This document shows positions 1 to 64,000 of a stretch of DNA of 64,000 nucleotides, in pieces. A program made the translations under genes and the position numbers. The stretch lies in the NCBI RefSeq assembly GCF_003704095.1, contig NW_020847638.1, forward strand, positions 1 to 64,000. Reading direction: 5' to 3'. Source of the DNA: Pocillopora damicornis (lineage: Eukaryota). The notes below the pieces were generated by a model. The model made no database searches. It saw only the letters and a list, made by a program, of their open reading frames with translations, and was not told the origin of the DNA. Each line of letters begins with the position of its first letter. Positions within the stretch are counted from its first letter, which is position 1.

Positions 1-428
1 CATGACCTCTTGATAAAGTTTTATTAAATACCCAAAGAAAGTCTACTAACACGTGGGAGATGTGCAGTGTTGTGCCCAGACTTTTACTCTAAAAATGCTA
101 AGTAATGTAATTATTTTTTTTTTACAAATTAGCCAACATATCCATTTTGCCATGTATTTTTGAGTAAGCTATTCGACTTCTTGGTTGCTTCTTCTCATGA
201 GGTAGAGCAATGTAGGACTTTCTAGGTTACTTCACTTTACACAATTATGCCTGTAACGATCACAAAGTAGGTCAGATGCTGAAATGGTTGATAAAAAAAG
301 AAATGGAGGTTGAATAGTATCAGAAGCTGCCTTATAATTTTACAAATTATTTCCATTAGGGCTAAATTTCTTGTTACCTACCCTACAACAATTTTGTAAA
401 GCAATTTTGTGATAATTGTTTTCAACAG

Positions 429-1809
429 AACCATAAGCAGACGGATTGCAAGTATTTGGAAGTCCTCTGTGTGCATACTACATGTAGCATGCAGGTTAAA
501 AAAAGTGAACTTGCTGATCACTTTAGTAAGGAATGCAGAGTCAGACTACAGCAATGCCAATTTTGTGATGAATCTGTTGCTTACTGCGAAATGAAGGTAC
601 TGTATGCCATTGACTGAGACAGACCACATACTTTAAAGCGCAGTGGTTGCTACTCTTATAATGTGGCATAATAGCTCCGAGAAAGACAGATGTTTGTACA
701 AAATTGATGATATTAAAGGTAGAAAGGTTTCCCCTTAAATGCAAGTGCTTCCCTCTCTAGAAAGAAAATGTACCCGGATTAAGATAGTCAGAACTTTCTG
801 TAAAGCGAGGCAAACACTATTTTGTGAGCAGTATACTTATTATGTATCTCTGTGAAATTTAACTTTTTTACCTTGGAAATTTAAGATTGATTTATGCAAC
901 ACTTAGCCTTTCTTAAACTCAAAGTGCATTCTTACCTAACTTAGTAGCCTGTGTAACTTGGAACAGGTAAGCTAAACACTTTTTCTCTTATTTCTTGCTG
1001 TTGTAATCAGGAACACCTCCGGTCGAATCACAAATATCTCCACCGCCAGATGGACAACCTGGGAATTGAAGTAGATGGCCTGCTTCAGTTAGTATACCTC
1101 CTCCAAGATGGGCATCGCCATCTCCAGAATGAACAACGTAGATTACACGAAGTGGTTCAACAACTGCAGGCGAACCTCTGCGTATTGGAGCAAGGCATTC
1201 AACAGCAAAGAGAAGATGATGTAAAGAATGCCTTGTGTGTGGTGAAAGATATTCTTGAAGATATGGCCAGGTCGCGTGATGAACAAGGTGCTGAAGCTAA
1301 CCCCCCACGTAACTGTAAAAGAATGATCAAAGCCGTAGAGGAAGCTCTGGAGGTTAGAAATGCAAACCCAGCTGAGTCAGACCTATGTGCAAGACAGCAA
1401 GGGCTTTCAAGCGACGATGGTCAGCTGTTGGCACGTAAAACAAGACGTGTGCACGCAACATGCCAAGAGCCTAATGCCCAGGAGAGAACGGCTTTGGGAA
1501 ATCCGTCAGGTGCTAGTCCTTTCTCTGAAACACCCAGTGAGTCCAGTGGTAGTGCTCAGAACCTTGCTTTGGTACAACGGGTTGTCAGTCTTAAAAAGAG
1601 AGATGCGGACATGAAAATGGAACCTGATACCACCCAGGAGAGCTTCAGGAGGCATGACCAAAGAATTGAATCTATTGAGCACACACAGGCACTCAGGAAG
1701 GTGACCCTGGCTGATTTGGAGGGGTACCGAACCGCTGACCACGAAGTTCTTCTGGTAGAGAACAATCGCAGAATGGAAGAAGTTAGACGTGACGTGGGTA
1801 ATATGAAAA
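429..1809 (+). CDS. TRAF-like gene 1 (partial): TRAF zinc-finger exon plus long coiled-coil exon running into an assembly gap
   Basis: Exon 429-596 (ag|...|gt, 56 codons, NHKQTDCKYLEVLCVHTTC...HFSKECRVRLQQCQFC...) is homologous to exon 3668-3832 of the next gene. Exon 1011->1809 (acceptor taatcag at 1004-1010, in frame with ORF 1050) encodes coiled-coil segments similar to 6350-6770. The 5' exons lie outside the window and the 3' end is lost in gap 1810-1909. Confidence 0.8.
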
Positions 1810-1909
1810 NNNNNNNNNNNNNNNNNNNNNNNNNNNNNNNNNNNNNNNNNNNNNNNNNNNNNNNNNNNNNNNNNNNNNNNNNNNNNNNNNNNNNNNNNNN
1901 NNNNNNNNN

Positions 1910-4900
1910 TGGATCTACAAGAATGACCTGTCTACAGGACCAGAAAGAGTTTCTCCCAAATGAGGTAGGACTTGAGGTATAATGGCAAAACCAGAATTCC
2001 TTCAAAGGTTACCTTCTCTGCCTTGCCCATGGGCTCATGTTTACTAACATGGCTGTCATACTTGTTTTCAATTTTCTAATATTTACCAGATTTTGATGTC
2101 ACAAGTGGAAACTAATGACAGTTTCCTTGTTGTATTGGCAGGAAAAACTGCTGATAACAACTATTCCTGTATGTTGTAGAAAAAAGTTGCTGAATTTTAA
2201 GCTTGGGTATGAAATAAAGAAAGATCACTTTTGTCTTGCCATGAGCATGGGATAAAGGAAAATTTCTATGTCTTTGTGATGAATGGTACCTCAGACCTTC
2301 AGATACAGAGCTTTAATGTACTGCCACTATGCTGCAGTTACTCTATGATGAAGGTGAGACGGCTTAGTGCAGCATAATAGAGCATCATGGCTCAGAATTC
2401 GAAGGATTGGGGAACAATTCATTAAAGGGACTCAGAATATTTTCTTTTTCCAATGTCAGTGACTGACACCATGGAAACATCTTTCTTTATTTCTGTACAT
2501 CTGAACTACACAAAGAACTTTAACCCTTCCTCATCTTTTGAAAACTGAACAAATGAAAGTACACACACTACAATTCCATGACACAAGGTAGAGGAGATTT
2601 TGATCACCTTACTTAAAAAACATCACTGGAAATTGTTTGATGTGTCATTTAATTTGTTTAACTCGACTTCCTCTATAATTTTACTCTCACTTATCCTTAA
2701 ACATTTTCTCATAATATTTGTAAAGGTATTTCCTGATAACTTCATGAGACGTGAAGTACAAGCCTTTGTTGTCAATTGTACTTTTGAGGATGAAGGATGC
2801 AATTGGAAAGGAGAAGTCAGACACCTAGAGGTATAGTAAATGTTTAATTGGATTAATTGTTATGCACCTGAACCTACATTCCAAAAATTTCAACAGAACA
2901 TCATGGGGAAAGAAGTTTTGGTCCTAGGAAACAGTATTTGAATCATGCCATCAAAATACTATGACTTAATACAACAGTTCCAGTGACAAGACCCTGAAAT
3001 GATACACTACTGTAGACAGTGTACATTCTGGGACTATGCCATAAAACTCATACTCTGTTTACAGACCATGCTTTGACTGCAATGTTAGAAATGTTAGCTT
3101 CAGTGATCATTTTGAATTTAGAGGGAGAAAGTAACACTTTCACCTTAACTCATTTTAAAAAAGAAGAAATGCACAGCAACCATTATCACACTGATATGAA
3201 CTAATCTACAATCATTAATAATGCTCTAACAATCAGTGAAGAAAAAGAACTACTTATTGAGGGCAAGATCTGCTATGAGTTCGAGGCATTCTTCCTGCTT
3301 GGAGTGTTGTATTAAGCTTTTCCAAGGGATACTATTTCAAGGTGATGAATGTCAAGAAGCTCATATAAGAGGTAAAAAACCTTTGATTGAGGGTTGGTCG
3401 TACTGGGCAGTCATTTTGATCATTTTGAATCCAGAGAGTGTGGCTGAAGAACACTGAGAAGTTATTTTTGGTCACAGAAATCTGGTAAAACAGGGTTTAA
3501 AAGTTGTGCTGAAAGACTTATTGCACTATGGTCCTTCCTTATTGTATAACCTGCTTGTGAAAAACTGCATATATTGTGTTCGTGTTTTCTAATGCAGCCA
3601 ATTTGAAGGCCTCCTGCTTGAAGGAGAGACTGTATTAGTAAGCTAATCAATATTGTCTCCAAAACAGAACCACTTGAGTAACTGTGAGTTCCTTAAAATT
3701 CCCTGTGTACATCCTGAGTGTGGAGCACAAGTGAAAAAATCAGATCTTACCCAACACTTGGAAAAGGAATGTAAGTGCAGACTGGAAACCTGTGGATTCT
3801 GCAAGAAGCAAATCAAACTTAATAAGATGAAGGTATGTTTCAAAAACTAAGTATTTTGAAATTCTTGAGCTAATGTGAATTTGTATGTAACCCTGACCCT
3901 TTTCCCATTGCCAGCACTCACTTTGACATTAGAATTTCTAGTTTCAGTGGTATTATCCTCTTAGTTTGTGGAACCATTTGCAAAACATCCATTCAATTAA
4001 ACTCATCTTTTGTGTTAAAAATATCTTTGGCTAATGCAGAAAAAGCATTAATATTTTGATTGCTTAGACTGCTGAGACAGTTAAGAATTGCACAAAGTTT
4101 GTTTTTTGTCAGTTGCATCTACTGTACATAGTAAACTGACAAATGTTTTGTAGTTGATGTTCATTATACTTAACCTGGCATTCCTCAAGGCTTCAAAATT
4201 TAAAGTATAGTTAGCTATGAGGGATGTGACCAGAGGTTATGTGTATGTTTTGTATAACACTGTATGTGCCAAAGTAACTCCACCTTTCAAACTGTGTGGT
4301 TTTACAGCATCACCATGAGACAGATTGCCCAGCATATCCAGTTGTTTGTCAAAAATGCAACAAAGATGGAATTCCCAGAGCAAAGGTAAACTATAAAGAT
4401 ATGATTTGATTCAAATGTTTCTCTTGTTTTGAATTTTTCAATCAGACCATGCTTTATTGATGGTTTTGGGTTGGAAACAAAGGAATATGAAACACTACAT
4501 GTTACAGGGAAAACTGGTTTGAAAAATTTGAATTGAAACACTTCATATAAATTTTGGAGCCAGTATTGAAATCTTCCAATGAAAGTTGGTCAGTAGAGTG
4601 CATAGTACAATTTGGAATGTTGTTGGTATGTGCCATTGTGTGTATGGTCTGGTCACAGAAACATGTCGCCATTTTAGTAATTCTAAAGCACCTGATTTTG
4701 CTTTCAAGTCGTTTAGTTGCATGTATAAAATTGGACATAAATGTTATGGCAATACAAGCCAGTGTCTAATAGCTTTTGATGGTTGGAATTGGAGACAAGC
4801 TTGAAATTGAATAATTTAAAACAATTCTCCCTGAATGTAAATTCCAGGTAAAGTTGTCTGGGTATGATACCCAACTAGGGTTGTTGTGTTGTGTTCTAGC

Positions 4901-7209
4901 GAAAGATTTTGTGTTGTGTTGTGTTCTAGTGCCACCCCACGCCAAAGAGAATACATCGATAAAGTGACCCTGTGAAACTTCATTTTAATGGTGTATCCTC
5001 GAGATATCACAGCTTTCGTCGTGTAAAGTTGGTATCTTTTCTCTCTTTAAAGCATAACATTGTATCCTATCGTTTTGTACGTCAGCTTTTACAACATCAA
5101 GATCCAATAATGGGAGACTGTGATAGTGTACAGGGACCGTGCCCATTTTCACAGATTGGCTGCTCTGCGACTGAGGTACTTATTGACAGCCTTTTACTAA
5201 AATTATGTTAATATGGTATAGTTCCTCAATTAACCAATGCAGTCAGAATTCGATGAAAGGGGGAATACAGATACGTGTATTCGCGTCGAAGCACGTCATG
5301 TCTAGGAAACTCAATTAAGTCCCAGCCACACTGTTTTGATCGTGTTTCACTTCGGGGTCCCGTCCAGGTCCAGCGTGTGTTGAAAGGAGGCATCCGGTTC
5401 GATTTTAGTATCGCAGTACATACAACTATCAGTGGAACCTGCGTTAAGCTGTCACCCACTGGGAATGGCGGGTGCCCGCTGAATACAGGTGGACCGCCTA
5501 TACGGTTTTATGCTATGATTGACCACTTCATGTACAAAAACTTGCTCAAAAATTTCGGGAGATGAAGATGGATAAGATATACTTTAAAGCTTATTCTTAG
5601 TTTTATTTGAGCGGCTCCCCCTTAAGTGACCTTTCAGTGGTGATGGGAAGAAGACAATAGGAAAAGGCCGTTGGCACTCAGTACAGTGTTACTACGACCA
5701 CTTAATAGAAGTGACCACCTAAAAGAGGTGGAAATTACAGTGGGAAAGAATTTCGGGACTTTGACAACCGACCACTTAATACAGGGTAACCGGGTAATAC
5801 GGTGCCGCTTAATACAAGTTGGACTGTACCTCTAAACAGTTTTGATATTTGCTGCATATCGTATCGCAAGCATAAGGGAACCGCAAGGGAAGTTAAGGAA
5901 ACAGGCAACGCCGAGAAGCTGGGAACTCTTTTAATCTTAAAGTAAACCAAAGATACAGATGTATGCTTTCGTTCGGTCCGTAAAAGATCGATTTGATAGC
6001 AAAGAGACTTGGATAAGTTTGTGGGACTCTTCTTTTGTGTGGGTTTGATTAATCATGTGACTGCTGATGTACATGTACCAATTCCTAAATCGTATTGGCC
6101 TGTTGAGTGTACATTGAAATCTTTCTTAATGGCGCACTTCTCTTCCACAGGCCCTCACCCAAAAGCAGAGGAAAGAGCACCTGGAGAAACATAATACATT
6201 CCACACTACTCTGCTTTTACATTATGCTATACGAATGAGCAAAGAGATGGAAGCACTTTTAGTGGGTGACCCCAGAATTGTGTCTAGAAACCCACACATC
6301 CTCTCAAATTACGACAGTGTAATTGCAGATCTTCTCGCTCAAGTTCAAACTCAGGCGGGTGAAACGAGGAATTTACGCGAAAAATGCCGAGAGCACAGTG
6401 AGAGAATTACCGCCTTGGAGAGGAAAGTGGCTTCAGGAAATCTGTCGGGTTCCGCTACAACTGCCCAAATACCTGGCGAGTCGAACGGTGGTACACAAAA
6501 CCCAGAAGTTACACGAAGGATTACCAACATTGAAAACCGAACCGCTGACCACGAAGTTCTTCTGGTAGAGAACAATCGCACAATGGAGGAAGTTAGACGT
6601 GACGTGGGTAATATGAAAAGGCAACTTGACACCACCCAGGAGAGTACCAGAAGGCACGACAGAAGGATTGAATCTATAGAGCACACACTGGCACTCAGGA
6701 ACGTAACCCTGGCTGATTTGGAGGAGTATGTAAAACAGCAAGAGTTCTCAAGCTACGATGGCCAGCTGTTGTGGAAGATTCCTGATTATGCTCGCAAACG
6801 AAATGACGCAGTGACAGGCCAGCAAGTCTCTTTCTATAGCCCTTGTTTCTACACCAGTCGCTATGGCTACAAAATGTGCGCCCGCATTTACCTGAACGGG
6901 GACGGAATGGGAAAAGGAACGCACATCTCGATCTTCTTTGTGGTCATGCGCGGTCAGTATGACGCGCTGCTCCGTTGGCCATTCAGACAGAAAGTCACCT
7001 TCATGTTGCTGGACCAGGATAACGTGGAACACGTGATTGACGCCTTCAGACCCGATCCGAACAGCTCATCTTTCCAGAGGCCAAGAAGAGAAACAAACAT
7101 CGCCAGTGGGTGTCCAATGTTCTGCTCGCTTGCTGAGCTGAATAATCACGCATATGTCAGGGATGACGCCATGTTCCTGAAAATAATTGTGGATATTTCT
7201 GATCTGTGA
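1910..7209 (+). CDS. TRAF2/3-like: TNF receptor-associated factor, TRAF2/3/5 subgroup (RING end, TRAF zinc fingers, coiled coil, MATH/TRAF-C); first RING exon missing, probably in the gap
   Basis: In-frame GT-AG exons: <=1910-1964 ([10 protein letters not shown]), 2726-2830 ([11 protein letters not shown]...C...GCNWKG), 3668-3832, 4308-4385, 5086-5175, 6151-7209. The last exon carries the MATH signature YDGQLLWKI...[36 protein letters not shown]...WPFRQKVT...[13 protein letters not shown]...NIASGCP. Confidence 0.95.
2190..2495. repeat. Degenerate head-to-head pair of tRNA-derived SINE-like repeats in a TRAF intron
   Basis: 2190-2345 and 2360-2495 are roughly reverse complements (aaataaagaaagat...ggaaaatttct versus agaatatttttc...atctttctttatttc), with remnants of tRNA A/B-box-like sequence. 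Confidence 0.5.
5430..5828. mobile_element. Non-autonomous Tc1/mariner-pogo-like MITE remnant(s)
   Basis: cagtggaacc start, ggactg|ta end, repeated (g)accgcttaataca-type subterminal motifs, no ORF. Confidence 0.4.
6151..7209 (+). CDS. TRAF2/3-like: Terminal exon of the TRAF2/3-like gene (coiled coil + MATH domain)
   Basis: Acceptor tcttccacag ends at 6150; 28 codons precede the ORF-track ATG at 6235 in frame; stop TGA at 7207-7209. Confidence 0.95.
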   Translation, partial: ALTQKQRKEHLEKHNTFHTTLLLHYAIRMSKEMEALLVGDPRIVSRNPHILSNYDSVIADLLAQVQTQAGETRNLREKCREHSERITALERKVASGNLSGSATTAQIPGESNGGTQNPEVTRRITNIENRTADHEVLLVENNRTMEEVRRDVGNMKRQLDTTQESTRRHDRRIESIEHTLALRNVTLADLEEYVKQQEFSSYDGQLLWKIPDYARKRNDAVTGQQVSFYSPCFYTSRYGYKMCARIYLNGDGMGKGTHISIFFVVMRGQYDALLRWPFRQKVTFMLLDQDNVEHVIDAFRPDPNSSSFQRPRRETNIASGCPMFCSLAELNNHAYVRDDAMFLKIIVDISDL

Positions 7210-10200
7210 AGGGGAACTTTGAGTTGCGGTTTGTCATTTGTTTTGAAATTACCTTCTTCTTTAATTTAACATTACCATTGCTCTGACATGGCTTGTACAT
7301 GCTGCATAAGTGATACATGGCAGTTGTTATCGTTTGTTTTGTACCTGAAATGACGAGAATTTTCTTCGTTTGGCAGGACAGTTTTAATTTTGATTTGATG
7401 TTCTGATCTCAATGTGATGTAAAGGGAAGTCTGTTTCTCTTTATTACAATTATGGCAGTTGAAGCTATCAGCTTGCTCTCCGTCAAGTCGTCTTAATGTT
7501 ATACCTTTACCCTCACCCACGATCGATTACGGTGTAAGTTCGATGTTCGGCATGAAGCGTTATGCAGAGCTATAGTAAATAGTATTGTTTTGTCTCCAAC
7601 TAAATTATATGTCATATGATTTTTTCTGGATTTGATAATTTATGATGATATTGCTATGCGATCGATGTAGGTGCAATGTTTTTCTAAAACGGGTAATTCG
7701 GTAGCTGTTTGCTTTAGCGAATGAGATATAGTGGTAAGAAGTAAAGTGACTTTAGCTAAAGTTGACGATTTAATTATTTTTCCTACGTTTGGCTGATTTT
7801 GATTTTTGCAGTTTTGCGGTTAAGATTGGTTAAAACCATAACAAGTTTTGCGTAACTCCTATTTAGTGCTCAGCATCTACACACTAGTGAGTTTGTAGTA
7901 CACGTGACGTAATGCTTAGTTAGTAACCTTACGCTTAGAGAGTAACAGTTTTGGTTTATGTTGTGTGAGTTGCGTTATGCGCCCACTGAGGCACAATCCG
8001 TTTCCGATGGCGATGAAGAATGATCAGTTTTGAATCAACGAAAATAAAATGAGTGTTTAGCTTCGGTAAACCAAATTTTGATTATGAAGAAACGGAAGCA
8101 TACAGTGTAGGCAATGTTCTCTTTTGTTTTAATGTTGTGGAATACCTTTTCTGCGATGCGTCGAGAATTCAGACTTCAGCTGGACTGCGGCGTCATCGAG
8201 AGGATCTCTTCAATATTTTTTTAAAGAAAGTTTTACCATTCTTGGAAGTTGGTTTTGAAGCGTGTAAGGAGTGTGAAGTCACGTCTGCATGCGTCTCCGT
8301 TAACGATTATAGTGCATTCGATTCTCCCTTAAGACTATCTAAAACTTCAGCTTTGCTACGAGAGCTGACTATTATGGCGGTCTCAGTCACGAGGAAAATT
8401 TTCGTTATTTTTCGAAAATGGTTGCTTGAGATGGTCAATCAGAGAATTTGCAATGTCTTTTTTGGTGTCTTTTGTGCTGACCTCCTCGCGGTGGACACTG
8501 GAAACGCTTTTTGTTTGTTAAGTGGGGGTCTCTTTGTGATTTCTTTTTTCGCTCAAAGCAAAAACAATTAAAGACCTGGGAAGAACTGCCAGTGATAAAT
8601 TGTCTGCTGGATCACAGACGTAAGTTCGTTAAACTAAGGGAAAAACTATGGAAAGTCATTCACTAACCCCACTCTCCTTATGTGTTGTGGGAAATCATTG
8701 TAAGATTTAGCTACAGGGAAGATCTCTTCGACTTGAAGATTTTTTTTCTTTCGTGATCGAAGCATTTGAGACAAAAAACAGTTTGTTTTCAGTTTTGTTT
8801 TTGTGAGTGAATCGAGTTCAAGGGACCGAGTCAAGGTGTCATCTGGAATAAAGCGGCTAACAGCGCACATTTCGGGGGCAGTGTATGCGTGGGTTGTCGA
8901 GGGTTTCCACCTATTCGAACGTGAAGTTATAACATTCCACAACATAAAACCGAATGGGGTCACCTTCTCTTAGAGCGTATCTTTGTCTTTTTTATTTCTC
9001 GAAGGGACCAGTTACTATCTATGCACGCAAGTAGACTCAAATAATGTCGCGAAAATACCCGAACTGATAGATTTGTCTACTCAGAGCAGTTAAAAATTGA
9101 ATCCAGTTATTGCAAAGATTAATGTAACACACCAAGTGAAACTAGCTAATTGTACTAGAAATTACTTCACTTTAGTTATACGCTATCGCTTGATTTTTCT
9201 TCCACAGTTAAACTATATTTTGTTACTTTACTGTTTTATTTAAACATGGTGTAAACTTTCTTGCAGAGAGGGCCAATAAAATATGAAAATGTAATATTTG
9301 ATGAACCTTTCATCCCGGGGTTCTCACCTCTAAATGGTGAAGGGGTAATCCTGTAATAATAGATTGTAAGACACGATCCTTACTTTTTGTTTGTAAGATT
9401 ACTTTGATTCAATATCATTAGTCGATTAACTCCAGGATGGGTTGAAAAAAAAAGCTTCTTTCTGGCGATCATCGTTCTTCCAACATAACCTCGTAGGATT
9501 TTAATAGCTTGCAGAACAGTGGCTCGCTCTTATTTATTGCCGGCAGAACAGAACAACTGAATATGCGTATGGAACATTAAATTGGTTTGTTCACTCAACG
9601 GAGTGCGAGAGGGAGGTTTGGGTCCAGTCGAAAATAAATTTTACCTCAGTCAACAGTAATGTCGCAATCTGATTGGCGAATTTGGCGGCTGCTGACCATT
9701 GTGATGACAATATCGTTGTCGATAAGAGCACAGAGAACGCTAAACCACTGTCGATGTATTGAAGGGCACTAAGTTTGGGATTTACGCGACCCAACACAAA
9801 CCTCTTTCCATTTCTCAATCCGCTGCTGCTCCATTTTACCAACTAAACGCCGGCAAAAGGCTAGCAGAACATCCGTATTTTAATTCGCGTCATGCGCGAG
9901 AGGAAGAAGCTTGCCATCAATGCGTGCAGGAAGCTTGCCTCGGTTTTGAGGAGAAACCCTAAGAATTACAACCGCTGCTCTGTAAGCTGAAAAATTTGTA
10001 TATATTTTGAGTTGATGTAAACAGTCAGTTAAATTATCCATCGGAATGGCTGAATCTGACATAATACTGCTGGCGCAAGCCATTCTCCTTTCTACTCCAA
10101 TCGTTTCCAGTGACGTTAAATGTTAATAGTATGTGATGACAGTTTCTTTTCTTCCCATCGGTCGGGAGCCCTTTACAATTAATACCTCCAAATATCTGCT

Positions 10201-10841
10201 AGTGAACTACAGTATACTGTTGCTTAATACTTTATAACCGTGCATTGCTGATCTGCTCATGCGTTGTTGTGTCCACATGCGTCCCTTATTAAAAAATGCC
10301 AGATTGTTTCTGAAAGAAGTCTTTTAAATTTCCCATAAATAATTATGATAGACTACCATGGTGATTGTGTGATGGAACAATCACTGAACTCGGTGATACC
10401 AAATTTTGCTACTGGTCAATTATCTGTCGCAAGTCCTGTTTAATTTGGCAAATTATTGATCTGTTCGACCCTCCCGCAACTGTATTCACGATGCTCAACC
10501 TAGTCATATTCATCGAAGTTTATTGCAACGAGAAAGGACTTTAGATTTTCCAATCGAACATATTTCCTCGGGACAAAAAAAAAAAAAATTTAAAATTCTC
10601 ACTCGTTTTGTTGTAGGCCTCCTCTCCCCGCCCTTCGTAAGTTGAGTGGATGCTTTTTACTGTAAATGCATATCACATCCTACTAAGACATTCTAGAAAT
10701 TATCAAATTTAGGCAACCCGATGTTTTTTCGGAATTTATAATCGTTGTTTTTTAATTTTGGATCGTCAGCACATGTTCCATTTTGTCTTAAAAGCTTCAG
10801 AACACGCAGATTTGAATTTTTTTCCCTTTGAAAGTCTCTTA

Positions 10842-10852
10842 GGGGAATCCCC
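10842..10852 (+). promoter_or_regulatory. NF-kB (kB) site GGGGAATCCCC in the putative promoter of MATH-less TRAF-like gene 3
   Basis: Near-palindromic p50-type site inside ttaggggaatcccctaa, ~110 bp upstream of splice donor cag|gtacgt at 10962/10963. An identical site lies at the homologous position of gene 4. Confidence 0.75.
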
Positions 10853-12572
10853 TAATTATCTATTCGCCGCAAGGGACTACGGGAAACAAGAACCGCTGCA
10901 TCATAATATTCAAAGATAACAAAATTTTGTAGAGGTTTATACTGTAATTCACATCTAACCAGGTACGTAATTTCTTTTATGAAGCTTGATTTCCCAACTA
11001 TGCCTTTTGAAACCATTCTTTAAGGGTATTAAGTGTTCATCCTCAACTCTTGATCGAAAACGAAACTGTATCTAATGCAATTTTTTTTTTTGTGTGCTCT
11101 CAAAGACGAGAAATAAGTACTGTCGTTATTTTTTATTGACAAGTCTTTTATTAGAGACAGAAACATGCGTCGATTTTAGCGTCCGTAATGACATTTTCAG
11201 ACCCCAGCACCACTGAGAGTTTCTAAAAGAAAGTGAGAAACAAAACAAAACAAAAACGAAAGCTGATTTTTGTGGCGATACATAACGACGGGGACAAAAG
11301 GCGTGGCGGCCATTTTGGCTTTGCATAGTGTGCTTTTGGTTTTCAAATCTAAACAGGATCATATACTTGATACTTCAGCTTTCCTTAACCATTATAAATG
11401 TATTTTTTATTTCAAGAGATTCTATTACCTCCTGGAGTCTTTCTGTTCGTTAGTTAGGTACTTGAAAACGTTGTCGTTGTTTCAGGGAAGGCGAAATAAA
11501 TGATGCTTATCTAAGCATTTCTTTGTATCCAAAATGGCGTTGCGTCCTTTATAGTTACAGTTCAGTGCTTTGATCATTCGTGACCTAATCTGAAGTTTGT
11601 GTTTCCATGTATATATGCAGTTGATATTGATGTGAAATCGGTTCTGTGCTTGATAAGCCGTCAGTTTTGTAATTGTTTAACGAGATAAACATCGAGGAGA
11701 AATCTTACCAGCAATTAGCGGGTTGTAGATTAGAAGGCCATGACAACAGAATGGACTTGCGAAAACCCTAAAAACGATGATGTAAATCACTTGAATTATA
11801 TTTCTTAGTTATACATTACTTTCAAAAGTTTTATTCTTTGATCGATGTGACAGTTTCTTGGTATGATTAAACTTACTTAAGTAATACTGCTTAAACTGGA
11901 AAGTACCAGTATGTATATTGATAAGTAAGTTTAGTTTTATCTTGTAATAAAAGGTACTTTATGGATATTTTATGCACCAGGAATCGATAAAGAACTAAAT
12001 CTCGCTAGGAAAATAAAATAACGAAGTGATTCGATATTTTTGTACAACATGAGGATCTTGCAATTTAGTAAGATCCTGCTAGAATCTTAATCTTTCAGTT
12101 CATGTAATTGCAAACCTTTGAGCAATTAGTTATCTCCAGGCGATCATATTTATTTTTACCGTATCTGGCGTTATTAATGTGAAAGAAAGAGTACAAATTT
12201 ATTGAATCAATATTTGCAACCTTGATGTTTTTGGTAATATTAAATGACTTTGTTTAAACACTCTTGACCATCCTCCAGTTATTGTACTGAAAGTTGATAG
12301 TGTGTAATATGTTTTGATATTAGATGAAGGTTTTAAGTCTTAGTTAACCCTAGAATTTGTCTTGTGCTTGTGATACTATCATTTTAGTTACAGCTGGTCT
12401 TTCTGCTCTGGTTACTTCTCTGTGATAATTTTACCAAAGCCTCAAAATTCACACGCAATCAAGTTGCTCCAAATAATTTTACTGAAGGTGAATAAGTGTA
12501 ATAGCAACTTTGAGCAAACGTCCCTTCCCTTTTTATTTCAGGTTAACAGACAGAGTTATTTAATATTAAAAG

Positions 12573-15500
12573 ATGTCTGGATACAGAATTCCATTTTCTG
12601 CAAATATTGATGATAAGTTTAATTGTAAATCATGTGGTCATTTATTGAGAGATGCTGTACAAACACTTTGTGGCCACCTTTATTGTGAAAACTGCTTGCT
12701 GAAGATGTTAGAACATGAATGGTAAGTGTGTATTTATCAACATAAGCCAAATAAATTTCAAAAGCTTGGTTAGTGTCATAAGATTTTCTTCAAAACAGTT
12801 ATGTAATACTTAAAATGAAATTATGGGCAGGGATCACACCAAATACATACCTCTGCATTGCTGTTTTGCAACAAGTAATGAATGTTTAATTAAACCTTAT
12901 ATGTGGCTATGATTTTGAAGACATTACTACTGCTTTCAGGAATTTAATTAATCCACAATGCAGAATGACATCATCACTTTTTAACTGAACCAAATTCTAA
13001 AAGTGCATCAAACCTTAAGTAACTTGATCACACGACTTGCTTTTAGGTGTCAAAGTAATATATATGTTATTTATTGTGTGATACATTAATAAAATGCAAA
13101 CATTAATTTTTGTGAATAATGAATACTGTATTACTGTTAATAATTAATAATTTTTTAAAAATTAATTTGTCAACTTAAAGTTGTTAAAGAAAGAATAAAA
13201 GTAATGAAGTTCACACAGTGCAAAGGAAGTTACTTTCTAGAGGGTCTCTCGGGTACCCCAATCTGGCCATGCAACAAACTCAGTGTCCCAGGCCCTGAAT
13301 TTAAACTACTATTGGTATCCATTGGCTTTGCAGTTTATATTTTTCTTTATTCCAATTAGTGCTCAAACCATTTGCAACTGTGTATATATAAACATAATTT
13401 TGATTTAAGTTGTTGTTGTTAGTTGATTATATGTTCTAACAGATTTACTCCTGGCCTTTTCTTTAGGGTGTTAAAGGAAGTCAAATGTTTAGACCAGAAT
13501 TGTAGCAGTCAAATTGGAAATGGAGGGGTAAATGTTTTGTAATTCTTTTTTACTTAAGCATTATTTTAAACTTATATATTAATGCATTTTTCCTAGTTAA
13601 TAAGAGTACATACAATTTCATCTTCAGTTAGGAAAAATAACTATCATACAAATGTTGATGGACATCTAAATTCATTATCAAGTGACTTAAGAGATATGGA
13701 ATTTTATTTTTAATGGATTGAATGAAATGAGACAATAGGTAAAATTTTAAGATACGAGTTTTAGGCAGGCATGTTGTGGAAATGATGATGTGCATAATCA
13801 CTATAGCCTTTAGTGGGAAGAAGCATTTCTGATTACCAGTTCTGATATTTGAAATATAATGAAATAAACAAACTCCCTTAAAATTAAGTGTACAAGTAAG
13901 AGGGAGAATTCTGTGTAATAAAATTTGTGGACTGCATTATAAATTTAATTATATGCATGGGATTTTAGGTCCTCCTAAGATATCTATTGAAATTTTGTAG
14001 TCATATTTGTAAAAGTTTAAAAAATTTGTGTGCTGTAAGACTTGTGATTTGTAAGAATTATTTGGTGGTCAAGTTGAACTGGTCTCTGCAACAAAGTGAA
14101 GGAGTTAGTAGTTGGTCTGTCATGGCAAAAGTCCTAAAATATCTCAGGCAAGGTTTATCTCAAGAAATTAAAATATCATGTATCCTTGAACAAGTACCTG
14201 TGCTCTAATTGGTACCCTCCCCCAAATAAGTGCAAAATTCCCCTTGGCCATACTACCAAACAAATTTCCCTCTTCAATAAGTACCCCACTCCTCCCTCAA
14301 TTCTTTTAAGTAGCAGGGATACAAGGAAAACCTGTTTCTAATTAATTGCCACTTTTTTTACAACTTTTTGAGCTTCAACCATAGTGGAGTCAATTTCCAC
14401 TGCAGTTATTTTTTTCTCCATGTGCATGCAGAATTCCTCAATAAGCATTATCTTTTCTTTATTTTTTGTCAAATTGCTGTGCTAACTTAACAAGCACCCC
14501 TTTGATTAAGCACCTTCTTCCTATACAATGGCCTGAGTTTTCTTGCTCACTATAAGTTGCAGAGATTATTAATAGTGATTGAAACTTAAGTTCCAGATCT
14601 GTTCCCCTCAATTTTTTCATGCTCTTTTATTTTCCTCATCTGATTTCAAAATGCATTTTTACATTTATTGATGTGTAACCAATGTGCCTTAGTGACGTTA
14701 AAAAAAAATGACTTCCAGTTTGTTGTAAAAACAATTTTTGGTCACACATTTATTTCTAACCATGTTAAATTAAATGATACATACTAATTCATGTAATGAT
14801 CCTCATCTTAAGTAACTCAGGTGGAAATAGATGTATTTCTGACAGGATTCTTATGGGTTCAGTATGGTTAACAGTCCTTTACTAATTAAAGAAATCAAAG
14901 TCGGATCAAAGGAACAAAATATGTATGTATGTTGGTAATGTAATTACATATTAAGAGGTAACATAGGAACTAACATACATTGTGTGTATCTACAGAAGTG
15001 AGTTCATAATGTTGATAATGTAACCTAAATTAAAAAATTGTCCTCACAGGGATCACAATGAATACATAATTTCTTGTATTCCAAAATGTCTGCATACTTA
15101 AATTACAAGTGCCATCTCATTCTTTTAAGGGAGATTATGTTTGCTTGTGCAACTTCATTTGTTAATGTACTACTTGGTTGGTTCAGCTGGAAAATTGAGA
15201 ATATTATGCAAGTTCACATTTTTTTTTTTCTATGGACAGTATTTTCCTGACAATCACACGAGAAGAGAAATACTGCAAATGACTACACCATGCTTGAATA
15301 AAGATACTGGATGTGATTGGTTTGGTGAAGTCAGATCTGCGGAAGTAAGAGTAAAAAGATTACTTTTAATACCTTGTAGCTGTAAATGATAATTATAAAT
15401 CAAGTTGCTTGATATGTTCCCTGGTTGCACGTGTTTGACTTTTCTATTTCTTGAAGTCAAATAACATTATGGTTTAAAATGTAATAATTAATCACCAAAT

Positions 15501-18500
15501 TTGCATGTCTTGGGGGCCTATTAAAGAAAAGAAGGATAAATGAAAGTTTGATGGAAGATCTGAAGGAAAGGTGGGTGGGACTCATTGTATAATGGTATTT
15601 ACATCTATAACACATCAAATTGTGTTTATTTATTAAACATTTCACAGATAATGTATTTTCTTATAGTACACGCAGTTTGTTATCTTAAAGACATCACTTT
15701 TAGCCCCATGCTGGTTCTGGAAGTACCCTTGCGAAATGGCTTTTGGAATTGCTAGGAATTCCTAGGATTTTCCTATTTTCCAGTAAATTCGGACTGGGAA
15801 TTCCTAGGAATTCCTAGGAATTCCCAACCATAACAACTCTGGTTCTGAAAACCTAGAATTTCCTAGAAATTCCCAGAAATTCCCAGAAATTCCAAGTTTA
15901 TAGCCAACAGGACTTGGAATTCCTAGGAATTCCTAGGAATTCCAACTCAGAGAACCAATGACTTTCCCTGAAAAGCTGTAAATCTAAAAAATTCCTTGGA
16001 ATTTCTGGGAATTTCTGGGAATTTTTAGGAATGTTTAAGAATTATTGGGAATTTTAAGCAAAAATTTGAGGCTAATGATATAAAATAAATACTTTAAATT
16101 AAAAAAACCCAGCTAAAATTCAAGTATTCAATGAAATTTATTTAGAAGCTTAATTAAGGCTTACATGTAAAATATTTTTTATTCATTATTAACATCAATG
16201 TGTGGTAATATTAGGATGGAATTTGATTTTTCTTTTCTTGAAAACTTCATATGGATTAATCCTCAATTACAGCTATTCATATAAAATAGTTCTAATCAAT
16301 CATTAAATTTGGTTTGACACAAATTGTGAATAAAATCTGTTGATTCTTTTCCATAAAATACAATATCTTAAATTATATTTGAAAACCAAGCACTCTTAGG
16401 AGTGAAGGGGTTAATTACAGACAAATAAAATTTATCGTTTTATTAAAATCTTGTAGTAACTGTAACAATAAATTAGAATGAAGTTATCCTAAACTGCAAA
16501 CTTAGCTGCTGCTTGTATTTTTTTTCTGGGCTCACAATGAGTTGGCCTTGAAACAGGTTGTCTACAAGAAGCTTGACCATTTTGTATCTGGGTTCCATGA
16601 CATCTGAATTTGAAAAAAAATAAGATATTTAAATATATATATTTAAAGCTCAGACCAGGCCTTTAAGATGGCTATGAGGAAAAGGGCATTCATTGGATTC
16701 TCAAATTGAAAAATCTCTGTTATATTGAGTGACTTTTATATTGGAGTTAGTACATCTCTCTCATAGATTTTACTAAGTGACCGATTCGATTCTCAGAATT
16801 ATTCTAGTTTCAATTGCGCCGAGCGTTATGTAAGCTTAATTCAACCCGCTACATCTATTCTTTATAAGATTTTGATTACGCAACGAATATCGCAATTTTT
16901 TACTCACCACAAACTTTCAAAATCGTAGCTTTACAGATGGCCACTCGACCCTTGTTTGTACTAGTCAAGATGTCAACTGTTGTCCCTTCTTTTAACTCCA
17001 CGGCGCCAACGACTTTCTTTTCTTTTACAACACTCACGCTGTTCTCGTTTTCCCATTGAACCACAATAAAAGCTATCTTTAGAAATGTTATATTAAGCAA
17101 AACAGTTGAGAAAAACGATCAACCGATGAAAAGTACATTCAAAGATGAGCGCCAAATGGAGTCTTCTTTGTTTCTGATCACGGGCATGATCACGTGGATC
17201 TTTTAGGGACTTGTCATTGGCTAGCAAAGTGAATCCGCTGGCTTGCCGATTGCAGTGTTAAGAGAAGCGCACAACTTTATTTTGACTTCTCCGACCGGTT
17301 CTCTGTTTCTAGACGATGGATACCTTGGTGATATAAATAATGATGTGGGTTCACTCTATGTAGAAGTAATCGACAAGTATCGATCGTATTACAAATGCAC
17401 GATTTGTGGCCGAACGTTGTTGAGGAAAAAAAGACTCGAAACTCACTTGAGTTGTGTTCATGGCAAAGGTGAGAANNNNNNNNNNNNNNNNNNNNNNNNN
17501 NNNNNNNNNNNNNNNNNNNNNNNNNNNNNNNNNNNNNNNNNNNNNNNNNNNNNNNNNNNNNNNNNNNNNNNNNNNTTGGGAATTTTTGAGAATTACTAGG
17601 AATTCCTAGGAATTCCCAGAAAACTGGGAATTCAGTTTGTAAGGGTCTTTTGCATAATTGGGAATTTTTGAGAATTCCTGGGAATTCCCAGAAAACTGGA
17701 AATTCAGTTCGTAAGGGTAGTTCAGATTCAAGTCACTTGGGCTTGGAGGATCAGGCTGAATTAGGCCTGATCAGATTGGGTCACTTTATACTTTTAACTC
17801 TGTCAACTAAGACTGAGGCAACTCAGAGATCATTTGGGTCCTGAATTTATATATTTTTTTGCATGAAATTTATGTTACATTTAAATTTTGGTGTTATTTG
17901 ATCTGTTCATAGGACCATTACAAAGAGTGTGAGTGGAGGCCAGTGACATGTGTTAATTCTGGCTGCAATAAAGACGTACCACTTAATACATCAGCCAAGC
18001 ACCAAGAGGAGGAATGTCCTTTTAGAGATGTGGTTTGCAACTTCTGCAATAAGGCAATAAAGTGGGCTGATCAAGCAGTAAGTATATACTGGAAGCTTCA
18101 TTTAGAATCAAGTAATTAGTAAGTCAGAGCCAATGATAAAATTTAAATATATTCAAGAAACCTACTTGTTTGGGGAACCTTTACTCATGATGATGCCCAG
18201 AGGCAACAACATGTTATTTAGCCTCTGCATCAATTAAGACTGAAAGGGCCTTCATTGTTTTATAATGCAGATCTAGTCCAAAAGAGTATAACCTAAGAGA
18301 AACGTACTAGAGGAAAATAGAACATAATTTATACATCCAATAGGATACTTAGTAAACTTATTGACTGGCTTCCATAACATGTAGCTTTCACTGTCATTGA
18401 GTCATTGTATTTTTTATACTATTAACATTCATTACGTTATAGAACCATAGTGAAAGCTGTGAAAATCTACATGTTACTTGTGGAAATTGTGGGAAAGAGA

Positions 18501-21500
18501 ACATTCAACTGTGCGAGGTACAGACTTCAACCACATGAATGCAATTATTATATTAGTTGCATATTACTATTGCTATATTTTTTATGAGGGGGCGGGGGAG
18601 TTAATTATCACAATTTTCATTAACATCTATTCACCAAAGTGGAGGTGGGTATAAAAGGTGGATATTTACCTAACTGCGAAGCGGCAAGTAAATTATACAA
18701 TGCTTTCAATGAGATTTGAACCCAGGGGGGTGGGCAAAAATAACGCAACGAACTTCGACGAATTTCTTGGCTTTTGGAGGAAATTTCGCTGCGAAAGAAC
18801 TTTCCGCGAACGAAATTACGAACGATATTTCGCTGTGGACGCTAGTGAGTTGCGAACTCAAGAGGGAAAGTTCGCTCTTCTCGAAAGTTCGGTGCGAAAT
18901 TTCGAGAGAAAATTCACTCTACTTATTACAGCGAAGTGTAGTCTATGTATTGTTGTAATGCACTGCAGAAAAACTAGAAATCAGTCTGATCCACTCAAGT
19001 AACTATTCTATCGCTCCTTGCTGTTGAAACCTCAACGAATGTTTGATTGTTGATGTGATCCGAACAGCCAGGTGTTCGAGTCTAAATAGAAACGACCACG
19101 CAAACACTCCAGGCAAGTGGAACTTGAACTGGACGCCATTTGTTGTGATTAACCTTTTCATATAACGACACATGAAATTCCCAATTTTTAGGCGAGACTC
19201 CACGCGAGGAAGCATGACGTGCTGTTCGCAACCATGGCAACACATGGTATACCAATACTTCGATTCTCTCTCTCATTCATTGATCTCGTAGCACTCTGGT
19301 AGTTATTATGCCAAAAATATCAAGCTATACTAGAACTCGAATCGAGCTCCTGTATAGCCAGGGCTTCCATCCAGCTGGAATATTTAAAACCTTGAAAAGC
19401 GAAGGGTTACAAGTGAGCCTTTCAGGTATCACTCGCTTAATCAAGAAGCTGCGTCTTACTAGCTCCGTAGCAAATTTACCTCGCTCGAGGAGACCGAAAA
19501 AGCTGTCTATGGAAGCAAGAGCTTTCATAGACCAACAGATGCGTAGGAATGACGAGACGAAGAGCGCGAAGATTCGAAAGAAGCTGGCAAAACGAGGAAT
19601 TCTCGAAAGTTCGTCCACGGTGCGAAGATCGCGAAAGCAGCATAGCTGAACTCTCTTGCAAAGTAAGTTTTCGAATCTTCTTTCGCACTCTCTAAACTTC
19701 CCGCGTTAATGACGGGATTCAAATTTGTAAATGTAATCTGCGAAAACTAAAGGAACACTCAGATACCATATCTGCCAAAAACGTGTACTGTCCGTATAAG
19801 TCAAAAGCGATGCGGAAAATTTACTATTACAGCAGCATCTGATGGCATTGATCAGAACAGGCTTATGTTTTGTCTTTTCTGGTTTAAAACAAAACATAAA
19901 GTCTTTATTCTTGGTAAGTTAAGCGAGTATTTCTCATCGTTTGTATTCGTGACATAACTCCAGCCGAGGAACTGTCGTGTATTTCGTGAACGTTATATGA
20001 TGGAAAGATCGCGTAAATCGCATGGCGAACAGTTGAGTCTATACAGCGCGAAATTTCGACTAGTAGGCAGTAAGCCGACGCTTTTTATGGCGAAATTTCG
20101 CTAAACTTTCGTTTCGAAGCGAAAATTCGACGAAATGGCGCTCTTTGTTCAACGGAAAATTCACTCAAAAAGCCTCGAATTGTCATTCGAACTTTCGCAC
20201 GAAATTTAGTTCAAAGTTCGCGATAACAAAAAAGGAAATTCGCGCATTTCGCTTGCGTTACTTTTGCGCAAAACTGTACAAGGAAAGGACAGGGGAGGAG
20301 GCAAAGATGGCCTTCCGAATAAACGATTGCGAACTTGTAATGTTAATTTCCACTAGTAAGACCCCTGTGATGAAAATGTGAAAAAGTAAGAAAGAAAATA
20401 CGATTGCACTTCCTGGCTAGATGAAAACAAATTATAATTTCATCATGCAAGGTAGGAATCTTAGCAGGAGATTCTCAGCCGCTATTTAGTTTTTATTTAA
20501 AACTGTAAGAACTGTTAATGGGAGCAAACATGCTTTTTGCCTTTTGTGATAGCCGAAAAGAATAGTTAAGCACATTGGATGACTGATATTTTTCGTGGCA
20601 ACAATTACGAAGCCTTTAATTGTTACCTGTCTGCTCATTACAGTTGAAGAGGCATCAAGATGCAAAGGACGGTGATTGCACACAAAAGGAGTGTCCGTAC
20701 AGAGACTACGGATGTGAGCATTGTGTAAGTTTGATAGTAATCAAATTTAGGTAAAAGCGTTTCGAGATTGAGTATCAATTTTTGAAGTTATTCTAACCGC
20801 CAGTATAATGAGGACCATATCGGAAATCAACTTGAGTGCATTTGATCTCATGCCTCAGTAAAGCGCTGGAATAGTATGTCCCCTTCGCACTTGTTTACGG
20901 TTTTTCATGCTTAATGCTTTAGTAGCATCCCAAAGAATTCCGGCTGCAAATTCAGTTCTGCTAAGGAACATTTACCCATTGTTTACTTCAGCCGTTAGCA
21001 CTGCTCAAAGAAAACTTGCCCTCAACTCTCCTTATCTCTTCAGACGCCTCCATGTCATCCGCGTCACTGTGAAGCAGTGGTATAACTGAAAAATTGCCCC
21101 CTGAGACACTCATTTTAGGGCACAACTAAGCACTGCCAAACAAGAGACTTCACTTTTCAAGTCACCCACGCCTGAAAACGTAGTGTTTTAGAAGCCTTTT
21201 CTTGACATGTCTCCTTGCTAAAAGCTGGTTTGTCAGTTTTTGGACAAGGGGACTAGGCGATGTTTATCATGATGCAGTCTGTTAATTAATTTTAAAATTG
21301 TTCCAGGAGAAGATGGATCCCAAAGAGTTCAGGGCCCATTTGGATGCTGATGTGGTCCCACACTCATTGCTTGTGTTGCCACATCAGAGAGGTATGAATG
21401 ACCATCGCATGGAAGCCAACGCGGCTGAGTTAAGTGCTTTAAAAGAAACTCTCGCTGCAGATGAAAAGGTCATTGCAGAACATGAGTGGGCACTCCAAAG

Positions 21501-21564
21501 CCACTACCAAGAAATCCGTCTTCTGAAAGAAGATATGGAGAAATTGAAAAACTCTCGCGGGTAA
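12573..21564 (+). CDS. TRAF-derived gene 3: RING + TRAF zinc fingers + short coiled coil, no MATH domain (~297 aa)
   Basis: Exons 12573-12721 (MSGYR...CKSCGHLLRDAVQTLCGHLYCENC), 13467-13527, 15240-15344 (YFPDNHTRREI), 17913-18077, 18443-18517, 20644-20724, 21307-21564. All are GT-AG, total 894 nt, open frame. Exon sizes and phases mirror the TRAF gene. A putative non-coding exon 1 ends at 10962. Confidence 0.88.
15726..17717. mobile_element. EnSpm/CACTA-like (CMC) DNA transposon derivative in an intron of gene 3
   Basis: TA|CCCTTGCGAA...TTCGTAAGGG|TA short TIRs with a 2-bp TA duplication. Arrays of GGAATTCCTA-type decamers at both ends (15740-16060, 17576-17705). Divergent internal coding fragments: C2H2 finger CTICGRTLLRKKRLETHLSCVH on + (~17390-17468) and an exon on - (16908-17100). 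Gap at 17476-17575. Confidence 0.7.
18723..20276 (+). mobile_element. Tc1/mariner-like transposon, internally deleted
   Basis: Imperfect TIRs (cag...tgggcaaaaataacgcaa / ttgcgttacttttgcgcaaaactg|ta), cgaaatttcg-rich subterminal regions, and a truncated transposase ORF inside. Confidence 0.7.
19308..19649 (+). pseudogene. Truncated Tc1/Tc3-type transposase (N-terminal bipartite HTH DNA-binding region only)
   Basis: MPKIS...RIELLYSQG...VSLSGITRLIKK...PRSRRPKKLS (GRPR-like linker)...SSSTVRR; ends before any DDE domain. Confidence 0.75.
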
Positions 21565-24500
21565 GGGGACGGTTGCCCGCTGCATAGATAGTACATTGAT
21601 TAGCATATATACATTAATCACAGATAAGAATGGAATTTCTTTAGTAGTTAGGAATGTGAAATTGTACTGTTATGGAGTTATATGTGGTAGAAGATAATAT
21701 TCGAAATGTGGACTATTTTTTAGAGATGTGACAGTGATGCAGTTAAACGGTGATAAATTTAGCACTTAGTTTTATAATGAGTAGTTTTTACCATCATCAC
21801 TGTATGATACAAAATAGGTTACTAGAAATTAGTCTGGGTATTAGTCTGTGGTCGAGTTTTTAAAGGGTTTGCACAGTACACGTAGTTTTCGTTCACGTAG
21901 TTTTCGTACAAGTTTAGATAATTTTGACTGGTTTACTAAATCTCTTCTCGTTTTTGTCTATTTTTTGCAAATTTAGGGCAGCTTTTTCAACTTTAGACAG
22001 TTAAAAATGCTGTGGATCATCATTTTTTCATCGTCTAGAACTGAAGTAGATTTTTACTTGACTGTGTATATAGTTTCTTACCAGCGGCGCTTGAACGAGC
22101 GTTTAGAAGCAATTAAAGGGTAATTGGTCATTTCGCTTACGGATCGTTTGGCTAACGACGGTTGGCTGACGTCTTAGGTCATTCCGCCAACGTCCCAGGT
22201 AGTTTTGCTAACGTCTCACTGGTCGTTTCGCCAACGTTTCACAAAACCATTAGTAGTTCTATCGGCAGAACTTGATCGACTTCCTATCGAATCATAGGCA
22301 AAATGACAGTAAACCAATCAAACATGCGTTGACTCACATGGTTCTTCCACCCGCCATCCAGTCTACGTTAGACTTTACTCCATAAGTGGACAACTGTGAC
22401 AAGGCTTAATCCATAGCAAAAGAATATAGTATCTAAAATGGTAGCAGTTTTTAAAAGAAGTTAAAGCAGTGATATCATCTAGGGTTAGTTATCAGACATA
22501 TCAACTCTGCTATGGTCTCCCGCGTGAGCCTGCGAATACGTTCTTCAGCTTTGTCTTCGTTGTCCATTCCTAATTCAGTTTGTGTCAGACTTATATATAG
22601 GATTCCATAGTCGATTGTGGTTCAGTGTTTGGACCCAATTTTTTTAGTTTTACATGTCTCGCGATTTTTCTCCTTCCTATGTCATTGCTTTCACTTAGGG
22701 ATAAATTTCATGTGCTTGCCTCCTGAAGTAGCCAGACTACGAGCAGGAGCAAAAAAGAAGCGAATATTGAAAATTGTGGTTCACCGCGCGGAACTGTGGG
22801 AGTGAGTTGCGGCGCACTAACTACAAGTACTATTTTCTTTTTGCTGATTTCGTTCGGACTCGGGCGACAGACTTCGCCGAAAAGGAGGGACTGCTCGTAC
22901 CCTACAAAAAGTAATTTATTCTCGTATGCCTCTCAAAAAGGCTTTCTTCACTTTTAACCATATTTATGTGTTCTATCAAACCCGTGATATGTAATTAAGT
23001 CAGTTGATAGGAGTTGCGAAATTGGTTCCACACACTGTGCTAAAATCGACTGTCATGAGCACATAAATTTGCTATTCGTGTTTCTGTGTAATGCGAATAG
23101 TTTATTAATGATTCCATATCTGTTTTTCTTGTTGGGCCTTTGAGGTAAGTTTATTCTTTCACCCTGGTCGGACTTGATTTCGCATGCAAAAAGTTTGAAA
23201 TAAGCATATTGCAGCTTGAATGTGATATACTTATGGTTAAGTATCTGGATGAAAAAGACTGTTTGAGTAATATGGAAAATTGCACCATATGCCATACGGT
23301 GACAAGGTTAATTTAATGTTGTTTCATGTTATTTCAATGTGTTGTGTAACATATTTCTGATGTAGAATTTTCATTGGTCGAAGTAGTTGAAAGTCCATGC
23401 AGTTTGCAACGGATTGTTCTAACAAACGACGGCTCTTTAGCCACAGGTTAGTTGTTTATCATATAAAGATTTTTTGAAATGACATTAACCTTCATAATAA
23501 TAGGCCTGAAAGGATGGCACTTTTTCCTATAAAGACTTGATAATTTCATTCCATTCGAACAAAGTGGCTCGCACTTTTCATGAGGTAAACGTGAAACTGT
23601 GTCACGCCCTTGGGAACTATTTTTAGAACTTTGTAGGGGTTCCTCTGTCAGAGTACCATCCCCACTCAGGAATGTCTGTGGGTGCCAGCACATTGTAAGG
23701 GAAACTTTATCAATTGCTGGGAATTAACCTGCGTCGGACTAATATTCGATCCAGGGGATAAGCAACGTTCGTGGTCACTTTATTTTAGCAGAACCAAGTT
23801 AAGCACCCTTTGTGTAAGCCATTTGCAATTGGTCAATAACCCGAGAGTCTTCATGGAAAAAGAGTCACATAATGGCTCAGTATGTTACAGGTTTTCAAGT
23901 TATCATTTTGCTTGTCATTTCGGTTTGGTTTGCCTTTTAAACATATATAGCTCTGAAGGAGTAATTTTAAAAGTTTTTATTTTTTAATTTTTGATGTTCG
24001 TATGTTTTAGTGCTAGAAAGCAATATAATTATTTTGCTGTGACACTCAGGTAATGCTATAATTTCGTAAATGTTTAAATGAATAATAAGCACTTTTTAAA
24101 AGTAATTTCTAACAACTCAGGTGTTGTTGCTTAGGGTTTTTTACTCGAGGGTTTTTTACCCGTGATACGAATATTCTCTTAAAAATTCAGCCGACTGCTG
24201 GTTGTCAGTCACACGGCTGGTTTTCGTCAGTATCCATTATCACTTCAGATGGACGATGTTTTTTGCTCAGTTTAGTTATGGACCATTTGATTTTTGATGG
24301 ATGGATTGGCACTTCTCGCGAAGTTATTTTATTTCCTCTTTTTTTTTTCTTTCTTTGTTTCGTTTTCCATCTGAGGGCTCGGAGTCTTCTTTGACGATTT
24401 TCAAGTTATATACATTCATTTGATACGGCATGTTTATTTTGAGTTTATTTTTAAAGTTTATTCAGTTTTTTCTTTCTTTCCTCACCCATTCCTACCATTA

Positions 24501-24784
24501 TCAAGAGTTTAATGGTCCGTTACCTTATTCGAAAAGGCGCAAGTATACTCTAGCACAGTGCGTCATGTGTTTCTTTCGAGTATTTCATATCCGGAAAAAT
24601 TTTACTTGTTTGTCAGACAATTATGACAATGCCTGCTTTTCCTACCATTTGGCATTTTCTGTTAGTTTCCTCTCTGGTCACATAGGATCAGTCTTAAAAG
24701 CCATCATTAATGTCTTTTTCTTTTTTTCGTGTCTTTTTTTAAGTAGTTACATGTTATTTTCGAGAACAGCATAATTACCAACAT

Positions 24785-24950
24785 AATGACCAGCTCCCGG
24801 TTGGCATGTTAGCTCAGTTGGTAGAGCGCTGCACCGGTATCGCAAAGGTCATGGGTTCAAATCCCGTACGGGCCCGAATTTTTTTTTGAGGCCTTATTTC
24901 ACTACTGGTTAAGTAGTGTTCATAACTGCGAAGATCGCTTCCATATTCGT
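24785..24950 (+). repeat. tRNA-derived SINE-like repeat (tRNA-like head 24803-24875, nominal anticodon GGT)
   Basis: A box TAGCTCAGTTGG and B box GGTTCAAATCC, imperfect acceptor and anticodon stems, C at position 33, then a T tract and a non-tRNA tail. More likely a SINE or pseudo-tRNA than a functional tRNA. Confidence 0.75.
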
Positions 24951-25335
24951 AAATTAGCGTTAATTTGATTTTGTTAATTAGCCTACACAAAAAACATCGT
25001 TTTTTTTTCTTAAGGTTCAGTTAAAGAAGTTGAACTGTGTCATTATTTTGTTTTTTGCCTTGTATGAGAAATCCTACACTTTCAATGGGATTCTCTTCTT
25101 AATGTTGTCTAAAGTAAAGAAACAGCCTTATTATCATTTCCATTTGGGCAGTTAGGCAGTCATGCCAAATAGAGCGAGTGAGTTATTTAGTTAGTTTTAA
25201 TGTCTAGTCATTACTTAGTCATTAATTATTACATTAGTCATATATGTGACTCTAAAAGTTGGCTCAAAACAATTTGTTTTTTTCCTTTTGTGCTAATATA
25301 TTGACGGATCAATACTTAGTACTTTTGTTCTTGCT

Positions 25336-25548
25336 TTAACCTTTTAACTCCCAAGATCTCTTTTAGTAATTCTCCTTACTGTCTGCCATACAATTCTTAT
25401 GATGTCAATTTGGAGAATTTGGTATTGGATTAGCTTATAATTCTTGAGTTGATATTTTCCTTTATCCTCATCACTTCTATGCTTGACATTGTATTGATAT
25501 TGTAAGGAGAAATTCTCTCTTGGTCACTCATGAGAGGTAAAGGGTTAA
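25336..25548. mobile_element. TTAA-flanked MITE (piggyBac-like termini)
   Basis: ttaa|ccttttaactc...gaggtaaaggg|ttaa, ~205 bp, non-coding. Degenerate related ends appear near 16400 and 29290. Confidence 0.65.
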
Positions 25549-26429
25549 TTATTGATCATTCCAAAATTACAGTTGAGTCCTTTCTCTTGCACAGTATGTC
25601 ACCATGGCACTACAACCTTGATTTTTGCTTAATGTGCCAGAAATTCCTACTGTTAAAGTTTGATAACCTGCAGTCATGGTGTTAAGATTAATCTTTTCCC
25701 AAAGCTCTCAAAATATATTTTACAGCTTCAGAGCTTGGATTAATTAATGGTAGTAAATGTGCGCATTATTTTTATGGGAATAAAAGAATAAAGGTGACTG
25801 TGTCGATCGATCAGAAAATTAGTATAAAAAGAGAGGAGGAAATAACAAAACCCTTTTGAGCTACCTTAGGTAATATAATTTGCAAACAATTATGTAATAC
25901 AGATAAAGGTGATTAGTGGCTATTAAAAGTTTCGTTTGACTCAAGTGTTCTGTATTATTTGATAAGACTGGAATTTCGCTGTCAGTGGGGACCTTTACGT
26001 AACTGCACGTCACAAACCACTTTCTTTGCCTTGTATTCACTTTGATTGGGTTGGTCTTGAACAATGCGTTGCTCAAATTGTAACTGGGTGGTTAAGACTG
26101 GTTTTGCATCTCTGAGAAGAGGCAAAAAGTATCGAAATCTTTATTTAGCGATTTTACAAATGAATTAAATGGTTAGGTAATAAGTTATAAGTTGCATTCA
26201 AAACCAATTTGTGAGTGGATGGTTCCAACTGAACTATGCTAACATGTTACGTTCACAGAAAATCTTTGCCTCGTACTCTGTTGATCACACAGGTGCGCGG
26301 ATCTCCAATCCGCCACATCGAGAGAAGAGTATAATTCAGAAACTATGACCTATCTCCGCCCCTGTTTGGATGGTTTTGAAACTTTACCTCTCATAACGGT
26401 TTGCTCGGTGTAAATATTTTAATGGTCTT

Positions 26430-27080
26430 GTGTATTCAATATTGTTTGATGACACCGGGATTTTCAGAAAGATTGAGTGCCACGAGGCTGCCGTCATTAC
26501 TTTTTTGTTTACTTTGATTGCCTGAATTTTAATTTATAACTAAAAATGACACTGCTAGTGTTCAATAACATGGCATTTTTGAAAGTAGAAAAATTGGCTG
26601 AAATGTGGCTTTTGCATATAGCTGGCTAAGTTCGAATTCTAAGATTTTTTTAAAGAAATGTTGGGTCAGTCTCATCGGATGCGCTTTACTCAAATCTTTG
26701 ACCCTAGCTAACGACATCATGACTGTTTGCTGATGTGAAGTAGCAAGACGTGCTCTATTATTGTGGTTTACGGCTCATAAAAATTATCCAGTCGTAACGC
26801 GGGAAATGTCGTAAAAAAAAAGAGACATGCCTTCGTGTGTTGAATTGGTGAGCTTCATAAATATGTGGCAGCTTAGCACAGTTCACTTAGTGAACATTAA
26901 CAAATTGGAAGTTGCTTTATTTTTCCTTTACTACAAAAAAAAAATTACACTGAGCTTTCATCACCTTCAGGGTAAAAACACGAACCTCCATATTAGTTAG
27001 CAATTCAAATTTTTTCCTCACGATCATCTACAATATTTTCGCATGCGGTTCAAACTTAAAGTTTCCGGCTCAAAGTTGCC
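26430..27080 (+). repeat. Non-coding segment duplicated at ~35605-36250 (flank of the tandem duplication unit)
   Basis: Collinear shared blocks: ttgtttgatgacac, ccacgaggctgc.gtcatt.cttttttgt, gacactgct.gtgtt, aatctttgacc, catgact.tttgct. Confidence 0.8.
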
Positions 27081-27273
27081 ATGTACTAACGTTAGACCGC
27101 TTGTTGACGAGAACAATCCATGATTGCTTTAAAATGGCTTTCTTCAAAGTAAAACTGTCGAAATTCGAACAGAAATTGTCTCACAAAATGAAAACAACTT
27201 TGACGTTGAGAGACACGTGAAAAGACAACCTCGTTCCTGGCCTCTCTCGCTTGATTGGCCAGGCCCACCTGAA

Positions 27274-27284
27274 GGGGAATCCCC
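27274..27284 (+). promoter_or_regulatory. NF-kB (kB) site GGGGAATCCCC in the putative promoter of MATH-less TRAF-like gene 4
   Basis: aggggaatcccctaatt, identical over 17 nt to the gene 3 site. It lies ~80 bp upstream of donor cag|gtatgt at 27366/27367, with a reverse CCAAT (gattgg) ~20 bp upstream. Confidence 0.75.
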
Positions 27285-28062
27285 TAATTCGAGTTTAGAG
27301 TATGATTAATCACGAGACACGATCTTGTTGGTAGACGTTTTGGCCTCTGTAGGCGGATGTTTACAGGTATGTCTATTTTCAAGTTTATCTCATGATAAGC
27401 CCATTTAGACGTCTTTTAAAATATCAAGTGTTCATTCCTATTTTATGCTCGAAATAGGGTCGAAAAGAAGCCAACATTCGATGCAACATTGCATCGCATT
27501 GTGTTCGCATAGAACGTTAAGTGTTCAATGTAGATCTTTCCAGTTCGCAGTGAAGCGTGTATTTTAAATGAGTTTGCCCGCCGATAAAGAGGTGATAGTC
27601 GCTAAGTGTTTTCAAGTATGCGAGAACCTGTCGCTGTAATGATCTACTCTTCCATTAGACGGCATTTAAAGATGCCGACAAGCTGTGAAAATAATCCGTT
27701 GTTTCGGTAAACTGTTCATCTTGCGTAACGCACGATCGCCGGCCATGCAAGCTGAAATTGCCTTACAAGATGCTGAATGTTTTCAAAAAAATGCTAAAAA
27801 GTTCTAGATCAGAATAAGAGAACTGGTTCGTTAGTTTTCATTCTAACCATTGTAAGTGAATATTTTCAATAACATCAAAGGATTCTTCAAACGTCGCATG
27901 GTTTGTTCTGTTAATTGTTTTTTCTACGCATGAGCTGAAAAAGTGCCTATCGAAGCATATTCATTTTTTACTTCTGAAATGGCCTCTGAAGTCTTATGAA
28001 GAGCATTCCGCTGTTTATGTGAAGGACTTGAATCCCCGATTAGACTCGTGATTAATTTTGCT

Positions 28063-28113
28063 ACACTAATGGTGGATTTCATACTTTAACAGAATGAAAT
28101 CCACCATTAGTGT
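28063..28113. repeat. Perfect 20-bp inverted repeat with an 11-nt spacer
   Basis: acactaatggtggatttcat-actttaacaga-atgaaatccaccattagtgt. Confidence 0.9.
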
Positions 28114-28183
28114 TATTATAAACACTCGTGTAGTTAACCTCGAGTGATTCTTTGTTTTCTCTTTAGATTAACAACTAGTAAGA

Positions 28184-31100
28184 ATGCCTGGGTTTAGACT
28201 GGTTGGCTTTGCACAAATTCCTGCTAAATACCTTTGTAAGTCATGTGGTCTGCTATTGCGAGAAGCAGTACAAACCTGTTGCGGTCACCATTATTGCAAA
28301 ACCTGCCTATTGGAGATTTTAACTCATGAACCGTGAGTAGATTGCAATTTCAATTTTTCTTTAATTTGCAATAGACTTAACAAATCTGGGGAGGTCTTAT
28401 GATGTGATTTGCCGAAGAAGATGCTTTAAACATCTCCTAATTATAATGCATGTCATATGTTTTCACTGACCACCTCATGGGTGCACAATTTAAATATTAA
28501 GCCTTCACCACTATACATTACAATAAATGAGGGAATCATGACGAAACTACAAATGGTTACTGCAGCAATTAGATATACATCTTTAACAGCATGAATTGGT
28601 TCCATGCATTGCTGAAACAACACCTGCAAGCAGTTGAATCCATGATTCCCTGTCGACAGTGATCACACTTAATTATCTAAGTACATGCAATGTGATAAAT
28701 CTGAATTCTTTAATGTCTATACTCTTCAGGTCTTCAGGGTCTGTGAAGTGTTTAGATGAGAGTTGCAACAGACCATTGGGGAAAAACTCGGTAAGTATGT
28801 CTATTTATTAAATTTGGAGTGTTGGAATGTAATATGTTTATTTTTTTGGTAAATTTTCATGTTCTATTTAATTTTTTATTTAGAAAGTTTGCATCAGGAG
28901 TGATAAGTTGGGTGAATGACTGTAGCAAGTAGCATATGTGCACATTATACAATGCTGGGTAATTTACACATTTTCTCATCAAACGTGACCAGATCTCGTT
29001 TACTATGTAATGAGAATACTGTACAAAAATTTTAAGATACAAATGTACATTTAGCTGTGTTGGTGCAGCTACATTGTTTTTAAACCTTTTCACTTTCAGA
29101 GCTGGTTAAGAATTAATTTCCCCTTTCAATATATCAATACACTGCATGGCAAGCAGATCAAAGATGGTAATCAGAGTATAAAGAGAGAGATATAAATTAA
29201 TGGATATTATTTTATTTAACATTACATTATTGATTATTACCTTACATTATTGATTATAGAAAGTAAAGAGAAAAATTGAGATCTCAGGAGTGATTGTGGG
29301 TTTGGAATAAAAGATTGTCTTGTTGTGCAGTTACAGATCCTTAATTATTGAATGAGCATCTATTATTGGTAATGTTGATAAATGTTGGAAAACTTCAATG
29401 ACTTTCTTGTTTAACTCTTTTCAATTGACAGTACTTTGATGACAACAGTTTTGGAAGAGAGATACTGAACATTGTAACTCTGTGTTTGTACAAAGATGCT
29501 GGATGTCAATGGATGGATGCTGTCAAAAATGCAGAAGTGAGTACAAAGATAACTTTAATACTAGATAAATTAATTAATAAAATGTCTTCAAAAAGTTGAT
29601 TAAAAGACTGTTTAAAATGTTTCTTCTTTATTGGTTTGTCAAATAACTCTGATTGAAACATGAATTTGATTTACCTCATTTCCCCTTTCAAAACAATTAA
29701 GATGGATGTTTTGGAAATCTGGAGATGTAAGATCTTAAACCTCCAACAATATTAAAAAAAAATAAACCTTAAATTAACTGAAAACCTGTATAGTCACTAT
29801 TTGCAATCTGTTCTTTGAATTGATTAGGGGTGTTTTGATTAAATGAAATATGGTATGCCATGGATAAAAGGTTTTTATTTTGAAGTATGGTCATTTGAAT
29901 GCCAAGATAAAAGTTAAAATGATAGATAACCCTATAGTTGCTCTGTTTATTTATAACCTTGGAATTAATATTGTAAAACTATAGACTGAGAGACTTATTT
30001 TGCTTAATATTTGGTAATCATTTAAATTGCACATTGTGAAGTCCTATTGGCATGCATTGATTGTTTCCTAACATTATAGGAAATTAAGATATGTTTGATT
30101 TCTGTATACATTAAAAAAATATGGTGAGTGCATGAGTTTCAGCATTTTTCAGGCTGCTTAACAATTTAACAGCCATGACAAGTATAAAAAAAGATTTTGG
30201 CTCTTAAATGTACAGTGTAGCATGCTGTAATTAGCAGTCATGTAGCAAGATCATGTAAAATATTGATTATTGTTGCGTTTATATGGTTTGAAGTAAAAGT
30301 GAAATAAACATTTGGAATGGATAAAATGTTGAGTAATATAATTATTACTCATTGGGAGTGTACATAAGCACAAATTGTTCTCTTCCTTTTTCTTGGTTTC
30401 TGAATCAATAATTTAGGTGATCATTTCCTGATATTATGTCACTAATGTTAAAAACAGTTAAGCCTACATAGGAGTCCTGAACATTGTTAAAGTTAGGCCT
30501 AGCTTTTAACTACTATATACACATGTATGTCTGTGATAAATTTACATAACATTGTGTAAGAAGTATACATTGTAAAATGTTTTTAACATAACTAAAATAA
30601 TGATAAGTACTTTTGATTCTCATATTACTTTCATTGGTTTGTAGCATCATTACCGAGAGTGCAATTTTAAGCCAACTATGTGCACCAATGCTGGCTGTAA
30701 TCAAAACATACCATTGTGTGCATTAGCCCAACATCAGGAGAAGGAATGTCCCTTTAGAAATGTGGTGTGCCACTCATGCAATTCAGCAATCAAATGGACT
30801 GAGCACGCAGTAAGTTGCCAACAGTACATTCTGGAAACTTGAATGTACATGTAATTAAGACTTTAAAAGTATTAGCTTATTCTTATGAGATATACTTGCA
30901 GGTTTGAATCCTTCTTCGATACCTTTATTGGCTTAAAGGGCAGTGAGGCTTGCAGATTATTGAACAGATAAGTTTTTCCAGGAAAAGGATCCTCAGAAAG
31001 TTTGGTTGATCAATNNNNNNNNNNNNNNNNNNNNNNNNNNNNNNNNNNNNNNNNNNNNNNNNNNNNNNNNNNNNNNNNNNNNNNNNNNNNNNNNNNNNNN

Positions 31101-33656
31101 NNNNNNNNNNNNNNAGTTGAATAAGCATTTAGATGCAAAGGATGGAGATTGTACACAGATGGAGTGTCCATACAGAGAGTACGGATGTGACCATCCTGTA
31201 AGTTTAATTGTTAGTGTAATTTGTAAGTTAAACAAGAATCAAGTTTATCTTGGGGCATGATGGGTTTGAATATTGCAAAAAGTAATAAAGCCATAACAGC
31301 CAATGAGTACTTGTACCTGCAAGTAAAATATCAAAGGAACTAATGAGAACTCAAAGTGATTAAATGTAAAATGGTGTAAAAATAGTCAGTGCTCCTATAG
31401 CAACCATTCTTTGGGATGTCAAAAAAAAAACTCAACAACTGATTTGTAGAGTTAAGCGAGGGAAAGTTCCCTTGACTAATCTCTTACTGTAGTGATGTTC
31501 AATTGTTTCAATTGATGGGTTAATTTTTTTTTACTCCCATACAAATTCTTGAAATTTTTGACTGTGCTTTAACCTGGAAAATGAAATCTTTAACTATCAA
31601 CGCAAGATTAAATTTCAAAGAAATTTTCTCTTTCTTCAATTCTCTCCTTTTTTTTCCGATGGCGAAAGTAACACCGGATTGGACCAGTGTTGCCTTAAGG
31701 TTACCCTCTTCACCAATCAAATAAAAATTTGAAACTTATTACGACTTGGTTATCGCTCTTTAAATCACTCTGGTTTTTGATTTTTTGAGTTCTCAACTTT
31801 TGTTGTGATTGACTGTTGTGGTTTGGTCTTACAAGTTAGATTGGCTATACATACGAAGTGAAAAGGTACTCTTTATTATTTTCAAAGACTACTCTTTCGT
31901 AAAGAATTTATCTTTTAAAAGCCGCATTTTTCTTGGTTTGTGCATCTGGAAGAAACAAAATTAGTTAGCTAACAAAAGTTGCCAACAACATTAGGAAAGC
32001 TTGGTGAAAGGGAATTTCCCTTTACAATCTCTTTTACAAGAGGATTTCTTCACATAAATTAGACTTAAAAAAAACTTTTTCTTGGTAAAATTTTCATTAA
32101 AAGTTCTCCGAGTTCAAAATTGGCATGTCAACTTTTGGACAAGAGAACTGATTGAGGGAAAACTTGTCATTTGCACCGCCGTAAAAATTCGGCTTAACAA
32201 ATGTTATAATAATGTTCGGATATAGCAAGCGCTATCATTTTTTGAAAGATCCATTTCTAGGTTTACTACGTACATAAGAAAAGCTTTTCTTATGTACGTA
32301 GTAAACCTTGAAGTGGATAACTCACCAAAATGGGTTCTTTTCAACATAGTAAGCGGTCAGATAGTAAGCGATGCGCTGTGAAGTAAGGTGGGGTATTTTA
32401 ATTGAGAATTTGAATGTATTTTTTATTCCTTAGAGCGGTCGTAAATATTCCCATACAAATTCTCATAATTTTGCATGACTCTTATTTCGCAAGATGATCA
32501 TCTCACAGCTGGAGCTTGGGCCATCTGTGGTCCATCGCTGCTAGCTCATCATGGCGATCTCCGGTCATCGCAGTGAAGCAAGCCTCAGAAAATACATCGG
32601 CCGCCCTTCGAGTGAAAAAATAAGAGCTTCCTCTGATATCCTTCCTGATGCGTTGAGTGGAAGGCCGCATCGGTCACTGCAGCCGAGTTTTACGGCGCTG
32701 TCATCACGAGCGATCTTCATGTTCTGGTGAATTCGGCTTTCGTTCATTCATAAAACAGTCGCCTTCCGCAGTTTGTGTTCCTCTTGTCATATGGAAAAAA
32801 TGCGTGTTTTTACGAGCACAATTCGGCTGAAGATCATTGAACATTTCACTTTCAGATTCTGTATTAGAGACTAAAAAAACTTTAGGCAAAAGTATTAAAT
32901 TCGACCTGCCGAACTAAGTTTGTAAACTATCGCAGAAGGTGAACTTTGATGGTTTTGACATTTTTGACAGCTTTAGTCTTGTACAGCCTATCAGATTATT
33001 TGAACCGTTCCAACAGGGATTCTGATTGGCTTATTGTAGCGTGCTTATGAGAGTATATAGCGAGCTGACGACACTGTCGTCCGCTTTGGAAATAAAGTTC
33101 GTTTTGAAAATTGAAAGTAATGCTTGGGGAATTTAACGGATTCTCTATTATAAAACAAACGAAGAAGCCTTGACTGTGCTCTGTTTTGTTGTAAAGCACT
33201 TACGAAGCAGCTAGATTCTCGTGTTTCCCCCTACACTACTTTCGTGCTCTAACCGCTTGCTGCGTGCTTTCTAACAGAACAGAGGGCAGTCAAAGCTTCT
33301 CGATTTGTTAATTAGGGCAACTTGAAAATATTTTTGACTAGCTCTGTTTATTTCTCCTTTAATCAACTCAGGAGAGGATGAATTCCGTAGAGCTCAAGAC
33401 TCATCTAGACGCCTGTGTTGTAACACATCAGTTGATTTTCTTGAGACAGCACAAAAGATCAAGCACTAATCAACATCCATGCGATGTTGCCGACACTGAG
33501 GCCGAGTTAGGGGCCTTGAAACGAAGTTTTATCTCAGCTGAAACATGTCTTTTAAGACACGATTGGGCGCTCAGTGACCACTACCAACTTATTACGCACT
33601 TGAGAAAAGATGTGGAGGAATTGAAAGATCTCAGGTTAAAGAAAGATGGTCAGTGA
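28184..33656 (+). CDS. TRAF-derived gene 4: RING + TRAF zinc fingers + short coiled coil, no MATH domain (paralog of gene 3)
   Basis: Exons 28184-28332 (MPGFR...CKSCGLLLREAVQTCCGHHYCKTC), 28730-28790, 29432-29536, 30645-30809, [~75-nt exon presumed in gap 31015-31114], 31117-31197, 33372-33656. Exon lengths 149/61/105/165/81 equal those of gene 3. Confidence 0.87.
32259..32308. repeat. Perfect 50-bp spacerless palindrome
   Basis: AGGTTTACTACGTACATAAGAAAAG|CTTTTCTTATGTACGTAGTAAACCT, with imperfect pairing continuing into the flanks (atcca...tggat). Confidence 0.95.
33150..33312. repeat. Unclassified fold-back interspersed repeat; related copy in opposite orientation at ~56580-56690
   Basis: gaagccttgactgtgctctgtt...aacagaacagagggcagtcaaagcttc internal inverted repeat; 56593-56665 is the approximate reverse complement of 33215-33290. 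Confidence 0.6.
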
Positions 33657-34362
33657 TTCTTTGGGTTAGATGTTGTCAGTTTTCTTGTTCTTGACCACAC
33701 GGTTACATAACTTAACATCTAATTTAAGGTACAATTAGGTAAAGGAACATACTGAATACATGTAAAAGTAGTTTAAGTTTTTATTTTGGTTGTTAGTTCC
33801 ACACTTTTGGTTAGTAATTAGACGTATATATTTTTTTATTGTGATGCAGAGAATCATAGTTACATGAAGTAAAGCTTGAGTGACTTGAGTGAAATGGATA
33901 GAATTAGCAAACGGTGCGATAGTAGCATAGGAGTATAAAAGGGAAGGGAACTTAGGTCGACTGAGGAACCAGACCCAAACCTCTCTCGGTTTTCCACTCT
34001 TCCCCAACTATAGCGCTGTTTGCTATTGCGCTCCGTTCTACTAACTAATGCTTGGCACAGGCTAAGAAAATAGTTTAAAGTGTTTATAGCTTTTTAGAGG
34101 GCCAGTTCTCGGTAGATTTGTACATAATCTCGTACAGTCACGTTAGGATATTTGTAGTACATTTATTTTAAACATATTTTATTTTCCGTATGTTTGTTTG
34201 TGGAAAAATGTGGTCAGGCGCATGAAAATCTAATAAAACTGTTTGTAGTAAAGCTATTAAAATAGTCCTTTAGATGTTCATGTTTGCCGTATTATAACAG
34301 TGAAATGTCTAGACTTCGCTCTTTTTAGGCAAGGGGTGAAAATATTGTTATTGTATTATTCA

Positions 34363-34397
<35 letters not shown>

Positions 34398-35604
34398 CAG
34401 TATTATATTTCATTCATATTCACAACTAAGCGCGTCGAATGTGAAGATATATGCTTTGTCTTTTAATTGCATTGCTTTTCATATTTTTTTCAAAGAGCCC
34501 CTTTCCCCCACTTTTTTTCCCATATATGGCTTAAATTATGATCAGGGATTGCTCTGATTGATCAAAGTTTTGAATCGGGAAGATGTAACAACTTTTAAGG
34601 TTAGTTTTTGTTTTTGTGAGATGGACGAGAATGTTCAATGAATAAGAAGATCAGGACGAATTTCAGCGACGCCAAACCTGCGAAATGTATGCGAAATTGC
34701 TCATAAGAGGCGCAAAAAGTTTTGTTCATCATACAAACTGTGAACTGCAGGGTATTCACGGTCACAAACATGGATGCATGGTTATCATCAAATTAGAATT
34801 TTTAAAGATGCTACGATTATCACTTGAGAAAGGCGCAGTAAGAGTTTGCTGACGGGGTTTTGATCTTGAAATTTTGGTGTTGTCACGGGCAACCTTCCTC
34901 ATTTACAGAGGTAACCGAATTTCAAGAGCCGCGCGTCGCCAACCACCAAAGTGAAAGCCCGCCAAAAGAGCTCAAACGAATGGAAATGGAACTAGTTTCC
35001 CGCCTGTGAAAACAACACAGTTTGCTGATCTTCTGTCGCCTCTCACTCAATTAAGAATCGTATTATTTTGGTTTGTATTAAGGTTAGAGGGATTTTCATA
35101 CTTGTAACAAGTCGTAGTTATGACAACTTATGTTTAAGAGATGATATCTCTAAAATTAGGAAATGACCAGTCATGTTTCACTATTTAACAGCTTAACGCT
35201 ACCAGATATTTTGGAAGTACATTACAGAGGCTCATCGGTTTCCTGGATTGTTGGCATCTTTAGTTTAACGGATTAAAACTTTTTATTTGTTGCTTCAACA
35301 AAGTGGACTTGATGAGCACGTTGCTATAGCAACAAATAAGCTCAAGCTTCTTAAACCTTATGTGCCTGTAAACTTTGTAAACAAGTCCTATGACCCCCGA
35401 ATCGGCAAATTGCAATACCTAAGCATATTTACATTATTTTACTCAAGAAAACGAACAATAATAGGGTATTGCTGATAACATGAACGCAAATCAGTTGAGT
35501 TTAAAAAATTGCGAAACCGTTTTGAGCCTTAAATGATAACATCGCGAGAGATTATAAAGTATTAGTTATTGTTTTGCTGGGCATTAAATGTGTTATTAGT
35601 TTTG

Positions 35605-36250
35605 TGTATTAAGTGTTGTTTGATGACACTAGGATTATCACTTTTAGAGTGAGGATCTGAGAGATTGAATACCACGAGGCTGCTGTCATTGCTTTTTTGT
35701 ATTCTTTGATTACCTGAATTGTAAAGATTCACCAAAAAGGACACTGCTGGTGTTAAGTAACGTAGTATTTTGGCAAATTTAAAACATTAACAGAACTCTG
35801 GGTTACTGAGTTCCAATTCTTGGATCTTTTTAAAAAAGAAATACGGGGTTATGTCATTCTCAGCGAATGCGGTTTACTTGAATCTTTGACCATAACGAGA
35901 TCATGACTATTTGCTATTTTTTCCATATTTTACCCAATGTACGAATCTGTACTGTAAGAATATTTAAATAATACAGGAGTGGTAATGTTACCCAGGAAAA
36001 GGCTTCTATTCGCTTAACAGCAGCTGCCGCTAACGTACAAAACTAGTTTTCGTCGTCGACTCCGATCTCAAGAGGTTGCTTCTCATGCCAGGAAAATTTG
36101 AATTTGTGTAATACCTATAATCATACTTGATGTAGATTTTTTTTCTCGATTCTTTTGGAATTTTCTGTAGAAAGATATTAGTTCATTTCAATTTGCGCAT
36201 GGTCTCACTTATTCTTTATCCTAAGTTTTCGGGCTCCGACTGGTTGCCTA
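35605..36250 (+). repeat. Second copy of the segment at 26430-27080
   Basis: Same collinear blocks as the 26430-27080 copy. Confidence 0.8.
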
Positions 36251-38729
36251 GATAACATTTGCATATCCCAAGATGGATTGCGGTTTCGGTGCATGACCAT
36301 AAAAGAATTGCCCATTGTAAAGCCCCAATTATTCTCCTTGCGTATCAGAACGTTGTGTTATGTCTATTCCTAACTGCTTTGAAGGAAAAAGGAAACATTT
36401 TAAATTAAATGACGCTAGAAGGTAAGTAGTGATTTATGTAACTACGACTTGCTAGGCAACATTACTGAGTTTGTAAAAGGAGAGATTTTATTTAAATTTA
36501 AGCGAGAGAGTGGGAGATTAGAAACTGAGCTTTATTAGGGGCAAAACTCTCGAGTACAGAGCGGATATAAAAAGAAAAGTAGATTGAGAGAGGAAAAACC
36601 AGTCGATTCTATGGTGAGGGAATGCTGGCCAGCTATCTAGGTGGAAAGGAAAAATGACGAATTCGAATTTTTAAGTATTTCAGTAGGAATAGAAAATAAA
36701 AATTCAGATGTAATCTACTTTAAGCGTGGGCTCGAAGCCAAAGCGAACAATGTTCACACCTTTAAAAGACTTGTTTATATTTGCGTCTTCAAGAGGTGTC
36801 TTTATGTTTAGCTAGTCATATTTCAATTCGGTCAATTTCTATAATTTTTTTTTCGAGAAAATTTCAGGGTAAAAATCTTGAAATTAAACAATGTGTACAT
36901 GAAAAAGTTAAATGTGGATTGTCGTAGCATGATTTCATGAAGTAGATTTGTAGACTTAAAATTGGCACTATTATATTATAGATATCCTGGTGTCGAATAT
37001 TTATCACTGTCCGTAATGACACTTTGGTTACGCCACCTAGGTGGTAAGAGAGCTTTTCCGTTTTCCTTCTAGAAGGTGACCTGGAATTATTTTAAATCTA
37101 ACAATGCTTAGAAACGAAAATAATTTATGCTTTTATTTAAGATTTCTTGATAGTTTTAGAAATTGTACTCAATAAATGGCTCGTTCTAAAAAAACTGAGT
37201 GGTCATAATCTTACTTCGGTTTTAGAGTAATTTGTAGGCGGAAAAAATTGCAAAATGCAAAATTTGAGCGTAAGCTAATGACAAGTAGTCAAATGAATTA
37301 AATTTGGCCAAAACTGAGTTGACACCTTTCTTGAACACAGCATTTCGGCTTCTCTTTGCCAATTATTATTCAGTTTCTTGAACATTTTTAGTAGGTCATC
37401 ATTAACAAATACACTTGGTTTCTACGTAATCATGTAAAACATTAAACATTGAAACAGGTGCACGTCCAAATCTTCATTTAAAGGAAGATTCAAAAAGTAC
37501 TCTAAGCTTTACATTTCCGATCAACGGGTCCTTTTTTTTTTGTTCGGATATTTGCATTGAAGAGCTACAATAGAAATTAGGGCCTTTTGAAATTATGAGA
37601 GTACATCTGCAACCATGAACTGACAAAAGAAACGCGCTGTGGGTTAGTTGTATTATACTGAAAATTAGTCGCGTAGCAATCGTTTGTTCATATCAAGTAA
37701 GGTTCTCGTAATCGAGTTAAGTTAGAGGAATTTGTTACACGCTATTTCGAGTATTCTTTGAGTGTTCCTTGTCAAGAGTGTAAAGCAACAATTTTCATTT
37801 GGTAAGACAAAACACGAAAAACACACAAATGATAACTTAAAAATAAGTTTTCTTTCATTTTCCTTCCAAAAATCCTTTGATTTTGCACAATTTTAGGAAT
37901 AAAAAACATAAATGAAACAAACAAAAATCCTCCCAGATATGGAAGGAACAAATCAAAGACGCTGTCATTTAGTGCGGTACATTTAAGTGGACACCAAGGG
38001 CCGGTTATTTAAATGAGGTCTAACCCCAACCGCGGCTTTTACTTCGCAAGCAGTTGGCGTCAGGGATTCTCTATAGGAGGGTCGATTTAATTAAAAAATG
38101 CCCATCTTCTATCAGCTTTCGGACGTCTTGGCGTACACTGTTCCCAAAAAAGAAAGATCCATATGAAAGGTTTGGCTAAATCGAAGGTGGTTTAGAACGC
38201 GGTTTCGTTAACTAACGATTAAACTTTGTTTAAACAATCAAACCCACATGTCGAGAGTTCTGTGAATCCTCTCAATAATCGATCAGAAGAGGCTTTCCCT
38301 CTTTCCTATGGGAGAAAGTCGTGCAATTAAAAAGTAATGAGCTATCCTCCTCGCTTGAACTCTGGAAAGGAGGGGGAAAGAATGTTTTCATAGTCTAGCG
38401 CGGCGGTGATTAATTTTATTTACGCTCATTACTTTTGCTTCCCGTGATGGACTGAGCTGAGAAAGGTGGAGTGAACGTAGTTAGCCACAAACAGAACTTT
38501 CCCAATTCCCTTGTTTAGCGGCTATATTGCATTGGTGAAACAAAGGAACTGATTTTCAGTATGGCTGATGTGGCATCAGTTGAAAACATCGGTGCGACCT
38601 ATTCAGACAGCGATGTTAAACTTGGGCTCACTTCATTATCAGCGGCTCAAAAAGCGGTCTAACCAGCGAAGTTGAGTGATAGTTTAGCAGGCTTCCAACA
38701 CAAAACTCTCTCCTGATGAACTGGATCAG

Positions 38730-38875
38730 GCCCCGGTTGTTCGAGGGTTGGATAACGCTATCCACTGGATAATTCTTTATACGGTGGTTAACGCTGTAGG
38801 TTTTGCTATCACTTATTCACACGATAGTAATTTACCCATTGGATAGTGTTATCCGACCTCTATACCAGTGGGCTT
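38730..38875. mobile_element. Short MITE-like repeat with ggataacgctatcc / ggatagtgttatcc motifs
   Basis: ggccccggttgttcga start, internal inverted ggata...tatcc motifs at both ends, no coding capacity. Confidence 0.45.
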
Positions 38876-40085
38876 GGGACTACAGCTCTTATCTCACCCA
38901 GGCTCTTACTATTACCTATGATTAACTATTCATGATATGTCTTTTTTTCTTGCAGTGTTAGTTATGAATACAAAAAAAATTGATAATATGAATTTGAAAT
39001 TACCAGTATCTTCTAATCTTGAGATTAGCAGCAGTATTTAAAAGACCCGGAGAATGGTTGTGTATATAGGTAGTAATGATAACGATGGAAATGAAATAAG
39101 TTTGACAGCTAAAAAGCAACAATGAGAGTAATCAGAGAGCTTACGTACGCGTTCAGTGTACCGAGAAATTAGCCTAAGAACGTGATGCTAACTACATTAT
39201 GAATAATTTTTTAATTTGACCAGAGCGAGAACTGAGATCAGGGAATAGACTTTTTCCACTAAACCTAAGTACAACGAAAAAAATGAAAATTGTTAAGATT
39301 AACCAGGGTAAATGAAGCTGTTTCTACATTTCAGATATATTATTCAAAATCATTTCATATTTCCACTAGCTAGCAATTAGAATAGTCACGTATCACGGCT
39401 ACCTAAACAGGAAACTAGCGACAATATTTGTTATTTCTCTGATACATATAGTTCAGTAAGGAAATATTATCAGGATCTGGGAAAATTTTAAACAAGCTAA
39501 AGTGTTGTACACGTCGAGTTGCTCAAATTGTTGAATATTCGTTTCACTCTTTGAAGTGTGGTATCATGTATATTCAGTGATATTGAATGATACTTGAATA
39601 TGATTGCTAATTTTGACAATGTATTTACGCAAAAAATTTCAATTAAGTCATGTTAGTACTGAATAATTTTTTTCGGTTTTGGTCGGTGAGGTTATGACTC
39701 GTGTTATCGTTTCTTGCAATGTGAAAACAGGTTAGGTGGCAGCAAAATACCGCTCTACTCCCATGTTAGTAGAGGTTAAATTCCTGTTTTGCATTTTGTT
39801 TTTGCAAAGCCGCTTGATATGATGATTGGGTCTATTCAAATAAGGACGAAAAGTTATTAATTCTGCGTGCTCGAAAATTGTGACATCTAGAAAGTCAGTT
39901 TAATCAAGAGGGGAACTCAGTTTTAAATTTAGTTAAAGTAGTGTTGTTTTTGTTCAAGGCTCTTTCTTTTATTCCGGCAGTTTTAGAGTTGGACGTTTTA
40001 CACGTTAGCGGAAGAAAGAAAACTTTAACCATAACATTCCTCAAGGCTCCCTCATCATCAAGCTAATAACATCTGCCTTTAGAAA

Positions 40086-41048
40086 ATGGAAAACGAGACA
40101 GTTCACTGCTCGTTCATCATTGATAGCCCTCTTAGGAGACTCCGTATGTTTCCTACGAACGTGGCGATGTTGGTGTTGAATGGTGTATTCTGCTTAACAG
40201 CCACGGTACAAAACATGCCCGTTATCGCTGCCATTGTCAAGACACCGTCTCTTCACACTCCTTCAAACGTGCTCCTATGTTCGTTGGCTTTAACTGATTT
40301 AACAGTAGGCTGCGTTGTTCATCCTGTTTTCGTAGCTTTTAAAGCACGACTTCTGCTGGGCGAGTTCTGGTGCCTCTTGTTGCTTGTCAAAGAAGGCTTG
40401 CTCATATACACCGGAATTCTTTCCATGTTGATTTTGCTTGCAATAAGTTTGGAACGCTTGATCGCTCTCCGTTTGCATTTGCGATATGGAGTCCTCATCA
40501 CTATTCCTCGTGTGTTGGCTGTGGTCATTGTGACTTTGTTGTCATGGGGTCTTGTTGTATGCACTTGGCCATTAGGTGTTAGCATCAACGTTGTTTCCTC
40601 AATTAGCGTCGCCATCATGGTGGTGGTCGCCGTTGCATTGGTCGCAGTTTGCGCCGAAATTTTTCGCATTTTACGGAGACATCAGATGGTGATTTGGAAT
40701 CAAAATAAACTACAAGCTGAAATGTTCAGGTCAGCCTCACGAAGAAGGAAATCTGCAGCCGCGATTTTGTATGTTGTCGTTTTGTTTTTTGTCTTTTATT
40801 CCCTGAGCGCTTTTGCTACTATTCGTTTCATCTTTACTCAAGATTTCAACATATCCCAAAACATTTTGTGGGACATTGCAGAGACCTTGGCTCTCATGAA
40901 CGCGAGTGTCAATCCCATTTTGTATTACTGGAAGATGGGGAACATTCGCCGCGCAGTGCGAAGCTTGTTCTGTGCCTCAAATCAAACTCATTTGGCAGCA
41001 AACAAAAGAACTGACTACTCAACAACTTTTAAGACCTTTAGGTTTTAA
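40086..41048 (+). CDS. Rhodopsin-class GPCR, melanocortin/adenosine-receptor-like cnidarian type, single coding exon (320 aa)
   Basis: Seven hydrophobic segments; LHTPSNVLLCSLALTDL (TM2), ISLERL (DRY equivalent), W in TM4, NASVNPILY (NPxxY); N-terminal sequon NET. Confidence 0.93.
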   Translation: MENETVHCSFIIDSPLRRLRMFPTNVAMLVLNGVFCLTATVQNMPVIAAIVKTPSLHTPSNVLLCSLALTDLTVGCVVHPVFVAFKARLLLGEFWCLLLLVKEGLLIYTGILSMLILLAISLERLIALRLHLRYGVLITIPRVLAVVIVTLLSWGLVVCTWPLGVSINVVSSISVAIMVVVAVALVAVCAEIFRILRRHQMVIWNQNKLQAEMFRSASRRRKSAAAILYVVVLFFVFYSLSAFATIRFIFTQDFNISQNILWDIAETLALMNASVNPILYYWKMGNIRRAVRSLFCASNQTHLAANKRTDYSTTFKTFRF

Positions 41049-41577
41049 TACCGACATGAAACAGTTTATACTAATCATACAGATCAAGTTCTTCTCTAGA
41101 AATAAAAAATTGTGTCAAAAACCTCTAGGAAGTGGTCATATTCCTACAACTCTATAAAGTTGTTTGTGGGGAAACAATGCATGTCTCAGCAGATGGTCAA
41201 TTCACACCAAAATGATACTTGCAATAAAGCCTACCCCTCAGTGTTTGCCCTCAGTGTTTTAAGGTTTGAAGAACACTTATTATGCATTTCTCTATCAAGC
41301 ATGTTTGAGTGAGAATATTACAGTTCCCCGTCGTAATCAGGTGGATATCCCCAATAACTATGGCCGAAATGTTAAAAATTACTTTACTGTGTTACTGTCA
41401 TCATCATGAACTAAACTAATTAATTTCAAAAGCATCAAAACATCAAGATGCTTAGTGCTCCATAACAAATAAACAATTGTTAAAATTAACTCCTGTGAAA
41501 TAAACGAAACATATTTCACGTCAGTGGTCACAAACGATGCTTGAGGCAGTTAAGGAAAATCTCCATCCGCTTCAGGT

Positions 41578-43863
41578 TCAGTTCAAAGTTTCCAGTGCTC
41601 TATAAGTCTCACAGCTAACATTGTCATTTCCAACAATAACATTTGTTGAGGTAAGTTCCAGTCGTTCCGCAGCTGTAAGCGTCCATACCTGGGGCAAATT
41701 GTGCTGAGATCGTCGCAAAAAAGAGCACTGAAGCTTCTCAACATAAACTTTAATCTCTTTTCGGAATTTTGGATGTCTGAATGCACACAGGCAAGGGTTT
41801 AAGCAAGAATTGAAGCTGATAAACACAACTGGAGCCCAGGAGAGCATGATAAAATAAGTTTTAAGGCTTCGTAAAGTGCTTATACTGAAAGCTTTGAAGA
41901 GTTGTTCAGACCTGTACACAAACAGTAAAGTGCATACCATTGGTGATATGAAGAATATGAAGTTTGTAAAAACCATTATTGAAATGTTCTTAGCCAAGGT
42001 AGCCTTTCGCTTTACACCGGCACTCATGCCTGCTTTTCTAACATGGAGAAAGATGTGAAAGTATAAAGCAATGCTAATGACATAAAACAAAACAAGCAGG
42101 GCTGCAACAGCGAGGCCAGCCTCTGACGTGTCCTGTTGATCAGGCCCGTTCACAAATGGCATCATGCATGTGAATTCGCCATGATATCTCAAACCACCAA
42201 CTTGGAAAACCGGCAGAAGCGAGTAGGCGATCGCAGCACACCATATTCCCGTCACACACTTAAGTGCAGTGGTCTTTCTCAACCTTACTCCCGGATTCAT
42301 GCAATGCACTATCGATAAATAACGCTCCACCGTTGCCAAAAGAGAGCTTGAAACTGAGACTATTTGAGCCGTCGTGAAAATAACTCCCATTATGGTACAG
42401 TAATCATTAACAAATACGTCCATCCTAGGGTAGTTGCCCGCGTTAACTATAAATTCATATACGGTGTATCTGGCTATTAAGACTGAGTAAACACCCATAA
42501 AGATGTCACAAACACTGATATTTCCTAGCAAAATGAAGGAAGTGCTAGTGCGAAGCGAACGGCATCCGAACGAAATAAACATGACGACAAGGTTTAAGAT
42601 TATTGCAATGGCACCTAGAATGTACTCAGTGTAAAATAACTTTCTTGGTAACGTGTTGAGTGTGAGCTCATAAGGCAAGTAAATTTCTTCCGCGACGCAA
42701 TTGTCTGACTCACATAAGCATTTTGGTGAAAACCCTCGTTTTACGAAGAGAAGTGACCTTCCATATTCAATCTCTTCCGAAAAAACATACTCCTCTGATG
42801 TCACTATGCACGCCAGGTCACTTTCATTTGAGCTGACAAGTATTTTAGTGTTAATCAATGTGCAGTTAGCGCAATTAATATTCCACGTGATCCCTCTAAT
42901 TTCTTTAAGGTTGTGAACTTCAAAAAGATTCTTTTCTGGGAAGTATAAATGGTTTCCTGTGAATTCTACTGTCTGTAGGGAGGGAAGGGTGTTAGCGATA
43001 TCTCCTCTCCATTCGCGGAGGTCATTAAAGGACAAGTCTCTGAAAAAGAGGCAGTGGTATAGTTGTCATTACGTTAAAAGTTTTTTTTAACATTGGTTCC
43101 CACTACATCAGAACTTTAACTTTTAATAGCTACTGTTGGTCCTGAATTTAATCCCACTTTTCTATTAACTGCTACTGACGTATTCATTTATTGGGTCCAA
43201 TCAAGAACAGTTTCGATCTTTCTCACTTCAGAGCATGCTAAAAACTCCAGAGGCTTTATTGTGCCAAATTTGTAATGAAGAGTAATCTGTGTACAATCTG
43301 CGTTCAGTTTCATCATTAACCTATTCCGGAGTCCACCAACGAAATTACTTGTTCTATCTCTAGGGTTCTTTCTTCCACGAGAACGCTTATTTGCGAGCCG
43401 ATTTCTTCTGAAACGAACATTCAATTTTCGCAGTTATGTATTTGTATGAAACTGCTGTTAAGAACCCAAACATTTTGATGATATCCCTTCCATTTCTAAA
43501 CTTGGATGATGAATCTGAGCATATATTTCTGACCGTCTCACCAGGCTAAAATATTACTCGCGAATTCTCGAACACTAGGTGAAATTGAATGATATCAGAA
43601 ATAATTTAACGAAAACTCACAAGCGTAGAAGATTTGGCATAATTGGAAAAGTTCCTTCTTCAATGACACCAATATTATTTCCTAAAAGAATCCTGTGAAA
43701 GCAAATGTGGTCAATATCAAGCAGTGCTAACTTCAGTCATAATATCAAAAAATGATACTCCTCGGAAAATTCGGACCTGAAAGTTTATGTAGTATTTGTA
43801 GACGTAGTAGTAGTAGTAGCAGTAGCAGTTGTAGCTGTAGCGATACAAGTCGTAGTGATAGCG

Positions 43864-43897
<34 letters not shown>

Positions 43898-46800
43898 CAG
43901 CATTAGTAATATAAGTCTTTGTTCACCAAGAAAAACGTGCAAAGTTTACAAAAGTGTAAATAATAAAACAAGAACAACAGCGGCAATCTGTATAAACAAC
44001 TACTCACCAAAGAGCACTCAAAGAGCACTCAAAGAGCACTCTTCCCTGTTCCCTTGTTTAATTTTAAAATACTTACAAAGAGGAGATACTTTTACTTCTG
44101 TTCAGTACACAGGACGGAACTTCAACCAAATTGTTTTTGGATAAATCTCTGAAATCAAAATATGAAATAGACGCTGTTTAAATATAATGTTGATTTACCA
44201 CTTTCGATCTTGTTTGGCTTCATGTAAGATTATCACAGAATTTTCGCGCTAAGCAACGCGGCTGNNNNNNNNNNNNNNNNNNNNNNNNNNNNNNNNNNNN
44301 NNNNNNNNNNNNNNNNNNNNNNNNNNNNNNNNNNNNNNNNNNNNNNNNNNNNNNNNNNNNNNNNNNNNNNNNNNNNNNNNNNNNNNNNNNNNNNNNNNNN
44401 NNNNNNNNNNNNNNNNNNNNNNNNNNNNNNNNNNNNNNNNNNNNNNNNNNNNNNNNNNNNNNNNNNNNNNNNNNNNNNNNNNNNNNNNNNNNNNNNNNNN
44501 NNNNNNNNNNNNNNNNNNNNNNNNNNNNNNNNNNNNNNNNNNNNNNNNNNNNNNNNNNNNNNNNNNNNNNNNNNNNNNNNNNNNNNNNNNNNNNNNNNNN
44601 NNNNNNNNNNNNNNNNNNNNNNNNNNNNNNNNNNNNNNNNNNNNNNNNNNNNNNNNNNNNNNNNNNNNNNNNNNNNNNNNNNNNNNNNNNNNNNNNNNNN
44701 NNNNNNNNNNNNNNNNNNNNNNNNNNNNNNNNNNNNNNNNNNNAGCAAAACAACGACTGCGAAGCAAACAAAATTTGTCTAGCTGTGTTCCGTAGGCCGC
44801 GAAAGACCTACGTGATTTGAGCTTAAACAGATATCAAACGAAAAGTCTTTAACACAAGCGTGCATGTTTTATTCAAGGAGAACCGAAAGATCCGCAACTT
44901 AACCAGACATGCAGATTGAAGTTTGTTTGAACAGGTATGCATGTCTCGCCATATCATCGGACACAATATTTATCCCTATTGATCAGTAGGCTGGAAAGTT
45001 TTTACTGTAGCTGACAATAAACTTCACTCTTTCAGTCAGGTAACTCTAATCGTGAGAGAAATTGGTTTGTGATTGATATAGTTGTTGAGGGGTAAAACAA
45101 CGCACGAACCTTATGCATGCTGGTTATTAACTTTACCAAGTCGTTTCTCAGCTGCAGCTGACCTGGACGTGAGATTTTGAGATACCAACATCTGCGAAAA
45201 ATCTTAAACGAATTTTAAACGCATGGTTAAAGTGTTCCCAAGGTCGCATAGTTTACATTTTCGAAGTGTAAGAGAGGGACTAAACGGTATCTCTTACATA
45301 AATTATGTAATGACCACGAGGTTTATTCGGTGTTTTTTAGTCGTCGAATGTTAGAGCGAGTTTAGTTTAGAACGGTTAAGTGTCGGCCGAGATATTTTCT
45401 TAAATTGGTGGCAGCGGTCTGGGATTTTGAGCCGACGAAATGGACAAAGACCAAGTGAAAATACCCGAAGGTGCCGATGGCGGTTTACCGCCAGATTTCC
45501 CGCCGGAACATAAGCCGGAGAAACTGATGAAGTTGAACCGAACGAAGGGAACAGTGACCTGCAGCAGTTAGTACAGGCGCTTAAGCGGGGTATGATGATG
45601 TCGAGTGAGGTAAGCGAAGCGAGGAGAAATGTACGAGCACTGCGTGTTTACTCAGCGGGACAGAGCTTTTGTCCTAGTTCGTGCAGTATGTCGACCTTGT
45701 GCGCATCAAGCCGTCGGATCTTCGAGCATATTTACTCACAATGTTGGACCAGCCGGCCTTTAAGGCGGTGGAACTTCTCAAGCTTTCAGAGTTNNNNNNN
45801 NNNNNNNNNNNNNNNNNNNNNNNNNNNNNNNNNNNNNNNNNNNNNNNNNNNNNNNNNNNNNNNNNNNNNNNNNNNNNNNNNNNNNNNNNNNNNGGATGTA
45901 ATGGTTGGTGGTGCCGAAGACAATGAGTGTTCCTATACTGTCTTCAGACGCTTGAAGCCAAGCAGAACATGGAAAAGTAGCGGATAAGGAAACTGAAGCC
46001 AGAATTGTTAAAGAAAGCAAAGGCATTGCGGAACATTTATACAGCCTTCATTTACGACATTTTGTGTTTTCTGTTTTGTTTCGAGAACTTAGCGTTTCAA
46101 GTTTCTTCGGACAGTTTTTTCCTGTAGTTTACTCTGAATCAGGAGTTTCAAGCTTATTTGATGATGTAAGAGAGGGACTAAACGGTATCTCTTACATAAA
46201 GTATGTAATGACCACGAGGTTTATTCGGTGTGTTAATTCGTCGAATGTTAGAGCAAGTTTAGGTTAGAACAGTCAATAGTCGGCCTTGATATTTTCTTAC
46301 AGAAGCTAAAGGCGTCGACAAATTTTTTTGCTAAAATCTGATTATTATTTTTGTCACGCCATCAGCTAAATTCGTGATCAAATCATTGAATTTATAGCCA
46401 GCATATATATCCAGCAAACGATAAAATTGGGCTAGAGCGAACACATCTTGTTTGCTATCAAAGGTTGTGAAATTTGTTATTCTTAATTATTTGAATAAGT
46501 TCTCCAAAATCTGCTGTGAAGCTGTGTATGTAACACAGCATGCTATGTCCATTTATAGAAACAACATTTGATGTTGTGTTTTGCTATCATTGACTGTCAC
46601 GAAACATAAGTCAAAGCAAATTTACCTTTAAACCCTTCTGAGTTTAGGGACTAAGAATGATCAGATGATCTTATTTTATAGAATGAAAAAGTGCAAATTG
46701 ATCAGCACTGTGTGATCTTAAGATTTGAAGTTTCTATAATTTTTGACAATACAGTCTTCCGTCTAGAAATATGAATAGATTTATTCATAAACGTATGAAA

Positions 46801-47119
46801 AATAGAATTTCTGCATCCAATAGAACTAGCGGTGAATCCTTATATAAAACAATAAGAGCTATACTGTTATTACGGACTCTGAATATATATTTACTTACAA
46901 CATCATGATGTTGTTGGGAAGAACGAAATTTTCACACTTGTCCATCATTTGCAAATCACATTTGGCCATGGCAGTGTAGTCTATGAAAGAACAGTTACAG
47001 TAAGCAGGGCAGGAATGCCAGAATGTTTTATTCCCAGGCCATCCTCCTGTTACCATTCTCAAGTGAAAAAGGGGCAAAATGGCAAAAATCACCCGATCAA
47101 TCATTCTGTAAGAGAACAT
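41578..47119 (-). CDS. Leucine-rich-repeat-containing GPCR (LGR/GRL101-like 7TM) with a short ectodomain, >=608 aa
   Basis: Exons 47119-46899 (signal peptide + LRRNT CPAYCNCS), 44148-44077 (DLSKNNLVEVP, 72 nt), 43692-43621 (ILLGNNIGVIEEGTF, 72 nt), 43039-41578 (DLSFNDL..., Cys-rich hinge, 7TM with CDIFMGVY, TVERY, NSCLNP). All introns are phase 2; total 1827 nt, open frame. More 72-nt exons could lie in gap 44265-44743. Confidence 0.9.
43804..43905. repeat. (AGT/AGC)n microsatellite in an LGR intron
   Basis: gtagtagtagtagcagtagcag...agcagcagcagtagtag. Confidence 0.9.
45267..46301 (+). mobile_element. Gypsy-like LTR retrotransposon, degenerate and gapped, in intron 1 of the LGR gene (antisense to the host)
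   Basis: Direct LTRs 45267-45404 and 46165-46301 (TGTAAGA...TCTTACA), 4-bp TSD GAAG on both sides, PBS TGGTGGCAGCGGT at 45406-45418 complementary to the tRNA-Leu 3' end, disrupted gag-like reading frame from ~45439, gap 45794-45893. Confidence 0.9.
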
Positions 47120-50100
47120 AAGATAGATATGTAGATTATGCACATACGGCGAGTTTACTGACTCGAACTTGTCTCCATGGTATCCAGAATGACAGAATGA
47201 TCCTATTGCTTGGTAGTAATTATTACTTTGTTGTCCTAGATGTTCCATGGAACAGATTTTTGGAATTGAGGATATTTTTTCAATAATTTCTATTATTTTT
47301 GAATTTGTACAAATGAAAGTACAGATTGAGCGATAAGTCTGCCAAAAATGTCGGATTGCTTTTTCTGGTGGAAACTCTAATTACCCTGTCATATGCTTTA
47401 CTCAATTAATGTTGTCTATTTTGCTTTGTTGCATAGCAACTTTAAAGAAATGATAAAAAAAATGGATCAATAAGCCATAAACTCTAGACCTGAAGAAAGA
47501 GAATTATGTAAATTTAATTTCTCTGGTGAAAGATGCTGTTTATAAATCAAAATTAGGGTACTAAATGTCTTATAGTAGGCCACAAACTGTGTGTAAGTAA
47601 AGAGACTGACTTGATCCTTAATTTCTTGGGAATGAAATATAGCCCCTATCCCTCCTTACCTTAATTGAAAACTCTAGCATTTAGACAAGGCAGCTTTTTA
47701 GTCTGAAGGTATACTTATACAGGAACAATGCTTTTTAATATTGTAGGTTTTTCAATGGAAATAATGTATGCAATAAAGCTTCACTGGGTTTCTTATCAGT
47801 TCCCTCCACTTCTTCCCTGATAAGCCCCCTTCTCCAATAAGGCCTCTGTCTGGAAGCCTTTGAAATAATTAACCCTTCCCTAGGAAGGAAAATTAATGAC
47901 ATGATACTTATAAGTATAACTAATTCAGTTTAATTCTACCAACAATTCGTGTGCCTGAATTGTTTGTACTGTGACATCTGTATTTAGTAAAAGCCTTCCA
48001 AATGATTATGCTGTCATCACAAAACTTGACATTCTCACATTTATGAGTTTAGTTGGAACTTCGCAAAAGTCATGATTTTTCCGTGTTAAATAAATTATGA
48101 TTTTACCAAGAAGTTCATGACCTCGTGTAGTTTTCGTTTGACTGTGATGTATTCTGTTAACATGTCTTGTGAACAAAGATAGTCCCTACTGTTACCATCT
48201 CTGTCCCAAAAATTTTACTTGTAGGGAAAAGAATTCCGTACATTCTATTTATGCATATGGCGTCGGAAGACAAGGTATATGATTACATGTTTCTCTAAAG
48301 CTGTAATGTTCGAGGTTTTCCTAATTCGCCTTATAGTAAATAATTATTGAACACTGTTATGCGCAACTCTAATTTTATAACGTGATAATGTTTGTATTCA
48401 AGTAAAATAAATTTCCAAGGGCTTTTGTTATTTTGTCCATCTACATGCACAACCTTCAGAGGATGATGATCGACAAAGTGCATCAGAACTTATCCATTGC
48501 GCTTTACCTTTAAATTTTGTCCCACGTCGGTAAAAGTTACAGGGCACCCATAGGAGTCCCATGTGTATTTTTTAAGCCTTTGCCTTCATTGCTCCTACAT
48601 GTAAATGGCCATTTTAGAGATCGTTTAGCAAGCTCTTTGTGATCGATTGCGATCCGCTTCGCGCGATATTATTTCTTTTAAAGCGATAGGTGACGCCATA
48701 AAGTTAATGAAACCAAAGAACTATAAAGCGTTGGAAGAACTTTGAACTTATGTTTTCAATTCTTCTTTAAAAAACAAAACATGAAAATGAAGACGAGGTA
48801 GTGTTTTGTTAGTGTTTGTTTTACGTGGTGATTGAGGGCAGATCTTGCATAAATTATGGATGAGGTAGAGAGTTTTTAAAATGTTAAAATCTGGTCCTTT
48901 GCAATCCACGAGCTAAGCTATGAAACTAAGGAACGTTTATTTCTTAGTTTTACAGGCGCGTTTCTCACCTCTTGACGTAAAACTGAATGATATAAAGATC
49001 GGAGATACATAAATTGAAAAGCAGCTGTCAACATGTAAATTCAACCCTGAAATGAGGTGGTTGAGGAAACAGTTTCTTAGATTAAATACTGTGTATTCTT
49101 GGTCTCTTAAAGAACTAGGAATTATTTTTCTCGGTATAAAATTCTGAGATTAATGAGAGATTTTGCAAAGTTAAACGTTCGATCAGTCCACGGAAAGATT
49201 TTCCTGCATGTTTTCCTTTGTTTATTAAATGTTTCTTATTCTGTAAATATTGTTTTATTCGTGGGTATCCTGGATTTGGAATTGTTTCCGGCAGAGAGAT
49301 AATCATTTAGTAACTGCTAACTTTATGTAAAGAAGAAAAAAAGGCTTTGTTTATGGCTAGCCACAGTATGTCAAACTGAAGCATAAGTTTTGAAATATTA
49401 TGAGGTGTTTTGGGACTAAAAGAAACCAAGCCAACAAAACAAACAAAAGGATTCCCTTTACTTGGAAATGTATTTCACAATCGCCCAAATATCAAAAAAG
49501 GGAAAAAGAGACTTCAATGCTTTGGAAATCCATAGATCATTTTAAGACGTCTGACTTGTTGACGAGAGAATACAGCCTATGATAAATGATCAATCGTAGT
49601 TTTTTTGAACTGGAACTGATAAATGCGCTTAGTCATCAACAAGGTATAGCAAAAATGAGAGTTATAAAAGTCATGCTTACTTTTGAATTGCCACGTACTA
49701 GTTCTGACTCCACTCCTTTATTCTCATATTCTGTAAACTGATTCTTTTCGGTTTGTTAAATTAAAAATTACCAGAGATTTTTTGTATTTGATGTAAACCT
49801 ATGTCAATGTTTATCAAATTTGCATTTGTATTCCGGGTTCCAGTGGAGTATGTGGTTGTCAAATGTCAGAATTCGATTGGCTGTGGAAAGATTTAAGCAG
49901 TGCATATTTGATTAAGACTTAAACGACCCAAAGAGACATTTTTTAAAACCTTCATTAGTGCGAACTAAAATCTGCTCTCACGGTTCTTTTGAGCTGCATT
50001 ATTTTCAATTCACGCATTTTCCACTTCTGCGAAAAGTTTTTAAGTCTTATTCAGTAAAGCTAAAAACGTTAAAATTTAGTGGAAGTACCGATTTATTCGA

Positions 50101-53100
50101 TGTGCTTACGTTAGACGACTCACAATACGTAGCACACAATACGTTTGGGTTCCAACTTCACTTTTGTTGAACACTCAGATGATTATTCCTAGCTGAATAG
50201 AAAACAGTATCCCTCTAAATTTTCTCAAGATTTAAATATATCATTCTGATTTCCTTTGTAAGTGGAACAGTGGATGTTATCTATGAGCGGCAAAGGATCT
50301 TCCACATCAAATATGTCAGATCTCTTACCGCTGAGTCCGGTAGGCAATTTGTAAGCTACTTATCGTCTTTAAGCAGAGTTGCACCGCTAGGGGTTTCCAT
50401 AAAATCAGAGTAACCTTACATTGGAGCAAGCTCCCGTTGCTTTACGAGGTAAAGGGAGGTTATAGGCCTTTCTGATCTATCTGGTGTCGTTTGTTCAGTT
50501 TTATGGAAAAATGTTGTTCGGATCATGAAAACAAAATGACGGCATACTGTGTACTTGTAATCTCTACTAAACATTTGTTTGAACAAGAATTTACTTGAGG
50601 TAGAATTTGAACAAAGAATAGGATGTGAGTATCAATTGACCGTAAGATATCAAATCCAAAGACGTCGGAATATTTTTAATCTGGCAAAGAAAAGTTATAC
50701 ATTCTTTGCGTGAAGAATGTTAATGAAATGGTAAAATATAATTTACTCAGGCTAAGGCCATTCATATCATTTTCTTTGTGACCTGCATCATGGGCATCTA
50801 GTAGTATATTGAAGGTTATTATCTAAATAAATGTGTGTTGTTTTGCATGGTTATATCCGGTATGCAGATACATAGTTTAAGGAATATTTTGTTAATAACG
50901 AACGCTGATAACTAACCGAAAACTCAAACTGATCTAATTTCATAAAGGCCTTGAGAGAATAGCTGACCAAGTGGTGATCTAAATTTTAACACCAAGAAAT
51001 CGAAGCGGAGGCGGGCAAACCAGCAGATTCGTTTTTTCATTTTGACATCGTAATCGAAAAATAATTTTTAGCGTTCAAATTTTATCTAGTCAATTTCTCT
51101 ATTCTCGAGGACTTTTAAACCGATCCACCAACCGGAATTCGGGGCGCGATCTTCTTATTTATTGCATCTCAGTAAAAAGTAGCTGTCAGTTTGGTGTTAA
51201 ACGAAGATTTCGCATTTATACGTAATAATTCATTTATTTTATTTTCAAAGCTACAGATTTTTCTTTTTGGCAAATGAAACGATTTCCGTTTGAAGCAAGC
51301 ATAATTTTGAGTGCACTCTCATGGCAGCGTGCTTCCAAGTCTGATCTACGAATTACATGGCTATTACTTTTTTTTTTAAATTGGAGGCTACTTCCACTGA
51401 GTACACCCTAAGCACTAATCGGTGATTTGCATAGCACTCATGACCACCTCTAGAAACGCTTGCCTCAAAATACTAGCTATCTCACTTGTAATCATGAAAA
51501 TCATTAATTTATCAAGCCCTTGAATACGCGTAAAAGCCATTTGAGACTCCTAAGTGCAAGTGGGCGGATCAGCAGACGTAATTTAAGACCTCTTACTCTT
51601 ACGTGTAGGGGAGAAAATCTTAAGCCTGGTCTTAGTTTTTTCGTCCGCTTCTAGCTGTTTGTAGCCTTTGTCGGCTAGTAATTCTCTTGTTGCTTACTGT
51701 TCAACCGGATTAGTTTAAAACCAAATTCAAAGCGCCGCTAGAAACAGAGGAAACTCGTATGAAAGGCTACTGGAAACTATTTTGTCATTGCTGTCCCTCA
51801 TTGTGAACAGAAATTAGTCGATGCAAAGTAATGACCCTATTTTATCAGGTGGATGGATCTAAATGTTGTTATTATAAACGCCGAAAGTTTAATTAAAGCT
51901 GACTCTAGTATAAATTTACAGGTGGCTTTAAAACTACTTTAACAACCTTCTAGGCATAAACGATAATACACCGTTCAGCTTTGGGACGCAATTACACTTG
52001 TTAAGCAATGTCTATCGGTCCGCTAATGACTAGGTAAGTGCCAGTAAAACAATTTCGTCCTACTTCATATGGTTAGTGATAATGACAAGTTTTAAGTTGG
52101 CCATTTTTCATCTCTAAATCTCTATTGACAGCGGCCAAGCGATTTTTTAAATACATTTAAACGGTACCGAACCTCAGTGGTTTGAAATGTCTTACCAGGA
52201 AAACTAGTAAGTGTTGGGTTATTTCTATGCGCATTTTGATCACGAAGTGTTTTGTCTTATTATAGCTTCTAAATGCGATGTATAAACAATTTTTAGAAAA
52301 AAGACTTGAGAAGGCGCAAATGAGGAAATGAAATGAAGAAACCAAAAAACGAAGGACACGATAGTTAATCAAGAACGAAGCAAGTTGAGGCATGGGAACA
52401 ACGACTTTCTTACTCTAAATAAAAGCAATTAGAACTTGCAGCATTTTCAGTTGTCACCGGTACACCACCTATTAAATGATTTTTTAGGAAATTAACTTTG
52501 CATCATTTTTCCGGATTCAATGACCGTTCCCTTTTGAAGTGAACCTGAAATCGAAAACACTCGCTTTTTTATTACCCTTTCATGGGTTCAACTGTCTTAG
52601 AGGCCGCATTTGCCGCACTTGCCGCACATGTATAATCCGTCGTAGACCAACTGTTGCGGAGTAGTTTGTCCAGTTGAAAAGACTAGCTTTGAAACTTCCG
52701 TAAAACAGCGGCTATTGCCACCGCTGGACAGTTCTAACTATATGTTGTTCCGATATCGCCGGGTGTTTAGACTTTTAAGGACAATCGGTATTCGCAGTAT
52801 AAAACATTAGTTTAACGACGGGATTCCCAAAGGTAGGTCAAACTTCATTAAAATAATTGATCATAGTATCATGTCAATCACGCCTGAGTCATAGCACTTT
52901 TACAAGTTTTAAGTCTTGCTTTGCAAATCATCACTAAGAAACCAAAGGGAAAGCCCTTTTGTTCATTTGTGAAAATTGTTTATGCAGATGGCCACTTTTA
53001 AGAGGAATTCAAATGTCAGTGAGGTTCCATTAATTTGTTATCACAAATGCGAGAGCTGATATTTACACTGTAAAGACAAAATTACACTCAAAGAAGAACT

Positions 53101-53947
53101 GAACTACTCACCAATACCATTTTGATTTTTATGAGTTTAATTTTTGTTATCAGAAAGCTAAGGCTATTTACACAGATTTTAGACACATGGTATAAGGTTT
53201 CGGTGCAATATTAATTCTCCGTAGCAATTCTTTTTTGTTTCAAATTTTCCAAATAGCATATAAATAGCTTAGAAGCTAAACCATTTTTGCATTTTGGCAG
53301 ACAGCTGGTCGATCTCGAAATATCTCGCAATCTTTTCGAAGCCAGATTATAACACAAACATTTTTGTTGAACCTGATCTAGCTATATTAGAATTTATTTT
53401 CAGCTAAGTTCGATTTACAAAGTGTTCCTTGATGAATACAAGCCGTAACCTTTTTGGATTGTAGTCCTGGTTCTTGTTTACCAAATCATCTCAGCGAAAG
53501 TTGTACGCAAATATAATAAAGAAATTTTTTCCTTCAAAATTTTGGTGCGATTATCGTGCAGTTTAGCCGTCTGAATTAGTTACTTGCTGCATTTTAAAAT
53601 ATTCCTCTTAGGATTAAAGTATTACGTCCCAGATCGCTTATCGACAGAAATGATTTTATAGACTTAAGCATTATCAGGTATTCCAAGTGATGGTCTCACA
53701 ATAAAAATTTTCCATGATCGGGAGGCACCTGCCCTAACGTTTGTGCTTTAACTAACTTTCCAAAAACAAAAATGAAAACCTAAATTTATCTTTGGATACG
53801 TACCTGTAGTTAAAAATTTCCTTTCTTAAAACTGCCACCATCGAACTATTTTCACTAATTCATCTCTTTCACCAATTGGTAGAAGATTACTGAATACTGT
53901 CATGTTCTTATTTTCAATGATGCTCAGAGTAAGCAGTTATTGAAAAT

Positions 53948-54754
53948 TCACTTCGCAAGGTGTACCATTCGAAGCAAAGTTCTTCTAAACTGCTGATTGC
54001 GCCATACGATTACGCAAGGATTCATTGCGGAACTAGCAAATAGGAGTGTGTAAGCCCACTTCAGTCGGTTTTCTTCTCCTTTTCCCATCAAATCGAGTAC
54101 CACATCGGGCAAAAAGCATACTAAGGTAGAGCCAACTAAGATAGCAGAGGTCAATGCCGTTGCATTTTCTTGTTCCATGGTGGCGACTTGTTGATGGTAA
54201 TTGGCTGTTCTCGCCTGTGCCAAAATTTTTCCTCGACGTCGTTTCCAGGACACCCACAGGATTCTAATGTAAGTAAAAATCAGAAGAAGTATCATCAAAC
54301 CGTGGACGTAAGGACCAGCAACTTTTCCTGGTTCCGTTGCGAGGGTAACCCCAGCTATTATGGAAAAAACCCACGTCAACCCTATGTACACGAGAAGACT
54401 GTTCTGCGACACCGAAAGAAGATGATGGAAAGGCCTTGCCAAAGCCTTCATCCTGTGATAAGTTATTGTCGTAAGGTTGAGGAAAACTGCGTGGAGGCCA
54501 ATGAACGCGATAATCTGAAAGGCTGTCAAGTAGCTGGTGCTGGTCTCGTTGCTAAGGTAGTATATGTACACTGGTTGTGCAATCAGGCAGTTGGCAAGAT
54601 CTGCAACTGTCAGAGAGACGATGAGCAAATTTAAGCCCTTTTGAAGCTCTGGGTTTTGGTAAATCGTCACGATCAACGAAATGGTCATACAAGTGCCAAA
54701 TATACTGAGAACAGCATTGACTATACTCAGGCAAACAACTTGTGCAAATCCCAT
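53948..54754 (-). CDS. Compact rhodopsin-class orphan GPCR (268 aa), single coding exon
   Basis: Seven hydrophobic helices; NLLIVSLTVADL (TM2), YHRM at the DRY position, CFLP (TM6), SSAMNPCVI (TM7), helix 8 NQQFRRTL. Confidence 0.9.
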   Translation of the reverse strand: MGFAQVVCLSIVNAVLSIFGTCMTISLIVTIYQNPELQKGLNLLIVSLTVADLANCLIAQPVYIYYLSNETSTSYLTAFQIIAFIGLHAVFLNLTTITYHRMKALARPFHHLLSVSQNSLLVYIGLTWVFSIIAGVTLATEPGKVAGPYVHGLMILLLIFTYIRILWVSWKRRRGKILAQARTANYHQQVATMEQENATALTSAILVGSTLVCFLPDVVLDLMGKGEENRLKWAYTLLFASSAMNPCVIVWRNQQFRRTLLRMVHLAK

Positions 54755-56195
54755 GTGTTAGATTGGATTTACACTCTAAGATCAGTGCGACTTTCGACTT
54801 GAGATTGGGATTCAATCTGACGCCGACTGCTCTGTATTTTAACGTACTTAAATCTGTTTTATGCCAGTTGTGACATGTTGAGGTTTTATTTAGTTTTGAG
54901 TATTTTTAATTGTCTTAAGTAATCTATGATTACACTGGTTTTGGTTTACTTAACTCCGTGATTGGTCCAGAAAATCCGCACCACCCTTTCAACCAATCGG
55001 ATACCAAACGTAAGTAAACCGTGACTTTTTCACTGGTTTTTTACGCGTTTGCTTGTTTGTAGCTTAACTCCCACTTCCCACCATCCGTCTTCTTGTGATA
55101 TCTTATCCTTTGTATTGATTGGTTATCGATCTTATACTAGTCTTTGTTTCACGACGCTCAATCCAAATTCTCCAATAACTTTTTGTGGAGAATTAGGTGA
55201 TCCTCAGTTGATATTGTAATGTCAATAGAGGCTTGTTGAGGTGAAATGTTTACTCTAAGCGATAAAGCAAAATATTCTTTATTATTTCAGGATCATCTTG
55301 TAAAGGGTAGCGCGGAGAACATAATTTCCTGTTCGCTAGGTATGATTAACGTACTGCCTTCGTATGTTGTCTATATGTGTAAGGCTTTTGTATTTAAGTT
55401 CGCTCTTATGAGAAGGTTACTGATTGAACATTTGATGTGAAGTGTAGAAAGCAATCGATGGCAAAAGTGATGCATCGCGCACAAAAAGCAAGTAACTTAC
55501 TTTCGTGCGCTTGAAATGCCTTTTTAGGTTTAAAATTTATAAGAAGGTGACCAGTTTTATTTTGTAAAATAATCTGCAAGCCAATGTATGCGTTCAGCAT
55601 TTTTTTGGAAGTACCTCGTAACTCTCTATTTAATGAAATCATAACTGTCGATCAACGAACTGTTGTGATGATTTTCGATGTCAAACGTCGATCTATAGAG
55701 GAAGATTTTTAAGCACATCGAACCATTATACTCGACGGTTGAATTGCACCGTAATTGTCGCGCAAATATTGCAGTAATGCAATCTAGGGTTTGAGGATAA
55801 TCAGGCCATACAAACTCAAATTCTCATCCAATTCTTTTTACTGAATTAGGAGTCCTTGCGTTCGTTTTTATTGGTGCCCACTTTTAAATACCAGTGTCGC
55901 ATAGATTGCCATGTTGAAGTCAGAGAGATAACATCATGCTTTAAAGAACGAAACATTTTTGCATCGACTATCTAGAAGTTGACTAGGTCGTGTTTAGTTT
56001 GGGCCTTGTCATCTTTACAAATCTTGTATGACTCGCAATTCTCGTTTTTTCCATAACTTCTTTGATTAACACCTCAGGCTTTCCTTCTTATTAATGCATA
56101 AACGAATGATTGAATCCGGACCTAAGGGAAATGAGCAATAAGGCAGCCCGACACTCAGCTTTCATATAAAAACAATGTTCAACCCTAACCCTAGG

Positions 56196-56262
56196 CAATG
56201 ATGACAATTATAATAATGATAATGATAATAATAGTAATGATAATAATAATGATAATAATAAA
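56196..56262. repeat. (AAT/GAT)n microsatellite
   Basis: aatgatgacaattataataatgataatgataataatagtaatgataataataatgataataata. Confidence 0.85.
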
Positions 56263-57741
56263 TGGGGTCGGTGGCTCAAAACAAGACGGTGGTTCAAACA
56301 GCAAAAGGACATCAAGAGCATGAACAAGAGCAGAACAAGTACATTACAACTTTAATTTTTACAGCGGGAAATAATATTTTACAATGTTTGGGTTGAGTTG
56401 CGTAGAAACGGTGGAAACGCCTTCAGCTACTTAATAAATACTGAGTACTTTATTACTTCTATTGCCGGAAACTGAAACGCTTAAAACAATCGCCTGAAGG
56501 CAAATAGTTTGTTAATCATTACTATCAGCAAATAGGATTGGTAATCATTACTATCGAGTGCAGAATATTTAACTGATAATGAAATAAGCCGCGACTGTGC
56601 TCTGTTCTGTTGGAAAGCACGCAGGAGCGGCTTGGGCACGAAAGAAGTGAAGGGGGAAACACGAGACGAAGTCGTGTCTTTTTCCCGACTTTTTGAGCAC
56701 GGTGTTATGCATCCTTAATTTCTAAGGAGAGAATGCATCGGATATTCCACGTTGGAAGATTAGCGCAGGGCACGAATAAGATCCATCGTGAAGAAATAAG
56801 GCGAGTAGAAAAAATTGGAATCTTAAGAAGCACGACAATGTAATAAACTTAACTTGATAAATTACCGACAGATCATTTTAATGAATCAAAAAGTAAAAAG
56901 CACTTCAGAACTTCGGAGATTTTTGTAAAATTCAGTTATTTCCATCGTCTGAAATTTCGTATTCAAGAATGAAACAGAACCCGAGCTTTCATTCCGGTAT
57001 GAAAACAAACAGACTCTTTTACAAAGCCACGGACTCGATATTAACCATGAAATTATTGCCGGGAAGAGAGCAATAGATTGTTTTAAATCGATTACCAAAA
57101 GGGAACAAAACCTATGATGAATCGGAAAATAAAAGAAATGATATTGACGCTTTAAATAATTTTTCTTTAGGCCTTTAATTTGGCGTTGATATATGCATAA
57201 TACTTGATCTGTTCGCGTCGCTTCCGCTCGAAGTGATTGACGGTTTGGCAGTTTTAATAATAATAAGGCAGCTTTAACTGTGATCAACAAAACTAAAACA
57301 GTGGAACATTGCACGTTTTTCTCATAAGATGGCCAAATGCGAGCAACATTTCGAAAGGAGTCAGCTATCTTTTCTCTGAAAAAAATGAAAAAAAAAAAAA
57401 AAGCCAGAAAACAGCTTGTCTATAGGCTTAGAACGCCAGCTTCATTTTGTCTTCTAACAGCTGTCTAAAATACGCACGGTTTTGCTTTTTCGGAAACAAC
57501 TTTTATGAAATAAGTCATCAAGCGTCTCTTGCTAACCTTAAAAGTTTGCTCATGCTCTCCGCAAGATTAAGCTGGTAACGACTAGATAAGTATTCATATA
57601 ACGCCTATCGAAAAAAAAACTTTCAATCTTTATATGTGTACCCTTTATTTTCATGATACACACTCCTCCTCCGAATCAGGGAATTAGAAATCTAATTTGT
57701 TAACCTCACGAAATTGCACTTCCTATATCTACTTTACCCGT

Positions 57742-58545
57742 TCAGTCCCTAAGGCGAAGTGTTTGAAGCAGCGCTCTTCTAAACAGTTGATTACGCCATA
57801 TTACTATACAGGGATTCAGTGCCGAACTAGAAAACAACAGGGTGTAAGTTCCCATCAACCTGGTTTCTTCCCCTTTCCCCATAAAGTCCAGAAGGACATC
57901 AGGCAGGTAGCATAGCAATGTGGTGCCCACCAAAATAGCTGACGTTATCGCAGCGGCGTTTTCATGCTCCATGGTGGCCGCTTGTTGGTGGTAATTGGCT
58001 GTCCCCGCTTCCTGAGCGATTTTTGCACGTTTGCGTCTCGAAACCCACAGCATTCTCAAGTAAGTTAAAATCAGAAGAAGTATCATAACTCCATGAACAT
58101 AGGCACCAGCCTCTTCACCTGGTTCCGTAGCGAAAATAATACCAACTATAATAGAAACGATCCATGTTATTGTTATGAATACGAGGAGATCCCTTTGCGA
58201 CACCAGCAAAAGGTGCGATAAAGGTCGCGAAAGGGCTTTCATTCTGTGATACGTGATCGTTATGAGGTTGGAGAAAACCGCATGGAGACCGATGAAAGCG
58301 ACAATGCGAAGTGCTGCTAGGTAGCTTGTGTCGCCCTTGTTGCTAAGATAGTAGACATACATAGGTTGTGCAATCAAACAGTTTACAAGATCGGCAACTG
58401 TTAAGGACACGATCAACAAATTTAAACCTTTTTGTAGCTCTGGGTTCAGTTGAATGGCCAGTACCACCAAAATGTTCATTACACATCCAAAAACGCTGAG
58501 AAATACATTGATAACGCTCAGGGAAATAACTTCAGCAGATGCCAT
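57742..58545 (-). CDS. Compact rhodopsin-class orphan GPCR (267 aa), tandem paralog of 53948-54754
   Basis: The ATG at 58545 (MASAEV) aligns with the paralog start, although the ORF is open from 58665. Same motifs: NPELQKGLNLLIVSLTVADL, YHRMKAL, CYLP, SSALNPCIV. Confidence 0.9.
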   Translation of the reverse strand: MASAEVISLSVINVFLSVFGCVMNILVVLAIQLNPELQKGLNLLIVSLTVADLVNCLIAQPMYVYYLSNKGDTSYLAALRIVAFIGLHAVFSNLITITYHRMKALSRPLSHLLLVSQRDLLVFITITWIVSIIVGIIFATEPGEEAGAYVHGVMILLLILTYLRMLWVSRRKRAKIAQEAGTANYHQQAATMEHENAAAITSAILVGTTLLCYLPDVLLDFMGKGEETRLMGTYTLLFSSSALNPCIVIWRNQLFRRALLQTLRLRD

Positions 58546-61500
58546 TCGGAAAGCCAAGCTTGATTCGGCAGCACTGTCAATTGAGCTGAGTTCAGAGATC
58601 TTTAAACTGAATATGACTTTTGGCAAACCATTGTTTGTTCTTTTTGGTATAAACACGCATGTCATTAAATTACAAATTTTGCATTTGTTTGATTTCCATG
58701 GGGGTGACTGACATATATAGATTTATTGCTAGTCATCATTTTTTCCCTTCAGATATTTTTTTTTCGAATTTTTGACTCTAAAGTACACCTCTTCGTCTTT
58801 TAGGATGCAATTTCCGCAGTTAACTTATCGAGTTGTTTCACACATCTCTTCGCGCTAAGCTGCGGTGAGACTGCGTTTTGCCTAGTCCAAGCAGTGTATG
58901 TTCAGGTGTTGTCATCTTTGACAGGAATGAGTAATGACACCTGCTCCATTGACCAATAGATTTGACAAATTTGCGCTAGTCTTGATATTTGAAAATCGAA
59001 GTGACCATAGACAAAAGCAAACCGTTTAAAGGGTAGCTGACGCCAAAGTTTTCCCCTTTTTTGTCCCAATGCATTCCTCTTAGGTTAATGAATCCTAAAT
59101 GAGCAAATAAACGATATACTGTGCAAAATCAAATTTTCTACAATTTTTTTTGACACTCAATCGACGGCCATTTTGAAAACATTCCAATTCAGGTCACGTG
59201 ACGTGACGATAAGCGTCATGTCAAGACCTGAAAGTAACAACGTCATTCTCGCTGTCCAGCTGCTTCCGAAATTTACCAGCGGAAAAAAATAACATTTGCT
59301 CCATTCTGTTATAGGCCACCATTTAGAGACTATGTTGCCTGTGACAACCTTTGAATAAAGGTTGTCACAGGTAATTTGCACGCCATTCCAAACAGCTGTA
59401 AAAAATATATATATTCCCATAAATTTTTTCCTCTTAACCATTATCGAGCTCTATACTTAAAGAAATATTTTTTAAGTCCAAGCCGAAAAGTGTTTGACTT
59501 TAGACTTTGTCCGGCGTATATCACTGTGACCTTAGGCCCATCGGTTCTGGAGTGAGCGTGACAAAGCGCAAAGTGTTGTCGCGTATTATGGGAGTCGTCA
59601 TTTGGTTTCGTAAACGAAACTCTTCTTCCATGTTTTGGAAATGTACAAAATTTATCCTTTTTTTATTTTTATTTATTTATTTTTTGGGGGTGGGCATAAC
59701 CAGTCATCAAATATTGCTCTAGCAGCAAAATATTGGTAACCCTCATCTTTCACGATCATTTGCACTATTGTGAAATATCCCTTTCCCGTTTCTTGATATC
59801 TTTTGTTTTTGACAAAGCGGCCACAATCGGTCTTAATAGAATTTCAAGCCTTTGTATAGTCTGATTATATGCTTATTATATTTATAGATACACTCTTACA
59901 TACATACGGCGTCATACCGAGAGAATTCGAAAATTAAATGACAATTGGCTGTCCATCGACCGTAGATGGCTATACTGGTAGTTTGATTAACGATTCTCTG
60001 TCTCTTCAACAACTCTTGGAATCTCTAAATAGAAAGGATGCTGATTTAAGATGGAATGATTAAAGCATCTTCATTAATTATAATCACACTGGTGGCCACG
60101 AATATTATAACTATTATTCCAAAAATTATTGCGACGTCATTAAGGATGAGGAATACCCGGTTGAAAAACTAAAAGCGAAATTAAAGGAATTGACTTCTCT
60201 ATTCATGTTTTAGTTGGTCTCAATTTATGCTCCGCAAATCGTGCAAAATCCGTTGAATTTTTTAGTTGAATTGCCATGTACAACAGTCGTCTGTAATGTA
60301 GCTCATCCAAATGATTGATCGAGCAAAGCTGCGTAGGTGGAAAATCAACGTTCGGTACAAGCTTGTAAAGTAGTTTATCATTTCAAGTGCGCGGTAATGT
60401 AATTTTTCATCAAGTTGTGAACCTGTAATTGAACCTGACATTGCCAGATATGAATGTTGGAGAGATCGTTATAAAATGTCGTACCTGAATATGACAGGCA
60501 ATTCTGGACGCGTCACAGGCGTCAACAAGCAAACGATAAAATCGATGGAAACAATTCTTTTACATTGTCTTGGCAGCCTGATTATAAAGTCGTAAATGTT
60601 TTTGTAATGCTCACGAGAGATGACGCGGCGGTATAGAATGAAAATTACCCTACCTATTTAACAAATAGAGAAGCCNNNNNNNNNNNNNNNNNNNNNNNNN
60701 NNNNNNNNNNNNNNNNNNNNNNNNNNNNNNNNNNNNNNNNNNNNNNNNNNNNNNNNNNNNNNNNNNNNNNNNNNNCGCTCTTTCAACCAATGACAGTACG
60801 TGTTATATCCGAGCTTTATTATAAATAAAAAATAGCAAAACCGCTCTTAACCGACTGTTTCCTTAGATCACCATTTTAATCCATCATTTATTTTGAAAGA
60901 TGACAGAATTGGGAATGAATGAATGAATAGATGTAAGAACACAGCTGTGATACTACACCATGGATCTCGATGCAAAAAGGCAAAATTACTCTGTTCATGT
61001 AAAACTAGTGAGGGTACTCTCAAATACCCCTGTCAGTAAAGATCAAGTATAAAAATGTTAAAAATGATAATTTGATTCGAGTAGAGTCCGTGGATAAAAG
61101 GTAATCTATATTTCTCGAGAAGTGTTAGTCACTAACTATTACTCTCGAAGGCGAAACTCGATGTAGCTGCGTGATTCAAGCCCCCTGACGGACAATATTG
61201 TACATTAGGTATTCTGAACGGTAAAACACCCTCCAGCCTTTAAAAACGAGGGGGGAGAGGGAAAATGAATTAGAACGCGAAATGTGATATTTGATTCGGG
61301 TGAAAGAACGGCTGTGAGGATGGCTATTGTTTTGGAATTTAGCCAATCATTTCTTAATTATCTGGCCGTCACCATTAGTGATTCGGCATTCCAACTTTCT
61401 TGCAAAGGGAACGTTTGCTCGGAAAACAACTCAAACTAGAAGACTGAAATTGTAGTGGCTTAAAGGCGAAGTATGTCACAGATATTACAACAGATACCGT

Positions 61501-62606
61501 AATTATTTTATCACCGCCGTGAAAAAGTATTTAAAGAAATCTATTGCATGCTTACTGTGGTTTGAAATTTTAAGAAACAGCTTAGCACTTCGAAAATTAC
61601 CTTCAACGGCCTTAAAATTCGCCATTGAACGCGCTATTTTGAAAGAAATTCGGCAACCTGGGTTCAGTTGTTCGAACGCCGATTAGCGCTAAGCCAGGGT
61701 TAAATTTTTATCCGGATTTCTCTACTTCTTCGTTCAAAAACCCTTTGCAGATAAGCTTATTATCGAGTTTTATTATCAGAGATTCCAATTATCAAATTGT
61801 AGACGAAAAGAATTGTCCTAAATTTCCTTTTTTCGGCCCTCGACTCAATCGCACTTAGCACAAACAGCTTCTGCTCTTCCCAATTATCTAGCATTTATGT
61901 TTAAACAGATCTCCAGGAGGTGGAAAGGGGAGGAGTAAGACTTTTCTACAGCACAGAAAGTCGGCCAGGTTGCTGAGCAAGGTTTAAAATGACCGCTTTT
62001 GTTGTAAAATTTTCAGTGCATTTCGAGACAATTTTGTTAGAGTAGGTTACTCAGTAGGAACTCAAATGGTAGTCATTGTCATAATTTCATTTATATATCT
62101 CTTAGCGGCGAAGAACGAAATTATGTGTTCTTGCTTGAGCATCCTTCTCCTACCCAAAAACAGCTCAGAAACAGACTGTGGACGACGAATAACTTTTGGT
62201 AATAAATGAATTATAAAACCCAGCAACTCTGAATACTCAAGTAAACGTTCACAAGACTTATACGCCAAGGGTCAGCCCAACGTAAGGTTCTGAAAACAGA
62301 CAACTACACTCTTCTAGTAAATTACAGATGTTCAATTTAAAACAAGCGCATTGAAATAATACAGAAAAAATTTATTTCGTCCATTTACAAAAATTGTTCA
62401 GATCAGGTTAGCTTAGGCTGAGACAGCACAAGAACATTGTCTTTTCTGACATTAATACATTGCCAATGTTACAAATGTGATCAATTTTGTAGCTCTGTAA
62501 AAAATATTTATAATGCAGTAAAAATTCGATCCAGCCGTTGAATATATTTCTCTCTTTTTCATTCCATTTGAAGTCTTAATAAATATGATATAAATTACGT
62601 CTCCAT

Positions 62607-63373
62607 TCAGTTATTCCGAACACAATCCGTATGAATTATCTTTGTCTTTATCTCACAATTCGAAAAAGTAAACAATTTATATACCTTTTGGCATCCCTGC
62701 TTACAGACTGGAATTTTGAAAAACTTGCTGCAAATAACAATTGCTTTGTCTCGGTTTTTAATACAATTATTTCCTGGATTTCGAGCATGTCTGGAATGTC
62801 CAAACGAATTTTCTTTAATTTCAACCTTTCCGACTGAGTTTTTACCTCGAGTTGAAAGTTCTTCTAAGTCAGGCTTGTGAGTTTCATTTTGTTCCAACCA
62901 ATCTACGTCTTTGCGGGTGTCTAGGCCATCAGATTGAGAGCTTTCTTGTTCTATCAGAAGCCAGTCAATATCGACCGTATCATTTTTTTGAAGGATGGAA
63001 GGTTGCAAAGGGTTTGTAGGTCGTGCCTCTGTTTCCCCGCCAGATTGTAGCATTATGAACATGGCAAAGTGTATAAAAATGATGGAAACGATACGTTCAC
63101 GGCCCTGCGAAGAGATACGAATGCGTCATTATAAATTTTTGTCCTACTATTACGGAGCTTTTCTTTGAAAAAGTGTCAATTAAATATGTATATGCATGAG
63201 AAGAACTCGCTAATTTACCGAAGCATACAATAAAAATGTAGCTTAAAGATTCTTAAAAAGAGGAAATTTTTTCACTTTTTTATTTTTTAACGAAACGATG
63301 TTAAAACCATTATAAGGCAAAGAGAATCTATAAATAAGTTCTGTGAAATTACCTGTGAAATTCCAAATTTCAT
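62607..63373 (-). CDS. Predicted secreted prepro-peptide (172 aa) with a C-terminal cationic 6-cysteine domain
   Basis: Exon 63373-63353 (MKFGISQ, cag|gtaat) plus exon 63104-62607 (ttcgcag|GRERIVSIIFIHFAMFIMLQSGGETEA...), phase 0 and in frame with ORF 62607-63062. Hydrophobic signal, acidic pro-region, RHAR site, 57-aa Cys-rich tail; AATAAA on - at 62376-62371. Confidence 0.75.
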
Positions 63374-63447
63374 TCTGATTTTTATCGTCGTCCTTTAGTT
63401 AGTACTTGATGCTCTTCTTGTTGGTTGCTAGTGAGGAGATGAATATT

Positions 63448-64000: not shown

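Follow-up and report, generated by a model that had tools for sequence, protein, structure and literature searches.

Two tandem TRAF paralogs of Pocillopora damicornis, here called genes B and C, carry the same perfect 17-nt element, AGGGGAATCCCCTAATT, ahead of their first exons (10841-10857 and 27273-27289), and its 11-bp core, GGGGAATCCCC, is a predicted NF-kB site. We consider it likely that this core is a proximal binding site for a coral p52/p50-like NF-kB dimer, which would control both genes directly within a feedback regulon; with the core as an NF-kB binding site, B and C would be direct NF-kB targets. Direct NF-kB regulation had been suggested in a first-pass annotation made from the letters of the window (the whole 64,000-nt stretch of contig NW_020847638.1 that was analyzed). 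As a prediction it was strengthened by a genome-wide excess of the core, by pathway genes lying downstream of other copies, by a p52/p50-like RHD in the genome, by published EMSA and by RNA evidence for the first exon of gene B. The features of the window on which the analysis is based are listed in Table 1.

Table 1. Coordinates of the TRAF array and of the promoter elements of genes B and C (positions in the window).
Feature	Position	Strand	Basis or remark
Gene A, MATH-bearing TRAF of the same array	1910..7209	+	Best PDB match TRAF2
17-nt identical run, copy 1 (core + 6 nt)	10841..10857	+	6 nt likely residual homology
kB core GGGGAATCCCC, gene B promoter	10842..10852	.	Sequence match, blastn
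Non-coding exon 1, gene B	10913..10962	+	10913 is the inferred reach of the RNA contig
Exon 1 end and intron 1 start of gene B	10926..11059	+	Homologous to 27328-27454, 0/200 shuffles
Gene B coding exons	12542(ATG 12573)-12721, 13467-13527, 15240-15344, 17913-18077, 18443-18517, 20644-20724, 21307-21564(stop)	+	RNA junctions
E-box, upstream of gene C site	27214-27219	.	Not present in gene B
CCAAT box (ATTGG), upstream of gene C site	27254-27258	.	Not present in gene B
17-nt identical run, copy 2	27273..27289	+	Sequence match
kB core GGGGAATCCCC, gene C promoter	27274..27284	.	Sequence match, blastn
Non-coding exon 1, gene C	27290..27366	+	Predicted, donor CAG/GTATGT
Gene C coding exons	28167(ATG 28184)-28332, 28730-28790, 29432-29536, 30645-30809, 31116-31197, 33372-33656(stop)	+	Predicted

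The window holds a tandem TRAF array composed of genes A, B and C. Gene B encodes a protein of 297 aa with a RING, TRAF zinc fingers and a predicted coiled coil, without MATH, and every one of its coding junctions is RNA-supported. The junction joining 10962 to 12542 was present in X1 and X13 (two of the four runs), with short sides of 47 and 36 nt, and the unspliced X4 contig begins at 10935. We infer that the RNA contigs of gene B extend 5' as far as about 10913-10935, which is 60-80 nt past the core; the start of transcription cannot be read from contigs, and the location of the core 5' of exon 1 is RNA-backed in B and predicted in C. One run also contained a contig at 10265-10719 that is unspliced and lies upstream of the gene B site. 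RNA contigs were unspliced across the gene B stop in three of the four runs. An extra coding exon of B near 26293 was considered and rejected, the contigs being instead unspliced through the stop; none of the joints listed leads to it, and the RNA examined ends before 26293. Gene C encodes about 304 aa, also without MATH, and matches a 304-aa protein; one of its exons is likely missing in the assembly gap at 31016-31115. The 5' end and promoter of gene A coincide with an assembly gap.

Genes B and C share an N-terminal RING and TRAF-type zinc fingers with the canonical TRAF2/3/5/6 type, and their N-termini score best with TRAF6 constructs. Pfam revealed no MATH/TRAF-C in either protein, and the only MATH in the window and the 6 kb beyond it is that of gene A. 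The cluster members of 297-304 aa named 'TRAF6-like' in databases, from Pocillopora species and Stylophora, stop at or near the same position. Among the best 150 matches in 1.84 billion representatives, identity above 50% was confined to the Stylophora cluster and two fragments, the remainder being 25-40% identical and mostly longer; because of these matches the MATH-less TRAF type looks pocilloporid within the library searched. B and C are expressed RING-zinc-finger-coiled-coil TRAFs without MATH, a type also found in Stylophora. A weak tree of RING exons placed B and C in one group together with six further paralogs (92/92 unstarred), and on this tree of 49 columns the clustering of kB-bearing TRAFs was not significant (203 of 500 shuffles). 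The last pair of RING ligands, which has C-x-x-D/C spacing in TRAFs, differs in gene B (12573-13527), gene C (28184-28790) and the Stylophora relative, where it reads C-L-D-x-x-C; the ligase activity is uncertain.

Other features were observed in the array and around it. A further diverged TRAF-like piece lies at 428-1809; its last exon is 43% like the coiled coil of gene A, with no MATH match. At its end, where the assembly has a gap, 84 nt nearly duplicate gene A sequence, and some of the piece may therefore be misassembled. Intron 3 of gene B contains a multi-copy insertion (15739-17718) with GGAATTCCTA tandem arrays and one GGGAATTCCC at 17680, which showed very high RNA-contig depth from its many copies. 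In gene C, a 51-nt near-perfect palindrome occupies 28063-28113 of intron 1 and a kB-like GGGAATTTCCC is found at 32010-32020 in the last intron. ARAGORN identified a tRNA-Thr(GGT) at 24803-24875, possibly a tRNA-derived repeat, and several single-exon ORFs that by eye are rhodopsin-type GPCR-like were seen at about 40080-42800 and 53900-58550, the last two in tandem.

The first-pass annotation had described an identical 17-nt element at the two paralog promoters, set in promoter sequence that could not be aligned and followed after 80-110 bp by a splice donor and a homologous intron start, and all of this was borne out. The 17-mer was the sole blastn match between the B and C promoter regions and the longest word common to both, the next longest being 12-nt A-runs. 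When the whole window was searched with it, 0.14 matches were expected by chance at three mismatches and none of 100 shuffles attained the three matches obtained, the third match being the first palindrome read on the opposite strand. No alignment between B and C was found in the 300 nt upstream (p=0.17) or in the stretch from site to donor (p=0.185). Intron 1 did align over its first 150 nt, with a score of 44 vs 20.9±3.4 and 0/200 shuffles. The core lies 110 nt before the first donor in gene B (10962/10963, RNA-backed) and 82 nt before it in gene C (27366/27367, predicted), and fits the kB consensus as an 11-bp GGGG-A-W-T-CCCC palindrome. The non-coding 3' flanks of the two genes (26411-26731; 35585-35915) aligned at 70%, better than the promoters, and gave no further match among the fetched loci.

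The core GGGGAATCCCC was found 124 times in the genome, a count inflated by tandem paralogs, vs 27 for the reversed word. These 124 sites, with an AAT/ATT centre, were part of 223 GGGGWWWCCCC sites, the three other classes together accounting for 99 (about 33 each); the reversed pattern gave 138 sites over four classes. The excess of the core is about 3.7-fold, about three quarters of the sites lying above expectation and about a quarter being attributable to chance. The core is thus both more frequent than matched controls and kept between paralogs B and C, as expected under selection. The 17-mer had at least four copies in 234 Mb, with none for the reversed control; two further copies belong to the unrelated C2633 gene family, whose core sites (G000:C2633:80587, 123468, 156840 and 167658; L001, L002, L123 and L124) lie in a repeated region and include two with the full 17-mer. 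Pfam scans of 30 ORFs near these sites returned nothing but one DUF6570. With a looser pattern than the core, the DNA upstream of 25 other TRAF RING exons contained 20 kB-like sites in 94.8 kb, the control DNA 15 in 264.8 kb (p=1e-4), and 13 of the 25 genes had such sites; the 25 exons came from 29 matches after removal of one duplicate, one degenerate copy, one without upstream DNA and one likely non-TRAF. Four loci in metagenome contigs, considered as candidates for orthologous promoters, were at best 49% identical and uninformative; the single one checked was without a kB site.

The genes adjoining the core were analyzed in 73 loci, with up to 5 kb on each side, drawn mostly one per contig from 100 of the 124 sites and excluding C855, C2633 and the window; 47 loci (all 27 reversed and 20 centre-permuted) served as controls, and the six best-scoring ORFs of each locus were scanned with Pfam. 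The first 40 loci revealed A20, TLR, two TNFR, Death, NACHT-ankyrin, PARP14, apextrin, RdRP and Maf, and the 20 controls none of these. With the domain list fixed beforehand, the next 33 loci gave STING twice, TNF, DED and BIR (5/33 vs 1/27, p=0.15). Pooled, immune neighbours were found at 16/73 loci vs 1/47 with a broad list (p=0.0014) and at 11/73 vs 1/47 (p=0.018) with a tighter list chosen post hoc, by which 62 of the 73 core loci are without such an immune domain. Several core sites lie within 600 nt of a start codon, among them those 404 nt before the A20 ATG, 530 nt before TLR and 338 nt before the NACHT-ankyrin locus, and 5 of 44 are inside ORFs. The ankyrin gene at L188, which lies 2.2 kb away from a site, was not assignable to IkB and was left uncounted. 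Co-enrichment of CCAAT at core loci was not significant (41/73 vs 19/47, p=0.13), and a CCAAT partner box, which had been borderline among the first 40 loci and 20 controls (p=0.054), was rejected since the signal was gone in 73 vs 47; ISRE, CpG and GC did not differ in the first 40 vs 20.

Several of these loci showed features of their own. In the A20/TNFAIP3-like gene (L052:4995-5025) another kB-like word follows immediately after the perfect core. Each of three tandem Maf bZIP paralogs (L066:2230, 5006 and 9806) carries the core shortly before the ORF, and no alignment was found between the flanks of the two that were compared, a footprint pattern identical to that of B and C; a fourth Maf gene (L078:4995) also has the core. 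At two STING loci (L144:1252; L153:4995) the core is no more than about 140 nt away from the start of the ORF.

A single RHD locus was found in the genome, with an intact DNA-recognition loop, RFRYPCEGPSHGGLPG. Its best scores are with p52 (111 bits) and p50 (105 bits), ahead of c-Rel (77) and p65 (67), in agreement with the earlier suggestion of a p50-homodimer-type site and a p50/p100-like cnidarian NF-kB. About 2.9 kb upstream of the RHD exon there are two kB-like sites 150 nt apart (L126, G000:C998:727168 and 727322), which suggest autoregulation of coral NF-kB. Nematostella NF-kB shifts an EMSA probe that was taken from upstream of Nv-IkB and contains GGGGAATCCCC (PMC2751831), and the same word is the H-2 site, a positive control bound by human p50-containing dimers (PMC3218832). 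In the Nv TRAF3 promoter, three sites are bound by NF-kB in EMSA and are required if a reporter is to be activated (10.1101/2022.06.09.495518). On the other hand, knockdown of Nematostella NF-kB left most cGAMP-induced genes unaffected, including the antiviral ones examined (PMC8713801); a motif neighbour such as RdRP is therefore not necessarily a target.

The similarity of the two promoters could also be neutral left-over homology, an ancestral motif kept by chance and functionless in one or both genes, which we regard as improbable. The paralogs are unsaturated, with identity at 17 of 27 four-fold sites (63%) and 102 of 166 third positions over four exons; a 17-nt run is therefore expected 0.09 times in 500 bp, or 0.35 times if identity is taken as 70%, and its length alone is weak evidence. 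The 70% alignment of the 3' flank and the still alignable intron 1 likewise agree with residual homology. Against this, the kept run is centred on a perfect kB core, which drift would preserve with P of about 0.007 at the four-fold identity and 0.02 at 70%, the DNA on either side of the run is not alignable, and the core is in genome-wide excess. The further 6-nt extension has P of about 0.22 by drift. The conserved footprint claimed for all 17 nt thus holds for the 11-bp core, the six outer bases being without sign of selection; these extra bases fit residual homology, and the meaningful element is the core. A composite of the kB core and a TAATT word for a second factor has a very small probability. 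TAATT is a homeodomain core, and the identical 17-mer is found twice in the unrelated C2633 family with a reversed control of 0. The other two sites of that family, however, have TGATT beside the core (2/4), none of the 73 other loci has TAATT there, and the C2633 inter-copy homology lies on the other side of the site than in B/C, which suggests the opposite gene orientation. An element of 13 or 17 bp was likewise rejected on the A..T flanks of the core (29 of 124 sites vs 6 of 27 controls; p=0.05 with one site per locus).

If the site is functional, its main reader could be another kB-motif binder such as a HIVEP/Schnurri zinc-finger repressor, a reading that we give a lower probability still. 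HIVEP1 and Schnurri-2 are described as NF-kB-motif binders (PMC8602905, PMC3682135), but the neighbours of the core are NF-kB pathway genes and cnidarian NF-kB binds the same 11-mer (PMC2751831). That the 17-mer belongs to a mobile or high-copy repeat, the outcome by which the first-pass annotation would have considered itself refuted, is scarcely credible: nothing beyond the four genomic copies speaks for it, the flanks of 34 core sites match solely within paralog sets, and neither the B nor the C promoter matches any other fetched locus.

Under the preferred reading, that of a functional NF-kB core, an ancestral TRAF gene would have carried the core and tandem duplication would have copied it; purifying selection would then have preserved these 11 bp as the remainder of the promoter diverged by drift, with the outer 6 nt persisting as left-over homology. 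By analogy with Nematostella TRAF3, an immune or stress signal would lead NF-kB to bind and induce B and C together with A20, TNFR, TLR and STING genes, and the induced set might form a feedback loop on the TNFR/TLR pathway, whose sign could be activation or repression. A bolder version holds that B and C are NF-kB-induced, receptor-blind TRAFs evolved in pocilloporid corals, which would either enter the trimers of full-length TRAFs or compete with them. They would thereby act on TNFR/TLR signalling as a feedback brake, or a ubiquitin-ligase booster, that is specific to this lineage, and would belong to a regulon readable from one 11-mer (A20, TLR, TNFR, STING, IAP, Maf and NF-kB itself). This version is rather unlikely, and we put it forward as speculation.

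The NF-kB and TRAF genes of corals figure in discussions of bleaching and disease, and a 2026 review states that ChIP and knockdown are still needed to define coral NF-kB targets (PMC13042239). One exact word in such excess provides a candidate target list and two short promoters for a reporter. Since 'TRAF6-like' genes of Pocillopora and Stylophora can be without the receptor-binding domain, their induction may not point to increased TRAF6-type signalling. Nematostella TRAF3 is already a known case of a cnidarian TRAF gene under NF-kB control; what is new is that B and C are expressed TRAFs without MATH that keep the same predicted kB site. The literature, available in part, yielded no description of the B/C promoters or of MATH-less coral TRAFs, and the Nematostella supplements of predicted sites may list orthologs.

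The closest known system is the Nv TRAF3 promoter, which like those of B and C belongs to a cnidarian TRAF gene with kB sites near the start, as predicted for B and C (10.1101/2022.06.09.495518). There, function was shown by EMSA and a mutant luciferase reporter, whereas the B/C sites are known from sequence; Nv TRAF3 has three imperfect sites within 1 kb, and B and C each have one perfect palindrome at most about 110 nt from the first donor. Unlike Nv TRAF3, B and C are two paralogs that lost MATH, and they are likened to it as TRAF genes, with no orthology implied. The Nv-IkB probe site and the H-2 site contain the identical 11-mer in another gene and species and with other flanks (PMC2751831, PMC3218832). 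Predicted NF-kB sites were reported in heat-induced Exaiptasia genes, with TRAFs among the predicted targets (Cleves et al. 2020, as cited in PMC13042239); kB motifs are enriched in cnidarian stress and immune promoters there as here, although the coral signal derives from genome-wide counts of one exact word and that of Exaiptasia from heat-induced genes. In their proteins, B and C resemble TRAF2/3/5/6 in having the RING and TRAF zinc fingers, and their exon layout is common with the adjacent full TRAF, gene A. Mammalian TRAF1 is an NF-kB-induced, RING-less modulator. Ending after a short predicted coiled coil, without MATH, B and C are the mirror image of RING-less TRAF1.

Follow-up and report, generated by a model that had tools for sequence, protein, structure and literature searches.

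Genes 3 and 4 of a Pocillopora damicornis contig belong to a conserved stony-coral family of MATH-less TRAF6-like proteins and share a candidate upstream kB site

TRAF6 combines a RING, four to five zinc fingers, a coiled coil and TRAF-C. TRAF1 is an NF-kB-induced TRAF without a RING, and TRAF7 carries WD40 repeats in the place of MATH. TRAFD1/FLN29, which has no RING, likewise carries TRAF-type zinc fingers without MATH, as does TRAF7. Residues I72 and L74 of TRAF6 contact Ubc13, and the mutations I72D/L74R or L74H abolish or weaken Ubc13 binding (PMC5702613, PMC5634496). One E2 site is enough for a TRAF dimer to be active, and ZF1 and the linker helix can come from a TRAF that does not bind E2 (PMC5702613). 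TRAF5 and further TRAFs with weak or no E2 binding are RING heterodimer partners of TRAF6 (PMC5702613; PDB 7l3l). An engineered TRAF6 fragment from which TRAF-C is missing, T6RZC, retains the RING, the zinc fingers and the coiled coil and acts as a processive E3 in vitro (PMC5634496).

Here we analysed a 64,000-nt stretch of the stony coral Pocillopora damicornis (the window; contig NW_020847638.1), in which two genes, genes 3 and 4, lie downstream of a canonical TRAF (Table 1). Coral TNFR, TLR and TRAF repertoires are large, but to our knowledge there is next to no information on what restrains or amplifies their signalling, a matter that bears on disease and bleaching responses. An earlier note had interpreted genes 3 and 4 as an inducible MATH-less TRAF feedback pair. 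Our data partly support this interpretation, in that the paralogs are intact, expressed and maintained and have a kB site.

Table 1 Features of the window discussed in the text
Feature	Coordinates	Strand	Basis
Canonical TRAF, TRAF2/3-like MATH at 6826-7182	2726..7209	+	HMM match; exon comparison; RING exons outside read letters
17-nt element with MHC-type kB site, upstream of gene 3	10841..10857	+	exact match; Stylophora alignment
Gene 3, putative non-coding exon 1	10858..10961	+	inferred, sequence only; donor-like CAG/GTACGT at 10961/10962
Gene 3, exon with ATG (12573) and first six RING ligands, including motif CKSCG	12542..12721	+	L005; splice sites
Gene 3, 61-nt exon, last RING ligand pair (C-x4-C)	13467..13527	+	L005; tblastx match to gene 4
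Gene 3, 105-nt exon, linker helix and zinc finger 1	15240..15344	+	L005
Gene 3, 165-nt exon, zinc fingers 2-3	17913..18077	+	RNA joints; L005
Gene 3, 75-nt exon, first part of zinc finger 4	18443..18517	+	joints 18077>18443 and 18515(+2)>20642(+2), 4 runs
Gene 3, 81-nt exon, zinc finger 4 (end) and zinc finger 5 (start)	20644..20724	+	joint 20724>21307, 4 runs
Gene 3, last exon	21307..22899 (at least)	+	single contigs spanning 21307-22899, 4 runs
Identical 17-nt kB element, upstream of gene 4	27273..27289	+	exact match
Gene 4, exon with ATG (28184) and first six RING ligands	28167..28332	+	L006
Gene 4, 61-nt exon, last RING ligand pair	28730..28790	+	L006
Gene 4, 105-nt exon	29432..29536	+	L006
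Gene 4, 165-nt exon	30645..30809	+	L006
Assembly gap in gene 4 between exons 4 and 6, hiding one 69-nt in-frame zinc-finger exon	31015..31114	.	L006 positions 500-568
Gene 4, 81-nt exon	31117..31197	+	L006
Gene 4, last exon: 94 codons, H-D-W-A-L motif	33372..34389 (at least)	+	colinear with L006

Gene 3, modelled from public polyA RNA contigs (four RNA runs from three studies, and the Logan transcript L005), ends at a TAA at 21562-21564 and encodes 297 aa. All of its splice junctions are GT..AG, and the coding junctions are in phase 0 with the sole exception of RING1/RING2, which is in phase 2. An assembly gap at 17476-17575 falls within intron 3; the transcript joins 15344 to 17913 cleanly, and the loose end of an RNA contig ahead of 17913 carries the end of the 105-nt exon. 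The 85 codons of the last exon encode the histidines of zinc finger 5, a helix of about 50 residues and an H-E-W-A-L motif. Gene 4, modelled on one Logan transcript contig (L006), ends at a TGA at 33654-33656 and encodes 304 aa. The 69 in-frame nucleotides of L006 between the matches ending at 30809 and starting at 31117 are absent from the letters of the window, and a zinc-finger exon is therefore hidden in the gap. The 105- and 165-nt exons previously taken as TRAF exons recur at 2726-2830 and 3668-3832 in the neighbouring TRAF, whose exon plan is that of both genes. The non-coding first exons described as homologous upstream of genes 3 and 4 stay putative; sequence comparison indicates that the donor context of the candidate gene 3 exon is kept in Stylophora.

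The stops at 21564 and 33656 were then compared with the RNA contigs, which run past both into long unspliced 3'UTRs of at least 1335 nt (gene 3) and at least 733 nt (gene 4), as had been proposed. The stop of gene 3 overlaps a donor-like GTAAGG, and that of gene 4 a donor-like GTCAGT. Splicing from these GTs was not seen in these RNA contigs, whose evidence does not extend to rare isoforms. The idea that the two sites mark a lost intron ahead of MATH was dropped because they differ in phase and are unused in the contigs. The proposal that no MATH-coding sequence follows either gene also held: a MATH HMM (PF21355) run over the whole contig at E<=10 gave its sole match in the neighbouring TRAF, and tblastn for MATH on the contig found none for genes 3 and 4. 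MATH was likewise not found within 10 kb downstream in the orthologous loci of P. meandrina and Desmophyllum and in coral locus L008 (a locus that stops short of the RING exon and promoter), and it was absent from Pfam scans of P0047, P0048, P0018, P0049 and P0025/28/37. The products of genes 3 and 4 do not have the C-terminal TRAF-C/MATH of a canonical TRAF.

Homologue searches placed genes 3 and 4, an old tandem pair of paralogs, in a conserved TRAF6-like family of stony corals. Its MATH-less members, of about 296-314 aa, were found in Pocillopora, Stylophora, Oculina, Desmophyllum and further coral transcriptomes; since the searches (P0018, profile A3) returned few matches, this breadth, which does not cover Acropora, Porites or sea anemones, is a lower bound. 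The pair at this locus is not unique but part of a wider annotated family, whose members in Stylophora, Oculina and P. meandrina already bear the public names 'TRAF6-like' or 'TRAF6-B-like'. We found no paper on MATH-less coral TRAFs. One P. meandrina gene model of the family is mis-built; given this model and labels that read simply 'TRAF6-like', coral 'TRAF6' transcriptome counts may reflect MATH-less genes. Synteny of the family genes with a canonical TRAF is kept in Stylophora. The C-terminal motif thought to be shared by genes 3 and 4 was borne out by alignment A2, and every family member ends about 20 residues after H[DE]WAL.

Could genes 3 and 4 be decaying truncated duplicates, or could their shortness be an artefact of a MATH exon lying in a gap or in a minor isoform? 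Assembly gaps are present in the region, and the donor-like sequences at the stops, together with isoforms too rare for contigs to exclude, would fit such a reading. It is largely refuted and, in our judgement, very improbable. Both gaps are accounted for by transcripts, the two donor-like sites differ in phase, no MATH match was obtained after the genes or downstream in the orthologous loci, and the same short C-terminus recurs in many independent transcript and genome contigs. In alignment A3, which spans at least four genera, none of the 28 Cys/His ligands of the RING and zinc fingers varies. The dN/dS, computed on joined exons, is 0.29 both for the comparison with the Stylophora ortholog and for that of gene 3 with gene 4, equal in the RING-zinc-finger part and the last exon, and hence not near 1. 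These results show that both genes produce correctly spliced transcripts and evolve under purifying selection, and are not pseudogenes.

We further compared the domains of the two products, using the public proteins P0047 and P0048. Each has a RING followed by five TRAF-type zinc fingers, then a single helix some 50 residues long, and ends without TRAF-C/MATH. The N-terminal C3HC4 RING scored 22.3 bits with zf-C3HC4 for P0047 (cut-off 21), with eight invariant ligands and an AF2 pLDDT of about 80-86 over the RING. The TRAF-type zinc fingers (Pfam PF02176) scored 37.4 bits for P0047 and 36.1 bits for P0048 (cut-off 27), and all five C/H quartets are invariant in the family. The claim of the earlier note that the RING and zinc-finger Cys/His residues are intact stands for all 28 ligands, with the amendment that the last RING pair is C-x4-C and not the canonical C-x2-C/D. 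A single C-terminal helix was predicted by AF2 at residues 247-296 of gene 3.

The closest solved structures are the TRAF6 RING-zinc-finger fragments 5vo0 and 3hcs. The best PDB matches are all TRAF6 RING-ZF (E 2e-20, covering RING-ZF1-3), against 3e-12 for TRAF5 and 2e-9 for TRAF2, and the zinc finger of FLN29 is a weak match (2d9k, E 3e-6); the coral proteins simply stop after the helix. With TRAF6 they share the RING core LR[DE]AVQT.CGH..C, the FPDN linker helix and the TRAF zinc-finger spacing. They differ from it in having no TRAF-C/MATH, a much shorter coiled coil, and a last RING pair of C-x4-C rather than C-x2-D. The TRAF6-like assignment is suggested by best matches and NCBI names, not by a tree. 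In contrast, the MATH of the neighbouring TRAF is TRAF2/3-like; its coiled coil aligns weakly with those of genes 3 and 4, whose helix is much shorter. The nearest paralog beyond the window, C4161, has a MATH that is not TRAF6-like and for that reason did not serve as a TRAF6 reference.

We next examined the E2 interface. Alignment with 3hcs and 5vo0 placed the TRAF6 motif CPICL against CKSCG or CVSCG in the family, with Ser and Gly invariant, so that throughout the family Ser stands at the position of I72 and Gly at that of L74. Judged by these residues, a TRAF6-type Ubc13-binding surface is probably absent from the family, and the substitutions count against E3 activity with Ubc13. They are no proof of lost E2 binding, as other E2s might bind, and Ile is also missing there from roughly half of the remaining TRAF RING exons of the P. 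damicornis genome. The interface bears on the possibility that the proteins are autonomous amplifiers, that is, active self-oligomerising E3 ligases which need no receptor and whose NF-kB-driven expression would create a positive feed-forward loop. Their domain composition is identical to that of T6RZC, the zinc ligands are all intact, and the long C-terminal helix of the model could oligomerise. However, in T6RZC the Ubc13 interface and the entire coiled coil are preserved, whereas the natural coral proteins have a helix much shorter than the coiled coil of the neighbouring TRAF and Ser/Gly in all members at positions where TRAF6 mutations disrupt Ubc13 binding. We consider the amplifier unlikely.

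The regulatory part of the earlier interpretation relied on an identical site upstream of both genes, and this was confirmed: GGGGAATCCCC occurs at 10842 and 27274, its only 2 copies in 64 kb, a count reached by 0/100 shuffles. This 11-mer is identical to the classical MHC/H2K kB site/probe. It lies in a 17-nt identity between the upstream regions of genes 3 and 4, whose surrounding flanks are otherwise unalignable. Upstream of gene 3 the site falls inside a 26-nt perfect run from 10840, the longest in a 2.8-kb Stylophora alignment; this conservation concerns gene 3, since the alignment ends at L003:24103 and the gene 4 promoter lies beyond. For the element upstream of gene 4, the same site is found in the P. 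meandrina locus L004 at 9088. The 10-bp core of the 11-mer, the sole kB consensus match in a 23.5-kb locus, lies in the equivalent place upstream of the Desmophyllum gene. These comparisons establish a conserved candidate kB site just upstream of a putative first exon, a site that may not be promoter-proximal.

A different reading takes the proteins as real MATH-less TRAF-like products and the upstream motif as no NF-kB switch; the genes would be constitutive, with a role outside TNFR/TLR feedback, for example in development or general ubiquitin biology. The expression evidence comes from ordinary polyA libraries, unchallenged or of unknown condition, and the conserved 17-mer also spans TAATT and further bases, so another factor could read it. 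Against this reading, the exact MHC-type 11-mer has persisted in both paralogs between flanks that can no longer be aligned, it lies within the longest perfect block of the Stylophora alignment, and its core is the single kB consensus match at the equivalent Desmophyllum position. We regard constitutive genes of this kind as unlikely.

On balance we favour, by a modest degree of confidence, a conserved MATH-less TRAF6-like family under NF-kB feedback whose products are non-E2-recruiting TRAF6 partners. NF-kB would drive transcription of genes 3 and 4, forming a feedback loop. As proteins without MATH cannot dock on receptor tails through it, they would work in the cytoplasm, independently of receptors, as subunits of assemblies for TRAF and K63-ubiquitin signalling. 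They would join TRAF6-type RING dimers or coiled-coil oligomers and most likely not recruit E2 themselves, because I72 and L74 are replaced and the linker-helix and ZF1 region is kept. The amount of active TRAF6 lattice would thereby be tuned, and we lean slightly towards a dampening effect. Such a partner would resemble TRAF5-type TRAFs, having a RING-ZF unit that perhaps does not hold E2 and a retained linker helix and ZF1; chain A of 7l3l is among the sequence matches as well. Those TRAFs keep MATH and dock on receptors, and heterodimerisation of the coral proteins is hypothetical.

The comparison with TRAF1 is of a similar kind. Both are TRAF paralogs minus one functional module with a kB site, and the coral products are proposed regulatory subunits of TRAF oligomers; the coral genes miss the opposite module, having lost MATH and kept the RING, and the likeness in induction and heteromers is by analogy. 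Given their expression, their conservation in several coral genera and the kept upstream kB site, genes 3 and 4 are plausible candidate feedback regulators of coral innate immunity. Loss of just the receptor-docking module, together with a textbook kB site, makes the family a concrete cloneable candidate regulator, and the family is also a natural experiment in a RING-zinc-finger-coiled-coil TRAF without TRAF-C. More speculatively, and with the odds against it, stony corals may have evolved a dedicated NF-kB-induced, receptor-blind TRAF6-like subunit, the inverse of TRAF1, that has been kept since before the Pocillopora/Stylophora split; by entering RING dimers or coiled-coil lattices of TRAF6 without recruiting Ubc13, it would set the gain from TLR/TNFR to NF-kB. 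If true, this receptor-blind inverse-TRAF1 subunit would be a feedback device undescribed in any animal.

The transcript data showed that genes 3 and 4, two neighbouring TRAF6-like genes, terminate in unspliced 3' untranslated sequence. For gene 3, RNA contigs from four polyA or cDNA runs of three studies were aligned on 17576-23575. The joints 18077>18443, 18517>20644 and 20724>21307, all GT..AG, were present in all four runs, and each run yielded one single contig covering 21307-22899 (last exon and 3'UTR). The gene 3 mRNA therefore reads through both the donor-like GGTAAGG at 21560 and the TAA at 21562-21564, after which the 3'UTR extends for at least 1335 nt without splicing in these contigs; splicing from this donor, the event that the earlier note held would overturn its reading, was seen in none of the four runs' contigs. 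The full coding structure was taken from one public Logan transcript contig (L005) and encodes 297 aa (protein P0047). A single contig (L006) likewise gave gene 4, encoding 304 aa (P0048); past its TGA stop at 33654-33656 the 3'UTR continues colinearly for at least 733 nt. At both proposed stops, 21564 and 33656, the RNA runs on into 3'UTR. The public transcript contigs were 97-100% identical to the window exons and, together with a P. meandrina ortholog whose gene order is shared, place the window in the genus Pocillopora. The 105- and 165-nt exons of both genes equal gene 2 exons 2726-2830 and 3668-3832 in size and phase, giving transcript support to the TRAF exon architecture noticed earlier. 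The gap at 17476-17575 is intronic in gene 3, and that at 31015-31114 conceals a single gene 4 zinc-finger exon, 69 nt long and in frame, present in L006 and absent from the read letters of the window.

Features of the TRAF locus and its downstream neighbours
Feature	Positions	Strand	Description
Gene 1 (further TRAF)	423-605, 1050-1808	+	begins off contig start; 165-nt-type zinc-finger exon and long coiled-coil exon
Gene 2 MATH domain	6826-7182	+	Pfam TRAF/meprin MATH model
Gene 3 exons	12542-12721 (ATG 12573), 13467-13527, 15240-15344, 17913-18077, 18443-18517, 20644-20724, 21307 onwards	+	L005
Gene 4 exons	28167-28332 (ATG 28184), 28730-28790, 29432-29536, 30645-30809, 31117-31197, 33372-34389	+	one contig, L006
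GPCR ORF	40086-41048	+	single exon, 7tm_1, E 4e-20
GPCR ORF	41578-43035	-	single exon, 7tm_1, E 2e-22

Further RNA contigs, from 22871 to about 24836, continue the gene 3 3'UTR (overlap ~29 nt) over single-copy DNA, the sole break being a 35-nt repeat (22865-22899), until they stop near 24777 at an element of ~64 nt that is highly repeated. Either the gene 3 3'UTR measures at least 3.3 kb, or these contigs belong to a distinct unspliced transcript on one or the other strand; AATAAA/ATTAAA occurs once only from the stop to 24900, at 22112. Many single-base differences between RNA runs in the gene 3 3'UTR (21438-23358), and seven amino-acid differences between L005 and the window (dN/dS 0.18), are species or allele variation within Pocillopora. 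Just 3' of the intronic gap, 17576-17775 looks like a repeated, transcribed element: many contigs reach a summed RNA depth of 340-1050, one joint skips 32 nt, and GGGAATTCCC lies at 17680. An ORF at 19284-19646 in intron 5 of gene 3 weakly resembles HTH_32 and paired-box-like domains (E 6e-4), has low RNA coverage in one run and is probably a transposase remnant.

On the + strand, gene 1 (a TRAF fragment), gene 2 (a canonical TRAF) and genes 3 and 4 are followed at 40-43 kb by two rhodopsin-type GPCR ORFs. Gene order at the P. meandrina ortholog is identical, and the same GPCR pair lies 3' of it. The coiled-coil exon of gene 1 runs into the gap at 1810-1909 and its MATH is not visible in the read letters; those after this gap also lack the RING exons of gene 2. 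We searched six frames of the whole genome (234 Mb, 4393 contigs) with the Pfam TRAF/meprin MATH model and obtained 43 matching places, the only one on this contig being that of gene 2. Tblastn with the gene 2 coiled coil and MATH exon found no match in 21.5-40 kb, and the 10 kb lying 3' of the orthologous gene gave no MATH in P. meandrina, Desmophyllum pertusum or one further coral. The earlier observation that no MATH-coding ORF follows either gene was thus borne out.

Searching 1.84 billion representative proteins with a profile built from the last exons of genes 3 and 4 returned ten coral-type matches, besides two coiled-coil proteins that are unrelated. Of the ten, nine are short ORF calls that start at the last-exon Met and share roughly the same end point, and one is a 259-aa protein with the same C-terminal end. 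Full-length members came from cluster look-up and word searches: Stylophora pistillata XP_022802128.1 ('TRAF6-B-like', 303 aa), P. meandrina CAH3037684.1 (locus L004, P0013), an Oculina patagonica 'TRAF6-like' protein (296 aa), a Desmophyllum fragment and proteins of 299-314 aa from other coral transcriptomes. In a six-sequence alignment (A3), all 8 RING ligands and all 20 ligands of five zinc fingers are invariant, as is H-x-W-A-L-x3-Y near the C-terminus, which extends to the family the intact Cys/His residues and shared motif noted in the pair; every member ends about 20 residues past the H-x-W-A-L motif. The annotated 326-aa model of CAH3037684.1, with 45 non-homologous residues where its relatives have the zinc-finger 4 exon, is probably mis-built. 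A lone RING exon elsewhere in the genome (L024, C824:5203-5376, - strand) is very like the family (MPGY..., C-N-F-C-G, ...QTSCGHHYC) and could be a fragment or another relative; the 5 kb downstream on its strand (to the C824 start) gave no other TRAF exons, and the contig has no MATH match.

Gene 3 has its ortholog in the Stylophora gene: introns and flanks align at about 72%, and a canonical TRAF lies upstream, as in the window. Because the alignable intergenic DNA reaches the region upstream of gene 4, the gene 3/4 duplication appears to predate the split of the two genera. By NG86, dN/dS was 0.29 for gene 3 against both its Stylophora ortholog and gene 4 (RING-ZF part 0.17-0.29, last exon 0.26-0.28), not near 1, and the genes are therefore constrained. 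They nevertheless evolve faster than gene 2: Stylophora-Pocillopora protein identity is 72% for gene 3 and 92% for the gene 2 coiled coil and MATH exon. With intact ligands and this constraint, the possibility that they are pseudogenes or an artefact is essentially excluded.

The MHC-type 11-mer GGGGAATCCCC occurs at only two sites in the window, 10842 and 27274, a count reached in none of 100 shuffles, confirming an identical kB site upstream of both genes. Exactly 17 nt are common to genes 3 and 4 here, nothing else being alignable in the surrounding 900 nt; our own arithmetic puts the probability of a 17-mer matching by chance at around 5e-5. The gene 3 upstream region and intron 1 align with Stylophora over 2.8 kb at 71.7% identity, and the longest perfect run, 26 nt, is the block holding the kB site. 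The 23.5-kb Desmophyllum locus has a single kB-consensus match, GGGAATCCCC, arranged as in genes 3 and 4, with a donor-like GT about 88 nt after it and the ATG exon 1.39 kb downstream. Cnidarian NF-kB is p50-like. As the H2K/MHC kB site, the 11-mer serves as a standard probe in NF-kB EMSA and has been crystallised with p52. The site is conserved, and its presence makes genes 3 and 4 likely NF-kB targets; a second rival reading is that this element is no NF-kB switch.

P0047 and P0048 score above the Pfam zf-TRAF cut-off. Among solved structures their best matches are RING-zinc-finger fragments of TRAF6 (5vo0 and 3hcs, E about 1e-20), with TRAF5 and TRAF2 ranking behind. The gene 2 MATH is TRAF2/3-like, so that, judged by these best hits, the pair is not a recent MATH-deleted copy of gene 2. 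An AlphaFold2 model from a shallow alignment (mean pLDDT 75.6; RING and zinc fingers 80-93) predicts a single helix at residues 247-296. In contrast to TRAF6, all coral family members have C-x4-C as the last RING pair, and TRAF6 C-P-I-C-L is replaced by C-K/V-S-C-G with invariant Ser and Gly. The Ile and Leu replaced here are TRAF6 I72 and L74, RING residues in which mutation abolishes or weakens Ubc13 binding (PMC5702613, PMC5634496). Other TRAF RING exons of the genome vary at these positions, one being exactly CPICL. The family retains the FPDN..RE linker helix and, for the most part, the basic ZF1 residue (A3).

These proteins are already publicly annotated under generic TRAF6-like names, and no publication on a coral TRAF subfamily lacking MATH turned up in our literature search. 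Domain-loss variants within expanded invertebrate TRAF repertoires are unsurprising in themselves; what is added here is family conservation together with an altered E2 interface and a conserved kB site. Genes 3 and 4 encode expressed, conserved, receptor-blind RING-ZF-helix proteins, for which loss of MATH would make canonical recruitment to receptor tails impossible. In the reading preferred here, they would enter TRAF RING dimers as partners that do not bind the E2, a role that fits a Ubc13 interface carrying Ser and Gly beside an intact linker helix and ZF1; dimers of this kind were demonstrated for TRAF5-TRAF6 and for complementing TRAF6 mutants (PMC5702613). The main rival reading is that they are autonomous E3s resembling the T6RZC fragment (TRAF6 RING-ZnF-CC; PMC5634496), as their intact RING ligands would allow.
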